A stretch of DNA of 64,000 nt from an uncultured Veillonellaceae bacterium (GTDB lineage Bacteria > Bacillota > Negativicutes > JARBTT01). A program made the translations under genes and the position numbers. Shown in pieces: positions 1 to 64,000 of this stretch. How positions within the stretch are numbered: the stretch's first letter is position 1; every line of letters begins with the position of its first letter. Below the pieces are notes generated by a model that searched no databases, had not been told where the DNA came from, and worked only from the letters and a program-made list of their open reading frames with translations. The stretch spans positions 192,001 to 256,000 of the forward strand of contig CAWDTA010000005.1 of NCBI GenBank assembly GCA_963805085.1. Direction: 5' to 3'.

Positions 1-5
1 TAAAT

Positions 6-81
6 GGGATTGTAGCGCAGCGGTTAGCGTACCTCGTTGACATCGAGGTGGTCGGAGGTTCGATTCCTCTCAATCCCACCA
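6..81 (+). tRNA. tRNA-Val(GAC)
   Basis: Cloverleaf; anticodon arm CCTCG-TTGACAT-CGAGG, T-loop GGTTCGATTCC, encoded CCA. Confidence 0.97.
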
Positions 82-95
82 TTAAAAGTTAAGTT

Positions 96-164
96 AAGCC
101 TTCCGAATTTTCGGGAGGCTTTTGTAGTATGAGCCTACTTGCAACTTGGGTAAGTAGGCTTTTT
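96..164 (+). terminator. two tandem hairpins with U-tracts after tRNA-Val
   Basis: AAGCCTTCCGA/TCGGGAGGCTT+TTT and AGCCTACTT/AAGTAGGCT+TTTT. Confidence 0.75.
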
Positions 165-203
165 GATATATTAAAATTAATTACTTATAAATACTTAAAA
201 TAG

Positions 204-232
204 TTGAAAAAATACTTATAAGTACTTATAAT
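204..232 (+). promoter_or_regulatory. sigma-A promoter of DeoR-HAD operon overlapped by TACTTA direct repeats
   Basis: TTGAAA-17bp-TATAAT; TACTTA at 182, 192, 213, 223. Confidence 0.7.
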
Positions 233-280
233 AAAACTATGATATGAATTGATAATAAATTGAGTGGAAAGGATGAGTTG

Positions 281-1036
281 ATGTATCAGGAGGAGCGACT
301 TGTAAAAATATTGGAATATTTAAATGAGCATAATTATATGTCCATTCATAGTATTTGTGATTTTCTGCAGGTTTCAAGGGATACTGCTAGGCGAGATATC
401 TTAAAACTTATTGAACAAAAAGCGGCAATACGTACGCATGGTGGAATTAGTTTACCTATTTTAATAAATACCATCCAAGCATATAGACAGCGGTTACAAT
501 CGTATTCAGAAGAAAAAAAGTTGATTGCACAAAAAGCGTTGGAATTTATTCAAGAGTCGGGCCATTATTTTTTCGACGTTTCGACAATCGTACGATTTTT
601 AGCGGAAGAGGTTAATCAAAATATTTGGGTACTTACGCATTCGCTAGATAATATTGAAATACTTTCGGAAAAAGTAGCGGTAAATACAAATTTAATCGGC
701 GGTTGTCTTCATCATAAAAATAGATTTTTTTACAAACCAGGCTGTACAGAGTATTTTACGGATTTGAGAGTTGATATTGCATTTTTAGGTGCAGCAGCGA
801 TTGCGATGGATGGTATCTATTATGTCGACGAAGAAGATGCCTTTATTAAGAAGAATATAGCTAAGAAGGCGGATAAGGTAATTTTATTAGCGGAATATGA
901 TAAGTTTAAATGCTTGAGTTATTATAAGGGGGTAAATTGGCAGCAGATTAATATCCTGATTACGAATAAAAGACCACCCGCTAGCTTTATGGAAGTGATC
1001 GAAGCAAATGATATTCAATACATCATTGTAGAATGA
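281..1036 (+). CDS. DeoR/GlpR-family transcriptional regulator (GlcR-like)
   Basis: N-terminal HTH VSRDTARRDI...RTHGG plus DeoR C-terminal domain; ATG 281 preferred over TTG 260. Confidence 0.9.
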   Translation: MYQEERLVKILEYLNEHNYMSIHSICDFLQVSRDTARRDILKLIEQKAAIRTHGGISLPILINTIQAYRQRLQSYSEEKKLIAQKALEFIQESGHYFFDVSTIVRFLAEEVNQNIWVLTHSLDNIEILSEKVAVNTNLIGGCLHHKNRFFYKPGCTEYFTDLRVDIAFLGAAAIAMDGIYYVDEEDAFIKKNIAKKADKVILLAEYDKFKCLSYYKGVNWQQINILITNKRPPASFMEVIEANDIQYIIVE

Positions 1037-1099
1037 TGTATTGGAGCGTATTTGTTTGTAAATAAAAAACGATTTTAGTCAACAAAGGAGAGTGAAAAT

Positions 1100-1912
1100 A
1101 TGATGAGTAAGTATAAAATGATATGTTTAGATATTGATGGTACTTTATTAAATTCGAGTCACCAAATTTCTGAAACTGTAAAAGAAACTATTAGGTTAGT
1201 GGCCAATAGGAATCACATACCAATTGTACTCGTATCAGCAAGAATGCCGAAAGGAATCAGATTTCTACAGAAAGAGCTGGATATTACAGCGCCTATCATC
1301 TGTTATAGTGGTGCTTTGATTTTAGATGAAAAAGGAAGCCCATTAGGAGCAGAACGTATCGATATTGCTTGCATTGAAAAAATTTATGAGGTAACGAGTC
1401 AATGGAACCTTCATATGAGTTTATATAAGGATGATCAATGGTATGTGGAATCCATTGATGTTTGGGCAAAACAAGAAAGCAAGATAACAAATATTAAGCC
1501 AACGGTGACCAGCTTTGCTACGTTATTTGATCTGTGGAAAAAAGAGGGGAGCGGGCCTAATAAAATCTTATGCATGGCAAAGCCAAAACAAATGCTGCAT
1601 TTAAAAGCAACGTTACAAATAGAAGCCTTGAATATCTATCCGTCGAAACCTACATATCTAGAAATCATGTCTAAAATGGCATCCAAGACTTCAGCCATCC
1701 AAGTGTTGCAAGATAAATTTGGAGTACATCAGTCTGAAATCATTGCCATGGGGGATAATTATAATGATATTGATATGCTAGCCTATGCAGGACTTGGAAT
1801 CGCTATGGGCAATGCGCCTGATGCGGTGAGAAAGCAGGCCAAAGAAACTACCTTAACCAATGACGAAGACGGCGTTGCAGCAGCATTGTTGAAATATGTT
1901 ATATTAGAGTAA
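1100..1912 (+). CDS. Cof-type HAD-IIB phosphatase
   Basis: DIDGTLL motif I and GDNYNDIDML...AMGNA motif; glcR-ywpJ-like pairing. Confidence 0.93.
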   Translation: MMSKYKMICLDIDGTLLNSSHQISETVKETIRLVANRNHIPIVLVSARMPKGIRFLQKELDITAPIICYSGALILDEKGSPLGAERIDIACIEKIYEVTSQWNLHMSLYKDDQWYVESIDVWAKQESKITNIKPTVTSFATLFDLWKKEGSGPNKILCMAKPKQMLHLKATLQIEALNIYPSKPTYLEIMSKMASKTSAIQVLQDKFGVHQSEIIAMGDNYNDIDMLAYAGLGIAMGNAPDAVRKQAKETTLTNDEDGVAAALLKYVILE

Positions 1913-1959
1913 TGGCAAAAAATGGCCAATTGCTCTATAATTTATTTCATGGTACAAAA

Positions 1960-2010
1960 AAGAGAGCTTGTTCAGGCGCCTCATCATGAGTGTCCTGAAT
2001 AAGCCCTCTT
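1960..2010. terminator. hairpin between convergent genes
   Basis: AAGAGAGCTTGTTCAGG / CCTGAATAAGCCCTCTT inverted repeat. Confidence 0.7.
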
Positions 2011-2046
2011 AGAAGTTGTTAAGTATTATTATTTAGCGGGAAGTGC

Positions 2047-2643
2047 TTATTTGAAAATTTTCACACGTTCATCAATCGAAATTTTTTCCTTTGCTGCTGG
2101 TTGTTCAAGTGGATTACCAAATGGCATTTGAGCAATTAACTTCCAAGAGTCTGGAATATTAAAAACAGCTTTTACTTCGTTATCAATAATTGGGTTATAA
2201 TGCTGTAAGTTAACGCCTAGACCCAAATCGGATAATGCTGTCCAGATCGCAAATTGCAACATCCCATTGGATTGGTTTGCCCAGATAGGGAAATTTTCAC
2301 TGTAGCTTGGAAACTTTTCAGCAAATTCATCGGTTACCGCTGTATCATCAAAATATAAAACGGTGCCATAACCCGCTGCAAACCCATTTACTTTTGCTTC
2401 TGTCGTTGGGAAGTTTTCAGGGGGAACAAGTTTACGAAGTGTTTCCATAACGATATTCCAAACCTTATCATGGTGCTTACTAAACAAGACAACAACACGG
2501 GCACTTTGATTGTTAAATGATGATGGAACCTCCCGGGTTAAGTGTTCGATTGTACTGATTATCGTTTCTGGTGCTACCGTAACATTGCTATCAATATTAT
2601 AAATAGTACGTCTGTTCAATATAGCTTCTGCGAAATTTCTCAT
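2047..2643 (-). CDS. nitroreductase-family protein (Frm2/Hbn1-like)
   Basis: RRTIY, PSSFNNQS, LQHYNP, AQMPFG motifs. Confidence 0.9.
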   Translation of the reverse strand: MRNFAEAILNRRTIYNIDSNVTVAPETIISTIEHLTREVPSSFNNQSARVVVLFSKHHDKVWNIVMETLRKLVPPENFPTTEAKVNGFAAGYGTVLYFDDTAVTDEFAEKFPSYSENFPIWANQSNGMLQFAIWTALSDLGLGVNLQHYNPIIDNEVKAVFNIPDSWKLIAQMPFGNPLEQPAAKEKISIDERVKIFK

Positions 2644-2691
2644 TATTTTTCATACTCCTTTTTATTATGATCTATTCAGTGATCAATTGTA

Positions 2692-3147
2692 TTATTTCAG
2701 GAAACCTAACTTGGCATCTAAGCTAAATTTACCTGGGCCAATCGCGATTGCAGCTAAGAATGAAGCGCCATCCTCTAGCGATTGGGAGGCTTTTGGGAGT
2801 CCTTTCTCTGCGAGCATTTGCGTTAAAAAAGCAACCATCATATTGCTGAATAATAAAAAGCTAGCGATACGATAAAACAAACCCAATACAAAACAAATAC
2901 CACCAACAAATTCAGATATTGCGGACAAAAAGCCAAACATTGCCGGAGCGAAGGTGATGCCTACGACACTTAAAGATTTTCCTAAGCCCGTCCAAACCTC
3001 TACACCGCCCATGATTTTAGGAAAGCCATGCCAAATAAACATGCCACCTAAGATTATGCGGAAGATCAAAAGAGCGTAGTCTTTTTTTTCATAGAGAAAT
3101 AAATTTAAATTTTTAACAATATATTGCACAATATGGTCTCCTTTCAT
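2692..3147 (-). CDS. DoxX-family membrane protein
   Basis: RIILGGMFIWHGFPK, EFVGG, GPGKFSLD; likely true start GTG 3129 after AAGGAG. Confidence 0.9.
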   Translation of the reverse strand: MKGDHIVQYIVKNLNLFLYEKKDYALLIFRIILGGMFIWHGFPKIMGGVEVWTGLGKSLSVVGITFAPAMFGFLSAISEFVGGICFVLGLFYRIASFLLFSNMMVAFLTQMLAEKGLPKASQSLEDGASFLAAIAIGPGKFSLDAKLGFLK

Positions 3148-3301
3148 TAGTGAGAATGCGGTGGAAAAAGTAGTATTATTATTATATTTTACAGGAAAAA
3201 TATTACTTTGCTTAGTAAAATGTTAACATTGTAATATTTATATAGCAAGTAGGCACTTATTTGTTGTATAGTATAAAAGAGGATACCAACTTAGGAGAAA
3301 A

Positions 3302-3703
3302 ATGATGAATAAAATTGAAAAAATTAATGATTCTGACCAGTGTAGTGATGCCCATGAACATGCTATTTGCCCGATGGTATTAGTGCAACGAATTTTATCA
3401 GGCAAGAGGAAAATTTTAATTTTATGGTATTTGAGTCATCAAGTGCTTAGATTTAGCGAATTGAAACGAGATTTGCCAGATGTTACGCAAAAAATGCTCA
3501 CTTTACAACTCAGAAGTTTGGAAGAAGATAAGTTGATTTATCGAAAAGTTTATCCAGTCATTCCTCCAAAGGTAGAATATGGTTTAACGGAGGCTGGAAA
3601 AAAAATCATTCCGATTCTGGAAATGATGCATCAATTTGGTGCGAAATATTTGCAGGCTGGATTATATGAAAAAGACAGGAAAATAGATGGAACAAGGAAA
3701 TGA
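3302..3703 (+). CDS. HxlR/DUF24 winged-helix regulator
   Basis: CP motif, RFSELKR, QKMLTLQLRSLE, PPKVEYGLT; divergent from doxX-nitroreductase. Confidence 0.92.
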   Translation: MMNKIEKINDSDQCSDAHEHAICPMVLVQRILSGKRKILILWYLSHQVLRFSELKRDLPDVTQKMLTLQLRSLEEDKLIYRKVYPVIPPKVEYGLTEAGKKIIPILEMMHQFGAKYLQAGLYEKDRKIDGTRK

Positions 3704-3809
3704 TGAAATATGAAAGTTATCTGTTTTTAAATATACCATATAAAAGAAAGATACGTTTTTTGTATGTATGATTTTATGGGGTATATTTTTTTTTGCGTAA
3801 GTTTATTTT

Positions 3810-3842
3810 AGTCATGGTTTTGTCATATAGTTCATGTAATAT
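3810..3842 (+). promoter_or_regulatory. OmpR/PhoB-type direct repeat plus -10
   Basis: AGTCAT-N5-TGTCAT-N10-TAATAT. Confidence 0.6.
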
Positions 3843-3910
3843 GAATCTATAATATAAATTTAGAAAGGATTATATTATAAGAGCATTAAAATATGAAGGT
3901 GGAGTATGTT

Positions 3911-4252
3911 ATGAAAAATTTAACTAAGAAAATAATGATATTTTCAATGGTAGGTATGATGCAAGTTGGGTTTGGCGCAGCCATATCGGAAGCCTCTCCG
4001 TTACATACTGAAGATTCGCATAGATTTATACAGTTTGATGATAGGCATGATGACGACCATTGGCGGCAACATGAGCACGATGAACGGTTACGTAAAGAAA
4101 ATGAACGATATCGGCACGAAATGGAGAGACGTCATCATGAGAGTAGATGGGCGTGGCACGAAAGACAGGAAAGAGAAAGACAACAACATGAAGATAACTT
4201 GCGTGAAATTGGAGCTCTATTAATTGGTATCGCAATTGGATCGCAGTCATAA
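3911..4252 (+). CDS. small secreted His/Glu/Arg-rich hypothetical protein
   Basis: GGTGGAG RBS before ATG 3911; signal peptide ending ISEA-S; charged His-rich core; hydrophobic Gly-rich C-tail. Confidence 0.8.
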   Translation: MKNLTKKIMIFSMVGMMQVGFGAAISEASPLHTEDSHRFIQFDDRHDDDHWRQHEHDERLRKENERYRHEMERRHHESRWAWHERQERERQQHEDNLREIGALLIGIAIGSQS

Positions 4253-4312
4253 AATATTGGCTAGAAATGCGATGGAAAATCTATAGAATACTATGAGAAT
4301 AAAGAAATGACG

Positions 4313-4350
4313 AAAGGTGCCTATCTCAAAATTTTGAGATAGGCACCTTT
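4313..4350. repeat. perfect 38-bp palindrome (probable bidirectional terminator)
   Basis: AAAGGTGCCTATCTCAAAA|TTTTGAGATAGGCACCTTT. Confidence 0.9.
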
Positions 4351-4477
4351 TACGTTATACCCTATTGGGTATGTGTGGTAGCGATTTTCTTTTTTTTATG
4401 GTAAACTTTAGTTGTAATATTTGGTTGTTTTTTACTATACTTAATTTATTCTAAATTATACTATAAGGACTGATACA

Positions 4478-5308
4478 ATGAAAGATCTTGGAATAGTAGG
4501 CTATCCAATCGGATACTCTATGTCACCACGTATGCAAAATGCAGCACTTAAAGCTTTAAGATTAGACTATACCTATATTGCGATGGCAGTAAAACCAGAG
4601 GATGTAAAAACGATTGTTATTGATTTAAAAGCGATGAAGTTTAGAGGATTTAATGTAACAATTCCACATAAAATCGCTATTATGAACTATCTTGATGAAA
4701 TCGATCAAAGTGCGAAAGTGATTGGTGCTGTAAATACTGTTGTTAATGATAATGGAAGAATGATAGGTTACAATACTGATTATCTAGGATTTGTAGCCCC
4801 TCTTAAAGAGATGAATTTCTCAATGGGAGATAAAAATGCAGTTGTACTAGGTGCGGGTGGTGCTGCAAGAGCGGTTCTTTGGGGGCTAATCAGTGAAAAA
4901 GTCAGCAATATAACCGTTGTAGGTCGAAATGTGGAGAAGCTTAATATTCTACGTGATCAGTTCAAGGAATATTTTGAAATTGAAATCATTGAGTGGAATG
5001 ATAATAAATATGCAGAGCGAAGCAAAACTGCAGATATTATCGTGAATGCTACGCCAATCGGTATGTATCCAAAGATTGATGCTTGTCCGCCAATAGATTG
5101 GACCTGCGTAAATAAAAATGCTTTAGTTTACGATTTGATTTATAATCCAAAATGTACGAAGTTTTTGGATCTGGCTGAACAAAACGGCAATCGAATTTTA
5201 AACGGTGAGAGCATGTTGGTAGAGCAAGGTGCTGTAGCATTTAAAATGTGGACTTCATATGATGCACCAATACAAGTGATGCATCATGCATTGGTAGATG
5301 TAAAATAA
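4478..5308 (+). CDS. aroE: shikimate dehydrogenase
   Basis: SMSP, GFNVTIPHK, GAVNT, GYNTD, GAGGAARA, DLIYNP, MLVEQG. Confidence 0.93.
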   Translation: MKDLGIVGYPIGYSMSPRMQNAALKALRLDYTYIAMAVKPEDVKTIVIDLKAMKFRGFNVTIPHKIAIMNYLDEIDQSAKVIGAVNTVVNDNGRMIGYNTDYLGFVAPLKEMNFSMGDKNAVVLGAGGAARAVLWGLISEKVSNITVVGRNVEKLNILRDQFKEYFEIEIIEWNDNKYAERSKTADIIVNATPIGMYPKIDACPPIDWTCVNKNALVYDLIYNPKCTKFLDLAEQNGNRILNGESMLVEQGAVAFKMWTSYDAPIQVMHHALVDVK

Positions 5309-5413
5309 GTGAAAAATATGGTGAAACGATGGTAGTTTGCAGGAAGATTAATGCTTTTATCGTAAGTAATGATTTAAAAATATTTTGCAAATATAAAGAT
5401 AGAGGGTGAAATA

Positions 5414-6043
5414 ATGGTTGGAATTCAACATTTTGAAGTATTTTTTCTAGCATGTGTAATATTAATCCTAACACCTGGGACGGATACAATTTATATTCTT
5501 AGTCGAAGTGCCTGGGGAAAAAAAACTGGAGTTTACTCCGTTTTAGGAACTAGTTCGGGAATTATTACTCATACAATTTTGGCAGCACTAGGTTTATCGG
5601 TTATTTTAGCAAAATCTGCAATGGCATTTATGATCGTCAAAGTTATTGGTGCCGTTTATTTAGTTTATCTAGGGGTAACAACGTTAATTTCTAAGGATAA
5701 GAAATTAATGTGCGTAGAAAAAAGCACTGCGCATTCTTCAAAAGAAACTTTCCTTCATGGATTTTTAAACAATCTTTTAAATCCTAAAGTAGCATTATTT
5801 TTCATTTCATTTTTGCCGCAGTTTATTGATTCAACGAATGCATATGGAATTTTTCCATTTATTATTCTAGGTATGACATTTTATATGATGAGTTTAATTT
5901 GGAGCTTTGTACTCGTTTTTATTTCAGCTTGGGTAACCGAGTATTTGAAAAAAGATATTACATCTTCTAAAATGATAAATAAATTGTGTGGAATATTATA
6001 TATAGGGTTTGGGTTAAAACTCCTGACTGCAGATAATAAATAA
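5414..6043 (+). CDS. LysE/RhtB-family exporter
   Basis: LTPGTD, GAVYLVYLG, NLLNPKVALFF...PQF. Confidence 0.92.
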   Translation: MVGIQHFEVFFLACVILILTPGTDTIYILSRSAWGKKTGVYSVLGTSSGIITHTILAALGLSVILAKSAMAFMIVKVIGAVYLVYLGVTTLISKDKKLMCVEKSTAHSSKETFLHGFLNNLLNPKVALFFISFLPQFIDSTNAYGIFPFIILGMTFYMMSLIWSFVLVFISAWVTEYLKKDITSSKMINKLCGILYIGFGLKLLTADNK

Positions 6044-6087
6044 TACTAGTTTTTACGAAATGGTATTAAAAATTAGCCTTATATAGT

Positions 6088-6132
6088 AAAAAGCTGTTAC
6101 CGATACAAAACAAGTATTGGTAACAGCTTTTT
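6088..6132. terminator. bidirectional terminator
   Basis: AAAAAGCTGTTACC / GGTAACAGCTTTTT between convergent genes. Confidence 0.8.
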
Positions 6133-6212
6133 ATTATCGCAACAAAATTAAGTTATTACATTGTAAATTTTGTATATTCATAGCAATTGTTTTTATCAAT
6201 ACGCTAAATATC

Positions 6213-7517
6213 TTACTTAATTGATTCCATAAATGCTAAGTACTGTTCCTTCGTCATTGTTGGCTGGTAGTTTTCTAGTATTTGCTCGGTTTGATTTGCA
6301 TCGTCATAGAGTAAATCGATGATGGTCATCGCCATACATTCTGCGGAGATGAGATAGGCCATTTCTGGGTCGGAAATTTTAAAATCACGTGTATGTACCG
6401 TACCTGTGACGCCACCCATCCACGGATGAATGATTGGCATTATGTGAGATAGGTCTCCCATGTCAGTGCTACCTGAGTTATGACCAAGATGCAAAGTGGA
6501 GTTTTCGCCTAAAATTTCAATCGCATTTGCTTCAAATAAATCTGTGATTTTATCGTTGTTCACAAGTGGTAAGAAGCCAGGCAGATCATTGATTTCTACC
6601 TCAGCACCGATGGCCATGGCACCACCTTTTAAGGCGCGGTTTACTTTTTCATTGGCATCTAGCATTGCGGTTACTGTTTTTGCTCTAACGTAACTTTCCA
6701 TGCGAATTTCGGCAGGAACCACATTTACTAGGTCGCCGCCTTTGGTGATGATGGGATGGAAACGCACATAATCTTCATCTTTGAAGGTTTCACGTTGAGC
6801 ATTGACAGCAGTGAGGGCAATAAGTGCGGCGTTCAACGCATTGATTCCTTCATGGGGTGCACCAGCAGCATGAGCTTCTTTACCGATGAATTTTATTAGC
6901 TTGCCGACAAAGCCATTGCTTGTACCGCCGATATCAATGAGACGTTTCGTTTCACCACTCATCGAGACATGCATCATCATTGCCATATCGACGTCATCAA
7001 ATGATCCAGTTCGAATAAGTTCTGCTTTGCCGCCAAAATATTTTAATTTACCTTGCTTACGTAAACGGTTGCGATATTCTAATTCTACATATTCTTCCGC
7101 AGGTACGGCAAAAGGGACAACATTACCATCTAGTTCATTGATTACTCCAGATTCTTTTAAACCAATTGCACACGCAACCATGGCAGCGATTTGTGCATTA
7201 TGCCCACAGGCATGTGCTGCACCAGTCGTCATATCCGCTAATGGATGGTCATGACAAACGATCGCATCTAGCTCGCCGAGAACGGCAATGGTACGGTTGG
7301 ATGACTTACCTTTTAATTTACCTTTTATACCGGTGATTGCATGATTAGCGGTATAGTCGATGTTATGTTTGGCAAAAATATCGGCAACTTTTTGGGCTGT
7401 CTTAAATTCTTTAAAGCCTAGCTCTGGTTCGCTGGCAATAGAATTCGCCAAGGCAAATATTTCATCTTTATGTGCATAAATTGCGTTGTGAATTTTTTGC
7501 TTTAATATTTCTTTCAA
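6213..7517 (-). CDS. M20D amidohydrolase (Acy1L2/AbgB-like)
   Basis: PELGFKE, ELDA, HACGHN, PAEE, AHA, GSTDMGD, H ligands. Confidence 0.9.
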   Translation of the reverse strand: MKEILKQKIHNAIYAHKDEIFALANSIASEPELGFKEFKTAQKVADIFAKHNIDYTANHAITGIKGKLKGKSSNRTIAVLGELDAIVCHDHPLADMTTGAAHACGHNAQIAAMVACAIGLKESGVINELDGNVVPFAVPAEEYVELEYRNRLRKQGKLKYFGGKAELIRTGSFDDVDMAMMMHVSMSGETKRLIDIGGTSNGFVGKLIKFIGKEAHAAGAPHEGINALNAALIALTAVNAQRETFKDEDYVRFHPIITKGGDLVNVVPAEIRMESYVRAKTVTAMLDANEKVNRALKGGAMAIGAEVEINDLPGFLPLVNNDKITDLFEANAIEILGENSTLHLGHNSGSTDMGDLSHIMPIIHPWMGGVTGTVHTRDFKISDPEMAYLISAECMAMTIIDLLYDDANQTEQILENYQPTMTKEQYLAFMESIK

Positions 7518-7731
7518 ATGAACACACTCCTAAATTATAGATTGCTTTATTCAAGCTGGAATAGTTAAAATATTGCATGGTCACAATGTTTTTTAACCTT
7601 GTTTTTATTATAGCAGGATAAAAAAGATTGTGTGTATCATATGATAGTACATATTTGATTTAAAATGGCGGAAAATGTCGATTATTGTTATATTAATAGA
7701 ACAATACGTTGTTTTTTAATGAAATTATTCT

Positions 7732-7760
7732 TTGACAGTGTAAAAACAATATTATATACT
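7732..7760 (+). promoter_or_regulatory. sigma-A promoter
   Basis: TTGACA-17bp-TATACT. Confidence 0.8.
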
Positions 7761-7919
7761 TTAATAATCATTACTAATACAATTGTTTTTTTGTAAAAGA
7801 ATTAAAAGCAAGGATTAAAAAAAACTTGGTATAAGTGTAATGAGTTAGACAGTGAAGTCTTCGTCATGCGTAACGTGCGAGGACTTTTTGTATTTTTATA
7901 GTAAGGAGAGAAAATGTAA

Positions 7920-8732
7920 ATGAGTTTATTGACGAATTGGAAAATCCATGTAATTGCGCTTGTTTTAGTAATCATTTCAGAAATGATTGGGATGAAGAAA
8001 ATACCAGTAGGACCAGGTGTGCTATTATTTTTACCAATGCTTTATGCTATGATCCTTGGTGGTTTTATTAGTTGGCCTAAGATGAAGGTGATTACGACTG
8101 GTCAGATGAAACATGCTACAGCCGTGCTTAGTTTATTAACGCTATTATTAGTAACAAAATTAGGCGTGGTCATTGGACCATCACTAGCAAAGCTTGCTGA
8201 AGCTGGGTTTGCATTATCAATTCAAGAATTGGGACATTTCTTTGGGACTGTTGTTCTTGGCTTGCCAATTGCAATTGCTTTAGGCTTGGGACGTGAATCT
8301 GTTGGGGCGACTTTTTCGATTGATCGGGAACCCAATATTGCAATTATCGCCGAAAAATATGGCCTTGATTCTGCGGAAGGCCGTGGGGTTATGGCAGTTT
8401 ATATTTGTGGTACTGTATTTGGTGCGATTTGGGTAGGTCTTATCGCTGGTTTCTTGGCAGCACTCCAAATTTTCCATCCTTATGCATTGGCAATGGGGTC
8501 TGGTGTTGGTTCTGGTAGTATGATGGCAGCGGCCACTGGTGCTATTGTTGCAGTATTTCCCGATCGTAAAGATGAAATTTTAATGTATGCGGGGGCAAGT
8601 AACTTACTTACAACGATGGTTGGTATTTATTTCTGTTTGTTTGTTTCTTTGCCGATTACAAATTATTTATATAAAGTACTTACACCAATACTTGCTCCTA
8701 AAAGAGTGAGAGATGGAGGTATTAGCAAATGA
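7920..8732 (+). CDS. DUF3100-family membrane protein (putative transporter subunit)
   Basis: Polytopic; QELGH, GATFSIDREP, ALAMGSGVGSGSMMAA. Confidence 0.8.
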   Translation: MSLLTNWKIHVIALVLVIISEMIGMKKIPVGPGVLLFLPMLYAMILGGFISWPKMKVITTGQMKHATAVLSLLTLLLVTKLGVVIGPSLAKLAEAGFALSIQELGHFFGTVVLGLPIAIALGLGRESVGATFSIDREPNIAIIAEKYGLDSAEGRGVMAVYICGTVFGAIWVGLIAGFLAALQIFHPYALAMGSGVGSGSMMAAATGAIVAVFPDRKDEILMYAGASNLLTTMVGIYFCLFVSLPITNYLYKVLTPILAPKRVRDGGISK

Positions 8733-9175
8733 ATTGGATAGAAACTATCGCCGTATTTGTTGTTGCAGGAATCTTGGCCATTGCAGCAGCAATTGTTGGT
8801 TTTAAAATTGCTGTTACAGAGGCTATCATTGGTAGTGCAATTTTAGTTTTGATTACGTTAGTTGGTATTTTAGTGGCGCGCATTATGCCAGGAAATTTGC
8901 CGATGGTGTTCTGGGTGTCGATTGTTGCGATATTATCCACTACTTCGATTTCACCTTTTGCTGCGACGGTTACGCAATATACAGCAAAAATTGATTTCTT
9001 GGCAATTTGTACTGTGGTCTTAGCTTACGCGGGGTTAACCGTAGGTAAGGATTTGGCCATGTTTAAAAAAATGTCGTGGCGAATTATCGTTGTTGCACTA
9101 GCCGTTTATACGGGTACATTCCTCTGTGCGACATTAGTTGCAGAAATTATGCTTCATTTAGAAGGTATTATTTAA
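8729..9175 (+). CDS. small membrane protein, partner of DUF3100 protein
   Basis: ATGA overlap with upstream gene; about 5 TM segments; LAYAGLTVGKDL. Confidence 0.8.
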   Translation: MNWIETIAVFVVAGILAIAAAIVGFKIAVTEAIIGSAILVLITLVGILVARIMPGNLPMVFWVSIVAILSTTSISPFAATVTQYTAKIDFLAICTVVLAYAGLTVGKDLAMFKKMSWRIIVVALAVYTGTFLCATLVAEIMLHLEGII

Positions 9176-9197
9176 ATCTCAATAAAAATATAGTTCG

Positions 9198-9249
9198 AAA
9201 AAGCAGTAAGGCATCGTTATGGAAAATGATGGTGCCTTACTGCTTTTTT
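9198..9249 (+). terminator. intrinsic terminator
   Basis: AAAAAGCAGTAAGGCATC / GGTGCCTTACTGCTTTTTT. Confidence 0.85.
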
Positions 9250-9281
9250 GTATAAGTTTTTATTGCTAGGCACATATTAAT

Positions 9282-9335
9282 TTAACAATTCCTTAACATT
9301 GTCTTAACACTAAAACACTGATCCTGCGGTAGAAT
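9282..9335 (+). promoter_or_regulatory. Pho box (PhoP-type) and -10 of pstS
   Basis: TTAACA at 9282, 9293, 9304 (11-bp period), matching B. subtilis TT(A/T/C)ACA; TAGAAT at 9330. Confidence 0.8.
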
Positions 9336-9380
9336 GAAAGACATAGAAAAGATTTAAATATTTTAGGAGGTTCATAAAGA

Positions 9381-10250
9381 ATGAATTTATTTAAAAAATC
9401 TAAAGTTTTAGCAACTGCAGTAGCGATGATGTTGGGGGTAGCGATGATTGCTGGTTGCGGTGGTGGCGATAAGAAAGCGGAAGATACTACCAAGACAGCA
9501 GCTATAGAAGGAACTGTAAGTGCTTCTGGTTCCACGGCTTTATTACCGTTACTAAAACCAGCACAAGAAGAGTTTCAAAAGCTACATGATAAAGTTAATA
9601 TAAATATTGCTGGTGGCGGTTCGTTCACTGGGATGAACCAAGTAGCTGAAGGTTCCGTACAAGTTGGTAACTCCGATGTAAACTTACCAGATGATTATAA
9701 AGATAAAGGTTTAGTTGACCATAAAGTTGTAGTAGAGCCTTTCGTATTTATTGCTAATAAAGAGTTATCAGTAAATAATTTAACAGCAGCTCAAGTAGTA
9801 GATATTATGACTGGAAAGGTTACGAATTGGAAAGAAGTTGGTGGACCTGACCAAGCAATCACGATTATTCATAGAGCAAAATCGTCTGGATCAAGAGCAA
9901 CGATTGCAGAAAAAGTATTAAAAGGTGCGGAATTTACTGATAAAGCAATTATTCAAGATTCTAATGGGGCAGTAAGAGCAGCCATTGCTAATACGCCAGG
10001 TGCAATTGGTTATGTTGATGCTCCATATGCAGATCAAACAGTAAAAACACTTGATTTTGATGGTGTAAAATATAGTCCAGAAGCAATCATCAGTGGTAAA
10101 TACACAGTTTGGTCATATGGTCATATGTACACTAAAGGTGAAGCAACTGGTGCAACAAAAGCATTTATTGACTATGTGATGAGCCCGGAATTCCAAAACA
10201 CTTATGTTGAAAAAGCTGGTTTCATTCCTGTAACAAAAATGTCTAAATAA
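9381..10250 (+). CDS. pstS: phosphate ABC transporter substrate-binding lipoprotein
   Basis: Lipobox IAGC; SGSTAL, GGGSFTG, RAKSSGSR. Confidence 0.93.
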   Translation: MNLFKKSKVLATAVAMMLGVAMIAGCGGGDKKAEDTTKTAAIEGTVSASGSTALLPLLKPAQEEFQKLHDKVNINIAGGGSFTGMNQVAEGSVQVGNSDVNLPDDYKDKGLVDHKVVVEPFVFIANKELSVNNLTAAQVVDIMTGKVTNWKEVGGPDQAITIIHRAKSSGSRATIAEKVLKGAEFTDKAIIQDSNGAVRAAIANTPGAIGYVDAPYADQTVKTLDFDGVKYSPEAIISGKYTVWSYGHMYTKGEATGATKAFIDYVMSPEFQNTYVEKAGFIPVTKMSK

Positions 10251-10268
10251 TTGATAGCTATTCCCTCA

Positions 10269-10313
10269 TATCTTAGTAAAAAGCCCGCTTAGGCGGGCCT
10301 TTTTACTAAGATA
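10269..10313. terminator. long hairpin between pstS and pstC
   Basis: TATCTTAGTAAAAAG-CCCGC / GCGGG-CCTTTTTACTAAGATA; likely stabilises pstS mRNA or partially terminates. Confidence 0.7.
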
Positions 10314-10349
10314 ATAAATGATTAATGATAAGCAAGGAGTAACAAAGTA

Positions 10350-11237
10350 ATGAATACCATTGACCATAATCATAAACTAACTTTAGCCTATGATAAATAT
10401 GTGCGATATTTATTTATTGCCAGTGCTGTTTTTATGACAGTGATTGTTTTTTCCATCATATTTTTTATTGGCAAACAAGGTTTGATGACCTTTAAAGAGG
10501 TAAGTCCAATAGAATTTTTCTTTACAAGCAAATGGGATCCGATGGGGCATCATTATGGGGCGCTTAGTTTTATTATTGGCTCAATCGTCGTTACTCTTAT
10601 GTCCATTGTTATCGGAGCACCACTTGGTCTTGCTGGTGCAGTATTCATGGCTAAAATTGCGCCTAAATGGGTTCGGGAAATTATGCGTCCAGCTACTGAT
10701 TTATATGTAGCAGTACCATCTGTAGTCTATGGATATGTAGGGTTAGTACTCTTGGTACCGTTTTTGCGTGAGTTTTTTCATGTTGGTACAGGGTTTGGTT
10801 TGCTGGCAGCGGCAATTATTTTGTCGGTCATGATATTGCCAACAATTATCAGTATTTGTGAAGATACAATACGTTCCGTGCCGAATACACTAGAAGAAGC
10901 AAGTTTAGCGCTTGGTGCGACGAGGTGGCAAACGCTTTGGCATGTTGTGATTCCAGCGGCAATGCCTGGTATACTTACGGCAATCATCTTGGCAATGGCT
11001 AGGGCGATTGGTGAAACGATGGCGGTACAGATGCTCATTGGTAATACGCCACTGATTGCAACTTCGCTATTTTCGCCAACTTCGGCGCTAACGAGTAATA
11101 TTGTGGTGGAAATGGGGAATACGCCGTTTGGCTCAGCTTGGGGAAATTCATTATTTCTAATGGCATTGGTTTTGCTGTTAATTTCGTTAGGGATGATCCT
11201 TTTGATTAGACGAATTGGCGCAAGGAGGATAGCATAA
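10350..11237 (+). CDS. pstC: phosphate ABC transporter permease
   Basis: VPSVVYG, EASLALGATRWQT, RAIGETMAV. Confidence 0.95.
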   Translation: MNTIDHNHKLTLAYDKYVRYLFIASAVFMTVIVFSIIFFIGKQGLMTFKEVSPIEFFFTSKWDPMGHHYGALSFIIGSIVVTLMSIVIGAPLGLAGAVFMAKIAPKWVREIMRPATDLYVAVPSVVYGYVGLVLLVPFLREFFHVGTGFGLLAAAIILSVMILPTIISICEDTIRSVPNTLEEASLALGATRWQTLWHVVIPAAMPGILTAIILAMARAIGETMAVQMLIGNTPLIATSLFSPTSALTSNIVVEMGNTPFGSAWGNSLFLMALVLLLISLGMILLIRRIGARRIA

Positions 11238-12094
11238 TGAGTGCAAAAGGTATAAATCAACTGGCGACAGTCTGTATGTGGATGGCGGGAGTGCTCATTT
11301 TAGGTATTTTAATGGCATTTTTAGGCTATATTTTATATAAAGGTCTTCCGGCCCTTTCGTTTGATTTTATTTTTGGAAAATCACGTGAATTGGAAGCAGG
11401 CGGTGGTGTTGGGGCACAACTGTTCAATTCTTTTTATATTTTATTCTTATCTATGTTAGTTTCTATTCCATTGGCGATTGGAGCAGGAGTCTATCTTGCC
11501 GAATATGCAAAAGAGAACACGTTAACGTATCTCATTCGTTTAAGCACGGAATGTTTAGCGACAGTGCCATCCATCGTTTTGGGTTTATTTGGCATGATTG
11601 TTTTTGTTAACTTTTTTAGAGCTGGTTTCAGCATTATTGGTGGATCGCTCACGTTGATGCTCTTAAATCTGCCAGTGCTTGTTCGAGTGACAGAAGAATC
11701 CATTCGTACAGTACCAAAATATTATAGTGAGGCTAGCCTAGCACTTGGGGCAACGAAGTTTCAAACGATTTGGAAAGTCGTTTTACCAAATGCAATGCCA
11801 GGAATTATCACTGGGATTACGTTGACGGCAGGGCGGGCACTGGGTGAGACGGCGATCTTAATTTTTACAGCAGGGACAACCGTGTCAAGGCATTTGGGTG
11901 ATACCAATGTGCTTGCGGCAGGCGAAACGTTGGCTGTACACATGTGGTATTTGATGTCAACGGGACTTGTTCCAGATCGTGTTGCGATTGCTGATGGCAT
12001 TGGGGCACTATTAATTATCATGATTTTGATTTTTAATTTGGTCTTTGCTATTCCTGGAAGAATAATTCAAAAACGTACGGGAACTATGCGCTAA
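11237..12094 (+). CDS. pstA: phosphate ABC transporter permease
   Basis: YLAEY, VPSIVLGLFG, EASLALGATK, GRALGETA. Confidence 0.95.
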   Translation: MSAKGINQLATVCMWMAGVLILGILMAFLGYILYKGLPALSFDFIFGKSRELEAGGGVGAQLFNSFYILFLSMLVSIPLAIGAGVYLAEYAKENTLTYLIRLSTECLATVPSIVLGLFGMIVFVNFFRAGFSIIGGSLTLMLLNLPVLVRVTEESIRTVPKYYSEASLALGATKFQTIWKVVLPNAMPGIITGITLTAGRALGETAILIFTAGTTVSRHLGDTNVLAAGETLAVHMWYLMSTGLVPDRVAIADGIGALLIIMILIFNLVFAIPGRIIQKRTGTMR

Positions 12095-12176
12095 TAAATG
12101 CTCAATTATGGATTTAAAATCGATAAGTCCTTAATTTTTTCTTATCTTATTTGCTGAAAAGATAGTGGAGGAAATG

Positions 12177-14255
12177 ATGAAAATAGATAGGATAACACAT
12201 CGGATGATTGATAGATTCCAGCAATATCAATTAGGATTCAAGAATAAAGGTAAGTTTTCATTTGGTAGATTCAATAGAAAAAGGTTGTTAAACTGGTTCT
12301 CATTGCTTAGAACTAAGGCTGCTATTTTTACAGCAGGTATCTGCTTCACTACTGCCTTAATCATTGGCGTTTATTTAATTAATCAAGAAATCGAAGATTT
12401 AACACAAATTGCAATCAACAATAATAATCAAGTTGCTGAACGGATTGGCGATGATATTAGTAAATATATTGAGAGTGAAAAAAATTTTTTAGTAGTAACA
12501 AGTGCAAATCGTCAAGTGCAAAGTATGAATGAAAAAATCATGAAAGAGTATTTGATGAATGTACAAGTTTATCGTAAAAATAATAGTATTGGCGTTACAG
12601 ATGAAAAAGGATATGAAATATTAAGAACGGACGGACACCCAGTAACAGATATTTCTACTCAGTCTTATTTCCAACAGGCGATGAAGGGAAATGTCGTTTT
12701 TTCCAAACCTATTAAGCAGAACGGAAGCAATCAGTTAGCGATTATAGGTGCAACTCCGATTTATGGTATTGGTCAAAAAATTCAGGGAATATTAACCACT
12801 GATATTTATATTGAAGATATGAATCATTTGATTGAACAAGTATTAGCTAAAAATCCTAGCTCTGGTATTGTTGTTGTGGGTCCAAATAGTATACCGATTT
12901 TTTATCAACGTAATCAGCAGGCGGTACAAAATCAAGAAGCCGTTAATGAACCATTTTTAACTGAAGCGGTAGAAAAACAAAATGGGCATACGATTCATAC
13001 GATACGTGGTGAAGAATATCTTGTATCCTATCGTCCAATCGCCAATACTGAATTTATTGTAGTTACTACATATCCTAAAAAATTGGCAGTGCAATCGCTA
13101 TTGATTATCTTAAAAAAATGTCTGACGGCACTTTTAATTATTGTTTGTCTTGTAATGTGTATTGCCGTTTATTGTACGAGAAAGGCTTTAGCTCCATTTG
13201 ATCAATTGGTGTATGGTGTGAATCAAGTTGCGCAAGGAGATTTGTCTTATCGGCTAACGCATATGACTAGAGACGAATTTGGCAGTGTTGCGCAAGGTTT
13301 CAATTTGATGAGTGAAAATCTGCAGAAAATTGTAAGCTCTGTAAAACAATTAACGGATTCGGTTTTAGCTGAAATAAATCATATGGATGAAGAATGTTCT
13401 AATTCTCATCAAGGCAGTATTGCTGTTGAAGTTGCAACCAAGAGCATGCTTGATAAGTTAAAGGAACAAGGGCAAAAAACGGCGGGAACAAAAGCAACGA
13501 TAGATAAATTAGTTGAAATTACGCAGAGTGTAGCAACGGGAATTGAAAATACGGCTACAGCTACCAATCAATGTGCAAATATTGCAGAAGATGGCAAAGG
13601 TACATTAATAAAAACAATTGATACAATGATAAATCTAGAAAAGCAGGTGTTTGATTCAGTTGGTACAGTTGGTGAATTAAGTGACAATATGAAATCAATC
13701 AATGATATTTCTGAAGCGATAGAATCAATTTCTCAGCAAACGAATTTATTGGCTTTAAATGCTGCAATTGAGGCCGCGCAGGCTGGTACGGCTGGAAGAG
13801 GTTTTTCTGTTGTTGCAGAAGAAATTAGAAAATTAGCGAATGAATCAGCAATTGCAACAAAAAATATTACAAGTATTACGCAAAAAATCATACTGGATAC
13901 GCAAAAAGTATTAACGGTGATGCAAGATAGTGAGACAAAGGTTAAATATGGTGTCAAAATGATTAGAGAAAGTGATATTGCTTTTTCGAAAATTGGGGAT
14001 CATATAAAAATCGCCAATGGGCAAGCCGATGTCATTACTGGAAGAACCAAGGAACAGGTTGTATTGTTTAAGCAGGTTTTGAATGAGGTTGATCATATTG
14101 ACATATTGGCTAGAGACAATATTAAAAGCGCTAGTATCATTGAAAAAAATGGACAGGAGCAATCGATGAGTACGCTTGAAATAAAAAGAGCAAACCAGAG
14201 ATTGACTGACTTATCCTATGAATTAGAACAAGTAATTACTAAATTTACTGTGTAA
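12177..14255 (+). CDS. methyl-accepting chemotaxis protein (Cache-type sensor, HAMP, MCP signal domain)
   Basis: Two TMs, YFQQAM Cache motif, [22 protein letters not shown]; GGAGG RBS favours ATG 12174/12177. Confidence 0.9.
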
Positions 14256-14264
14256 TAATTAACA

Positions 14265-14295
14265 CATAATTTTTACATACTCCTATCATACTAAT
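14265..14295 (+). promoter_or_regulatory. putative sigma-E promoter
   Basis: ATA-18bp-CATACTAAT ahead of the spoIID-like gene. Confidence 0.45.
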
Positions 14296-14317
14296 TTGTA
14301 GAAAGGAGTGTGTTTTT

Positions 14318-15268
14318 GTGCGTAATATAATTTGTTTGATAATGATTGGAATGTTTGTGTTGGCTTTTACTGGATGTGATCTGAATCAGTCTCCAATGAA
14401 GGATCAACAGGAAAACAAAAGTAATGATAATACACAATTGATAGAACCAACCTTGAGTGTGTATATGCACGAGACCGGCGAAACAAAACAGATGAAGTTA
14501 GAGGAATACTTAGCAGGTGTAGTTGCTGGTGAAATGAAAAATGATTGGCAAGTTGAGGCGCTAGCAGCACAGGCGATTATGGCTAGGACATTTACGTTGC
14601 AGGCTTTGGAGAAAGGTCAGTTGACAAAAGAAGGTACGAATGCGTCGACCGATATTAAAGAATTTCAAGCCTATAATGCTAGTGCGATTAATGACAATGT
14701 TAGGAATGCCGTGCAGATGACACGAGGAAAAGTAGTCACTTATCAATCAGCCCCAATTATGGGATGGTTTCACGCATCTGCCGGTGGTCAAACAGCAATG
14801 GCGAAAGAAGGATTGGATTATAAAGAGGAAGATCCTCCGTTTATACAATCGGTATCATCACCAGATGATATGGCGCCCGCAGATGTACAAAGTTGGACGG
14901 CAACCTTTCCTGTTAAAGATGTCATAAAAAAATTAGAGGAACTTGGCAAAAGTGTTACTACGATTAGCAGTGTAACCATTGGCAAGAAAGGCGTATCAGG
15001 ACGGGCAACAACGATACTTTTTAATGGTGATGTTGAAGTGTCGGCACCTAAATTACGTTTGGCACTTGGGAGCACGGTATTAAAATCAATGTTCCTTGAT
15101 AGTGTGGAACTGAGTGGTAGTGAAATTGTTTTTAAAGGGAAAGGCTATGGGCATGGTGTTGGCTTGTCTCAATGGGGTGCACAAAAAATGGCCACAGACG
15201 GTAAGAAAGCTGATGAGATCGTAACCTATTATTTTAAAGATGTTAAAGTTGAGAAACGGTGGGAATAA
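14318..15268 (+). CDS. SpoIID/LytB-domain lytic transglycosylase, predicted lipoprotein
   Basis: Lipobox FTGC; LEEYLAGVVAGEM, EALAAQAIMART, GYGHGVGLSQWGA. Confidence 0.88.
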   Translation: MRNIICLIMIGMFVLAFTGCDLNQSPMKDQQENKSNDNTQLIEPTLSVYMHETGETKQMKLEEYLAGVVAGEMKNDWQVEALAAQAIMARTFTLQALEKGQLTKEGTNASTDIKEFQAYNASAINDNVRNAVQMTRGKVVTYQSAPIMGWFHASAGGQTAMAKEGLDYKEEDPPFIQSVSSPDDMAPADVQSWTATFPVKDVIKKLEELGKSVTTISSVTIGKKGVSGRATTILFNGDVEVSAPKLRLALGSTVLKSMFLDSVELSGSEIVFKGKGYGHGVGLSQWGAQKMATDGKKADEIVTYYFKDVKVEKRWE

Positions 15269-15392
15269 CCATAATAAAGAAGAATGGTGTTGCAAAATGA
15301 TTTGGCAGCACCATTCTTCTTTATGATTATAGTTCTACTTCATCGCTATTTTGCATATAGTTAAACAAAAGCAGTATGGGAGTGAGACTGTG

Positions 15393-15671
15393 ATGGTGAA
15401 TGATAAAGCTCCAACTTGGCGACATCAAATTACATTAGTAGATAGAGAGGAGCTTACAGTTGAAGGTGTGAATAGTTTAGGTAGTTATGATGAGAAGGAA
15501 GTGGTAATGGAAACTTCGCAAGGGACAATGACGGTGCATGGAGAGGGGCTTAATGTAAAGCAGCTTAACCTAGAGGCTAGCAATATTGTGATTGAAGGAA
15601 ATATCAAAGGGATTCAGTATGAAGAAGGTCACAAGGAAAGACGAGGCCTACTTGATCGCTTACTAAAATAA
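15393..15671 (+). CDS. yabP: sporulation protein YabP
   Basis: HQITLVDREELTVEGV...GEGLNVKQLNL; synteny with yabQ-divIC; start reassigned from RBS; sigma-E-like CATATAGT upstream. Confidence 0.9.
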   Translation: MVNDKAPTWRHQITLVDREELTVEGVNSLGSYDEKEVVMETSQGTMTVHGEGLNVKQLNLEASNIVIEGNIKGIQYEEGHKERRGLLDRLLK

Positions 15672-15696
15672 TTGGTGTTCGTAGGGAGGTGAGAAA

Positions 15697-16167
15697 ATGG
15701 AAGTCAATGCACAATTGATCAGTTTTCTCACGACCTTATTCATCGGTATCATATTGGGTTGCATTTTCGACTTTTACCGTGTCTCACGCGCTGTATTTCA
15801 ACCTAGGTTATGGGTGACGTATTTATTTGATGGTCTGTATTGGCTCATCGCAATTATCATTACTTTTGTGTGCTTACTTATGAGTAATTGGGCAGAACTT
15901 CGTTTTTATATTTTTATGGGAATTATTCTGGGGGCGATTTTATATTATAAACTTTGTAGTCGCTATACGCTTTTTTTTAGTATGGGCATTATTAAATGGT
16001 GTATCCTTATTGTTAGGTACATTAGAAGTATTTTATTTAGATGGATATTGCAACCAATCGGCTATTTGCTAGGTATTTTTAAGACTCCGTTTCGTTATGT
16101 AAAGAAATATGTGAAAAAAGCTAAGGCAAAAGTTACAAATATGGATGACTTAAGACCTAAATTGTGA
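15697..16167 (+). CDS. yabQ: spore cortex protein YabQ
   Basis: IFDFYR, FDGLYW, ELRFYIF; synteny. Confidence 0.9.
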   Translation: MEVNAQLISFLTTLFIGIILGCIFDFYRVSRAVFQPRLWVTYLFDGLYWLIAIIITFVCLLMSNWAELRFYIFMGIILGAILYYKLCSRYTLFFSMGIIKWCILIVRYIRSILFRWILQPIGYLLGIFKTPFRYVKKYVKKAKAKVTNMDDLRPKL

Positions 16168-16285
16168 AATATGATTGCAATTACAAAAATATGATTATAT
16201 TATTATAAGAAGTATGTATTGAGAATATTATTATAATTTAGATAGATTAGGAATTTTGTACATAATTATTTAGGGTGGTGTCAGT

Positions 16286-16567
16286 ATGAAACATAAACGT
16301 AAATTTAGTTGGTTTCGTTTACTCCTAGTTATAATTATTGCGTATTTTGGCTATGTTAGTTTTAATCAACAAGCACATTTAAATACGATTGATCGTGAAC
16401 AAGAAATTGCTAGTTCTAGTTTATCAGAGGCTGAGCGAATCCATAATGAACTAGTAGTAGAAAAAGATAAATTAAATCAAGTCAACTATATTGAAAAAAT
16501 TGCGAGAGAAGACCTAGGTTTAGTAAAACCTGGTGAACTGCCATATATATCCTCAAATAAAAGCTGA
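16286..16567 (+). CDS. divIC: septum formation initiator DivIC/FtsB
   Basis: TM plus coiled coil plus YIEKIAREDLGLVKPGE. Confidence 0.9.
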   Translation: MKHKRKFSWFRLLLVIIIAYFGYVSFNQQAHLNTIDREQEIASSSLSEAERIHNELVVEKDKLNQVNYIEKIAREDLGLVKPGELPYISSNKS

Positions 16568-16583
16568 TTTGCAAGTGAATTTC

Positions 16584-16613
16584 TTGACACCTTTTACAGT
16601 CCGAGAGTATAAT
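16584..16613 (+). promoter_or_regulatory. sigma-A promoter
   Basis: TTGACA-18bp-TATAAT. Confidence 0.75.
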
Positions 16614-16668
16614 GACCTTGTATGGTTTATAATGTAATGTTAAATTATGAGGAGGAAATCTGATTAGT

Positions 16669-17133
16669 ATGTCCATTGAAGTTGGCAGTGTGGTAGAAGG
16701 CGTTGTAACCGGAATTACTAATTTTGGTGCATTTGTTGAATTACCAGGAGGAAAAGTAGGTCTTATTCATATTTCGGAAGTTGCAGATGTGTATGTCCGC
16801 GACGTAAAAGATTTTCTAAAAGAACAAGATAAAGTCAAAGTAAAGGTGCTAACAGTTGATGAACGCGGTAAAATCGGTTTATCGATCAAACAGTTGCAAG
16901 AACAAAAACCTGCTGCTGCACCAGTCAGTGCATCTAGTGCTGCACCTAGTTATAGACCAGCACCAAGAAGAGCACCAGCCAATGATTTTAGACGGCCAAA
17001 TCGCGTAAATGCCCCTTCATTTGAAGATAAGTTGTCAAAATTTTTAAAAGACAGCGATGAACGTCTAACTGATTTAAAGAAAAACACAGATTCTAAACGT
17101 GGCGGTCGTGGTGGCGCACGTAGAGCTGAATAG
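16669..17133 (+). CDS. yabR: S1-domain RNA-binding protein YabR
   Basis: GITNFGAFV...GLIHISEV; FEDKLSKFLKDSDERL tail. Confidence 0.9.
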   Translation: MSIEVGSVVEGVVTGITNFGAFVELPGGKVGLIHISEVADVYVRDVKDFLKEQDKVKVKVLTVDERGKIGLSIKQLQEQKPAAAPVSASSAAPSYRPAPRRAPANDFRRPNRVNAPSFEDKLSKFLKDSDERLTDLKKNTDSKRGGRGGARRAE

Positions 17134-17148
17134 TCGTCTTGTTATTTT

Positions 17149-17178
17149 AAGCACTCCTTATGATAGGAGTGCTTTTTT
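17149..17178 (+). terminator. intrinsic terminator
   Basis: AAGCACTCCT / AGGAGTGCTT + U-tract. Confidence 0.85.
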
Positions 17179-17345
17179 GTTGCGCTTTTCATCATTGCTA
17201 TGTCCGATATTGTAGTATTACTCCCTCGTTTGTCAGTTTTTTTTATGATTATGTTTCCTAATTCAGACAATATTATATTGCCATAATATGTAAAATGAAT
17301 TGCAGACTAAAAACTGATAATTTAAATGATAGTAGGAGTGGTATC

Positions 17346-19787
17346 ATGCAAAAAATGACGGTAATGGCATTGCCTAATCATGTGATGGATGTGATGGAAA
17401 GAACGCAGGGACAACAAGTAAAATCGAAAGGTATGTGGCAAACAGGAAAAATAAATGTAGAAAAACTTATTTCCTATAGGGATGATTTATTTCTATATGG
17501 GTTGGCCTTTTTATTGGCTCGCTTGACTTTATTAGGAGACTTAGCGCCGTTTGGCTTAGGTTTTTTTGCAGCAACGGCCCAATTAATGAAAATGCGAATT
17601 AATATGATTGCGGTTTCTGCTATTTTAGGGGTTTTATCCACAGGCCGATATGATGAAGCTGGTATTTATTTATTTTCTATAGCTGTTTATTTTAAGATGC
17701 AAACAAAGTTGACAAAGTTGGATAGAAAAATGTTTGCAGTGCCGATTGTTATGTTTTTTTCTATTTTAGCTAGTGGTTTTGTATTGAACTACATAGAAGA
17801 TCGAGCTCTATATGATAATCTGGTTGTTTTTTTTAATGCAGCATTATGTATGATAGCAACACATATTTTTACTTACGGTATTCCCTTATTAACGAGTAAA
17901 ACAAAAATTGCTGCCGCCTATGAAAAGCCAACCAATGAGGCGATGATTTGTCTTATTGTTATTTTCGCATTTGCAATTGCTGGAGTTGGTAAGATTACTG
18001 TCATCGATTATAATCTTCAAAATATTTTAAGCTGTATGTTGGTGATGATGTTTGCTTTGGCTGGAGGGGCAGGTCTTGGAGCCGCGGTAGGTGTTGTTGT
18101 CGGTACTGTTATTGGACTTAGTAGTAATCATGCTTTGACAATGATTGCTTTATATGCGGTCAGTGGCACATTAGCAGGTGTATTTAAATGTCTTGGTAAA
18201 TTCGCGGTGATTTTAGGCTTTATTTTAGGTAGTACCATGATGCATCTATCCTTTACGCAATTGCCAATCTTGATGGGGTCGATCACAGAATCAGTAATTG
18301 CAGCTGCTCTGCTATTATTTTTACCGATTACAAAAATTATGAGCTTGCAAAACAAGCTATCTTTAGGTGAACTTGTGCCAGATACAACACAGGTATTGTC
18401 AGAAAGTAGTTATAAGCTACAGAATATTGCTGACATGTTTTATGAATTAGCAGGTTTGTTGGGAATTAGTCAAAATAAGATGCATGAACAAATACGCCAA
18501 GGTGATTTAAATACCTTGTTAAGTGCAGTTGGCGTAAAACTGTGTGAAAATTGTGCGAATCGTTCTAATTGTTGGCAAGATCATTACTATCAGACGTACC
18601 AAAACCTCATTACAATTTTTCAACATTTAGAAAAGAAAAAATTAAAAGTAGCAGATCTACCAGAAGCTTTTAGAAATAATTGTTTACATGCGGAAAAAAT
18701 GGTAGAAATTATTCAAACAGTTGTAGAAAAAAATAATATTAGTGCCTATTGGCAAAATCAAGTAGGTTCACAAAAACAAATGATTATTGAGCAAATGAAA
18801 GCGACAGGGAATATTGTTGCGAATTTAGCCTGTGAATTAAATAAAGTACCAAATCAAGATAGTAAAATTGCAAACATTCTTAGGCATAAAGCTTTAAGTG
18901 TAGGATGTCCGATTGAAAATGTAAAAGTAATTGGGAAGGACAAGCCTCGGCAAATTGAGTTTGAAAAACAGGCTTGTGGTAAAATCGGTGAATGTGCAAC
19001 GACGATCATGCCATTGGTATCCAGCACATTACAAGAACGGTTGACACTGCTGAGAAAATGTGGAAATCGTGATATTGATAAAAAATGTAAACTGTGTATG
19101 AAAATAGCCAACCGATTTAAGGTGAGAACAGCAGTGGCTAATATTGCTAAGGATGGTAATCATATTTGCGGTGATAGTGTAAAGATTATCCCGCTCAATC
19201 ATGGCAAGATGAGTTTATTATTAAGTGATGGTATGGGAAGTGGTGATAGTGCAGCGAGGGAAAGTAAAATGACTGTGGATTGTTTAAGTAAACTATTGCA
19301 AATAGATTTTGATATTGATATCGCAGTAAAAACAGTGAATTCGCTTTTGCTACTGCAGGTGCCAGGGGAAAAATTTGCAACAATGGATATGACGATTATT
19401 GATCTGTATACCGGGGAAGTAGAATTTTTAAAAATTGCTTCGGCACCTAGTTATATAAAACGGATACGGGAAGTGAAAACGATTCAAACATCGGCATTGC
19501 CAATTGGTATTTTAAATCAAATCGAAATTGAACCAGTGAAAGTACAAGTGGATGTTAATGATTTGATTATCATGGTCAGTGATGGGATAGCAGACACCAA
19601 GGATATTAAATTTCGGAGTGAAGATAAAGAAGGCTGGTTACTTAATTTCATTCGTCGAACCAATGAAAACAATGAAGAACGACTTGCACAAACTATTTTA
19701 AAAGAGGCAATTTGTATTTCTGGAGGTGTAGCTAAAGATGACATGACTGTCGTTGTTGCGAGAATTAGCGAAGCGAGTTTCATTTAA
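17346..19787 (+). CDS. spoIIE: stage II sporulation protein E (PP2C phosphatase)
   Basis: About 10 TMs, CxxC region, C-terminal CGDS, SDGMGSG, SDG, DDMT; start moved to ATG 17346 after AGGAG. Confidence 0.93.
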   Translation: MQKMTVMALPNHVMDVMERTQGQQVKSKGMWQTGKINVEKLISYRDDLFLYGLAFLLARLTLLGDLAPFGLGFFAATAQLMKMRINMIAVSAILGVLSTGRYDEAGIYLFSIAVYFKMQTKLTKLDRKMFAVPIVMFFSILASGFVLNYIEDRALYDNLVVFFNAALCMIATHIFTYGIPLLTSKTKIAAAYEKPTNEAMICLIVIFAFAIAGVGKITVIDYNLQNILSCMLVMMFALAGGAGLGAAVGVVVGTVIGLSSNHALTMIALYAVSGTLAGVFKCLGKFAVILGFILGSTMMHLSFTQLPILMGSITESVIAAALLLFLPITKIMSLQNKLSLGELVPDTTQVLSESSYKLQNIADMFYELAGLLGISQNKMHEQIRQGDLNTLLSAVGVKLCENCANRSNCWQDHYYQTYQNLITIFQHLEKKKLKVADLPEAFRNNCLHAEKMVEIIQTVVEKNNISAYWQNQVGSQKQMIIEQMKATGNIVANLACELNKVPNQDSKIANILRHKALSVGCPIENVKVIGKDKPRQIEFEKQACGKIGECATTIMPLVSSTLQERLTLLRKCGNRDIDKKCKLCMKIANRFKVRTAVANIAKDGNHICGDSVKIIPLNHGKMSLLLSDGMGSGDSAARESKMTVDCLSKLLQIDFDIDIAVKTVNSLLLLQVPGEKFATMDMTIIDLYTGEVEFLKIASAPSYIKRIREVKTIQTSALPIGILNQIEIEPVKVQVDVNDLIIMVSDGIADTKDIKFRSEDKEGWLLNFIRRTNENNEERLAQTILKEAICISGGVAKDDMTVVVARISEASFI

Positions 19788-19945
19788 ATAAAAAAATGTT
19801 TATCATCTGATTGTGATGATAAACATTTTTTTATTGACTTAGTCTGACTTGGTATTGCTTAATGAATTTTTTTGAATCGTATTCTATTGGCTGGGGAAAA
19901 TGATAAAATATTACAGGATTAATTTTAATTTATTTTGTAATATTT

Positions 19946-19973
19946 TTGTCATAGGCTGCATTTGTGATATAAT
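19946..19973 (+). promoter_or_regulatory. sigma-A promoter of tilS-hpt
   Basis: TTGTCA-16bp-TATAAT with extended TG. Confidence 0.6.
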
Positions 19974-20011
19974 GACATTCGTGCCGATATAAAATTTAGT
20001 GAGGATATATC

Positions 20012-21410
20012 ATGTTAGAGAAAGTCAAATGTTATTGTGATCGAAATGGCTTGATCACAATAGGTGATACAATTTTAATTGCTTGTTCGGGTGGTCCTGA
20101 TTCGTTAGCATTGGTAGATATATTACTTAAATTACAAAAGGTGTATCAATTAAAGCTAGCGGTTGCACATTTTGATCATATGTTTCGTGGTGCAGAGTCA
20201 AAGTCTGATGCTGAATTTGTCGCGGCGTTCTGTCGGGAAAAGAATATCGCTTACTATCAAAAAACGTTTGATGTGCCTGCCTATATAAAAAAGACTGGTT
20301 TTTCACCAGAAGAAGCGGCACGCATTGTACGGTATGAGTTTTTGCGGAGCGTGGCAAAAAAAATAGGTGATGCAAAAATTGCTACAGGACATCATCAGGA
20401 CGATCAAGCAGAAACCGTATTAATTCATTTATTTCGTGGCGCAGGTAGTAGTGGAATTGGTGGAATTCGACCAGTAAGTCGTGGTATAATAAGACCGTTA
20501 TTGTCTGTAACGCGCCAAGAAATTGAAGAATATTGCGAAAATAATCATTTTTCACCGCGAATTGATCGCACAAATTACCAAACGGATTATTTAAGAAATC
20601 GTATTCGATTACAGTTATTGCCTGAATTGATAGAAAACTTTAATCCGGCAATGAAAACTGCACTTTGTAAAAGTGCAGAAATCATTGCGGCCGAGCATGA
20701 TTTTATTCGACAAAGCGTAGAGCGTATCTGGACAGATATTGTTTCTCATGAGGGAGAATCCATTGTTTTTCATAGAGAGAAGTTCAATCAGTTGCATATT
20801 TCACAAAAACGTGAGTTGTTTCGGATGGCAATTGAAAAAAAACAAGGGAATCTTAGAGGAATAAGTTTTAAGCATGTAGAAAAAATGATAGTATTGTCAG
20901 ATAAAGGTTCTGTTGGTACGCAAATCACGTTACCAGGAATTTTAATTTTTAAATGTAACTATCAGCAAATGACGCTTGCGGATTCACAAGCTGGCATAAA
21001 AAAACTTGATTCATTGTATGTGGTGTTAGCGCCTCAAGGTGATACGTATATTCCCGCATTAAAAGCGACAGTGCAAGTAGAATTGACCGATTCTTTTATA
21101 AAACATGCTGATCAAAATAGTCTATTCTTTGATTTTGATCAATTGGTACCACCATTATTTATAAGATATCGCCAAGCTGGCGAATCGTTTTCGTCCGAGT
21201 GGTATGGCGGGTAGTAAAAAGTTAAAAGATTTCTTTATTGATTATAAGCTGGAACGGCAAAAACGTGATATTGTGCCACTACTTTGTGATCAGCAGGGAA
21301 TTCTTTGGGTGATTGGGTATCGTCAAAGTGAATACGGGAAAGCCTCGGAAAAAACAAAAAAGTGTTTGCAAGTTTCAATAAGGAAAGATGAAAAGTCAAA
21401 AGGAGTATAG
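20012..21410 (+). CDS. tilS: tRNA(Ile)-lysidine synthetase, split by a +1 frameshift near 21183
   Basis: SGGPDS PP-loop, [14 protein letters not shown] in 20012..21214; C-terminal [10 protein letters not shown] in 21204..21410; deleting one A at 21183-21184 fuses them. Confidence 0.9.
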
Positions 21411-21416
21411 GTTGTA

Positions 21417-21953
21417 ATGATTAATGATATAGAAAAAGTTTTTTTTAGTGAAGAAGAAATAGCTAAATGTGTAAAAGAATTGGGAAAAAAAATCACCGAA
21501 GACTACGCAGGCAAAGAGATTACGTTAGTATGTATTTTAAAAGGGTCGATGATTTTTACGGCAGATTTAGCACGTCAAATCAAAATACCGGCAGCGATTG
21601 ATTTTATGGTAGCATCTAGCTATGGTACGGGTACATCTACAAGTGGTAATGTACGTATTTTAAAAGATTTAGATCATAGCATTGAGGGCAAACATGTTAT
21701 CGTTGTAGAAGATATTATTGATTCAGGAGTTACTTTGAACTATTTATTGAAAAATTTATCTGATCGTAATCCAGAAAGTTTAAAATTATGTACGCTTCTT
21801 AGTAAACCAGAGCGTCGTAAGGTAGAAGTTTCTGTTGATTATATCGGTAAAATCGTACCAGATTATTTTCTAGTTGGTTATGGATTAGATTATGCAGAAA
21901 AATATCGCAATTTACCATTCATTGGAATCTTAAAATCATCAGTTTATGAGTAA
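21417..21953 (+). CDS. hpt: hypoxanthine phosphoribosyltransferase
   Basis: VEDIIDSGVTL PRPP motif, GYGLDYAEKYRNLP. Confidence 0.96.
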   Translation: MINDIEKVFFSEEEIAKCVKELGKKITEDYAGKEITLVCILKGSMIFTADLARQIKIPAAIDFMVASSYGTGTSTSGNVRILKDLDHSIEGKHVIVVEDIIDSGVTLNYLLKNLSDRNPESLKLCTLLSKPERRKVEVSVDYIGKIVPDYFLVGYGLDYAEKYRNLPFIGILKSSVYE

Positions 21954-22061
21954 TAAGATTTATTGTTAATGATAGCATAAAATCGTAGCTTAACAGTTAT
22001 AATGTTAATGATAAAAAGTGTTGATAGAGTGTTTTTAAAAAAAACACAACCATAAAATTCA

Positions 22062-22181
22062 AGAGACTGTTACAAGATGCCCAAATGCTAGGCGCGACGA
22101 GAATGCGAGCGAGGGCGTACGTGTAGTACGTTGAGCGAGTGCTCGCAGGAGCCGCAGATGGGTATTTTGTAACAAGTCTCT
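22062..22181. mobile_element. MITE-like structured insert with imperfect terminal inverted repeats
   Basis: AGAGACT-GTTACAAGATGCCCA ... TGGGTATTTTGTAACAAGTCTCT; GC-rich internal nested hairpin; no ORF support. Confidence 0.65.
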
Positions 22182-22296
22182 AATATTTAAGCGATATCGT
22201 GTTGCTGTGATTGTTAAATGCAATTTTTGATGATATAATAGTTTCCTATGGAGACTTATATTTACTATGTGTTCCACGGAGAGGGAGGGCGACTGA

Positions 22297-24252
22297 TTGA
22301 ACAAGTTTTTACGAAATGTAGGCTTCTACTTATTGATTATATTGATAGCAATTTCTGTTATTGATTACTTTTCAACGAGAAGCAATACAAAGCAAGAGAT
22401 AAATTACACCGAGTTCTTGCGTCAGGTAGATATGCAAGGTGTAGAAAAAGTAACGATTGTTGATAATGTGATTAAAGGTACCTTAACAGATGGTACAGAG
22501 TTTATGACTGTGACACCTGATGATCCAACATTAATTGGTACTCTTAGAGATAAAGGTGTAAATATTAAGGCAGAAAAAACTCCTGAACCACCATGGTGGA
22601 CGACAATTTTCTCCTCAGTTTTACCAATGGTTCTTTTGATTGGTGTGTGGTTTTTTATCATGCAACAATCGCAAGGCGGTGGCAATCGTGTCATGTCATT
22701 TGGTAAAAGTCGTGCGAAGTTAAATAATGATGATAAAGTCAAAGTGTCTTTTAAAGATGTAGCTGGTGCAGATGAAGCCAAGCAAGAACTCGAAGAAGTA
22801 GTAGAATTTTTAAAACATCCTAAAAAATTCAATGACTTAGGTGCGCGTATTCCAAAAGGCGTATTGTTATATGGCCCACCGGGTACAGGGAAGACTTTGC
22901 TTGCCAAAGCTGTTGCTGGTGAAGCTGGTGTACCGTTTTTTAGTATCAGTGGTTCTGATTTCGTAGAAATGTTTGTTGGTGTTGGTGCATCGCGTGTGCG
23001 TGATTTGTTTGAACAAGCGAAGAAAAATGCGCCTTGTATCGTATTTATCGATGAAATTGATGCAGTAGGGCGTCAACGTGGTGCTGGTGTTGGTGGCGGT
23101 CATGATGAACGCGAACAAACACTGAACCAGTTGCTTGTGGAAATGGATGGTTTCGCGGCAAATGAAGGGATTATTATTATTGCAGCGACCAATCGCCCAG
23201 ATATATTAGATCCAGCACTTTTAAGACCTGGTCGTTTCGATCGACAAATTGTTGTCGATAAGCCAGACGTAAAAGGCCGTAATGCAATTCTTCAAGTTCA
23301 CACCAAAGGTAAGCCGGTTGCGGAAGATGCGAATCTTGATATTTTAGCAAGACGTACACCTGGATTTACTGGAGCTGATTTAAGTAATTTGGTAAATGAA
23401 GCTGCTTTACTTTCCGCGCGTCGTAATAAGAAAAAAATTGCGATGGCTGAACTAGAGGAATCAATAGAACGTGTTATGGCAGGTCCGGAACGAAAGAGCA
23501 AGGTAATGAGTGATAAAGAAAAACGTCTTACAGCCTATCATGAAGCTGGTCATACGCTAGTTGGGATGCTCATTCCACATGCAGATCCCGTGCATAAAGT
23601 TACAATTATTCCACGTGGCCGTGCTGGTGGGTATACCTTGATGTTACCAACAGAAGATCGTTCTTATGCTACCAGAAGTGAATTGTTAGCACAATTGAAA
23701 GTTGCTCTTGGTGGTCGTGTTGCTGAGGAAGTTGTGTTAAACGAAATTAGTACTGGTGCGCAAAGTGATATTCAAAGAGCTTCCAGCTTAGTTCGTGGCA
23801 TGATCACAGAATATGGTATGAGTGAAGTTCTTGGACCAATTGCTTTTGGTAAAGGTCATGGTCATCAAGTGTTCTTAGGGAGAGATATTAATAGCGAGAA
23901 AAATTATAGTGAAGAAGTGGCTTGTGAAATAGATAAAGAAGTAAGCAAGTATATTAAGACTTCCTATGATGAATGTCGTGATTTATTAACTGCAAACATT
24001 GATAAGTTGCATTTAATTGCTAAAGAGTTATTAGAACGTGAAACATTAGAAGCTGCTGAGTTAAAGCAATTAATGGAAGTTGGTCGCATTGAAGAAAAAA
24101 GTAAAGCGAAATTGGAAGCAAAAGTAGAAACTGCTGATAGTGAAGAAACATCGGAAGTTATGGCTCCAGTCAATAATGCCATTGATATTACGATCAGTAG
24201 TGATGCCGATAATACAAACGGTCCTAAAATTAATTATATTACAAGAAAATAA
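22297..24252 (+). CDS. ftsH: ATP-dependent zinc metalloprotease FtsH
   Basis: [24 protein letters not shown]. Confidence 0.98.
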
Positions 24253-24300
24253 GATAAGTAAAAAGTCTGTGATTAGGTTCTTTTACTTTGAAGATTAAAC

Positions 24301-24338
24301 AAAATGGTACTTTGCGTTAAGCGCAAAGTACCATTTTT
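24301..24338 (+). terminator. intrinsic terminator
   Basis: AAAATGGTACTTTGCG / CGCAAAGTACCATTTT. Confidence 0.85.
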
Positions 24339-24557
24339 GATATATATGTCCTAGGTACATAAAATGAATATTTAGTAGAAATTCAACGATAATAGCAGCA
24401 TGTGTATTATTCCAAATGCTACAATATAGAACAAATTACCTAGGTTATTTTGCAGGAAAGTATTGGATATTGTCGAATTCATTTATTAGTTATAGTAAAA
24501 AAATTACGCATTTAATATTTTAAAATAATGAATTGGAAAATAAAAGGAGTTTTTAAA

Positions 24558-26279
24558 ATGAATTGGTTAAATGATTTAAAAGTAGGACAAAAATTAATTG
24601 TATTAATTGTGGTATTTATTATTGGCCTTGTTGGTGTTGGGATGACGGGGTTCTATTATTTAAATAAAACAAGTAATGACATGGATAAAATGTATTCGGA
24701 AAAACTAATCGCTGTTGAATTAATGAGTGAAAATCGTATTGAAGCAGCTAAGATTGAAAGTGATTTTTTTGCTTTAATGGTTAGTGTGGATGAAAAGGAA
24801 AATCAAAGATTAAATGAGGATCTAACGAAGAGAGCAAAGCTTTTTGATGAGAATCTCACGCAGTATGAAAAATTCCCATTAGATGCTGGTTCAAAAGAAA
24901 ATGTGAAAACATTACGAGATAATCTAGGACAATATCGTCAAATTAGAGTAAAAGTTCTGAATTTAGCAATGCAAAATAAAAATGTTGAAGCTTATGAGTT
25001 ATACATGAAAGAGGCAAAACCACTAGCAGAGAAGTTTACAAAAAATTTAATTGATATGACCGATCATGCAAAAAAAGCAGCGGAAGATATGAATGTGCAG
25101 AGTGAGAAAAGTGTTGCAGATGCGATTATGATTTTCATTGCTATTATTTTAGTTTCAATTATTATTGGTACGTTACTTGGTTGGACTATTATGAAGCGCA
25201 TTACCACCCGCTTAACTCAAGCAGTCAATTTTCTAGGTGAAATTGCCGAGGGCGATTTTTCTGGGAATGTTCCTGATGAAAGCATGCATGATAAAAGTGA
25301 ATTTGGGACATTGTCACAAGCTGTTGATAAAATGAATAAAAATATTAGAGCTCTCATTAAACAAATGTCTAATACCTCCGAACAATTAGCATCGGCATCA
25401 GAGGAGTTAACGGCAAGTGCTGAGCAATCCGCACAGGCAGCAAATCAAGTCGCTGGTTCTATTACAGAGGTTGCCAGTGGAGCAGAAAATCAACTTCGGT
25501 TGGCTAATTCGGCAAATGATATTGTGGAGCAAATGTCTAAAGGAATTGGTCAAGTTGCAGAAAATACAATGGTGGTTTCGAATTCAGCAGAGCAAACTGC
25601 GGTTTCCGCTAATGATGGTGAAAAAGCAGTAGAAAAAGCAGTGAAACAAATGCAGGTTATTGAACAAAAAACGAATGCGACGGCTAATGTTATCGGTGAA
25701 TTAGAGGAAAAATCAAAAGAAATTGGACAAATTGTTGAAGTGATTGCGAGCATTGCAGCGCAGACGAATTTATTGGCATTAAATGCTGCGATTGAAGCGG
25801 CAAGAGCTGGTGAAGCTGGCCGAGGATTTGCTGTCGTGGCTGAAGAAGTTCGTAAGCTTGCGGAACAATCTGAGAACGCAGCAAAGCAAATAACAGATTT
25901 AATTAGCCAGGTACAAGATAAGACCAATAGTGCAGTTTCCTTTATGAAGGAAGGAAAAAAAGAAGTGGATACGGGTGCTGAAGTCGTTAATGTAGCAGGA
26001 CAGAGTTTCGGTGAAATCTTGGATATGATTCGAAAAATCTCCGATCAAATTCATGAAATATCTGCGGCTAGTGAGCAAATTACAAGTGGAACCAATGATG
26101 TTGTTGTTGCTGTACAGAATATCAATAATGAAAACAAGAAGGCGGCAGAGCAGACACAAACAATTTCAGCGGCTACAGAAGAACAATCTGCATCTATGGA
26201 AGAAATTGCATCATCGAGTCAACATTTGGCTAAGATGGCAGAAGATTTGCAAGGAGCCATTAGAAAATTTAAAGTTTAA
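24558..26279 (+). CDS. methyl-accepting chemotaxis protein (4HB sensor)
   Basis: Canonical [24 protein letters not shown]; AAGGAG RBS before ATG 24558. Confidence 0.93.
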
Positions 26280-26497
26280 TATCAATTAATATACGGAATT
26301 TATAGGAAAACAAGATAGTAATGCGCAAGAATTTCCTTATCGAATGCTTGTGGATTTTTATTGAAAAATATTTAATATCTTTTATAATAAAATTAGCGAG
26401 TTTTTGAAAAAAATATGGTGAATTGATTTACTGTGATGACAAATATAAAAGTTTAGTTGGGAAATACTAAGATGATTTAGAAAGTATAGGTGATCAA

Positions 26498-27493
26498 ATG
26501 AGTGAAATATTGCTGAATTATACACGGGCGGGAAAGATAGAAAGTGTCCATCGTGGTGACATCGTTGCTGTAGATAATAAAGGGAAGATTATTGATTGTG
26601 TTGGTGAAGCATATAAAAAAATGTTTTGGCGTTCAGCAGCAAAACCATTTCAAGCATTACCATTTGTTGAAAAAAATGGTTTGGAAAAATACGGAATAAC
26701 ACAAAAAGAATTGGCATTACTCGTATCTTCCCACAGCGGTGAGCCAATGCATGTTGACTTAGTGAAGAGTGTACTTGGCAAAATCAATTTAGATGTGAGT
26801 GTCCTTGATTGTGGTCCTAGCAGACCAATGAGTAGTAAAGCAGCAAAGGTGTTAACGGAGAACAAACAGAAACCAGAAGCTGTACATAATGCTTGTTCTG
26901 GTAAGCACTCTGGTATGCTTGCACTCTGTCAAATGCTTGGAATTCCTATTGAAGGGTATACGAAACCAGATCATGAAGTGCAGAGGCAAATGCATCAATC
27001 TGTGGCGCATAGCGCAAACATAAGTCCAGATGAACTTGAAATCGGTATCGATGGCTGTGGTGTTCCCGTATTTTATTTACCGCTTTATCATATGTCGCTT
27101 GCTTATGCAAGACTGTCTAACCCCGAGGCTGGTAATTGGGGACGCTATGAAACAGCAGCAACGACCATTCGTGATGCGATGATTGCTTATCCAGAGATAC
27201 TTGGTGGGACTGGTAGAATTGATACGATTGTAGCTAATATAACGAAGGGGCGCATCATTGCCAAAATTGGTGCAGAGGCAGTATATTGCTTGGCCTCGGT
27301 TGCTGCTGGTGTTGGTATTACATTTAAAATTGAAGATGGTAGCTATAGAGCGATTAATCCAACTGTCATCGGGGTATTAAAACGCTTGGATTTAATTAGT
27401 AAATCAGAATATGAGCAGCTTGTTGAAAAATTTCCGCCAATTCTAAAAAATCATCGTGGTGATGTGATTGGTACAATTGAAACAATTTTTTAG
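26498..27493 (+). CDS. L-asparaginase, class 3 (Rhizobium AnsA-type)
   Basis: RSAAKPFQ, SHSGE, NACSGKH, DGCGVP, AKIGAE, KIEDG. Confidence 0.85.
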   Translation: MSEILLNYTRAGKIESVHRGDIVAVDNKGKIIDCVGEAYKKMFWRSAAKPFQALPFVEKNGLEKYGITQKELALLVSSHSGEPMHVDLVKSVLGKINLDVSVLDCGPSRPMSSKAAKVLTENKQKPEAVHNACSGKHSGMLALCQMLGIPIEGYTKPDHEVQRQMHQSVAHSANISPDELEIGIDGCGVPVFYLPLYHMSLAYARLSNPEAGNWGRYETAATTIRDAMIAYPEILGGTGRIDTIVANITKGRIIAKIGAEAVYCLASVAAGVGITFKIEDGSYRAINPTVIGVLKRLDLISKSEYEQLVEKFPPILKNHRGDVIGTIETIF

Positions 27494-27500
27494 TACAACG

Positions 27501-27575
27501 AAAAGATACACATAGAAAAAAATACCTCGTAAGTGAAACAATCACTTACGAGGTATTCTTCTATGTGTATCTTTT
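27501..27575. terminator. 75-bp long-stem inverted repeat between convergent genes
   Basis: AAAAGATACACATAGAA..AATACCTCGTAAGTGA / TCACTTACGAGGTATT.TTCTATGTGTATCTTTT. Confidence 0.85.
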
Positions 27576-28351
27576 TATTGAGGAGTTGGTTCATTGTTAG
27601 GAGCCATTTGGGTCATATTGCCGTCTACTCGGCAATGCTTAAATTCTAGACCGTCACCATGATGACCATGATTTTTCCAAGGAAGACATTTTCTTACAGA
27701 ATCTTGGTATTGGTTGTAATCTTCATCGCTTATACCAAGTGCAGTAGCGACATCTGACCAACGATTGTTGATTTTTTTCATATTGAGTATTTCATCAGTG
27801 GTTTTATCGGTGTGCTTTGATAGTGTAACGGCCATGGCAGTATCACGTGGATGGTAGCCTTGAGATAAGAAAGAGTTTATTACATCTGAATTAACTCCAA
27901 GAGTAGTTGCCATTTTCTTACTCATCATAGTTTGCAATACAGTGTGAATTTTTTCTTTGGTTACACCAAAGGATTCGCCAACGTCTTTCCAATCATTTGT
28001 CATTGTTTTAGCATTTAAAATATCGCTGATTGGTTTTTCACTTGCATAAGCAATGAGGGCAGCGTTATGTAAATCATGCATTTTCCAGCCTTGCTTATTA
28101 TAATCTAGAATCACTTGTTTATCGATACCAAAAGAGTCTTGAATGTTTTGTGCCATGACTTCAGGATTGAAATTAGGTCTTTGATATTGCTCGTGGTGTT
28201 GAACTTGCTGTGTTGCAGCAATAGCTACTGACTGTGGCATCTGGGTTATGCCAATGCCTGTTACAATGAAAGCGCCAGCAAGTGCTAAAACAATAGCTTT
28301 TTTCGCTAGAACCTTGGATTTGAATGATTGTAATTGATTTTCTAAGTTCAT
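27575..28351 (-). CDS. secreted hypothetical protein with a two-fold internal helical repeat
   Basis: GGAGG RBS before ATG 28351; signal peptide; two ~70-aa repeats; HGHHG near C-terminus. Confidence 0.8.
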   Translation of the reverse strand: MNLENQLQSFKSKVLAKKAIVLALAGAFIVTGIGITQMPQSVAIAATQQVQHHEQYQRPNFNPEVMAQNIQDSFGIDKQVILDYNKQGWKMHDLHNAALIAYASEKPISDILNAKTMTNDWKDVGESFGVTKEKIHTVLQTMMSKKMATTLGVNSDVINSFLSQGYHPRDTAMAVTLSKHTDKTTDEILNMKKINNRWSDVATALGISDEDYNQYQDSVRKCLPWKNHGHHGDGLEFKHCRVDGNMTQMAPNNEPTPQ

Positions 28352-28408
28352 GAAAAAAACCTCCATTATATATAGTTTTAACTCACAGCTGTTTGAGTTG
28401 TTAACTTT

Positions 28409-28441
28409 AGTATAATAGGATTTTGTGACAGCAATATGACA
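28409..28441 (-). promoter_or_regulatory. OmpR/PhoB-type direct repeat plus -10
   Basis: Minus strand TGTCAT-N5-TGTCAC-N10-TATACT. Confidence 0.7.
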
Positions 28442-28457
28442 AGAATAAGAAATTGTA

Positions 28458-29918
28458 TTAACTCTTGGGCAAGGTTAGCAAAAAAGTTGTCTTCGTATAG
28501 GGAATACTTGTAACTGTAATTGTACCTGCCATACCTTCGACTAACTGTTGGGTAATCGCCAGCCCGAGTCCCGTTCCTCCTTCACTACGAGAGCGAGCTC
28601 TGTCTACGCGGTAGAAACGATCCCAAATGAAGGGCAAATGTTCGGCAGGAATACCTTCGCCGTGATCAATCACTGCAATTGTAATGGTATTCATATAGTC
28701 GACTAATTTTATTGTAATAATTGCATCCTTTAAAGAATGGCGAATCGCATTACTGATAAGATTTGTGAGGATTTGTTCAAGGCGATTGGGGTCGGTATGC
28801 ATTGTCTTGAGTTCTGGTGGGGAATCAATGATTAAAGAAAGATTTTTCGTGCGCAGTAAGGGCGTATATTTTTCCTTCATACTTGTAAAGAAGTCCAAAA
28901 GGTCAATGGTCTGATAGTGAAAACTAAGTTGTCCAGATTCAAGTTTTTCTAAATTCAAAAGTTCACTGATCAGATGATTCATATGGGTGGTTTCATCTAA
29001 AATGGTATTTAGGTAACGATCACGTTTTTCAGCAGTATTAGCAAGTCCGTCAAGTATCGTTTCTGTTAAGGCTTGGATTGCCGCAATTGGTGTTTTTAGT
29101 TCATGGGTAACAGTAGAAAAAAATTCTCGCCTATTTTTTTCAATGCTTTCTAGAGCATTTGCCATGGTATTGAAGGTTTGTCCCAATTTGCCGATTTCGT
29201 CAGTACCTCTAGCTGTTGTGCGACTAGCATAATTGCCATTGGCAAAAGATTGCGCGGCACTACTGATATTGCTGATTGGTTTGGTGAGATTGCGTGATAA
29301 GAAAAAGGCAAAAATCGCTGCCAATGCAAACGAAGCGATAATTGAATAAAACAGTAAATTCTGAATCGCATTTGCTGTTTTTGTAATTCCAAAAATTGGT
29401 GTGTATAAAAATAAAGCAGATTGGTTGGTTGGCGGAAATGGTATTGCTACAACGATGGAAGGATCATCTTCGTCTCGTGCTTTTCGTATCCATGATCTTG
29501 GTTCACCATTTAGTAAATCGTTAGCTATATTGATATTACCCATACGAGGAGATGCAATAGCTGAGTCAGGAGATCCATTCCTATGTTGTTCTTGATTTTT
29601 TTCTTTGTTTTTTTCAAAGCGACGATGCCAATTTGATGGTGCATTACCAATGATCGTATTTTCTTCGGTAACGATCCACATTTTAGCACCAGATAGTTCA
29701 CTAGTTATATCAAGCATTTGGGGAAGTCTGTTTTGCTGATCGAGCATGCTTTCTAAAATTTTGGTTGCGACAATCCCTTCACGAATCAACTCAGTACGTT
29801 TCGCTTCAATGAGATATTCCGTAACGAGATGGGATAATACAATGCCGATGCTAGCGGTAATAATCATAGTAATAATAATATGCGAAGTGAATATTTTGCC
29901 AAATAATGAACGTATCAT
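28458..29918 (-). CDS. HAMP-domain sensor histidine kinase
   Basis: HELKTP H-box, NLISNAIRH, DHGEGI, RFYRVD, GTGLGL. Confidence 0.95.
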   Translation of the reverse strand: MIRSLFGKIFTSHIIITMIITASIGIVLSHLVTEYLIEAKRTELIREGIVATKILESMLDQQNRLPQMLDITSELSGAKMWIVTEENTIIGNAPSNWHRRFEKNKEKNQEQHRNGSPDSAIASPRMGNINIANDLLNGEPRSWIRKARDEDDPSIVVAIPFPPTNQSALFLYTPIFGITKTANAIQNLLFYSIIASFALAAIFAFFLSRNLTKPISNISSAAQSFANGNYASRTTARGTDEIGKLGQTFNTMANALESIEKNRREFFSTVTHELKTPIAAIQALTETILDGLANTAEKRDRYLNTILDETTHMNHLISELLNLEKLESGQLSFHYQTIDLLDFFTSMKEKYTPLLRTKNLSLIIDSPPELKTMHTDPNRLEQILTNLISNAIRHSLKDAIITIKLVDYMNTITIAVIDHGEGIPAEHLPFIWDRFYRVDRARSRSEGGTGLGLAITQQLVEGMAGTITVTSIPYTKTTFLLTLPKS

Positions 29919-30592
29919 CTTGGGCTTACCTCAAAACGATAGCCAAACCCTCTAGTCGTATGAATGTATTGAAATTCTGAGATGTTTAGCTTTTGCCGTA
30001 ACCGCTTAATTGTTGCATCGACAGTTCGATCATCACCGTCAAAGTCGTAACCCCATACATTTGTTAGCAATTGCTCACGGGAAAATGTATTTTTGGGATT
30101 TCTAATGAAAAAGGTAAGCAATTCAAACTCTTTTGGTGATAAAGAAACTAGCTGTTCGTCTATTGTAATTGTTTTGTCCGTAATATTGACGATTAATCCT
30201 TCCACACTTATGGTAGGCGTAATTGTTGCTAATAACCCACTTCTTTTTAAGACCGCTTTCACTCTAGCCACCAATTCGCGAGGACTAAATGGTTTTGTAA
30301 TATAATCATCTGCTCCCAGAGAAAACCCGATAATTTTATCATTTTCAGCAGATTTTGCAGTTAGAAAGATTTTTGGCACATTGCGCTCAATTGACTGACA
30401 AATTTCGAGTCCAGAAATTTTTGGTAACATAATGTCGAGTAACAATAAATCTGGACGTTCTTCGCACTCGATTTCCATGGCTTCATCGCCATCTTTTGCA
30501 GTGAAAACAGTAAAGCCTTCTTTTTCTAAATACAGTGCAACAACTTCACGAATCGTTGCCTCGTCGTCGGCGATGAGAATTTTCATCGGCAT
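29915..30592 (-). CDS. OmpR/PhoB-family response regulator
   Basis: Receiver DD/D/K; wHTH RTVDATIKRLRQKL, RGFGY. Confidence 0.95.
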   Translation of the reverse strand: MPMKILIADDEATIREVVALYLEKEGFTVFTAKDGDEAMEIECEERPDLLLLDIMLPKISGLEICQSIERNVPKIFLTAKSAENDKIIGFSLGADDYITKPFSPRELVARVKAVLKRSGLLATITPTISVEGLIVNITDKTITIDEQLVSLSPKEFELLTFFIRNPKNTFSREQLLTNVWGYDFDGDDRTVDATIKRLRQKLNISEFQYIHTTRGFGYRFEVSPR

Positions 30593-30813
30593 GACCTCCT
30601 AACAATTTCATTGTTTCTATTATAATACAAATGCAATCCTTTACTCTACTGAGAAAAATTTTCTATTTTCATTCTAACATAAGTTATTGATAGTCATATA
30701 TGATGAAGCATTAGTAGCTGGTATTAAAAAATGTTTGCTTATCTTAGTGCGATAATGTATTATTAATTTGTTTAAGATTTTTATTCTAGTGCACGCTAGG
30801 GGGGAAATACAAA

Positions 30814-31785
30814 ATGCGGTCTAGTATATTGGAGTTACTTAGAAATGCGTCAGGCTATATCTCCGGCGAAGAAATAGCAAAGAAGATGAATGTGTCGAGG
30901 ACAGCTGTATGGAAGCATATTCGTGAGTTAAAACAAGCAGGGTATGCGATTGAAAGTCATTCACGGAGTGGTTATAGTTTAGTGAAAACTCCAGATTTAT
31001 TACTGCCAAATGAGATAAAATCGGTTCTTAAAACGAAACGTTTAGGTAAGAGCATAAAGCATTTTGATGATCTTGTGTCAACAAATATTGAAGCAAAACA
31101 ATTAGCAGCGAATGGGGCTGAGGAAGGGACTATTGTCGTAAGTGAAGCGCAAAATGGCGGACGCGGTAGACTTTCCAGAGGTTGGTATTCTCCAGCACAT
31201 AAAGGAATTTGGTTTTCTATTATTTTACGTCCAGTCTTGTTACCACAAGATGCTCCCAAATGCACATTAATGGCGGCCGTTGCTATTACAAAAGCAATTG
31301 ATAAAATCACAGGTATTAAATGTGGCATTAAGTGGCCCAATGATATCTTATATGATGGCAAAAAATTGGTGGGCATCTTAACGGAAATGAATGCAGAAAT
31401 GGAAGGCATCAACTATATTGTTATTGGTACAGGGATTAATGTCAACATTGCAAAAGATGAAGTACCGGAAGAATTAAAGGATATTGTGACATCGCTCTCC
31501 CAAATAAAAGGAGAACGTGTAGATAGACTGGGGCTATTAGCTGAAGTCTTGGTTCAGATCGAGGAGATTTATGACGAAGCCCTAACCAATGGGTTTGGCG
31601 GAATCTTTGATCAATGGCGTAAATATTCTATTACTTTAGGACAAGAAGTCAATGTCATTGGCATTAATAAAACCTTTACTGGTCTAGCAATGGATATTGA
31701 TGCAGATGGTGCCTTGCTTGTAAAAACGGGAACAGGAGTTAAGCGTGTTTTAGCTGGAGATGTATCAATTAGACCGAAAATATAA
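30814..31785 (+). CDS. birA: bifunctional biotin ligase/repressor
   Basis: [12 protein letters not shown]; GRGRLSR, KWPND, KLVGIL. Confidence 0.96.
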
Positions 31786-31816
31786 TGATGAAGATTACTT
31801 GGAGGAATTTCTAAGC

Positions 31817-32581
31817 ATGTTATTAGTATTTGATATTGGTAATAGTAATATAGTATTAGGTGCATATAAAGATGATAAACTTCTCACGCATTGGCGTATT
31901 TCAACAGATCGTCAAAAAACTGGTGATGAGTATGGGATGTTAATCAACAATTTGTTTAACTTCCACGGCTTAAAAATGACAAATATTAAAGCAATTATTA
32001 TTTCTTCGGTTGTACCGCCACTGGTTGTACCGTTAACTAAAATGTGTAAACGTTATTTTAATATTGATCCTTTGGTTGTCGGTCCTGGCATCAAAACAGG
32101 AATTCGTCTAAAATATGAAAATCCACGGGAAATCGGTGCTGATCGTATTGTAAATGCAGTTGGAGCTTATGAACGATTTGGCGGGCCTTTGATTATTATT
32201 GACTTTGGGACAGCGACAACCTTTTGTGCCATTGCAGAAAATGGTGATTATTTGGGTGGGGCGATTGCCCCAGGAATTGGTATTTCCAGTGAAGCCTTAT
32301 TCCAACGGGCTGCGAAGTTACCACGTATTGAATTGATAACACCAAAATCTGTGATTTGCCGCAATACAGTAGCGAGTATGCAATCTGGTATTATTTATGG
32401 TTTTACTGGACAAGTCGATGAAATTGTTAGAAGAATGAAAGAAGAGCTTGGGCAAGAGGCAAAAGTGATTGCGACGGGCGGACTGGCCAACTTAATTGCT
32501 AAAGAATCTAAGACGATTGATGTGGTGGAACATTTCTTAACTTTGGATGGTCTAAATATTTTATATAAACGTAATTCATGA
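31817..32581 (+). CDS. coaX: type III pantothenate kinase
   Basis: DIGNSN, GADRIVN, DFGTATT; GGAGG RBS before ATG 31817. Confidence 0.96.
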
Positions 32582-32713
32582 TTTCTTGTTAAAACGAATT
32601 TACAGAGTGGGTTGCATACCTACGCTTTTTTCGGTAAAATAATAAAAATGTTGAAGGGCAGACCAATGTGTCTGCCTTTCGTTATCAATATCAATAAAGA
32701 GGTGATTGAGTAG

Positions 32714-33673
32714 ATGAGAATAGGTAATGTTGAAATAGATGGAAAAGTTTTTTTAGCGCCAATGGCAGGGGTTACAGATTTGCCGTATCGTATTTTAGCC
32801 CGTGAACTTGGCTGTAGCTTACTTTATTCAGAAATGATCAGTGATAAGGGAATCAATTATCGTAATTGTCATACGCTTGAAATGTTAAAAAGCGAAGAGC
32901 GCGAACGACCACTGGCTTTGCAGTTATTCGGGGCTGAGCCAAATAGTATTGCTGAGGCTGCAAAATATGTCGACAATTTAGGCATTGCTGATATTATTGA
33001 TATCAATATGGGCTGTCCTGCACCGAAGGTAGTAAAGAATAATGAAGGTTCTGCCTTGATGAAAGATCCAAAACTTGCTGCAGAGATTATGAAAGCTGTC
33101 GTAAAAGCGGTGAATGTGCCAGTTACCGTAAAGATTCGCAAAGGGTGGGACGCAAAATCCGTCAATGTTGTCGAAATGGCGAAAATAGCAGAAGCATCAG
33201 GCATTGCTGCGATTGCAATTCATGGCAGAACGCGCGAAGAATATTATACAGGACATGCGGACTGGGATATCATTGCAGAAGTGAAGCAGCAGATTAATAT
33301 TCCTGTCATTGGTAATGGTGACATTCGCACCTGCCAGGATGCAAAGCGAATTTTTGAAAAGACGAATTGTGATGCAATTATGATTGGTCGAGCGGCGCAA
33401 GGAAATCCTTGGATTTTTAGAACGCTAAGACATTTTCTCAAGACAGGTGAGGAATTACCAGTACCAACGCTAGAAGAACGTAAAGAAATTATTCGTCGTC
33501 ATTTAGATATGTTGTTAGAATACAAAGATGATTACATTGGACCGCGGGAAATGAGAAAACATGCTACTTGGTATACAAAAGGATTGCCATATTCAGCAGA
33601 GCTTCGTTTAAAATTTAACCAGGCCGAATCAAGGGAAGACTTTTGGCAAATTTTAGATTCGATGAATGCGTAG
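32714..33673 (+). CDS. dusB: tRNA-dihydrouridine synthase B
   Basis: LAPMAG, NMGCP, HGRT, GNGDI, IGRAAQGNPW. Confidence 0.95.
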   Translation: MRIGNVEIDGKVFLAPMAGVTDLPYRILARELGCSLLYSEMISDKGINYRNCHTLEMLKSEERERPLALQLFGAEPNSIAEAAKYVDNLGIADIIDINMGCPAPKVVKNNEGSALMKDPKLAAEIMKAVVKAVNVPVTVKIRKGWDAKSVNVVEMAKIAEASGIAAIAIHGRTREEYYTGHADWDIIAEVKQQINIPVIGNGDIRTCQDAKRIFEKTNCDAIMIGRAAQGNPWIFRTLRHFLKTGEELPVPTLEERKEIIRRHLDMLLEYKDDYIGPREMRKHATWYTKGLPYSAELRLKFNQAESREDFWQILDSMNA

Positions 33674-33791
33674 TAAAATTAATTAATTTGGGTAAAATAG
33701 CTTCAACTTCAAATTTGAGTTGAAGCTATTTTTATTTTATCTGGCACTTTGTAGAATGTTTTCATATTTACCGAAACGAGTTGATGAAAAA

Positions 33792-34700
33792 ATGAAACGC
33801 ATTGTTAGTATTAGTCTAGGTTCCTCTAAGCGAAATCATCAAGTCAATGTTTCCTTTGGCGATGAAACTTTTTTTTTAGAACGGGTTGGCACTGACGGTA
33901 ATAAAGCAAAAGCAATTGATTTATTGCATCGACTTTCTGGTAAAGTTGATGCATTTGGTCTGGGAGGAACAGATTTATACATATATGCGGGTGAAAAGCG
34001 ATATACATTTAGAGAATCAAAAGAATTTGTTAGAGCAGCAGGTTCAACACCGATCGTCGATGGTAGTGGGCTGAAAAATACATTAGAAAGACGTGTTGTT
34101 GAAAAATTACAAAAAGATAAAATTCTTGATTTTACGAATTTGCCAGTTCTATTAGTTTGTGGTGTTGATCGTTTTGGCATGGCAAGTGCATTGCACCAAT
34201 TAAAAAGTGATCTGGTATTTGGTGATTTATTATTTGGTTTAGGTGTGCCAATTGCGATACGAAATATTGCATATTTAAATAAGTTTGCCCATGTATTGGC
34301 ACCGATCATTACCAAGTTTCCGATTCGATATTTTTATCCAATCGGTAAAAAGCAAGAAGAAAGTAAACCAAGGTTTTCCGTCTATTTTAATCAAGCCAAA
34401 GTAATCGCTGGAGATTTTCATTTTATTAAGCGGTATATGCCAAAAAACATAGTCCAAAAGATTATTTTAACCAATACGGTAACTTCAGATGATAAAACGC
34501 TACTTTGCAAAGCTGGGGCTCAGATGCTTATCACGACGACACCAGAATTTGAGGGGCGGTCTTTTGGTACAAATATGATGGAAGCGATGCTTGTAGCAAG
34601 TAAAAATATAAATAAAAAAATGTTAACTTCAAAAGACTATGACCAGCTATTAAATGAATTTGATATGCAACCTCATATAGAATATTTCAATAAAAAGTAG
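33792..34700 (+). CDS. uncharacterised protein, partner of the downstream reductase-like gene
   Basis: MKRIVSISLGSS start; DAFGLGG, DGSGLKNTLE, GRSFGTNMMEA motifs; function unknown. Confidence 0.8.
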   Translation: MKRIVSISLGSSKRNHQVNVSFGDETFFLERVGTDGNKAKAIDLLHRLSGKVDAFGLGGTDLYIYAGEKRYTFRESKEFVRAAGSTPIVDGSGLKNTLERRVVEKLQKDKILDFTNLPVLLVCGVDRFGMASALHQLKSDLVFGDLLFGLGVPIAIRNIAYLNKFAHVLAPIITKFPIRYFYPIGKKQEESKPRFSVYFNQAKVIAGDFHFIKRYMPKNIVQKIILTNTVTSDDKTLLCKAGAQMLITTTPEFEGRSFGTNMMEAMLVASKNINKKMLTSKDYDQLLNEFDMQPHIEYFNKK

Positions 34701-34738
34701 AAAAGATAGTTTTACTTTGATTTTGAGGGGATGGTTAT

Positions 34739-35830
34739 ATGGAAAAATTTGCTTTTGTTTTACATCCATTGGAGACGATGGATTTTGCCCGTAAATATTC
34801 TATTGCCAAGAAGGTATCGCCAACTATACTAGAAGGTATCTTAAAATATATTCCACCAATAAAAGTTTCTCATATTTCAGGCATAACGTCACCTTATAAT
34901 GAAGCTGAAGGATGGTTTGTTGCCTGCCCGTTAACATCCAAGCAGATGATTACTTTATCAGAAGATTACGTGCTTAATAAAATTATCAAAACAGGAAGAC
35001 TTGCTGAAAAATTGGGAGCAAAAATTTTGGGCTTGGGAGCATTTACTTCAGTTGTTGGTGATGCTGGAATCACGATTGCAAAGAATCTGCAGATTCCTGT
35101 GACAACAGGTAACAGTTATACAGTTGCTACTGCAATAGCAGGAACGAAAAAAGCAGCAAGTATCATGGGGCTAGAAATGAAAAAAGCAAATGTGGTTATC
35201 TTGGGAGCTACAGGCTCAATTGGCGCAGCTTGTGCGCAAATTCTCGCTAGTGAAGTCAAGTATTTAACATTAGTAGCTCGCGATGAACTCAAGCTTGAAA
35301 AAGTTGCTAAGAAAATTTATGCTGATTTTGGTTTATCCGTGCGAATTACGAATCATAGTAAAGTGGCGTTACGTTCAGCAGATATCGTAATCGCAGTTAC
35401 AAGTGCGTTAGATAGTATCGTTGAAGTTGAAGATTTAAAAGTAGGTGCGATTGTTTGTGATGTTGCCAGACCGAGAAATGTCTCGCGAAAAGTTGCCCAG
35501 TTACGAGATGATATTTTAGTGATCGAAGGTGGCGTAGTAGAAGTGCCAGGAGATGTAAATTTTGGCTTTTCCTTTGGCTTTCCCGAAAAAATGGCGTATG
35601 CTTGTATGGCGGAGACGATGATTTTAGCATTGGAAGGGCGCTATGAAAGCTTTACATTGGGTAGGGAGCTGACTGTAAAACAAATTGAAGTGATGAGTCA
35701 ATTGGCTGATAAACATGGTTTTCGCCTGGCTGGATTAAGAAGTTTTGAGCGTGCGATTACCGCAGAAGAAATAAATCAAATTAAAAGCAATGTAGCGCAA
35801 AATGGCAAGGTAAGAAAGGATGCCGGTTAA
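34739..35830 (+). CDS. acyl-ACP reductase-like NAD(P)-dependent oxidoreductase
   Basis: GLGAFTS, TTGNSYT, GATGSIG, GGVVE, YACMAETMILALEG, KHGF, colinear with cyanobacterial AAR motifs. Confidence 0.75.
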   Translation: MEKFAFVLHPLETMDFARKYSIAKKVSPTILEGILKYIPPIKVSHISGITSPYNEAEGWFVACPLTSKQMITLSEDYVLNKIIKTGRLAEKLGAKILGLGAFTSVVGDAGITIAKNLQIPVTTGNSYTVATAIAGTKKAASIMGLEMKKANVVILGATGSIGAACAQILASEVKYLTLVARDELKLEKVAKKIYADFGLSVRITNHSKVALRSADIVIAVTSALDSIVEVEDLKVGAIVCDVARPRNVSRKVAQLRDDILVIEGGVVEVPGDVNFGFSFGFPEKMAYACMAETMILALEGRYESFTLGRELTVKQIEVMSQLADKHGFRLAGLRSFERAITAEEINQIKSNVAQNGKVRKDAG

Positions 35831-35842
35831 GATTAGAATTAA

Positions 35843-35871
35843 TTGACAAAAAGATTAAAAAAACATATAAT
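35843..35871 (+). promoter_or_regulatory. consensus sigma-A promoter of greA-lysS
   Basis: TTGACA-17bp-TATAAT. Confidence 0.9.
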
Positions 35872-36028
35872 GTTGAATAATTGGTAGGGTTGATATGACT
35901 TAAAGTGTCAAGTTATACTTGGCACTATTTATATTGCCGTAGCAGATTGTTTTTGAAATTGTATTTATTATTACTCTATTATGAATCGTCATATAACAAA
36001 GACTAAGAGTAAAAAGGAGCGCATATAA

Positions 36029-36505
36029 ATGGCTGAGAAGCAAGTAATGCTAACTGTAGAAGGACTTAAAAAGTTAGAAGAAAAACTTGAGCATTTAAAA
36101 ACAGTACGTAGAGGTGCTGTGGCTGAACGCATCAAACAGGCAATTGATTTTGGTGATATTAGTGAAAACTCTGAGTACGAAGATGCAAAAAATGAACAAG
36201 CATTTATTGAAGGGGAAATCATGACCCTTGAAAAAATGCTTCGTAATAGTCAGATCATTGAAGATGGTGCTGATAATGAAACAGTTCATTTAGGATGTAT
36301 TGTTATTATTAAAGATATGGAATTCGATGAAGACCTTAAATATACTATTGTTGGTTCGGCAGAAGCGGATCCTACAGAATTTAAAATATCAAACGAATCG
36401 CCTGTAGGGCAAGCGATTATTGGTCAAAGAGTTGGTAGTATTGTAGAAGTTCATGTACCAGCTGGTGTTTTAAAATATAAAATATTGGAAATTAGACACG
36501 CGTAA
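36029..36505 (+). CDS. greA: transcription elongation factor GreA
   Basis: [22 protein letters not shown]. Confidence 0.97.
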
Positions 36506-36587
36506 TCGTAATAGAGTGTAATTACTGATAGAAAATTTACGTTGTATTAGGTTAGGCTAGATGTAAGCGCTAGAGGAGAATGGTTAA

Positions 36588-38078
<1,491 letters not shown>

Positions 38079-38166
38079 TCTGATATAACGCCTAATCAAT
38101 TAGCGCTATAGAATTTACTTTTTTAATAGGTAATTTTTTATTACCATATAAAGATAATTACATTAG

Positions 38167-38210
38167 ATACTGTTCATGAGTTAGTGAAGCTCTTGGACAG
38201 TATTTTTTTT
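38167..38210 (+). terminator. intrinsic terminator
   Basis: ATACTGTTCATGAG / CTCTTGGACAGTAT + U8. Confidence 0.75.
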
Positions 38211-38367
38211 ATCTTTTTTGCTGGGAAAATAAATTAGTTTTCTTACGATATCATTTATACAAAAAAGTAAAAATCACTATATTGATCAATTCTTTTCGTT
38301 ACCATGCGACAACATGTATAATATTATTTCTATTTAGAGATAATAGAAATGAAAAGGAGGGATACAT

Positions 38368-38628
38368 TTGAGTAATATAATTTGGACATTAATTATCGGA
38401 GCAATAGCAGGCTGGCTGGCAGGTAAAGTCGTAAAAGGACATGGATTCGGCATATGGGTAGATGCGATTCTCGGGATCGTTGGTGCTTTTATTGGTAACT
38501 TTATACTCGGCATGTTTGGAATTGCAACTTTTGGGCTTATTGGAAGCCTAATAGCAAGTTTTGTCGGGGCAATGGTTCTTGTTTTGGTAATTAGTATGTT
38601 TTCCGGTAAAGAAAGTAACGCTCATTGA
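38368..38628 (+). CDS. GlsB/YeaQ/YmgE-family stress membrane protein
   Basis: IIGAIAGWLAG, LGIVGAFIG; AGGAGG RBS, TTG start. Confidence 0.9.
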   Translation: MSNIIWTLIIGAIAGWLAGKVVKGHGFGIWVDAILGIVGAFIGNFILGMFGIATFGLIGSLIASFVGAMVLVLVISMFSGKESNAH

Positions 38629-38792
38629 TTTTAATTTATCCACTATGAAATTATAAATACTAGCGTTCTATAGGCAATATCATGAAAGTAATATTGCAGT
38701 ATTAAATAAACTACTACTAAATACGTTGACGCGTAATTAGTAGTAGTTTTATTAATGTAATAAATGATACATACAAAATAATAAAAATGAAA

Positions 38793-38978
38793 AAACAGAT
38801 GACTTAGAACGAAAATAACAAGTCGGCAAGAGACGAATCTCGGGGCGGTACTAATTACGAGACCGCAATGAAGGCTAAACTCCCTTCGGTCAAACGTAAA
38901 GCCTTCAAAGCTATGATTTAGTTAAGATTCGTCTATGTTGCCTTTGTTGTGACATTTTCTTATGCAAATCATTTGTTT
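38793..38978. repeat. ~186-bp branched inverted-repeat element upstream of rrn promoters
   Basis: AAACAGATGA/TCATTTGTTT outer stem, AGACGAATCT/AGATTCGTCT inner stem, two apical hairpins. Confidence 0.6.
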
Positions 38979-39132
38979 GCGTTTAAAGGGAACGAATGAG
39001 TGGGTTCGTTTCAGCGGACTGAAACGTCACTGAAAGTTGTCTAGACTATTTAATCTAAGAGGAGTTTTCATTATAGGATAAGATAAAGTTTAATCCGTTA
39101 CAAGTATTTAAAAACTATTTTCAAAAACCATA

Positions 39133-39261
39133 TTGACATAACAAAACAAACAGTGTAATATAATACAAGTCGCCAACGAGATATGCGGACGACAAACGAA
39201 ACTCTTCTTAAAAAAGAATTTCAAAAATGTGTTGACAACAACTTGAACGTTGTGTTAATAT
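39133..39261 (+). promoter_or_regulatory. tandem rrn promoters P1/P2
   Basis: TTGACA at 39133 and 39232, each followed 17-18 bp later by TAATAT. Confidence 0.75.
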
Positions 39262-39471
39262 AAATGAGCTGACAACGCAAGACGTTAGCAAGTGTTCTCT
39301 GAAAACTAAACAATGTAGAAAAAATTAATGCCAGATGTGCACTGCACAGTTCTTCGTGAACTGTCAGTACTAGCAGCAGAGATGCTGCGTCGCGGTTCTT
39401 GAATCGCGAGTCAATTTCTTTATTATAAAGAAACAAAGAATTTAAAGAGCCTTTTAGGCTTTCTAATAAAT

Positions 39472-41146
<1,675 letters not shown>

Positions 41147-41489
41147 AGATATGAAGGTTTAAATGTACTTTCGTAATCCGAGGTCGACACATCTAATTAA
41201 TTCATTTACATTGTTTAGTTTTGAGGGAATACGAAAGTATGAACTCAAAAAAAGTGAAAAGTAGAGGTTCCTTACTAACGTGCGGAACTAAGCGATTCAC
41301 GAAAAAGCAGAAGCTTTTTGTTCTCTGCTTATGTTCTTTGAAAACTACACAGAAGAAAATAAAATGTATTTTAAGTTTTAAAGTACCTCTCAGAAGTGAG
41401 AGTAAATTAACGAGCATTTTAGGATTCAAAAAGATTAAATTAAGCATTTAAGTATAACTTAATGGCTATTTGATTTTAGTACAAAACTA

Positions 41490-41612
41490 GAACAGACTAG
41501 AAATGTACAGTTGCAAGGCGCACCGCAGGGAAAAGCGCGAGTCGTAATGAAAATTACGTCGAGTGATTTTACCGAGGAGCAACGAAGCAAATGTGCGTTT
41601 ATAGACGTGTTC
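41490..41612. repeat. structured element in the 16S-23S spacer related to the hpt-ftsH insert
   Basis: GAACA..AAATGTACAGTTGC / GCAAATGTGCGTTT..TGTTC stem; shares motifs with 22062..22181. Confidence 0.6.
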
Positions 41613-41624
41613 GAAGAGTACGAT

Positions 41625-44558
<2,934 letters not shown>

Positions 44559-44668
44559 AAAAAAAAGCCAGACATGCAAGCATGTCTAGATAAATAAAAG
44601 ATAACTAAAATGCAAAGAATACAATAATAAAACTTCTGTTTAGTTTTCAGAGAATATCTCTGAAAAGA

Positions 44669-44784
44669 TCTGGTGATGATAGCTATAGGGTACCACCTGT
44701 TCCCATACCGAACACAGTAGTTAAGCCTATACACGCCAATGATACTTGGGTGGAAACGCCCTGGGAAAGTAGGTAGTTGCCAGT
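44669..44784 (+). rRNA. rrf: 5S rRNA copy 1
   Basis: CCACCTGTTCCCATACCGAACACAGTAGTTAAG core; CTGGTGA/TTGCCAG helix I. Confidence 0.95.
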
Positions 44785-44788
44785 TAAA

Positions 44789-44904
44789 TCCAGTGATGAT
44801 ACCTAAGTGGTTCCACCTGTTCTCATACCGAACACAGTAGTTAAGCACTTAAAGGTCGAAAGTACTTGGGTGGAAACGCCCTGGGAGGATAGAAAGTTGC
44901 TGGT
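44789..44904 (+). rRNA. rrf: 5S rRNA copy 2 (divergent)
   Basis: CCACCTGTTCTCATACCGAACACAGTAGTTAAG core; CCAGTGA/TTGCTGG helix I. Confidence 0.93.
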
Positions 44905-44905
44905 T

Positions 44906-44938
44906 AAAAAGCCAATCGAATAGTTTCGCTTGGCTTTT
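44906..44938 (+). terminator. hairpin/terminator after second 5S
   Basis: AAAAGCCAA.CGAA / TTCG.TTGGCTTTT. Confidence 0.65.
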
Positions 44939-44945
44939 CTCATAT

Positions 44946-45022
44946 GGTGGCTGTGGTGAAGTGGTTAACACGCCGGATTGTGGCTCCGGTACTCGAGGGT
45001 TCGATCCCCTTCAGTCACCCCA
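44946..45022 (+). tRNA. tRNA-His(GTG)
   Basis: G-1:C73 identity pair, anticodon loop TTGTGGC, CCA. Confidence 0.97.
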
Positions 45023-45033
45023 TTTTATTTTAC

Positions 45034-45109
45034 AGGGGTATAGCTCAATTGGTAGAGTAGTGGTCTCCAAAACCATTGGTTGAGGGTTCAAGTCCTTCTG
45101 CCCCTGCCA
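45034..45109 (+). tRNA. tRNA-Trp(CCA)
   Basis: Anticodon loop CTCCAAA, GGTTCAAGTCC, CCA. Confidence 0.97.
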
Positions 45110-45137
45110 ACTTTATATTGAAATATTTATTAAGCAC

Positions 45138-45226
45138 GGAGTGGTACTCAAGAGGCTCAAGAGGACGGTTTGCTAAATCGTTAGGTGGGTAACCATGCGT
45201 GGGTTCGAACCCCACCCACTCCGCCA
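45138..45226 (+). tRNA. tRNA-Ser(GCT)
   Basis: Anticodon loop TTGCTAA, long variable arm, G discriminator plus CCA. Confidence 0.96.
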
Positions 45227-45238
45227 TTTTAAGAATTT

Positions 45239-45270
45239 ACGGTAACTGATAATATTCAGTTACCGTTTTT
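45239..45270 (+). terminator. terminator of rrn/tRNA operon
   Basis: ACGGTAACTGA / TCAGTTACCGT + TTTT. Confidence 0.85.
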
Positions 45271-45547
45271 GTATTTGCGATATTTTATAAATATAAGCAA
45301 TTTAAATGGTTAGCAATTTCTTTTATTATAAAGTAATTGATGAGTTTTACTTAAAATTTAAGCGAATTTAGTAATTTAATATTGTATATTCCCTGTGATC
45401 TGTTATAATGTAGTTATATTAAAAGTTGCAATGACGCACTTATCGATTTTTTGTCGATAGGTGTTTTTTTTCAGCTGAAAAAGTTAGGTTATTTTATAGG
45501 ATACCCAAAATATAATATAGAATCATAGTGATGAGAGGTTGATAAAT

Positions 45548-46558
45548 ATGGAAAAAGATACATTTGTAAAAATAGCAGAATCCATTGATAATTTGATGTG
45601 TACAGATATGGCGTCAAGAGGAATTATTACTCATTTATATGATGCCGCAAGAGCATTAGTAGCAGCGCCTCTTAGTTATACAGTAGCGAAAGCTTGTTTA
45701 GATAAATTAGAACCAATGGATAAGGTGATTATCGTGACTGGCTGGATTGATCAGCCATTGGTATCACCTGATCGTGGTGAATCAGATGGCCCCGCTGGTG
45801 CTGTTGCTTTGGCAAGGGCATTAAACGTAGCTTGCAAAGCATGCCCGATTATTATGGTAGATGAATGTTTAGTAGAATCGATGAAGGAAGTGGCACGTGC
45901 TTCAGGCTTTGAATGTGTGCCAGTAGAAAATCTTGAAAACTCAATCAAACTAAATCGCCTTAGAACATTATCGGTAGTTGGTTTCCCTCGTGGGCATGAA
46001 GCAGGAAAAGACTTTGGGAAAGAAGCTTTAGAAAAATATCAACCTAGGATGTGTATGTCTATCGAACGTGGTGGTATCAATGAAAAAGGCGTCATTCACA
46101 ATATGTTAGGCGCTGATACTGGCATAGAGCAAGCATTCATGGATTATATGTTTAATGATGCGCGTGAAAAGGGTATTTTTACAGTCGCTATCGGCGATGG
46201 TGGTAATGAACTTGGTATGGGGAATATCAAGGCTGCGGTACAAAAAGGAGTTCCTAATGGATTCAAATGTCAATGCCCATGCTGTTCAGGTATCGCAGTT
46301 GCCACAAAAGTTGATCTATTATTGGCATCTTCTATTTCCAATTGGGGCGCCTATGGGATTGCTACGATGATGGCAGCAATGAGTGGTAAATCTATAGCAC
46401 TCCAAACACCAGCAGAGGAAATACGTATTCTAGAAGCTTCAGCTAGAGCTGGCTTCCATGATGGCATGTTTGGCTGTTTAGGCACTAGTGTAGATGGCTG
46501 CCCAGCAGAATCTCATGTTTCAATCATTACCTTGATGCGTCAAGTCGCTAAGCTATAA
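45548..46558 (+). CDS. DUF4392 / D-glutamate cyclase-like protein
   Basis: ESDGPAGA, IERGG, IGDGGNELGMG, SNWGAYG. Confidence 0.8.
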   Translation: MEKDTFVKIAESIDNLMCTDMASRGIITHLYDAARALVAAPLSYTVAKACLDKLEPMDKVIIVTGWIDQPLVSPDRGESDGPAGAVALARALNVACKACPIIMVDECLVESMKEVARASGFECVPVENLENSIKLNRLRTLSVVGFPRGHEAGKDFGKEALEKYQPRMCMSIERGGINEKGVIHNMLGADTGIEQAFMDYMFNDAREKGIFTVAIGDGGNELGMGNIKAAVQKGVPNGFKCQCPCCSGIAVATKVDLLLASSISNWGAYGIATMMAAMSGKSIALQTPAEEIRILEASARAGFHDGMFGCLGTSVDGCPAESHVSIITLMRQVAKL

Positions 46559-46916
46559 TTATTAGGCAGACAATCGTTTTATTTACGAGAGATACTGAAG
46601 GTAACGAATATGAGTGATGATGCATTTGTGGTCGCTACCTTCTTTAATTGTTCCTAGATATAGAGAGTGCTATCTAACTTAGCAAGAAATCATTCATTTT
46701 GCCAAAGATTACTGCAATTTGTTGTACTAAATGATTAAATTTTTTAGCTAAAATGAAATTTTTTTATAAATATGACAAATAATAATGTTTATAATCAATA
46801 AATGTGGTAAAATAATTCGGTAAAGTAAGTTTTTATTCTACATTAGTTCATGACTAGTGAAAAGGTTATGAGCTTTTTTGTTGCTAAAATTAATAAATTT
46901 AGGGGAGGATTAAAAA

Positions 46917-48215
46917 TTGAACGAATGGTTTAAGTTTAAAGAAAGAGGTACCGATCTTTCTACTGAAGTTTTAGCTGGTGTTACGACTTTCGTAACAATG
47001 ATTTATATTGTTATTGTTAACCCAGCAGTACTTAGTCAAACAGGTATGGATTTTAATGGTGTTTTCATTGCTACGATTATTGCAAGTATGGTTGCAACCT
47101 TAATTATGGGGGTTTTTGCAAATTGTCCAATTGCCCTTGCTCCTGGTATGGGGTTAAACGCGTACTTTGCTTTTGCAGTTGTTATTGCAGCAGGGGTTCC
47201 TTGGCAAAAGGCGTTAGGTGCTGTATTTATTGCATCTGTTATATTTTTGATCTTATCTTTTACAAAATTCCGTTATATTTTAATTGATGCAATTCCGATG
47301 AGCTTAAAACAAGGAATTACAGCTGGTATTGGTTTATTTATTACTTTCATCGGTTTACAAAATTCAAAATTAATTGTTGGTTCACCAGCAACTTTGGTTA
47401 CGTTAGGTAACTTGTCAGAACCAATGACGTTACTTACAATTATAGGCTTGGTTATTACCTTGGTTCTAATGGTATATAAGGTTAAAGGTTCTTTATTTAT
47501 TGGAATGATCTGTACAGCCATTATTGCTTATTTACAAGGTTTGGTTGTTATTCCGGACAGCCTTTTTTCGGCGCCAGCAGGTTTATCTCATACGGCGATG
47601 CAAATGGACTTAGCAGGTGTATTTGATGGTAGTTTGTATGCGATTATCTTTACGTTCTTTATTGTGACTCTATTTGATACCACTGGTACGATGCTTGGTA
47701 TTGGGGAACAAGCAGGTTTAATTAAAGATGGTAAATTCCCACAAGTAAAAAGTGCATTACTTGCTGATGCTGTTGGAAGTACGCTTGGAGCGATGCTTGG
47801 TACAAGCCCAACATCTGCTTATGTAGAATCTGGGGCTGGTGTTGCCGCTGGTGGTCGTACTGGTTTTACTTCCGTTGTTGTAGCAATTTTATTTGCGTTT
47901 ACATTATTTTGTGCGCCAATAGCACAAATGTTAGCAGGGATTGCTGCAGTTACAGCACCATCCTTAATCATCGTTGGTTTCTTAATGATGAATGGTCTTC
48001 GGCAAATTGATTGGTCCGATATGGAAGAAGCTTTTCCAGCGTTCTTGGTTGTATTTTTAATGCCGATTAGTTACAGCATTGCAACTGGTATCGGTATTGG
48101 TTTCATCTTCTATCCTTTATTGAAATTATTCCGTGGTAAAGGAAAGGAAATACATCCAATTATGTATGTGTTCCAGATTTTATTTATCATACAACTTGGC
48201 TTCTTAAGTCATTAA
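46917..48215 (+). CDS. NCS2/AzgA-family purine permease (PbuG/PbuO-like)
   Basis: APGMGLNAYF, FDTTGT, YVESGAGVAAGGRTG, YSIATGI. Confidence 0.92.
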   Translation: MNEWFKFKERGTDLSTEVLAGVTTFVTMIYIVIVNPAVLSQTGMDFNGVFIATIIASMVATLIMGVFANCPIALAPGMGLNAYFAFAVVIAAGVPWQKALGAVFIASVIFLILSFTKFRYILIDAIPMSLKQGITAGIGLFITFIGLQNSKLIVGSPATLVTLGNLSEPMTLLTIIGLVITLVLMVYKVKGSLFIGMICTAIIAYLQGLVVIPDSLFSAPAGLSHTAMQMDLAGVFDGSLYAIIFTFFIVTLFDTTGTMLGIGEQAGLIKDGKFPQVKSALLADAVGSTLGAMLGTSPTSAYVESGAGVAAGGRTGFTSVVVAILFAFTLFCAPIAQMLAGIAAVTAPSLIIVGFLMMNGLRQIDWSDMEEAFPAFLVVFLMPISYSIATGIGIGFIFYPLLKLFRGKGKEIHPIMYVFQILFIIQLGFLSH

Positions 48216-48355
48216 TTTATAAAAAGATAACGAGTCTATCAGTATAAGTACATTGATAGGTTCGTTATTTTTATGTAGAAACTTAATTGCTTTAATGGTA
48301 TATTTAAAATAATTAAGTTTTTACATAAAATTGGTAATCGTATTGGAGGGCGGAC

Positions 48356-48997
48356 ATGAATAAATCTTTCAAAAAATTTAGTATATTTTTAATGGGCATT
48401 TATGTCACGGTATTTACATGTACCAGTACTATTGTTGAATCAAGACCGTTTACGTGGAATAGTAAACCACAGACGATGGTTCCTATTAGTTCAGATTATT
48501 CTATTATGGGGAATGCTGTAGCGACGAAAGAACAGTGTGTAAGCTATCTATTAAAAAATAATCCCAACCCTGCGCTCATGGTATCGCCAGAGCAACTGGT
48601 AGCGTATTACTATGAAGAGGCTAGTAGAGAAGGAGTCAAACCTGACATTGCCTTTGCCCAAGCCTTACATGAGACAGGTTATTTCCGTTATGGCGGTTCA
48701 GTGGTAGCAGAACAAAATAATTTTTGTGGCTTAGGTACCATTGGTGGCGGAGCACGAGGTGCGTGGTTTGCTAATTCACAGATGGGGGTACGTGCTCATA
48801 TTCAGCATATTTTAGCATATTCAAGTACCAAACCACCGAGCACCAATATTGTTGATCCACGGTATCGTTTGGTCGCTACGACAAGAAATTTTGGGCAAGC
48901 CAGAACATGGACAGACTTAGATGGTAGATGGGCGGTACCAGGGTATGGCTATGGAGAAAAAATACTGAAAATTCATAATGATATTTTAGCAGAGTAA
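48356..48997 (+). CDS. secreted glucosaminidase-domain peptidoglycan hydrolase
   Basis: N-terminal hydrophobic segment; AQALHETGY, NNFCGLG, VDPRY, WAVPG. Confidence 0.8.
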   Translation: MNKSFKKFSIFLMGIYVTVFTCTSTIVESRPFTWNSKPQTMVPISSDYSIMGNAVATKEQCVSYLLKNNPNPALMVSPEQLVAYYYEEASREGVKPDIAFAQALHETGYFRYGGSVVAEQNNFCGLGTIGGGARGAWFANSQMGVRAHIQHILAYSSTKPPSTNIVDPRYRLVATTRNFGQARTWTDLDGRWAVPGYGYGEKILKIHNDILAE

Positions 48998-49116
48998 TTA
49001 GAAGAAATGGTTAGAAAGTTTTTCACTATTTTATTAATGCTGTGTATAGATGGCAAAATGGTCGTGAACATTTTTCTTGAGCAATAAAATATGATAAATA
49101 GAGGGGCAAGCATTCG

Positions 49117-50592
49117 ATGTTAGTACAAGAACTTTTAAAACAGGGCAATGCAGAAACAATTGCATTAATTGATGGTGATAAGCGGATCACTTATCGCCAA
49201 TTGCAACTACAAATGGAAAAATATCGGAATTATTTTTATGCTTGTGGCATTCGCTCTGGTGAAAATATTGGCTTATTATCGCGTAATTCAGTTGAGTATA
49301 TCTATATTTATATGGCAATTGCTAGCTTAGGTGCTGTCGTTGTGCCGATTAATTTTCAATTAAGTGATCGTGAAATTGCTTATATTGTAAAAGATGCTGA
49401 CATGAATTTTTTGATTGCTAATCAAACGATTACTTTAGATCAAGTATTAGCAAAGCAAGGGTATCATAAAAAGTTAACCCAATTACAGATCCTTGATATC
49501 GTTGATGCTATTTCAAGTCAGTCTTATCAGAATTGTCCTAGCTTGCCGGATTCGTTTAGCGCGCAGGAAACTTGTGTTATTATTTATACTTCAGGTACGA
49601 CTGGAAGCCCAAAAGGTGCTGAATTGTCGCATCATAATTTGGTAAGTGATGCAGCTATGTTTCAAGAAGCGTTATCAATCAATGACCAAGATAATATTTT
49701 GTGTGTATTGCCTATGTATCATTGTTTTGCTTGGACTTGTGCGGTACTAAATCCATTATTAAGTGGGGCAACAATTACGATTCTTGATACATTTGCGCCG
49801 AAGGAAACTACCGAAGTAATTAAAGCAGAAAAGGTAAGTGTCGTTTATGCAGTGCCGGCAATTTGTAGCTTACTTACGCGATTAGCAACACCAACGGATT
49901 TGGCTACGGTACGGATTGTAGTTGTAGGTGGCACTACGTTACCTTTGAAAATTGCCGAAGATTTTATTGCCAAATTTGGGGTGGAATTATTAGAAGGATA
50001 TGGTTTATCAGAAGCATCACCAGTTGTGGCGGTCAATCGACCCGGAAAAGTAAAGTCTGGTTCTATTGGTTTGGCATTGCCACGGATTATTGCGTGTATT
50101 GTGAATGAAGAAGGCGAAGAATTGTCAAGAGGTGAGGTTGGTGAGCTAGTTGTTCGGGGAGATAATGTGATGAAAGGGTATTTTCATTTACCAGAGGAAA
50201 CCGAGAAAGCATTTGCTCATGGTTGGCTTCATACTGGAGATATGGCTTATCAAGATGAAGAGGGGTACATCTTTATCGTAGATCGCTTAAAGGATATGAT
50301 TATCAGCAATGGTGAAAATATTTATCCCCGAGAAATTGAAGAATTATTATATGCGTATCCCGATATTATGGAAGCAACAGTTGTTGGCGTAACTGACAAA
50401 CTTCGTGGTCAGGCGGGGGCTGCGTTTATCGTTGTGGAAACTGGCAAAGAACTAAGTAAAAAAGCGTTGAAAGAATATTTACAAGCAAATTTAGCTTTAT
50501 ATAAAATACCGCGTGAATTTCACGTGGTAGAGTCCTTACCTAAAAACCAGACGGGAAAGATTTTAAAAAGAGTATTGGTGGAATCAGTATAG
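49117..50592 (+). CDS. long-chain fatty acid-CoA ligase-like ANL enzyme
   Basis: YTSGTTGSPKG, EGYGLSE, HTGD, DRLKD, PKNQTGK. Confidence 0.9.
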   Translation: MLVQELLKQGNAETIALIDGDKRITYRQLQLQMEKYRNYFYACGIRSGENIGLLSRNSVEYIYIYMAIASLGAVVVPINFQLSDREIAYIVKDADMNFLIANQTITLDQVLAKQGYHKKLTQLQILDIVDAISSQSYQNCPSLPDSFSAQETCVIIYTSGTTGSPKGAELSHHNLVSDAAMFQEALSINDQDNILCVLPMYHCFAWTCAVLNPLLSGATITILDTFAPKETTEVIKAEKVSVVYAVPAICSLLTRLATPTDLATVRIVVVGGTTLPLKIAEDFIAKFGVELLEGYGLSEASPVVAVNRPGKVKSGSIGLALPRIIACIVNEEGEELSRGEVGELVVRGDNVMKGYFHLPEETEKAFAHGWLHTGDMAYQDEEGYIFIVDRLKDMIISNGENIYPREIEELLYAYPDIMEATVVGVTDKLRGQAGAAFIVVETGKELSKKALKEYLQANLALYKIPREFHVVESLPKNQTGKILKRVLVESV

Positions 50593-50799
50593 TTGTTTTG
50601 ATGAATGTAAAAGCTAGGTAAAAAGGCCAATCTTCAATTTTATTGTACTATTTTTGTTTCGTGCGCATAGGCTGTTATAAAAAATATTTTTATAGCAGCT
50701 TTTTTATCATGATTTTACTGCGATTTATTAGACTTCACATACAGAATATGATAAAATATTGCGATATAAAGAAATTTTTTTAAAGGACTGATAAATTAA

Positions 50800-52422
<1,623 letters not shown>

Positions 52423-52435
52423 TTTTATATAAAAT

Positions 52436-52471
52436 AAAAGGCGAAACTCTCTAGGAGATTTCGCCTTTTTT
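52436..52471 (+). terminator. intrinsic terminator
   Basis: AAAAGGCGAAA / TTTCGCCTTTT + U-tract. Confidence 0.85.
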
Positions 52472-52536
52472 CATTTCGATGTTATACTAGTAGTAAGATG
52501 TATCTTAGTAAAATTTCTTGAATGGAGTAAAAGCGT

Positions 52537-54150
52537 ATGTTGATGGGAAGCTTTTTAAAATATAGCAAAGAAGCCCAAAGTCAAAATATATCTACAGATC
52601 GATTAAAAGAAATTATCTCAGTCTTGAATGGACGAGATATTGTCCATGGATTAACGCCAGAAAAATTACGATTGATTTTAGAAGATTTAGGCCCTACCTT
52701 TGTGAAACTTGGACAAATCATGTCAATGCGGCCTGACATCATGCCGCAGGAATATTGTGATGAATTGGTTAAATTGCGGGCAGAGGTAACACCCTTATCT
52801 TTCGAGCAAATTATCAAGGTAATAGAATCAGAATATAATACTTCAGCTTCAGATATTTTTGAGAAAATTGAACCTAACCCACTTGGTTCGGCATCAATTG
52901 CGCAGGTCCATGAAGCTACATTACGGAGCGGTAAAAAAGTCGTTGTAAAAGTACAACGACCAGGCATTTATGATGTTATGGCACAAGACATTGTCTTACT
53001 TCGCAGAGCAGCGCAAATCCTAAGGATTATCAGTGAGACAAGCAATGTACTTGATTTCAATATGATTGTTGATGAAATGTGGACTCTAGCCAAACAAGAA
53101 ATGGATTTTTTGATGGAGGCCAATCATAATTATGAATTTAGCAATTTTAATCGTGATGTAGAGTACGTATCATGCCCCATGATTGAGAAGCATTTAACTA
53201 CTTCACATATTTTGGTTATGGAATATATTGAAGGAATTCAGATTGATAAGGTCGATCAGCTAGTGGCACTTGGTTATGATATGACGGAGATTGGTAAAAA
53301 ACTTGGCGAAAATTATGTAAAGCAGATCGTTGACGATGGCTTTTTTCACGCCGATCCTCATCCAGGTAACATTTGGATCCGTGATGGGAATATTGTTTGG
53401 TTGGATTTGGGGATGATTGGAAAACTGTCACATAGAGATAAAACGATGTTTCGGAAGGCCGTCATTGCAATCGTCAATAATGACACATATGAGATGAAAA
53501 ATGCGGTGCTTTCTATTGGTATACAAAATGAGCGAGTCAATCATGCCAAGCTATATGCTGATATTGATGATGTAATGAATAAATATGTCGGAACGGATTT
53601 TGGCAGTCTGGATGTTGGACAGCTAATTCGAAGAATGCTCGGAATTGCGAAACGGCATAATATTGGTTTCGCCCCGGGGATTAGTATTCTTGCGCGTGGT
53701 GCAATAACCCTTGAAGGAGTGCTTAGATCTTGTTGTCCAGAAGTAAACTTAGTCGACATTTTATCAAGGCATATGAAGTCCGATTTTAAAAAAAATTTTG
53801 ATTTAGCTGAAGAATTGCAGCATACGCAGAAGTTGTTATATAAATTTACGCGTAAAGCAGTGGATATACCAGGGCAGTTGTCGGATATTTTAAAGATGAC
53901 AATCAAAGGGCAAACCAAGGTCAATTTAGATTTGACAGGCTGTGAAGAACCAATTAGACAAGTTGATAAGATGATCAATAAACTGATCGTTTGTATCATC
54001 AGTTCAGCATTATTAGTCGGTTCAAGCATTATTGCCACAACGCAAATGAAGCCTCAAATCATGGGGATACCGTTACTGGGGGTTTTTGGGTACATTGGTG
54101 CTTTGATTTTGTGTAGCCGGCTGTTATATAGTATATTAAAACATAAATAA
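52537..54150 (+). CDS. AarF/UbiB (ABC1) family kinase-like protein
   Basis: LGPTFVKLGQ, ASIAQVH, VKVQRP, FHADPHPGN, DLGM; two C-terminal TMs. Confidence 0.92.
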   Translation: MLMGSFLKYSKEAQSQNISTDRLKEIISVLNGRDIVHGLTPEKLRLILEDLGPTFVKLGQIMSMRPDIMPQEYCDELVKLRAEVTPLSFEQIIKVIESEYNTSASDIFEKIEPNPLGSASIAQVHEATLRSGKKVVVKVQRPGIYDVMAQDIVLLRRAAQILRIISETSNVLDFNMIVDEMWTLAKQEMDFLMEANHNYEFSNFNRDVEYVSCPMIEKHLTTSHILVMEYIEGIQIDKVDQLVALGYDMTEIGKKLGENYVKQIVDDGFFHADPHPGNIWIRDGNIVWLDLGMIGKLSHRDKTMFRKAVIAIVNNDTYEMKNAVLSIGIQNERVNHAKLYADIDDVMNKYVGTDFGSLDVGQLIRRMLGIAKRHNIGFAPGISILARGAITLEGVLRSCCPEVNLVDILSRHMKSDFKKNFDLAEELQHTQKLLYKFTRKAVDIPGQLSDILKMTIKGQTKVNLDLTGCEEPIRQVDKMINKLIVCIISSALLVGSSIIATTQMKPQIMGIPLLGVFGYIGALILCSRLLYSILKHK

Positions 54151-54198
54151 ACTCGGGAGGCTCAGCCTTTCGAGTTTATTTATGTTCGTAGAATATTT

Positions 54199-56034
54199 TT
54201 ATTTATCAGAGCTATTACAAGTTGGTAAGAAGAATTTTATAAAAAAAGTGGTACCCCCTGAGGTGGAATCGATGGTAATCGTGGCATTATTTTTGCTGGC
54301 AATATTATAACAAATAGAAAGTCCTAAACCGGTACCGTTATCTTTGGTAGTAAAAAATGGTGTGCCGATTTTTTCTCGTATTTCATCAGGAATACCAGGG
54401 CCTTCATCTTTGATGGCTAATAAGAGGCTTTCAGGCGTAGTATGGTGGGTAGAAATCGTTATTTTTCCACCACGTTTCATTGCTTCTAAGCCATTTTTAA
54501 CGATATTTAAAATCAGTTGTCGAATCTCTTTACCATCTAGTAATAAATCAGGAATTTCATGCAAATCAACATCAATAAAGTTATTGCTTGTAATCGCATT
54601 GGTTTGCAATAAAGGTAGTATTTGTCTAATGATAGTATTTAAATTGACGGATTCTATTTGACTTCTTTTATTTTTTGCAAGTGATAAATACTCTGAAATG
54701 ATTAAATTCGCACGATCTAGTTCTTCAATCATCAATTCAAAATAAGATTGATAGGTTTTCATTTCATTTTTATTACTAAGCATTTGCAAAAAGCCACGAA
54801 CAGAGGTCATTGGATTGCGAATTTCATGTCCTACACCAGCAGCGAGTTCGCTGGCAATATTGAGTCGTTCTAGTCGATCAATTTCATTTGCTAGATCATG
54901 TACTTCACTGATATCATTGATCGTAAAAATAATCGCTGGTGTACCTTTATAATCAATATTACGAGCTGATAATAAACCAATGCGTTGGGATGGAGTTAAA
55001 GCTGTAAAATTAAAATTCATTTCTATATTTCTAACAATATTGTTATTTTCTAATCTTCTCAAGATACAATTGTGCTGATCTGGTTTTGTATCAAGTGTTA
55101 AGTCTAACCAAATTTTATCATAAATATGGTCATGCGATAACCCCGTTGCAATACAAAAGCTTTTATTTGCTTCAATGATTTCCCCAGCTCTATTCGTGAT
55201 GAATGTTATAATGGGTAATTGATCAAACGTAGTTTCACTTTCATCATTGGTTAATAAAAGTTTTTTGAAGATGTTCTTTTCTTGGATAATATCTGTAATG
55301 GAAACTAAGGTTTGCTTACTATGTGGGATGAGAGAAATGGTGATATAGAGATTCTTTTGGATACCTTTGGCCGTTTTCACGTGAATTGTATGATAATTAG
55401 GAGCACTATCAGGATCAAATTGCTTTTGGTTTTGCAGATGAATAAAGTAGCGATAAGATCTTTTGGATATTCGTCCTAAGTAGTCCTTTTTACCTTCATA
55501 ATCTTCTCGATTAATATCGAATAATTTTTCGCAACTTCTATTTAGTGAAACAATCGACATATTTTCACCAAAAATAACCATTGCGGTACTGCTATAATAA
55601 AATGCATCATAGTAAAGCTTAGGTAAGTCAGGTAATATAGGTACGGCTATGTTCTGTGATACTCGTTTGATCTTTATAATTGTATTGCTATTTTCTTGGT
55701 TTAAATCTTCCTGGGAAAACTTTACTTCAAAAGTAACGACAGAGTCGTTCAGTATTATTTTTTTTGTAAAAGTAATGGAAATATAATGCGATTGACGAAA
55801 GTTAGATAGCTCATTCATTAACCAATCTGGTAGATGAAATTTTTTCAGATTGATTTCTTTCGTAAATTTTAATTTTTTAAATAATTGCTCTCCCGCTTTA
55901 TTAATGGTTAGAATACAGTTTTTATAGTCAACTACAAAAACAGTAGCAGGTAAATTATCAACAAATTCGATATAATCATCATTATGGTTTGTAGATGTAA
56001 TATCAAGGGCTGTCTTAATGGAACGTTTGTTCAT
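54199..56034 (-). CDS. orphan cytoplasmic multi-PAS histidine kinase (sporulation kinase-like)
   Basis: ELAAGVGHEIRNPMTSVRGFLQ, PFFTTK, GTGLGL; no TM; no adjacent regulator. Confidence 0.88.
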   Translation of the reverse strand: MNKRSIKTALDITSTNHNDDYIEFVDNLPATVFVVDYKNCILTINKAGEQLFKKLKFTKEINLKKFHLPDWLMNELSNFRQSHYISITFTKKIILNDSVVTFEVKFSQEDLNQENSNTIIKIKRVSQNIAVPILPDLPKLYYDAFYYSSTAMVIFGENMSIVSLNRSCEKLFDINREDYEGKKDYLGRISKRSYRYFIHLQNQKQFDPDSAPNYHTIHVKTAKGIQKNLYITISLIPHSKQTLVSITDIIQEKNIFKKLLLTNDESETTFDQLPIITFITNRAGEIIEANKSFCIATGLSHDHIYDKIWLDLTLDTKPDQHNCILRRLENNNIVRNIEMNFNFTALTPSQRIGLLSARNIDYKGTPAIIFTINDISEVHDLANEIDRLERLNIASELAAGVGHEIRNPMTSVRGFLQMLSNKNEMKTYQSYFELMIEELDRANLIISEYLSLAKNKRSQIESVNLNTIIRQILPLLQTNAITSNNFIDVDLHEIPDLLLDGKEIRQLILNIVKNGLEAMKRGGKITISTHHTTPESLLLAIKDEGPGIPDEIREKIGTPFFTTKDNGTGLGLSICYNIASKNNATITIDSTSGGTTFFIKFFLPTCNSSDK

Positions 56035-56306
56035 AAAGATATCTCCTAAACTGTTTTTTGGTAAAATTTATTTTATAGATATTATATACAACACATACCA
56101 ATAAATACCTTTAATAATGGTAAAAATGGTAAAAAAATTTTCGCATATTAAATAGTGTAAGAATTTCCTCTATTATTCTATCAATAAAATTTATCATTCT
56201 AGTTTTTATTGAGAAATGTTGTTCATAAGAAGGGGAATTGATCAATAAAAGAGAATTTTATAATAGTTAATCTATGATGAAGTTTATTTAGGCAAAGGGG
56301 ATATTT

Positions 56307-56972
56307 ATGCAAGATTTTACAAAATATAATACGATATTTTTTGATTTAGATGGTACGTTGTTCGATTCTGCGCTAGGGATTATTCGTTGTCTTCAGTATT
56401 CATTAGAAAAGCTTAATATTGTGGAAACTGAAGGAGAGAAGCTACGCCATTATATCGGCCCTTCACTAACAGAAACTTATACAAAAATTTACGGTATGAG
56501 TGATGAGGAGGCCGTGCAAGCGACTGAGTTTTATCGCGAGCGATTTGAACGTGAGGGAATCAAGGAAAATGTAATGTTTGAAGGGGTCGATCATTTATTA
56601 GCGGGGTTGAAAGCACAGAAAAAAACAATGGTTCTCGCAACGGCAAAACCGACGGAGCACGCCAAAAAGATTTTAGAGTATTATCAGATTGATCATTATT
56701 TTACAGTGATTGCTGGCAGTAATTTTGATGGCACGCGGGAACATAAAGGCGAAGTGATCGAATTTGCTTTGTCCCAACTAGAAAATCCTGACGTTAAAAA
56801 TATTATTATGGTTGGTGATCGTCAGCATGATATTTTAGGGGCGAAAGAAAATGATCTTGCAGTTATTGGGGTAGGGTATGGGTATGGAACGTTAGAAGAG
56901 TTAACGGAAGCTAAACCGGATAAAATAGTTACTTCGGTGGAGGAACTTAGCAATCTATTATTAGGAAAATAA
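56307..56972 (+). CDS. HAD-IA hydrolase (phosphoglycolate phosphatase/nucleotidase-like)
   Basis: FDLDGTL, ATAKP, MVGDRQHDILGA. Confidence 0.9.
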   Translation: MQDFTKYNTIFFDLDGTLFDSALGIIRCLQYSLEKLNIVETEGEKLRHYIGPSLTETYTKIYGMSDEEAVQATEFYRERFEREGIKENVMFEGVDHLLAGLKAQKKTMVLATAKPTEHAKKILEYYQIDHYFTVIAGSNFDGTREHKGEVIEFALSQLENPDVKNIIMVGDRQHDILGAKENDLAVIGVGYGYGTLEELTEAKPDKIVTSVEELSNLLLGK

Positions 56973-57124
56973 TCAGTATTTTATAGTCTAAATGATAAAC
57001 AATGCGTTTATTATTTAGACTATTTTTTACATAAGGAAAATAAAAATATGGTTACCTTTTTGAAAAATGCTGAATAGAATGAAAGAAAAAGGAAGCGGAA
57101 AAAATAAATAGTAGAGGGATCGGT

Positions 57125-58516
57125 ATGATAAGACAAAGTTTTGCGAAAAAACTTCGGCAAATGGTAGTGGGTGTAGACCGGCGCATACCAATACTGAATG
57201 GCGAATTGGTCACAGCAATCAATTTTGACAATGCCGCAACAACACCACCGTTTATCTCTGTTATGAGTGAGATTAATGAATTTGTTTCATGGTATTCCTC
57301 AGTGCATCGAGGAATGGGCTACAAGTCGACGGTGTCTTCAGACATTTACGAAAATGGTAGAGCGTTGATTAAAAAATTTGTTGGTGCAGATGATCATAAA
57401 GATACGTTGATTTATACAAAGACGACGACAGAAGCAATTAATATTTTTGCGAATGCTTTCTGGTATGAGCACCGAAAGGCAATGATTCTTAGTACAGAAA
57501 TGGAACATTTGGCGAACGATTTACCGTGGCGTTATAAATTTGCCATGGACTATGTAAAGATTGATCAAGTTGGCAGATTGGATCTGGTCGATTTAGAAAA
57601 GAAATTAATACAATACAAAGGCAAAGTCAAGCTGGTAAGTGTGACCGGTGCATCCAATGTAACTGGCTATATCAATCCGATTTATGATATTGCAAAGCTT
57701 GCGCATAGCTATGGTGCGGAAATATTAGTAGATGGTGCTCAATTGGTACCACATCGGGCGGTAGACATGAAGCCACATGAACGGGAGGAGCATATTGACT
57801 ATTTGGTATTTTCAGCTCATAAAATGTATGCACCTTTTGGTATTGGAGTGCTTATTGGCAAGAGTAGGACTTTTAAGAAAAACACACCTTATTTAAAAGG
57901 TGGAGGAGCAGTAGAACTCGTTACTGATACTTTTGTAGATTGGGATGCTGCGCCTTATAAAGATGAAGCTGGTACACCAAATGTGATCGGTGTTGCGGCA
58001 CTGTTAAAAGCGATTACTACTTTAAATAAGCTTGATATGCAGCGAGTCCATATCTATGAGCAAGAAGTGATAAATTATATCATTGACGGGCTTAGAGCTG
58101 TTAAAAATATTAAATTGTTTGGCTGTCCTAAAAAACAAGGTGATAAAGTCAGCATTATTTCTTTTATTTTGCCCAATATTGAGCATCGGATGATTGCAAA
58201 AATATTATCTTATGAATTTGGTATTGCTGTCCGCAGTGGTTTATTTTGCGCCCACCCTTATGTACAGAAGTTGCTAGGTTTGTCAAGTGAAGAGATTCAA
58301 TACTACAGAGAAAATGACAATGTCCCTTTTCCAGGAATCGTTCGAGTGAGCCTTGGAGTTTATAACAATTATGAAGAAGCGGATGTCTTTCTTCGTAGTG
58401 TGCATGATATCGCGAATAATGTTACTGGTTATATTGAAAAATATAGTAAGATAAAAGAGTTTCCCCCATATCCCAAGTCAGGTATATTTAACAATAATCG
58501 TCACTATTTACCATAA
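57125..58516 (+). CDS. class V PLP enzyme, SufS/selenocysteine lyase-like
   Basis: FDNAATT, EHLAN, DGAQ, SAHKMYAP, RSGLFCAHP. Confidence 0.85.
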   Translation: MIRQSFAKKLRQMVVGVDRRIPILNGELVTAINFDNAATTPPFISVMSEINEFVSWYSSVHRGMGYKSTVSSDIYENGRALIKKFVGADDHKDTLIYTKTTTEAINIFANAFWYEHRKAMILSTEMEHLANDLPWRYKFAMDYVKIDQVGRLDLVDLEKKLIQYKGKVKLVSVTGASNVTGYINPIYDIAKLAHSYGAEILVDGAQLVPHRAVDMKPHEREEHIDYLVFSAHKMYAPFGIGVLIGKSRTFKKNTPYLKGGGAVELVTDTFVDWDAAPYKDEAGTPNVIGVAALLKAITTLNKLDMQRVHIYEQEVINYIIDGLRAVKNIKLFGCPKKQGDKVSIISFILPNIEHRMIAKILSYEFGIAVRSGLFCAHPYVQKLLGLSSEEIQYYRENDNVPFPGIVRVSLGVYNNYEEADVFLRSVHDIANNVTGYIEKYSKIKEFPPYPKSGIFNNNRHYLP

Positions 58517-58674
58517 TAGGAGCTATAAGAGAAGGCGTTTTCTCTTGTAGCTCTTATTTTATATTAATTTTATATTAATTTATTAAATTTTGTAGAAGTT
58601 AGATAGGATTTTTGTCAATTAGTGCGAATACTATGAAAAGTACATTCGATTTTAAGATAATAATTAGGAGGTCT

Positions 58675-59046
58675 ATGGTGTTGCAAGGAATAAGGGGAGC
58701 TATTACTGTAACAGAAAATAACAAAGAAATTATTTTTCTCGCAGTACAAGAGTTGTTAAAGGAATTAGTGACCAAGAATAACTTAGATATTAAAGATATT
58801 GGGGCGGCTATTTTTAGTGCCACACCCGATTTAAATGCGGCATTTCCAGCAGCTGCAGCCAGAAAAATTGGCTGGGAATTAGTCCCATTATTTGGAACGC
58901 AAGAGCTGGATGTTGAAAATGGGTTAGATAAGTGCGTACGTGTACTTTTATTGGTAAATACAGAAAAACGACAAAATGAAATTGTCCATGTATATTTAGG
59001 CGAATCCAATTGCCTACGCCCTGATTTAGCCCAAAAGATATTGTAA
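58675..59046 (+). CDS. aroH: chorismate mutase, AroH class
   Basis: GIRGAITV, FSATPDLNAAFPAAAAR, HVYLG, LRPD; AGGAGG RBS. Confidence 0.93.
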   Translation: MVLQGIRGAITVTENNKEIIFLAVQELLKELVTKNNLDIKDIGAAIFSATPDLNAAFPAAAARKIGWELVPLFGTQELDVENGLDKCVRVLLLVNTEKRQNEIVHVYLGESNCLRPDLAQKIL

Positions 59047-59093
59047 TCTACTGAAATACAAAATAATAATATGAATAAAAGGGGTTAGCTATA

Positions 59094-59489
59094 ATGAAAA
59101 AAGTAGTTCATACTGACAATGCACCAAAAGCAATTGGTCCATACTCGCAAGCGATTAAAGCAAATGGTTTCTTATTCATCTCAGGACAAATTCCAGTAAA
59201 TCCGCAGACTGGTGAAATCGTGGCAGGTGGTATCGAAGCGCAAACAGCACAATCCTTGGAAAATTTAAAAGCAATCCTAGCTGAAACTGGCGCTACGTTA
59301 AATGATGTTGTTAAAACTGGTGTTTTTCTAGCTGACATGAGCGATTTTGTAGCGATGAACACAGTATATGCAAAATACTTTATAAGCGAAGCACCTGCCC
59401 GTGCTTGTGTACAAGTTGCAAAATTGCCGAAAGATGCCTTAGTTGAAATTGAATTAATTGCAATTTGTAACGATAAGTACACCTATTAA
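59094..59489 (+). CDS. ridA: RidA-family enamine/imine deaminase
   Basis: [32 protein letters not shown]. Confidence 0.93.
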
Positions 59490-59503
59490 GAAATAGGGAT
59501 AAA

Positions 59504-59549
59504 TAAACCCTAGTTGCATGTGAGTTATTATAATGCAACTAGGGTTTTT
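59504..59549 (+). terminator. intrinsic terminator
   Basis: AAACCCTAGTTGCAT / ATGCAACTAGGGTTT + TT. Confidence 0.85.
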
Positions 59550-59607
59550 ACGTATATCCTAAGTAAAGTTGGTTGATTTATCTAGAGTTTCTAGGAAGAT
59601 AAGTTTT

Positions 59608-59640
59608 TGTCATGGAATTGTCACATTGATATAGTATGGT
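59608..59640 (+). promoter_or_regulatory. OmpR/PhoB-type direct repeat plus -10
   Basis: TGTCAT-N5-TGTCAC-N10-TATGGT. Confidence 0.65.
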
Positions 59641-59737
59641 AGAAAAATAATTGAACAAGTGGGAAAATATATTGGCAAGGCTTTATGTAATAGGTAGTGT
59701 GGTGACATTTGCAGAGGTAGATGGAGAGTGAAAGTTT

Positions 59738-60997
59738 ATGAGACATGATTTTTCAGCAATAAATAAGAAAAAAGTTCTTACGGTAGGCGTAGTTTGTATT
59801 GCTGCTATTGGGATGATTTATTTTTTATTTCATGGCAGTATCAATCAGAATAAAGAAACTAAGGTTAACATTAAGCCAGCCGTAGATACTTATATAGTTG
59901 AGCGCAAAGACATGATGCGGCGGGTGTCTTTATTTGGGCAAACGGTATCAGACGCAAATATCGATATCGCACCTAAATATGCAGGTCGTATCACTGCAGT
60001 AAATGTTACTTTAGGGCAAAAGGTTAAAGCCGGTGATATATTACTTGTACAAGATACTGGTGATCTTGATTTATCAATAGCACAAAACAATGCGGCAACG
60101 CGGCAGGCAGAAGCTGATGCAAAAGAATCAGAGTCTACCTACAATGCCTCTTATCAAAAAGAACAGATAGACTACGAACGTACCAAAACAAAATATGGAA
60201 ATTATCAGTCACTTTATGATCAGGGAGCTATTGCAAAAGAAACATTAGACACAGTTTATCAAGACATGGTCAATAGTAAAGCTGCATTAGATACACTTTT
60301 AAATCAGATAATGTCAGGGGATATTCCTGCAACTGTAGAATCAAAAAAAGCAGCTATGGAAAAATCAAAAGTTGGTACTCAATCTTTGGAGAAGCAACGT
60401 GATGATTTGATTTTACGTGCTCCACGTGATGGAGTGATTGGCTATCGTAATATTGAAGCTGGTGCATTTGTTACAGTTGGTCAGAAACTTTTAACATTAG
60501 TTGATAATAGTAAAATTTATATTGATTGTCAGCTTTCTGAGCAAGATGTAGCTGCAGTTAAAACTGGGGCAAAAGTAAAAGTAGATATTGAATCTTTAGG
60601 TAATAGCTATGAAGGGACGATTATTTATGTGAGTCCGGCAACAGATAGTACAACAAAAAGCTATACTGCCAGAATTGAACTGGATGACAATGATGAATTG
60701 ATTAAAGCTGGTATGTTTGGTCGTACACAAATTGAAATTTTGCAACGTCCCCAAACACTATTTGTACCAAAAGAAAGCGTTATTGAGAAGAATGGAAAAA
60801 TATCTTTATTTATTATTGACAGTGAAAATAAAGCCCAAGAACGTCTGGTTAAGCTTGGTCTGAGAAATGATCTACAGGTAGAAATTCTCGAAGGCCTTCA
60901 AGAGGGAGACAGAGTTGCTGTCACTAATTTAGCGCGCTTAAAGAATGATATGGTCGTTGACATAAATGGTTCAAGCGGGCAGGTGAATAATCCATGA
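59738..60997 (+). CDS. RND efflux periplasmic adaptor (MFP)
   Basis: N-terminal TM, lipoyl halves GQKVKAGD / LRAPRDGVI, coiled hairpin, GLQEGDRV. Confidence 0.92.
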   Translation: MRHDFSAINKKKVLTVGVVCIAAIGMIYFLFHGSINQNKETKVNIKPAVDTYIVERKDMMRRVSLFGQTVSDANIDIAPKYAGRITAVNVTLGQKVKAGDILLVQDTGDLDLSIAQNNAATRQAEADAKESESTYNASYQKEQIDYERTKTKYGNYQSLYDQGAIAKETLDTVYQDMVNSKAALDTLLNQIMSGDIPATVESKKAAMEKSKVGTQSLEKQRDDLILRAPRDGVIGYRNIEAGAFVTVGQKLLTLVDNSKIYIDCQLSEQDVAAVKTGAKVKVDIESLGNSYEGTIIYVSPATDSTTKSYTARIELDDNDELIKAGMFGRTQIEILQRPQTLFVPKESVIEKNGKISLFIIDSENKAQERLVKLGLRNDLQVEILEGLQEGDRVAVTNLARLKNDMVVDINGSSGQVNNP

Positions 60998-63900
60998 ATT
61001 TAACACGTTTTTCCATACAAAGGCCAATTGGAATTTGTATGATTGTTGGGTTTTTTGTTGTGCTTGGTCTATATAGTTTTTATCGCATTGGCGTGGAATT
61101 ATTGCCTGCACTGAATACACCATATGTTACTATATCCGTAAAGTATCCTGGAGCAAGTGCTGAATCGGTGGAGCAGCAAGTCGTAAAACCTTTAGAAGAT
61201 GCTTTATCTTCGGTATCTAACGTCAAACAAATGACGTCAACTGCCAGTGCAGAACAAGCGAGAATCACACTGCAGCTAGAGTTTTCAGCGAATGCTGACT
61301 TTGCTTCTATTGAGGCAACAAAAAAAGTAGATGCGGTTAGATCAAAACTTCCTGATTCTGTTGATGATCCAGTTGTTATCAAACGTGATATCAATGCTTC
61401 ACCAATTGTACAAATTGCAGTGCTGTCAAAAAATTCCTTATCAGATATTTATAGCAAAGCAAGCAATGTTTTTCAGGATCGACTGCAGCAGTCTGACGGA
61501 GTGTCCGAAATAGAGCTGAGTGGTGGACGTGATAAAGAAATTGCCGTAGAAATTGATAAAGATAAGTTGGCATTTTATAAATTAACCTTAAATCAAGTGA
61601 TTAGTAAAATTAATTCAGAAAATGCATTGCTTCCATCTGGATCAATCTATACGACGACTACACAAACGAGTGTGCGAGTAACTGCACAATATAAAGCCGC
61701 AGAGGATATTGAAAAATTGCAAATTACTAACTCTGCTGGAGCTAGTATTCCGATAACAGCAATTGCAAATATTAGGGCACAAGATGTCAGAGCAAATCGC
61801 TATGGTCGTGTAAATGGTCAAGATGCAATTTCAATGGCAATCTACAAAAACAGCGATGCCAATATTGTTTCAACAGCGGATGCAATTTTAAAGAATTTGG
61901 CGAAACTACAAAAAGATTATCCCGATTATGAATTTGTTGTGGTTAATAACTCTGCTGATTATGTTAATAATTCTTTGCATAATACATTAGGTACACTAAT
62001 TGAAGGGTTATGTACCACAGGGTTAGTCTTGTTCTTATTTCTTCGTGGGTGGCGGTCAACTTTGGCGGTAATGATTGCTATTCCAACATCACTCGTATCG
62101 ACATTTCTCATTATGTATATGGCGGGTTTTACCTTTAACATGATGTCCCTAATGGGGATGGCACTTTGCGTGGGGATACTAGTTGATGATTCAATTGTGG
62201 TACTGGAAAATATACATCGGCATATGACGATGGGCAAGGATGCAAAAGTTGCAGCAGAAGATGGTCGTAATGAAATTGGTATGGCGGCCATTTCCATTAC
62301 ACTTTGTGATGTTGTGGTCTTTTTACCAATTGCTTTTATGACAGGAATGACAGGACAATTTTTTAGGCAATTTGGGTTAACCATTGTGTTCGCTACGTTA
62401 TTTTCCTTATTTATTTCGTTTACGCTTACGCCGATGTTGGCTTCCAGATTTTTTTCTAAGGGTTATACTGCACCAAAAGGCAAGATTTGGTCATTTATGG
62501 ATAAGATTGAACATCTTGCAGTAGAAAAATATGATAGAATTCTAAAATGGAGTTTAAATAACCGGAAAAAGATTTTGGTGACTGCATTGATTTTATTTTT
62601 CAGCACGATGAGTTTTATTCCTCTAGGAATTGTCGGTTCTGAATATATGCCACGTACAGATGAGAGCAGCTTTAATATTAATGTTCAGTTACCTGTCGGA
62701 CAGAGTGTCGAACAGACAGATATCGTGATTGCACAATTAGAAGAATTTTTAAAAACGATTCCTGAAGTAAAGTTTTATTTATCCACGATTGGTGGCACAA
62801 ATCAATATGAAGGTAGCATAAGTGTACAACTCTATGACCGCAAAGAACGTGACCGTAGTGTATGGCAAGTCACCGATGATGTACGAAAATTTGCGAATGA
62901 AAATATTAGTGGTGGCGATGTTCAAGTAAAAGAAACCCAATCGTCAGTAGCTGGGGTATCAGGTGGAGTTGGTTCTGGCCGTGGTAGTGGGGCATTTCAA
63001 TTAGAATTGCGTAGCAACGATTTAGATAGCTTGGTTGCTACCTCTTATAAAGTTCAAGATTTATTGAAAAAAAATGTCAATGGATTAAAAGATGTTAGTA
63101 GTTCTTATACCGAAGGTATGCCAGAAGTGCAAATGGTGCTTGACCGAGAAAAATTAAAACAATATAATACATCCATTCAGGATGTTACGAATACTTTTTC
63201 AGCAGCAATCGCTGGTACACAAGCTGGGGTAATTGCTAATGACGTAAAAAATGATGGTAATGATACCGATATTAATGTTAGATTTAAAGGAAGTGACGGT
63301 TTTAAAACTTCTGATATCGCTAAGATACCAATTAATGCAGGCGGTAATATCATCTTTCTTGATGATGTTGCAACAATCAAAGAGGGCGTTGGACCAGTGA
63401 GCATTCGTCGTTCAGATAAACAACGTTCAATTGTTATTGGGGCAAATTTAACCAATCGACCATTAAATGAAGTAATAAAAGAAGCAACAACATTATTAAA
63501 TAAAGAAGACTTAGGCAATGGTGTTAGCTATCGTTTTACAGGTCAGGCTACTAGTATGAATGATACTTTTAGTGAATTACTACAAGCGCTGTCCTTGGCT
63601 TTGGTACTGATTTATATGTTACTTGCTGTTTTATATGAATCAACATTGACTCCATTTATTCGTATGTTCTCGTTACCATTAGGTTTGATTGGTTCAGTAT
63701 TATTGCTCTTCATCACCAATAATACGATCAATCTCTATTCTTTAATTGGTATTTTGGTTATGGATGGACTTGTTGCGAAGAATGGGACATTACTACTTGA
63801 CTATACATTAACGCTCATGGATAAAGGAATGAATGCCCATGATGCAATTATCGAAGCAGGTAAAGTAAGGCTAAAACCAATTTTCATGACGACGCTAACC

Positions 63901-64000
63901 ATGGTGGTTGGTATGCTGCCAACAGCGTTATCCATTACAGAAGGCTCTGAAACACGTGTCAGTATGGCTTGGGTGATCATTGGTGGTTTGTTAACTTCAA
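60994..64000 (+). CDS. RND efflux permease (AcrB/SwrC, HAE1-type), truncated by window end
   Basis: Not in the ORF track because no stop is reached. ATG 60994 overlaps the MFP stop; reads MNLTRFSIQRPI, YPGASAESVE, GILVDDSIVVLENI, AKNG, RLKPIFMTTLT. Confidence 0.95.
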   Translation, partial: MNLTRFSIQRPIGICMIVGFFVVLGLYSFYRIGVELLPALNTPYVTISVKYPGASAESVEQQVVKPLEDALSSVSNVKQMTSTASAEQARITLQLEFSANADFASIEATKKVDAVRSKLPDSVDDPVVIKRDINASPIVQIAVLSKNSLSDIYSKASNVFQDRLQQSDGVSEIELSGGRDKEIAVEIDKDKLAFYKLTLNQVISKINSENALLPSGSIYTTTTQTSVRVTAQYKAAEDIEKLQITNSAGASIPITAIANIRAQDVRANRYGRVNGQDAISMAIYKNSDANIVSTADAILKNLAKLQKDYPDYEFVVVNNSADYVNNSLHNTLGTLIEGLCTTGLVLFLFLRGWRSTLAVMIAIPTSLVSTFLIMYMAGFTFNMMSLMGMALCVGILVDDSIVVLENIHRHMTMGKDAKVAAEDGRNEIGMAAISITLCDVVVFLPIAFMTGMTGQFFRQFGLTIVFATLFSLFISFTLTPMLASRFFSKGYTAPKGKIWSFMDKIEHLAVEKYDRILKWSLNNRKKILVTALILFFSTMSFIPLGIVGSEYMPRTDESSFNINVQLPVGQSVEQTDIVIAQLEEFLKTIPEVKFYLSTIGGTNQYEGSISVQLYDRKERDRSVWQVTDDVRKFANENISGGDVQVKETQSSVAGVSGGVGSGRGSGAFQLELRSNDLDSLVATSYKVQDLLKKNVNGLKDVSSSYTEGMPEVQMVLDREKLKQYNTSIQDVTNTFSAAIAGTQAGVIANDVKNDGNDTDINVRFKGSDGFKTSDIAKIPINAGGNIIFLDDVATIKEGVGPVSIRRSDKQRSIVIGANLTNRPLNEVIKEATTLLNKEDLGNGVSYRFTGQATSMNDTFSELLQALSLALVLIYMLLAVLYESTLTPFIRMFSLPLGLIGSVLLLFITNNTINLYSLIGILVMDGLVAKNGTLLLDYTLTLMDKGMNAHDAIIEAGKVRLKPIFMTTLTMVVGMLPTALSITEGSETRVSMAWVIIGGLLTS

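Follow-up and report, generated by a model that had tools for sequence, protein, structure and literature searches.

A direct-repeat promoter box, its associated two-component system and a probable envelope-directed regulon in the Negativicutes

The locus and its promoter boxes

The window analysed here, a stretch of 64,000 nucleotides from the genome of an uncultured Veillonellaceae bacterium, carries a two-component sensor pair, genes for two exported proteins, an RND pump operon and three copies of a promoter-associated direct repeat, hereafter the box. To our knowledge, almost nothing is known of how the Negativicutes, which are Firmicutes with an outer membrane, guard their envelope, and a literature search of main texts that took in Negativicutes two-component envelope stress and Pelosinus found no paper on this system among those listed. 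The features discussed below are as follows.

3810..3842, + strand: box 1, AGTCAT-N5-TGTCATA, -10 TAATAT at 3837-3842 (exact pattern match)
3911..4252, + strand: small exported protein of 113 aa, rich in His, Arg and Glu (part of P0001; start placed from the ribosome-binding site and orthologs)
27575..28351, - strand: exported repeat protein of 258 aa, all-helical and His-rich at its tail (P0002 family; the post-kinase gene)
28409..28441, - strand: box 2, TGTCAT-N5-TGTCACA, -10 TATACT at 28409-28414 (exact pattern match)
28458..29918, - strand: sensor histidine kinase, 486 aa (P0004; profile matches)
29915..30592, - strand: OmpR/PhoB-family response regulator, 225 aa (P0003; profile matches), the proposed box-binding protein
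59608..59640, + strand: box 3, TGTCAT-N5-TGTCACA, -10 TATGGT at 59635-59640 (exact pattern match)
59738..60997, + strand: RND periplasmic adaptor (MFP), 419 aa (profile matches)
60994..64000, + strand: RND permease, HAE1-like, 1036 aa (profile matches; the gene ends 104 bases past the window)

A preliminary description of this DNA had reported three sites of exact spacing, and a search of the window with the pattern WGTCAT-N5-TGTCAY-N10-TANNNT returned exactly these three, at the same positions and with the same quoted hexamers; none of 100 dinucleotide shuffles of the window held any match. Its gene assignments (a His-rich exported protein, a post-kinase exported repeat protein and an MFP-RND operon) likewise hold, with the start of the small protein moved from the mechanical ORF start of P0001 at 3893 to 3911. 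No canonical -35/-10 pair was found at box 1 on the + strand, and box 2 begins 17 nt past the kinase stop codon. Part of the locus is contained in 18 runs, all of them assembled metagenome contigs, which do not reveal transcription starts, and the sole RNA run covers 8% of the words.

Over the full 4.21 Mb of the genome, a slightly looser form of the pattern, WGTCAY-N5-TGTCAY-N10-TANNNT, yielded 6 matches against 0.15 expected under a mononucleotide model, while the reversed pattern yielded none in the same genome and none of 10 third-order Markov genomes held a match. The motif, for which the preliminary description had proposed such a scan, is thus far above background. All six sites are intergenic and oriented toward the downstream gene, which in each case encodes an exported or membrane protein. 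The direct repeat without the -10 is not enriched in the genome (8 copies at N5 vs 0-7 at other spacings), but 6 of these 8 copies carry TANNNT at exactly N10, and the signal therefore lies in the combination of repeat and -10 and not in the repeat by itself. Chance or promoter duplication as the origin of the sites was rejected, as the flanks of the six genome sites are unrelated and the box is kept before orthologous genes across families.

The consensus is TGTCAYA-N4-TGTCAYA, an 18-bp operator with half-sites at an 11-bp period, located about 10 bp above the -10. At 35 sites of recurrent target families, the base after the second hexamer is always A (35/35), and the two bases before the second hexamer are T at 30 and 26 sites; none of these positions was fixed by the search. 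The fourth half-site base is C in 35/35 sites, a count partly set by the search pattern. A -35-like hexamer (at least 4/6) at 16-18 nt was found at 0 of 40 sites of the recurrent families, and this lack of a usable -35 argues for activation at most sites. The arrangement, in which the -35 gives way to two direct repeats at an 11-bp period, placed about 10 bp above the -10, is the PhoB-type class II layout, for which PMC1906773 gives direct repeats 10 bp above TAN3T. The E. coli pstS and phoA PhoB sites, as given in PMC10294691, read TGTCATAAAACTGTCATA and TGTCATAAAGTTGTCACG. In sequence as well as in layout, the box is identical to the E. coli pho box.

The sensor pair and its association with the box

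Pfam matches (Response_reg 104.6 bits and Trans_reg_C 96 bits, with HAMP, HisKA and HATPase_c in the kinase) place the pair among OmpR/PhoB-family two-component systems. In P0004, two TM segments and some 150 aa of periplasmic domain accompany HAMP, HisKA and HATPase; there is no PAS domain, and HAMP (206-257) leads straight into HisKA at 263. The genome encodes 8 OmpR-family regulators. Among solved structures, E. coli PhoB ranks first for the P0003 DNA-binding domain, at 70.9 bits. Similarity of the DNA-binding domain was set aside as a way of assigning the box, since it does not discriminate: the domain of a second regulator, linked to the pst genes, outscores P0003 against PhoB (79.2 bits, rank 6). 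Within 4 mismatches, no box was found upstream of the regulator gene in any of 17 loci, and the pattern thus shows no sign of the positive autoregulation that is usual for such systems.

The preliminary description had attributed the boxes to the regulator at 29915-30592, and their joint distribution over 151 class genomes speaks for such a link. With orthologs of P0003 called at E<=1e-75, 46 of the 151 genomes carry one, and all 46 have box matches (312 in total); the other 105 hold 25 matches, spread over 18 genomes with 1-3 each, and the reversed-pattern control gave 14 matches over the class genomes. The 46 genomes belong to 13 of the 29 families sampled, and the named carriers, some of them cultured, include Pelosinus, Sporomusa, Propionispira, Propionispora and Lucifera. 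In five families of mixed presence (f2, f16, f23, f25 and f6), the ortholog-free genomes have 0 matches, except for G116 with 2. In four genomes (G013, G050, G059 and G098), the ortholog is present and its contig is without an exact box match.

The order regulator-kinase-box-exported protein is kept in 16/16 named loci that hold the pair. The exact pattern follows the kinase gene in 8 of 10 ortholog-bearing relatives, with one further relative at one mismatch, and among the matches listed, a post-kinase box also occurs in 18 relatives. Some 55 loci of Selenomonas, Mitsuokella, Anaerovibrio and Megamonas have a homolog of the repeat protein and neither the sensor pair nor the box. Selenomonadaceae retain the exported protein, and the sensor pair and the box are both absent there.

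Target genes and interpretation

The first downstream ORF was clustered at 78 sites in 16 genomes, with family names taken from Pfam, and the following families were found.

His-rich protein family: 10 sites, 6 genomes
Post-kinase repeat protein family: 10 sites, 9 genomes
AWSP family (third exported family): 7 sites, 7 genomes
Small OMP-like protein: 6 sites, 5 genomes
RND adaptor (MFP): 5 sites, 5 genomes
HtrA: 2 sites, 2 genomes (G010 and G013)

The three targets named in the preliminary description rank within the five commonest recurrent families. In the genome under study, the box genes encode the His/Arg/Glu-rich exported protein, the helical repeat protein, a member of the third exported family, a DUF4405 membrane protein, a 24-aa hydrophobic peptide and the MFP-RND pump. 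We would like to note that neither htrA nor the small OMP homolog has a box in this genome, and the label "envelope stress" therefore rests here on proteins of unknown function and one pump.

The small exported protein (11 His, 14 Arg and 14 Glu in 113 aa) has the box at its ortholog promoters in 6 genomes, retrieved no family match in Pfam or NCBIfam, and yields an AF2 model consisting of one long low-confidence helix (pLDDT 61.9), which is too poor for a fold search. The repeat protein, which likewise has no Pfam or NCBIfam match, is modelled at pLDDT >90 over residues 61-222; a fold search against the PDB gave nothing at E<=0.001, and all that came up was designed helical toroids and TFIIB-like cyclin folds, at TM 0.2. 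The ESM Atlas returned only unnamed Bacillota clusters for P0002 and no usable match for the AWSP protein. A predicted complex pairing residues 32-190 of the kinase (its periplasmic domain) with residues 58-228 of the repeat protein scored 0.00, which weighs neither for nor against contact. Most P0002 orthologs have the His-rich C-terminal tail, the AWSP family has conserved His motifs and DUF4405 has conserved His. With so many His residues, these products would suit a metal cue no less than a folding cue.

The mark of HAE1 pumps is an Asp-Asp pair in TM4 together with an MFP partner, DFG..DGA being the contrasting signature. The permease matches ACR_tran at 786 bits (Pfam), carries the Asp-Asp pair in its motif GILVDDSIVVLENI at residue 398 and has no DFG..DGA motif, which puts the HAE1-type label of the preliminary description on firmer ground. 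In NCBIfam (1002 of 1036 aa scanned), the multidrug RND model gives it 710 bits, under the cut-off of 1250, and CusA/CzcA gives 386. A terminator follows the permease gene, and no outer-membrane factor gene was found after it. Box 3 is overlapped by a canonical promoter, TTGTCA-17-TATAGT with TG, at 59607-59635, and a -10-like hexamer at N5 is also present in the pump promoters of G004 and G019; at the pump promoter, regulator binding could repress instead of activate.

We consider it probable (roughly 0.68) that all three sites mark promoters that depend on an activator and belong to a single envelope-directed regulon, controlled by the two-component system at 28458-30592. Because the box goes with one sensor pair and precedes exported proteins and a pump, box and pair, judged by sequence comparison, most likely form a new envelope-protection gene circuit; the "envelope stress" role is one that we infer from gene content. 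In such a circuit, the periplasmic domain of the kinase would sense an extracytoplasmic cue and phosphorylate the regulator, a head-to-tail dimer of which would occupy the two TGTCAYA half-sites 11 bp apart. These would lie about 10 bp above the -10 and stand in for the missing -35, and the bound dimer would recruit RNA polymerase in the manner of PhoB at pho boxes. The output would be directed at the envelope through the exported proteins, DUF4405, the 24-aa peptide and the HAE1-type pump, to which relatives would add HtrA and the small OMP-like protein, and the post-kinase helical repeat protein may act as a feedback partner. Overall, this would amount to a BaeSR/CpxAR-type response of Sporomusaceae-type Negativicutes to envelope stress or toxic compounds, in which the E. 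coli pho-box sequence would serve this regulon and the true phosphate regulon would use Bacillus-type TTAACA boxes.

The identity with the pho box, in sequence and layout, is the obvious argument for a different reading, in which the boxes belong to the phosphate regulon and are bound by the PhoB/PhoP-type regulator beside pstB-phoU, the sensor pair being a bystander. PhoB is also the best NCBIfam model of P0003, and the DNA-binding domain of the pst-linked regulator scores higher against PhoB than that of P0003, as given above. On the PhoB equivalog TIGR02154 (cut-off 296.2), both proteins fall under the cut-off, P0003 at 235.8 bits and the pst-linked regulator at 271.5. This latter regulator is a separate protein that adjoins pstB-phoU and a 592-aa PAS-type kinase, and P0003 has neither pst/phoU linkage nor a PAS kinase. 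The pstS promoters carry three TTAACA-type repeats in 6/6 genomes and the TGTCAY box in none, which extends to six genomes the repeats that the preliminary description had seen at pstS here and upholds its view that this is probably not the phosphate regulon. No phosphate-uptake or phosphatase family is recognisable among the recurrent target families. Twelve genomes with an ortholog of the pst-linked regulator and none of P0003 have 0, 0, 1, 0, 0, 0, 0, 0, 1, 0, 2 and 0 box matches, or 4 in all, vs 70 in the 11 genomes with both regulators, and it is the other sensor pair that the box adjoins at every one of the 16 named loci. We regard the phosphate reading as highly improbable; as far as the sequences can tell, the box set is not the phosphate regulon, despite its pho-box identity.

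Two further readings keep the boxes outside phosphate control. The regulon and regulator may be as proposed with a metal cue (Zn, Ni or Cu) and products that buffer periplasmic metal, as in ZraSR-ZraP or CusRS, and the His content of the small protein, of most repeat-protein tails, of the AWSP family and of DUF4405 favours this. However, the pump has the HAE1 motif without DFG..DGA and scores higher as a multidrug than as a CusA/CzcA permease, the periplasmic domain of the kinase keeps G, W, P and I as its invariant residues and conserves no His, Cys or Met, and protein quality control is what the HtrA and OMP-like targets of relatives suggest; we hold a metal cue to be unlikely. That another factor of the same taxonomic range binds the boxes, or that the regulator represses at most sites, seems improbable to us: the link to the sensor pair is by association throughout, 8 OmpR-family regulators are encoded here and a canonical promoter overlaps the pump box, but adjacency to the kinase gene is kept in many families, the box is lost wherever the pair is lost and the absence of a usable -35 argues for activation at most sites.

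The envelope-directed regulon thus remains our preferred reading. Beyond the preliminary description, the pho-box sequence identity, the overlapping pump promoter and the absence of boxes at htrA and the small OMP gene of this genome are new. A bolder version, tentative and in our judgement rather doubtful, is that this would be the first identifiable envelope stress response of a diderm Firmicute, with the PhoB code (TGTCAYA repeats) re-used by a separate pair, the phosphate regulon moved to Bacillus-type boxes, and core effectors from protein families that resemble nothing known (a tethered helix rich in His, Arg and Glu, a new repeat fold, all-helical and with CpxP-like feedback on the kinase, and AWSP). 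The proposed circuit is testable, comprising one sensor pair, one 18-bp operator and a short conserved target list in 46 of 151 class genomes. It predicts that three unstudied exported protein families are co-regulated with HtrA and an RND pump, and it implies that, outside the Proteobacteria, a pattern-search match to the "pho box" need not mark phosphate genes.

Comparison with known systems

E. coli PhoB-PhoR is alike in the TGTCAYA half-site, the 11-bp direct-repeat period, the position about 10 bp above a TAN3T -10, the lack of a -35 and the family of the regulator, with PhoB first among solved structures. It is unlike in that P0003 stays under the PhoB cut-off, that HAMP directly precedes HisKA with no PAS, and that box targets here include no pst/pho genes, pstS having TTAACA repeats and pstB-phoU another regulator.

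The BaeSR regulon of E. coli comprises spy and mdtABCD/acrD. The system here is similar in joining an OmpR-family pair to an HAE1-type RND pump (MdtC is the best equivalog-type model of the permease) and a small exported protein, and dissimilar in that its exported proteins have no LTXXQ or Spy family match and its pump is not in the sensor-pair operon. The box also differs from the BaeR site. The BaeR and BaeS equivalog models are far from reached (BaeR 165.7 vs 380; BaeS 202.7 vs 500 and 180.2 vs 603), and the analogy drawn in the preliminary description, an arrangement like BaeSR-spy-mdtABC made of different parts, appears apt as an analogy. According to PMC6737893, BaeSR responds to antibiotics and toxic compounds, and the CpxAR regulon includes cpxP, spy and degP. 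Like cpxP, an exported-protein gene under strong box control directly adjoins the sensor pair, and HtrA/DegP is a target in two relatives; unlike cpxP, this neighbour is downstream on the same strand and not divergent, and its product has no PDB fold match and is not of the CpxP/Spy (LTXXQ) family. Scores on the CpxAR equivalogs are 145.5 vs 341 (CpxR) and 156.7 vs 486 (CpxA), and the CpxR site, of GTAAA type, differs from the box.

CssRS of B. subtilis controls htrA/htrB-type proteases under secretion stress. It too is a Firmicute OmpR-family pair with an extracytoplasmic-loop kinase, and the box precedes htrA in G010 and G013; in contrast, the CssR DNA-binding domain (7cx5) scores 59.7 bits against that of P0003, below PhoB, htrA is boxless here and the regulon is centred on other proteins. 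WalRK (YycFG) of Firmicutes and MtrAB-LpqB of Actinobacteria are close paralog families, with MtrB aligning over the entire kinase, and scores again fall below the equivalog cut-offs (YycF 216.7 vs 340 and WalK 276 vs 725; MtrA 207.4 vs 300; MtrB 224.6 vs 450). Both systems have an exported partner gene after the kinase (yycHI and lpqB, respectively), as with the post-kinase gene here. Cell-wall hydrolase genes did not turn up in any of the recurrent target families. The WalR site, given in PMC5405149 as TGT(A/T)A(A/T/C)-N5-TGT(A/T)A(A/T/C), shares with the box a half-site that opens with TGT at an 11-bp period and, in that form, has A/T at the fourth base, which is an invariant C here. Although it falls short of the equivalog models of PhoB, BaeSR and CpxAR, the system is, by analogy, PhoB-like at the promoter and BaeSR/CpxAR-like in its output.

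Promoter boxes and their layout

The preliminary description claimed three sites of the pattern WGTCAT-N5-TGTCAY-N10-TANNNT, where N5 separates the half-sites and N10 the second half-site from the -10 (TANNNT). The window holds exactly three, with the quoted hexamers correct, and none of 100 window shuffles yielded a match. That description also proposed a genome scan to see whether the motif occurs at background frequency. With C or T permitted as the last base of the first hexamer, the source genome (4.21 Mb, 37% G+C) contains six matches vs. 0.15 expected (mononucleotide), all six intergenic and oriented toward a gene. The reversed pattern has no match in this genome, nor did any of ten third-order Markov genomes contain one. 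In the contig numbering used here the window spans C5:192001-256000.

Box matches in the source genome
3810-3842 (+), box 1, exact match
28409-28441 (-), box 2, exact match
59608-59640 (+), box 3, exact match
C1:223528 (+), facing a gene for a hydrophobic peptide of 24 aa
C4:230675 (-), facing the gene of a DUF4405 membrane protein (81 aa)
C5:4695 (-), facing a gene for a protein with a signal peptide (184 aa)

The direct repeat by itself is not enriched in this genome (eight copies at N5; 0-7 at other spacings); the unusual part is TANNNT at exactly N10 in six of the eight N5 repeats. A one-mismatch site, TTTCATAATCTTGTCATA-N10-TATATT at C4:407584-407601 (-) (locus L197), lies 139 nt before a gene for a 654-aa membrane glycosyltransferase (PMT_2/YkcB_C, YkcB-type) and is a possible seventh target, with a role in envelope glycosylation. 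Another one-mismatch box, TGTAATATTTTTGTCATA at 19936-19953, precedes a PP-loop (TilS-like) gene (20012-21214), but its TATAAT stands 15 nt away rather than 10, so its architecture is not that of boxes 1-3.

In an alignment of 35 sites before recurrent target families, conservation extends to positions not fixed by the search: A follows the second hexamer in 35/35 and the first in 25/35, and the two bases preceding the second hexamer are T in 30/35 and 26/35. The operator is therefore TGTCAYA-N4-TGTCAYA, the same as the E. coli pho box. PhoB sites defined by ChIP have the sequence TGTCATAAAACTGTCATA at pstS and TGTCATAAAGTTGTCACG at phoA (PMC10294691); in another description, PhoB boxes consist of direct repeats joined by an A/T linker and lie 10 bp above a TAN3T -10 (PMC1906773). 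No -35-like hexamer (at least 4/6) was found 16-18 nt from the N10 hexamer at any of 40 sites, and a promoter scan gave no canonical pair for boxes 1 and 2; sites of this kind have the layout of class II promoters that depend on an activator. For box 3, the scan returned TTGTCA (59607)-17-TATAGT (59630-59635), with TG in front and 10/12 matches, and a -10-like hexamer at N5 also occurs in the pump promoters of two relatives (G004 and G019), so the regulator might act on a basal promoter at this site, by repressing or modulating it.

The adjacent two-component system

29915-30592 (-), OmpR-family response regulator
28458-29918 (-), HAMP-HisKA-HATPase sensor kinase without a PAS domain

The source genome encodes eight OmpR-family regulators. 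No NCBIfam equivalog cut-off was reached by either protein; the regulator scored best against PhoB (235.8 bits vs. a cut-off of 296.2), followed by YycF (216.7) and MtrA (207.4 bits). The ortholog alignment of the kinase periplasmic domain shows G77, W81, G91, W97, I155 and P174 invariant and no conserved His or Cys. An insertion of ~24 aa (NKEKNQEQHRNGSPDS..; residues ~100-130, window 29500-29650) is present in this domain in the source genus and absent from 12 aligned orthologs of other genera.

Four lines of sequence comparison, namely co-occurrence, within-family contrast, position and joint loss, tie the box to this predicted regulator, to which the preliminary description had assigned it. 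Orthologs of the regulator (E<=1e-75, 62-98% identity) occur in 46 of 151 genomes of the class, and all 46 contain box matches (312 in total); 18 of the 105 others account for a further 25, a control search with the reversed pattern gives 14 matches altogether across the 151, and, as these genomes are related to each other, the co-occurrence counts are not independent. Within five families of mixed presence, six genomes lacking the ortholog (G024, G016, G036, G039, G144 and G074) have no matches, the exception being G116, with two.

The box starts directly 3' of the stop codon of the kinase gene. Ten of the first 30 relatives bear the ortholog, and eight of these have an exact post-kinase box; G002 has one with a single mismatch, and the kinase gene of G013 is followed by a convergent gene in place of this arrangement. 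At least ten further genomes have a post-kinase box among the matches listed (187 others lie outside the tally), and among those listed for G050, G059 and G098 there is no exact box on the regulator's contig. Of 80 named loci collected via the repeat protein encoded right after the kinase, 16 carry the regulator-kinase pair (62-98% identity), and all 16 have the box (at most two mismatches) with TANNNT at N10. About 55 keep a repeat-protein homolog without the upstream pair (Selenomonas, Mitsuokella, Anaerovibrio, Megamonas), and there the best match has at least four mismatches in nearly all (three at L186, two at L196). Named genera with the module include Pelosinus, Propionispira, Propionispora, Sporomusa and Lucifera. 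The regulator gene's own upstream region lacks a box in 17/17 loci.

Some matches occur apart from the regulator. Five genomes of one genus without the ortholog (G017, G058, G095, G107 and G147; L100) share the match TGTCATATTTTTGTCATAGAATTTTGTTAAACT, preceding a protein of >950 aa with weak AsmA/DUF748 similarity; it may be used by another factor or be chance kept by descent. G005, also without the ortholog, has three near-identical matches (TGTCATTATAYTGTCATYGG..; L097-L099), one before an FMN reductase-like gene; these look like another regulator's operator.

Putative target genes

The first downstream ORF was clustered for all 78 sites of 16 genomes; no ORF was picked at 7/78, and eight sites, post-kinase ones included, fall within a long open frame or at its end.

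Recurrent families downstream of the box
His/Arg/Glu-rich small protein: 10 sites, 6 genomes
Post-kinase repeat protein: 10 sites, 9 genomes
"AWSP..GYYIWHDD" exported protein: 7 sites, 7 genomes
~180-aa signal-peptide protein, weak OMP_b-brl similarity: 6 sites, 5 genomes
RND adaptor (MFP): 5 sites, 5 genomes (G000, G001, G004, G010, G019)
HtrA (Trypsin_2 + PDZ): 2 sites, 2 genomes
MarR: 2 sites, 2 genomes
DUF4405: 2 sites, 2 genomes of one genus

At the remaining sites the downstream ORF matched that of no other site. By these counts, relatives included, the three targets named initially all rank among the top five recurrent families. In the source genome itself, the homologs of htrA and of the OMP-like gene have no box. 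Export of the target proteins is predicted from their N-termini. The N-terminus of the small protein is conserved and signal-like, up to IEASP; further on come a charged helix (ERHEREM..RR.HE...W.ERQ) and a short tail of hydrophobic residues. The structure model of this protein is poor. The repeat protein comprises two ~75-aa repeats and a His-rich tail; its core is confidently modelled as all-helical, and the model had no fold match in the PDB. Its homologs (~30% identity) persist in Selenomonadaceae (L140-L196) without sensor pair or box, and therefore the protein has a role independent of the circuit. The RND permease (1036 aa) has GILVDDSIVVLENI in TM4, and its gene is followed by a terminator, with no outer-membrane factor gene there. 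Perfect hairpins of 17 pairs (4313-4350, after the His-rich gene) and 16 pairs (27521-27557, between the convergent asparaginase II and repeat-protein genes) are probably bidirectional terminators.

In the large genomes G027 and G068 (L031-L036, L041 and others), a promoter block present in multiple copies (..TGTCATATTTTTCCTGTATTAT) has the box at its head. It precedes short ORFs rich in Ser, Gly and Asp (MSYGNSDGSDG..) and proteins of 60-85 aa, with several copies lying within 70 kb. These blocks are an expanded, lineage-specific regulon branch.

Phosphate control and known systems

9381-10250, pstS (PBP_like_2), then two permeases
C5:184201-184905, pst-linked regulator (locus L111), 8 kb upstream of the window

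That the boxes form the phosphate regulon was considered and rejected, on the grounds of the TTAACA-type pstS promoters, the separate pst-linked regulator and the few boxes where the box-linked regulator is missing. In comparisons of DNA-binding domains against solved chains, both regulators resemble E. coli PhoB (box-linked, 70.9 bits, rank 1, next 62.7; pst-linked, 79.2 bits, rank 6). In the promoter of pstS, three TTAACA repeats spaced 11 bp apart (9282, 9293, 9304) are followed by TAGAAT at 9330, 20 nt past the last; a (T/G)TAACA triplet is kept at the pstS promoters of five relatives (G004, G019, G010, G027 and G006), which bears out the early view that the boxes are probably not the phosphate regulon. 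In this diderm Firmicute the triplet resembles the Bacillus PhoP box. The pst-linked regulator scores 271.5 bits with the PhoB model and neighbours an SDR gene, pstB, phoU (TIGR02135, 221 bits, over cut-off) and a divergent gene for a 592-aa PAS-type kinase that aligns full-length to the WalK, PnpS and PhoR models. This locus is likely the true phosphate system, split by ~17 kb from pstSCA in the window. The pst-linked regulator has an ortholog in 23 of 31 genomes, 12 of which lack the box-linked one and have box counts of 0,0,1,0,0,0,0,0,1,0,2,0.

Comparative genomics supports well the prediction of an OmpR/PhoB-family two-component regulon, of which no published description was found in the literature searched. 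Membership in PhoB, BaeSR or CpxAR is denied because none of the equivalog models reaches cut-off and the accessory proteins fit no known family. At the promoter level the system would work like PhoB; its predicted output resembles that of BaeSR (a pump and a small exported protein) and CpxAR (a gene for an exported protein next to the sensor pair, with HtrA as a further target in relatives) (PMC6737893).
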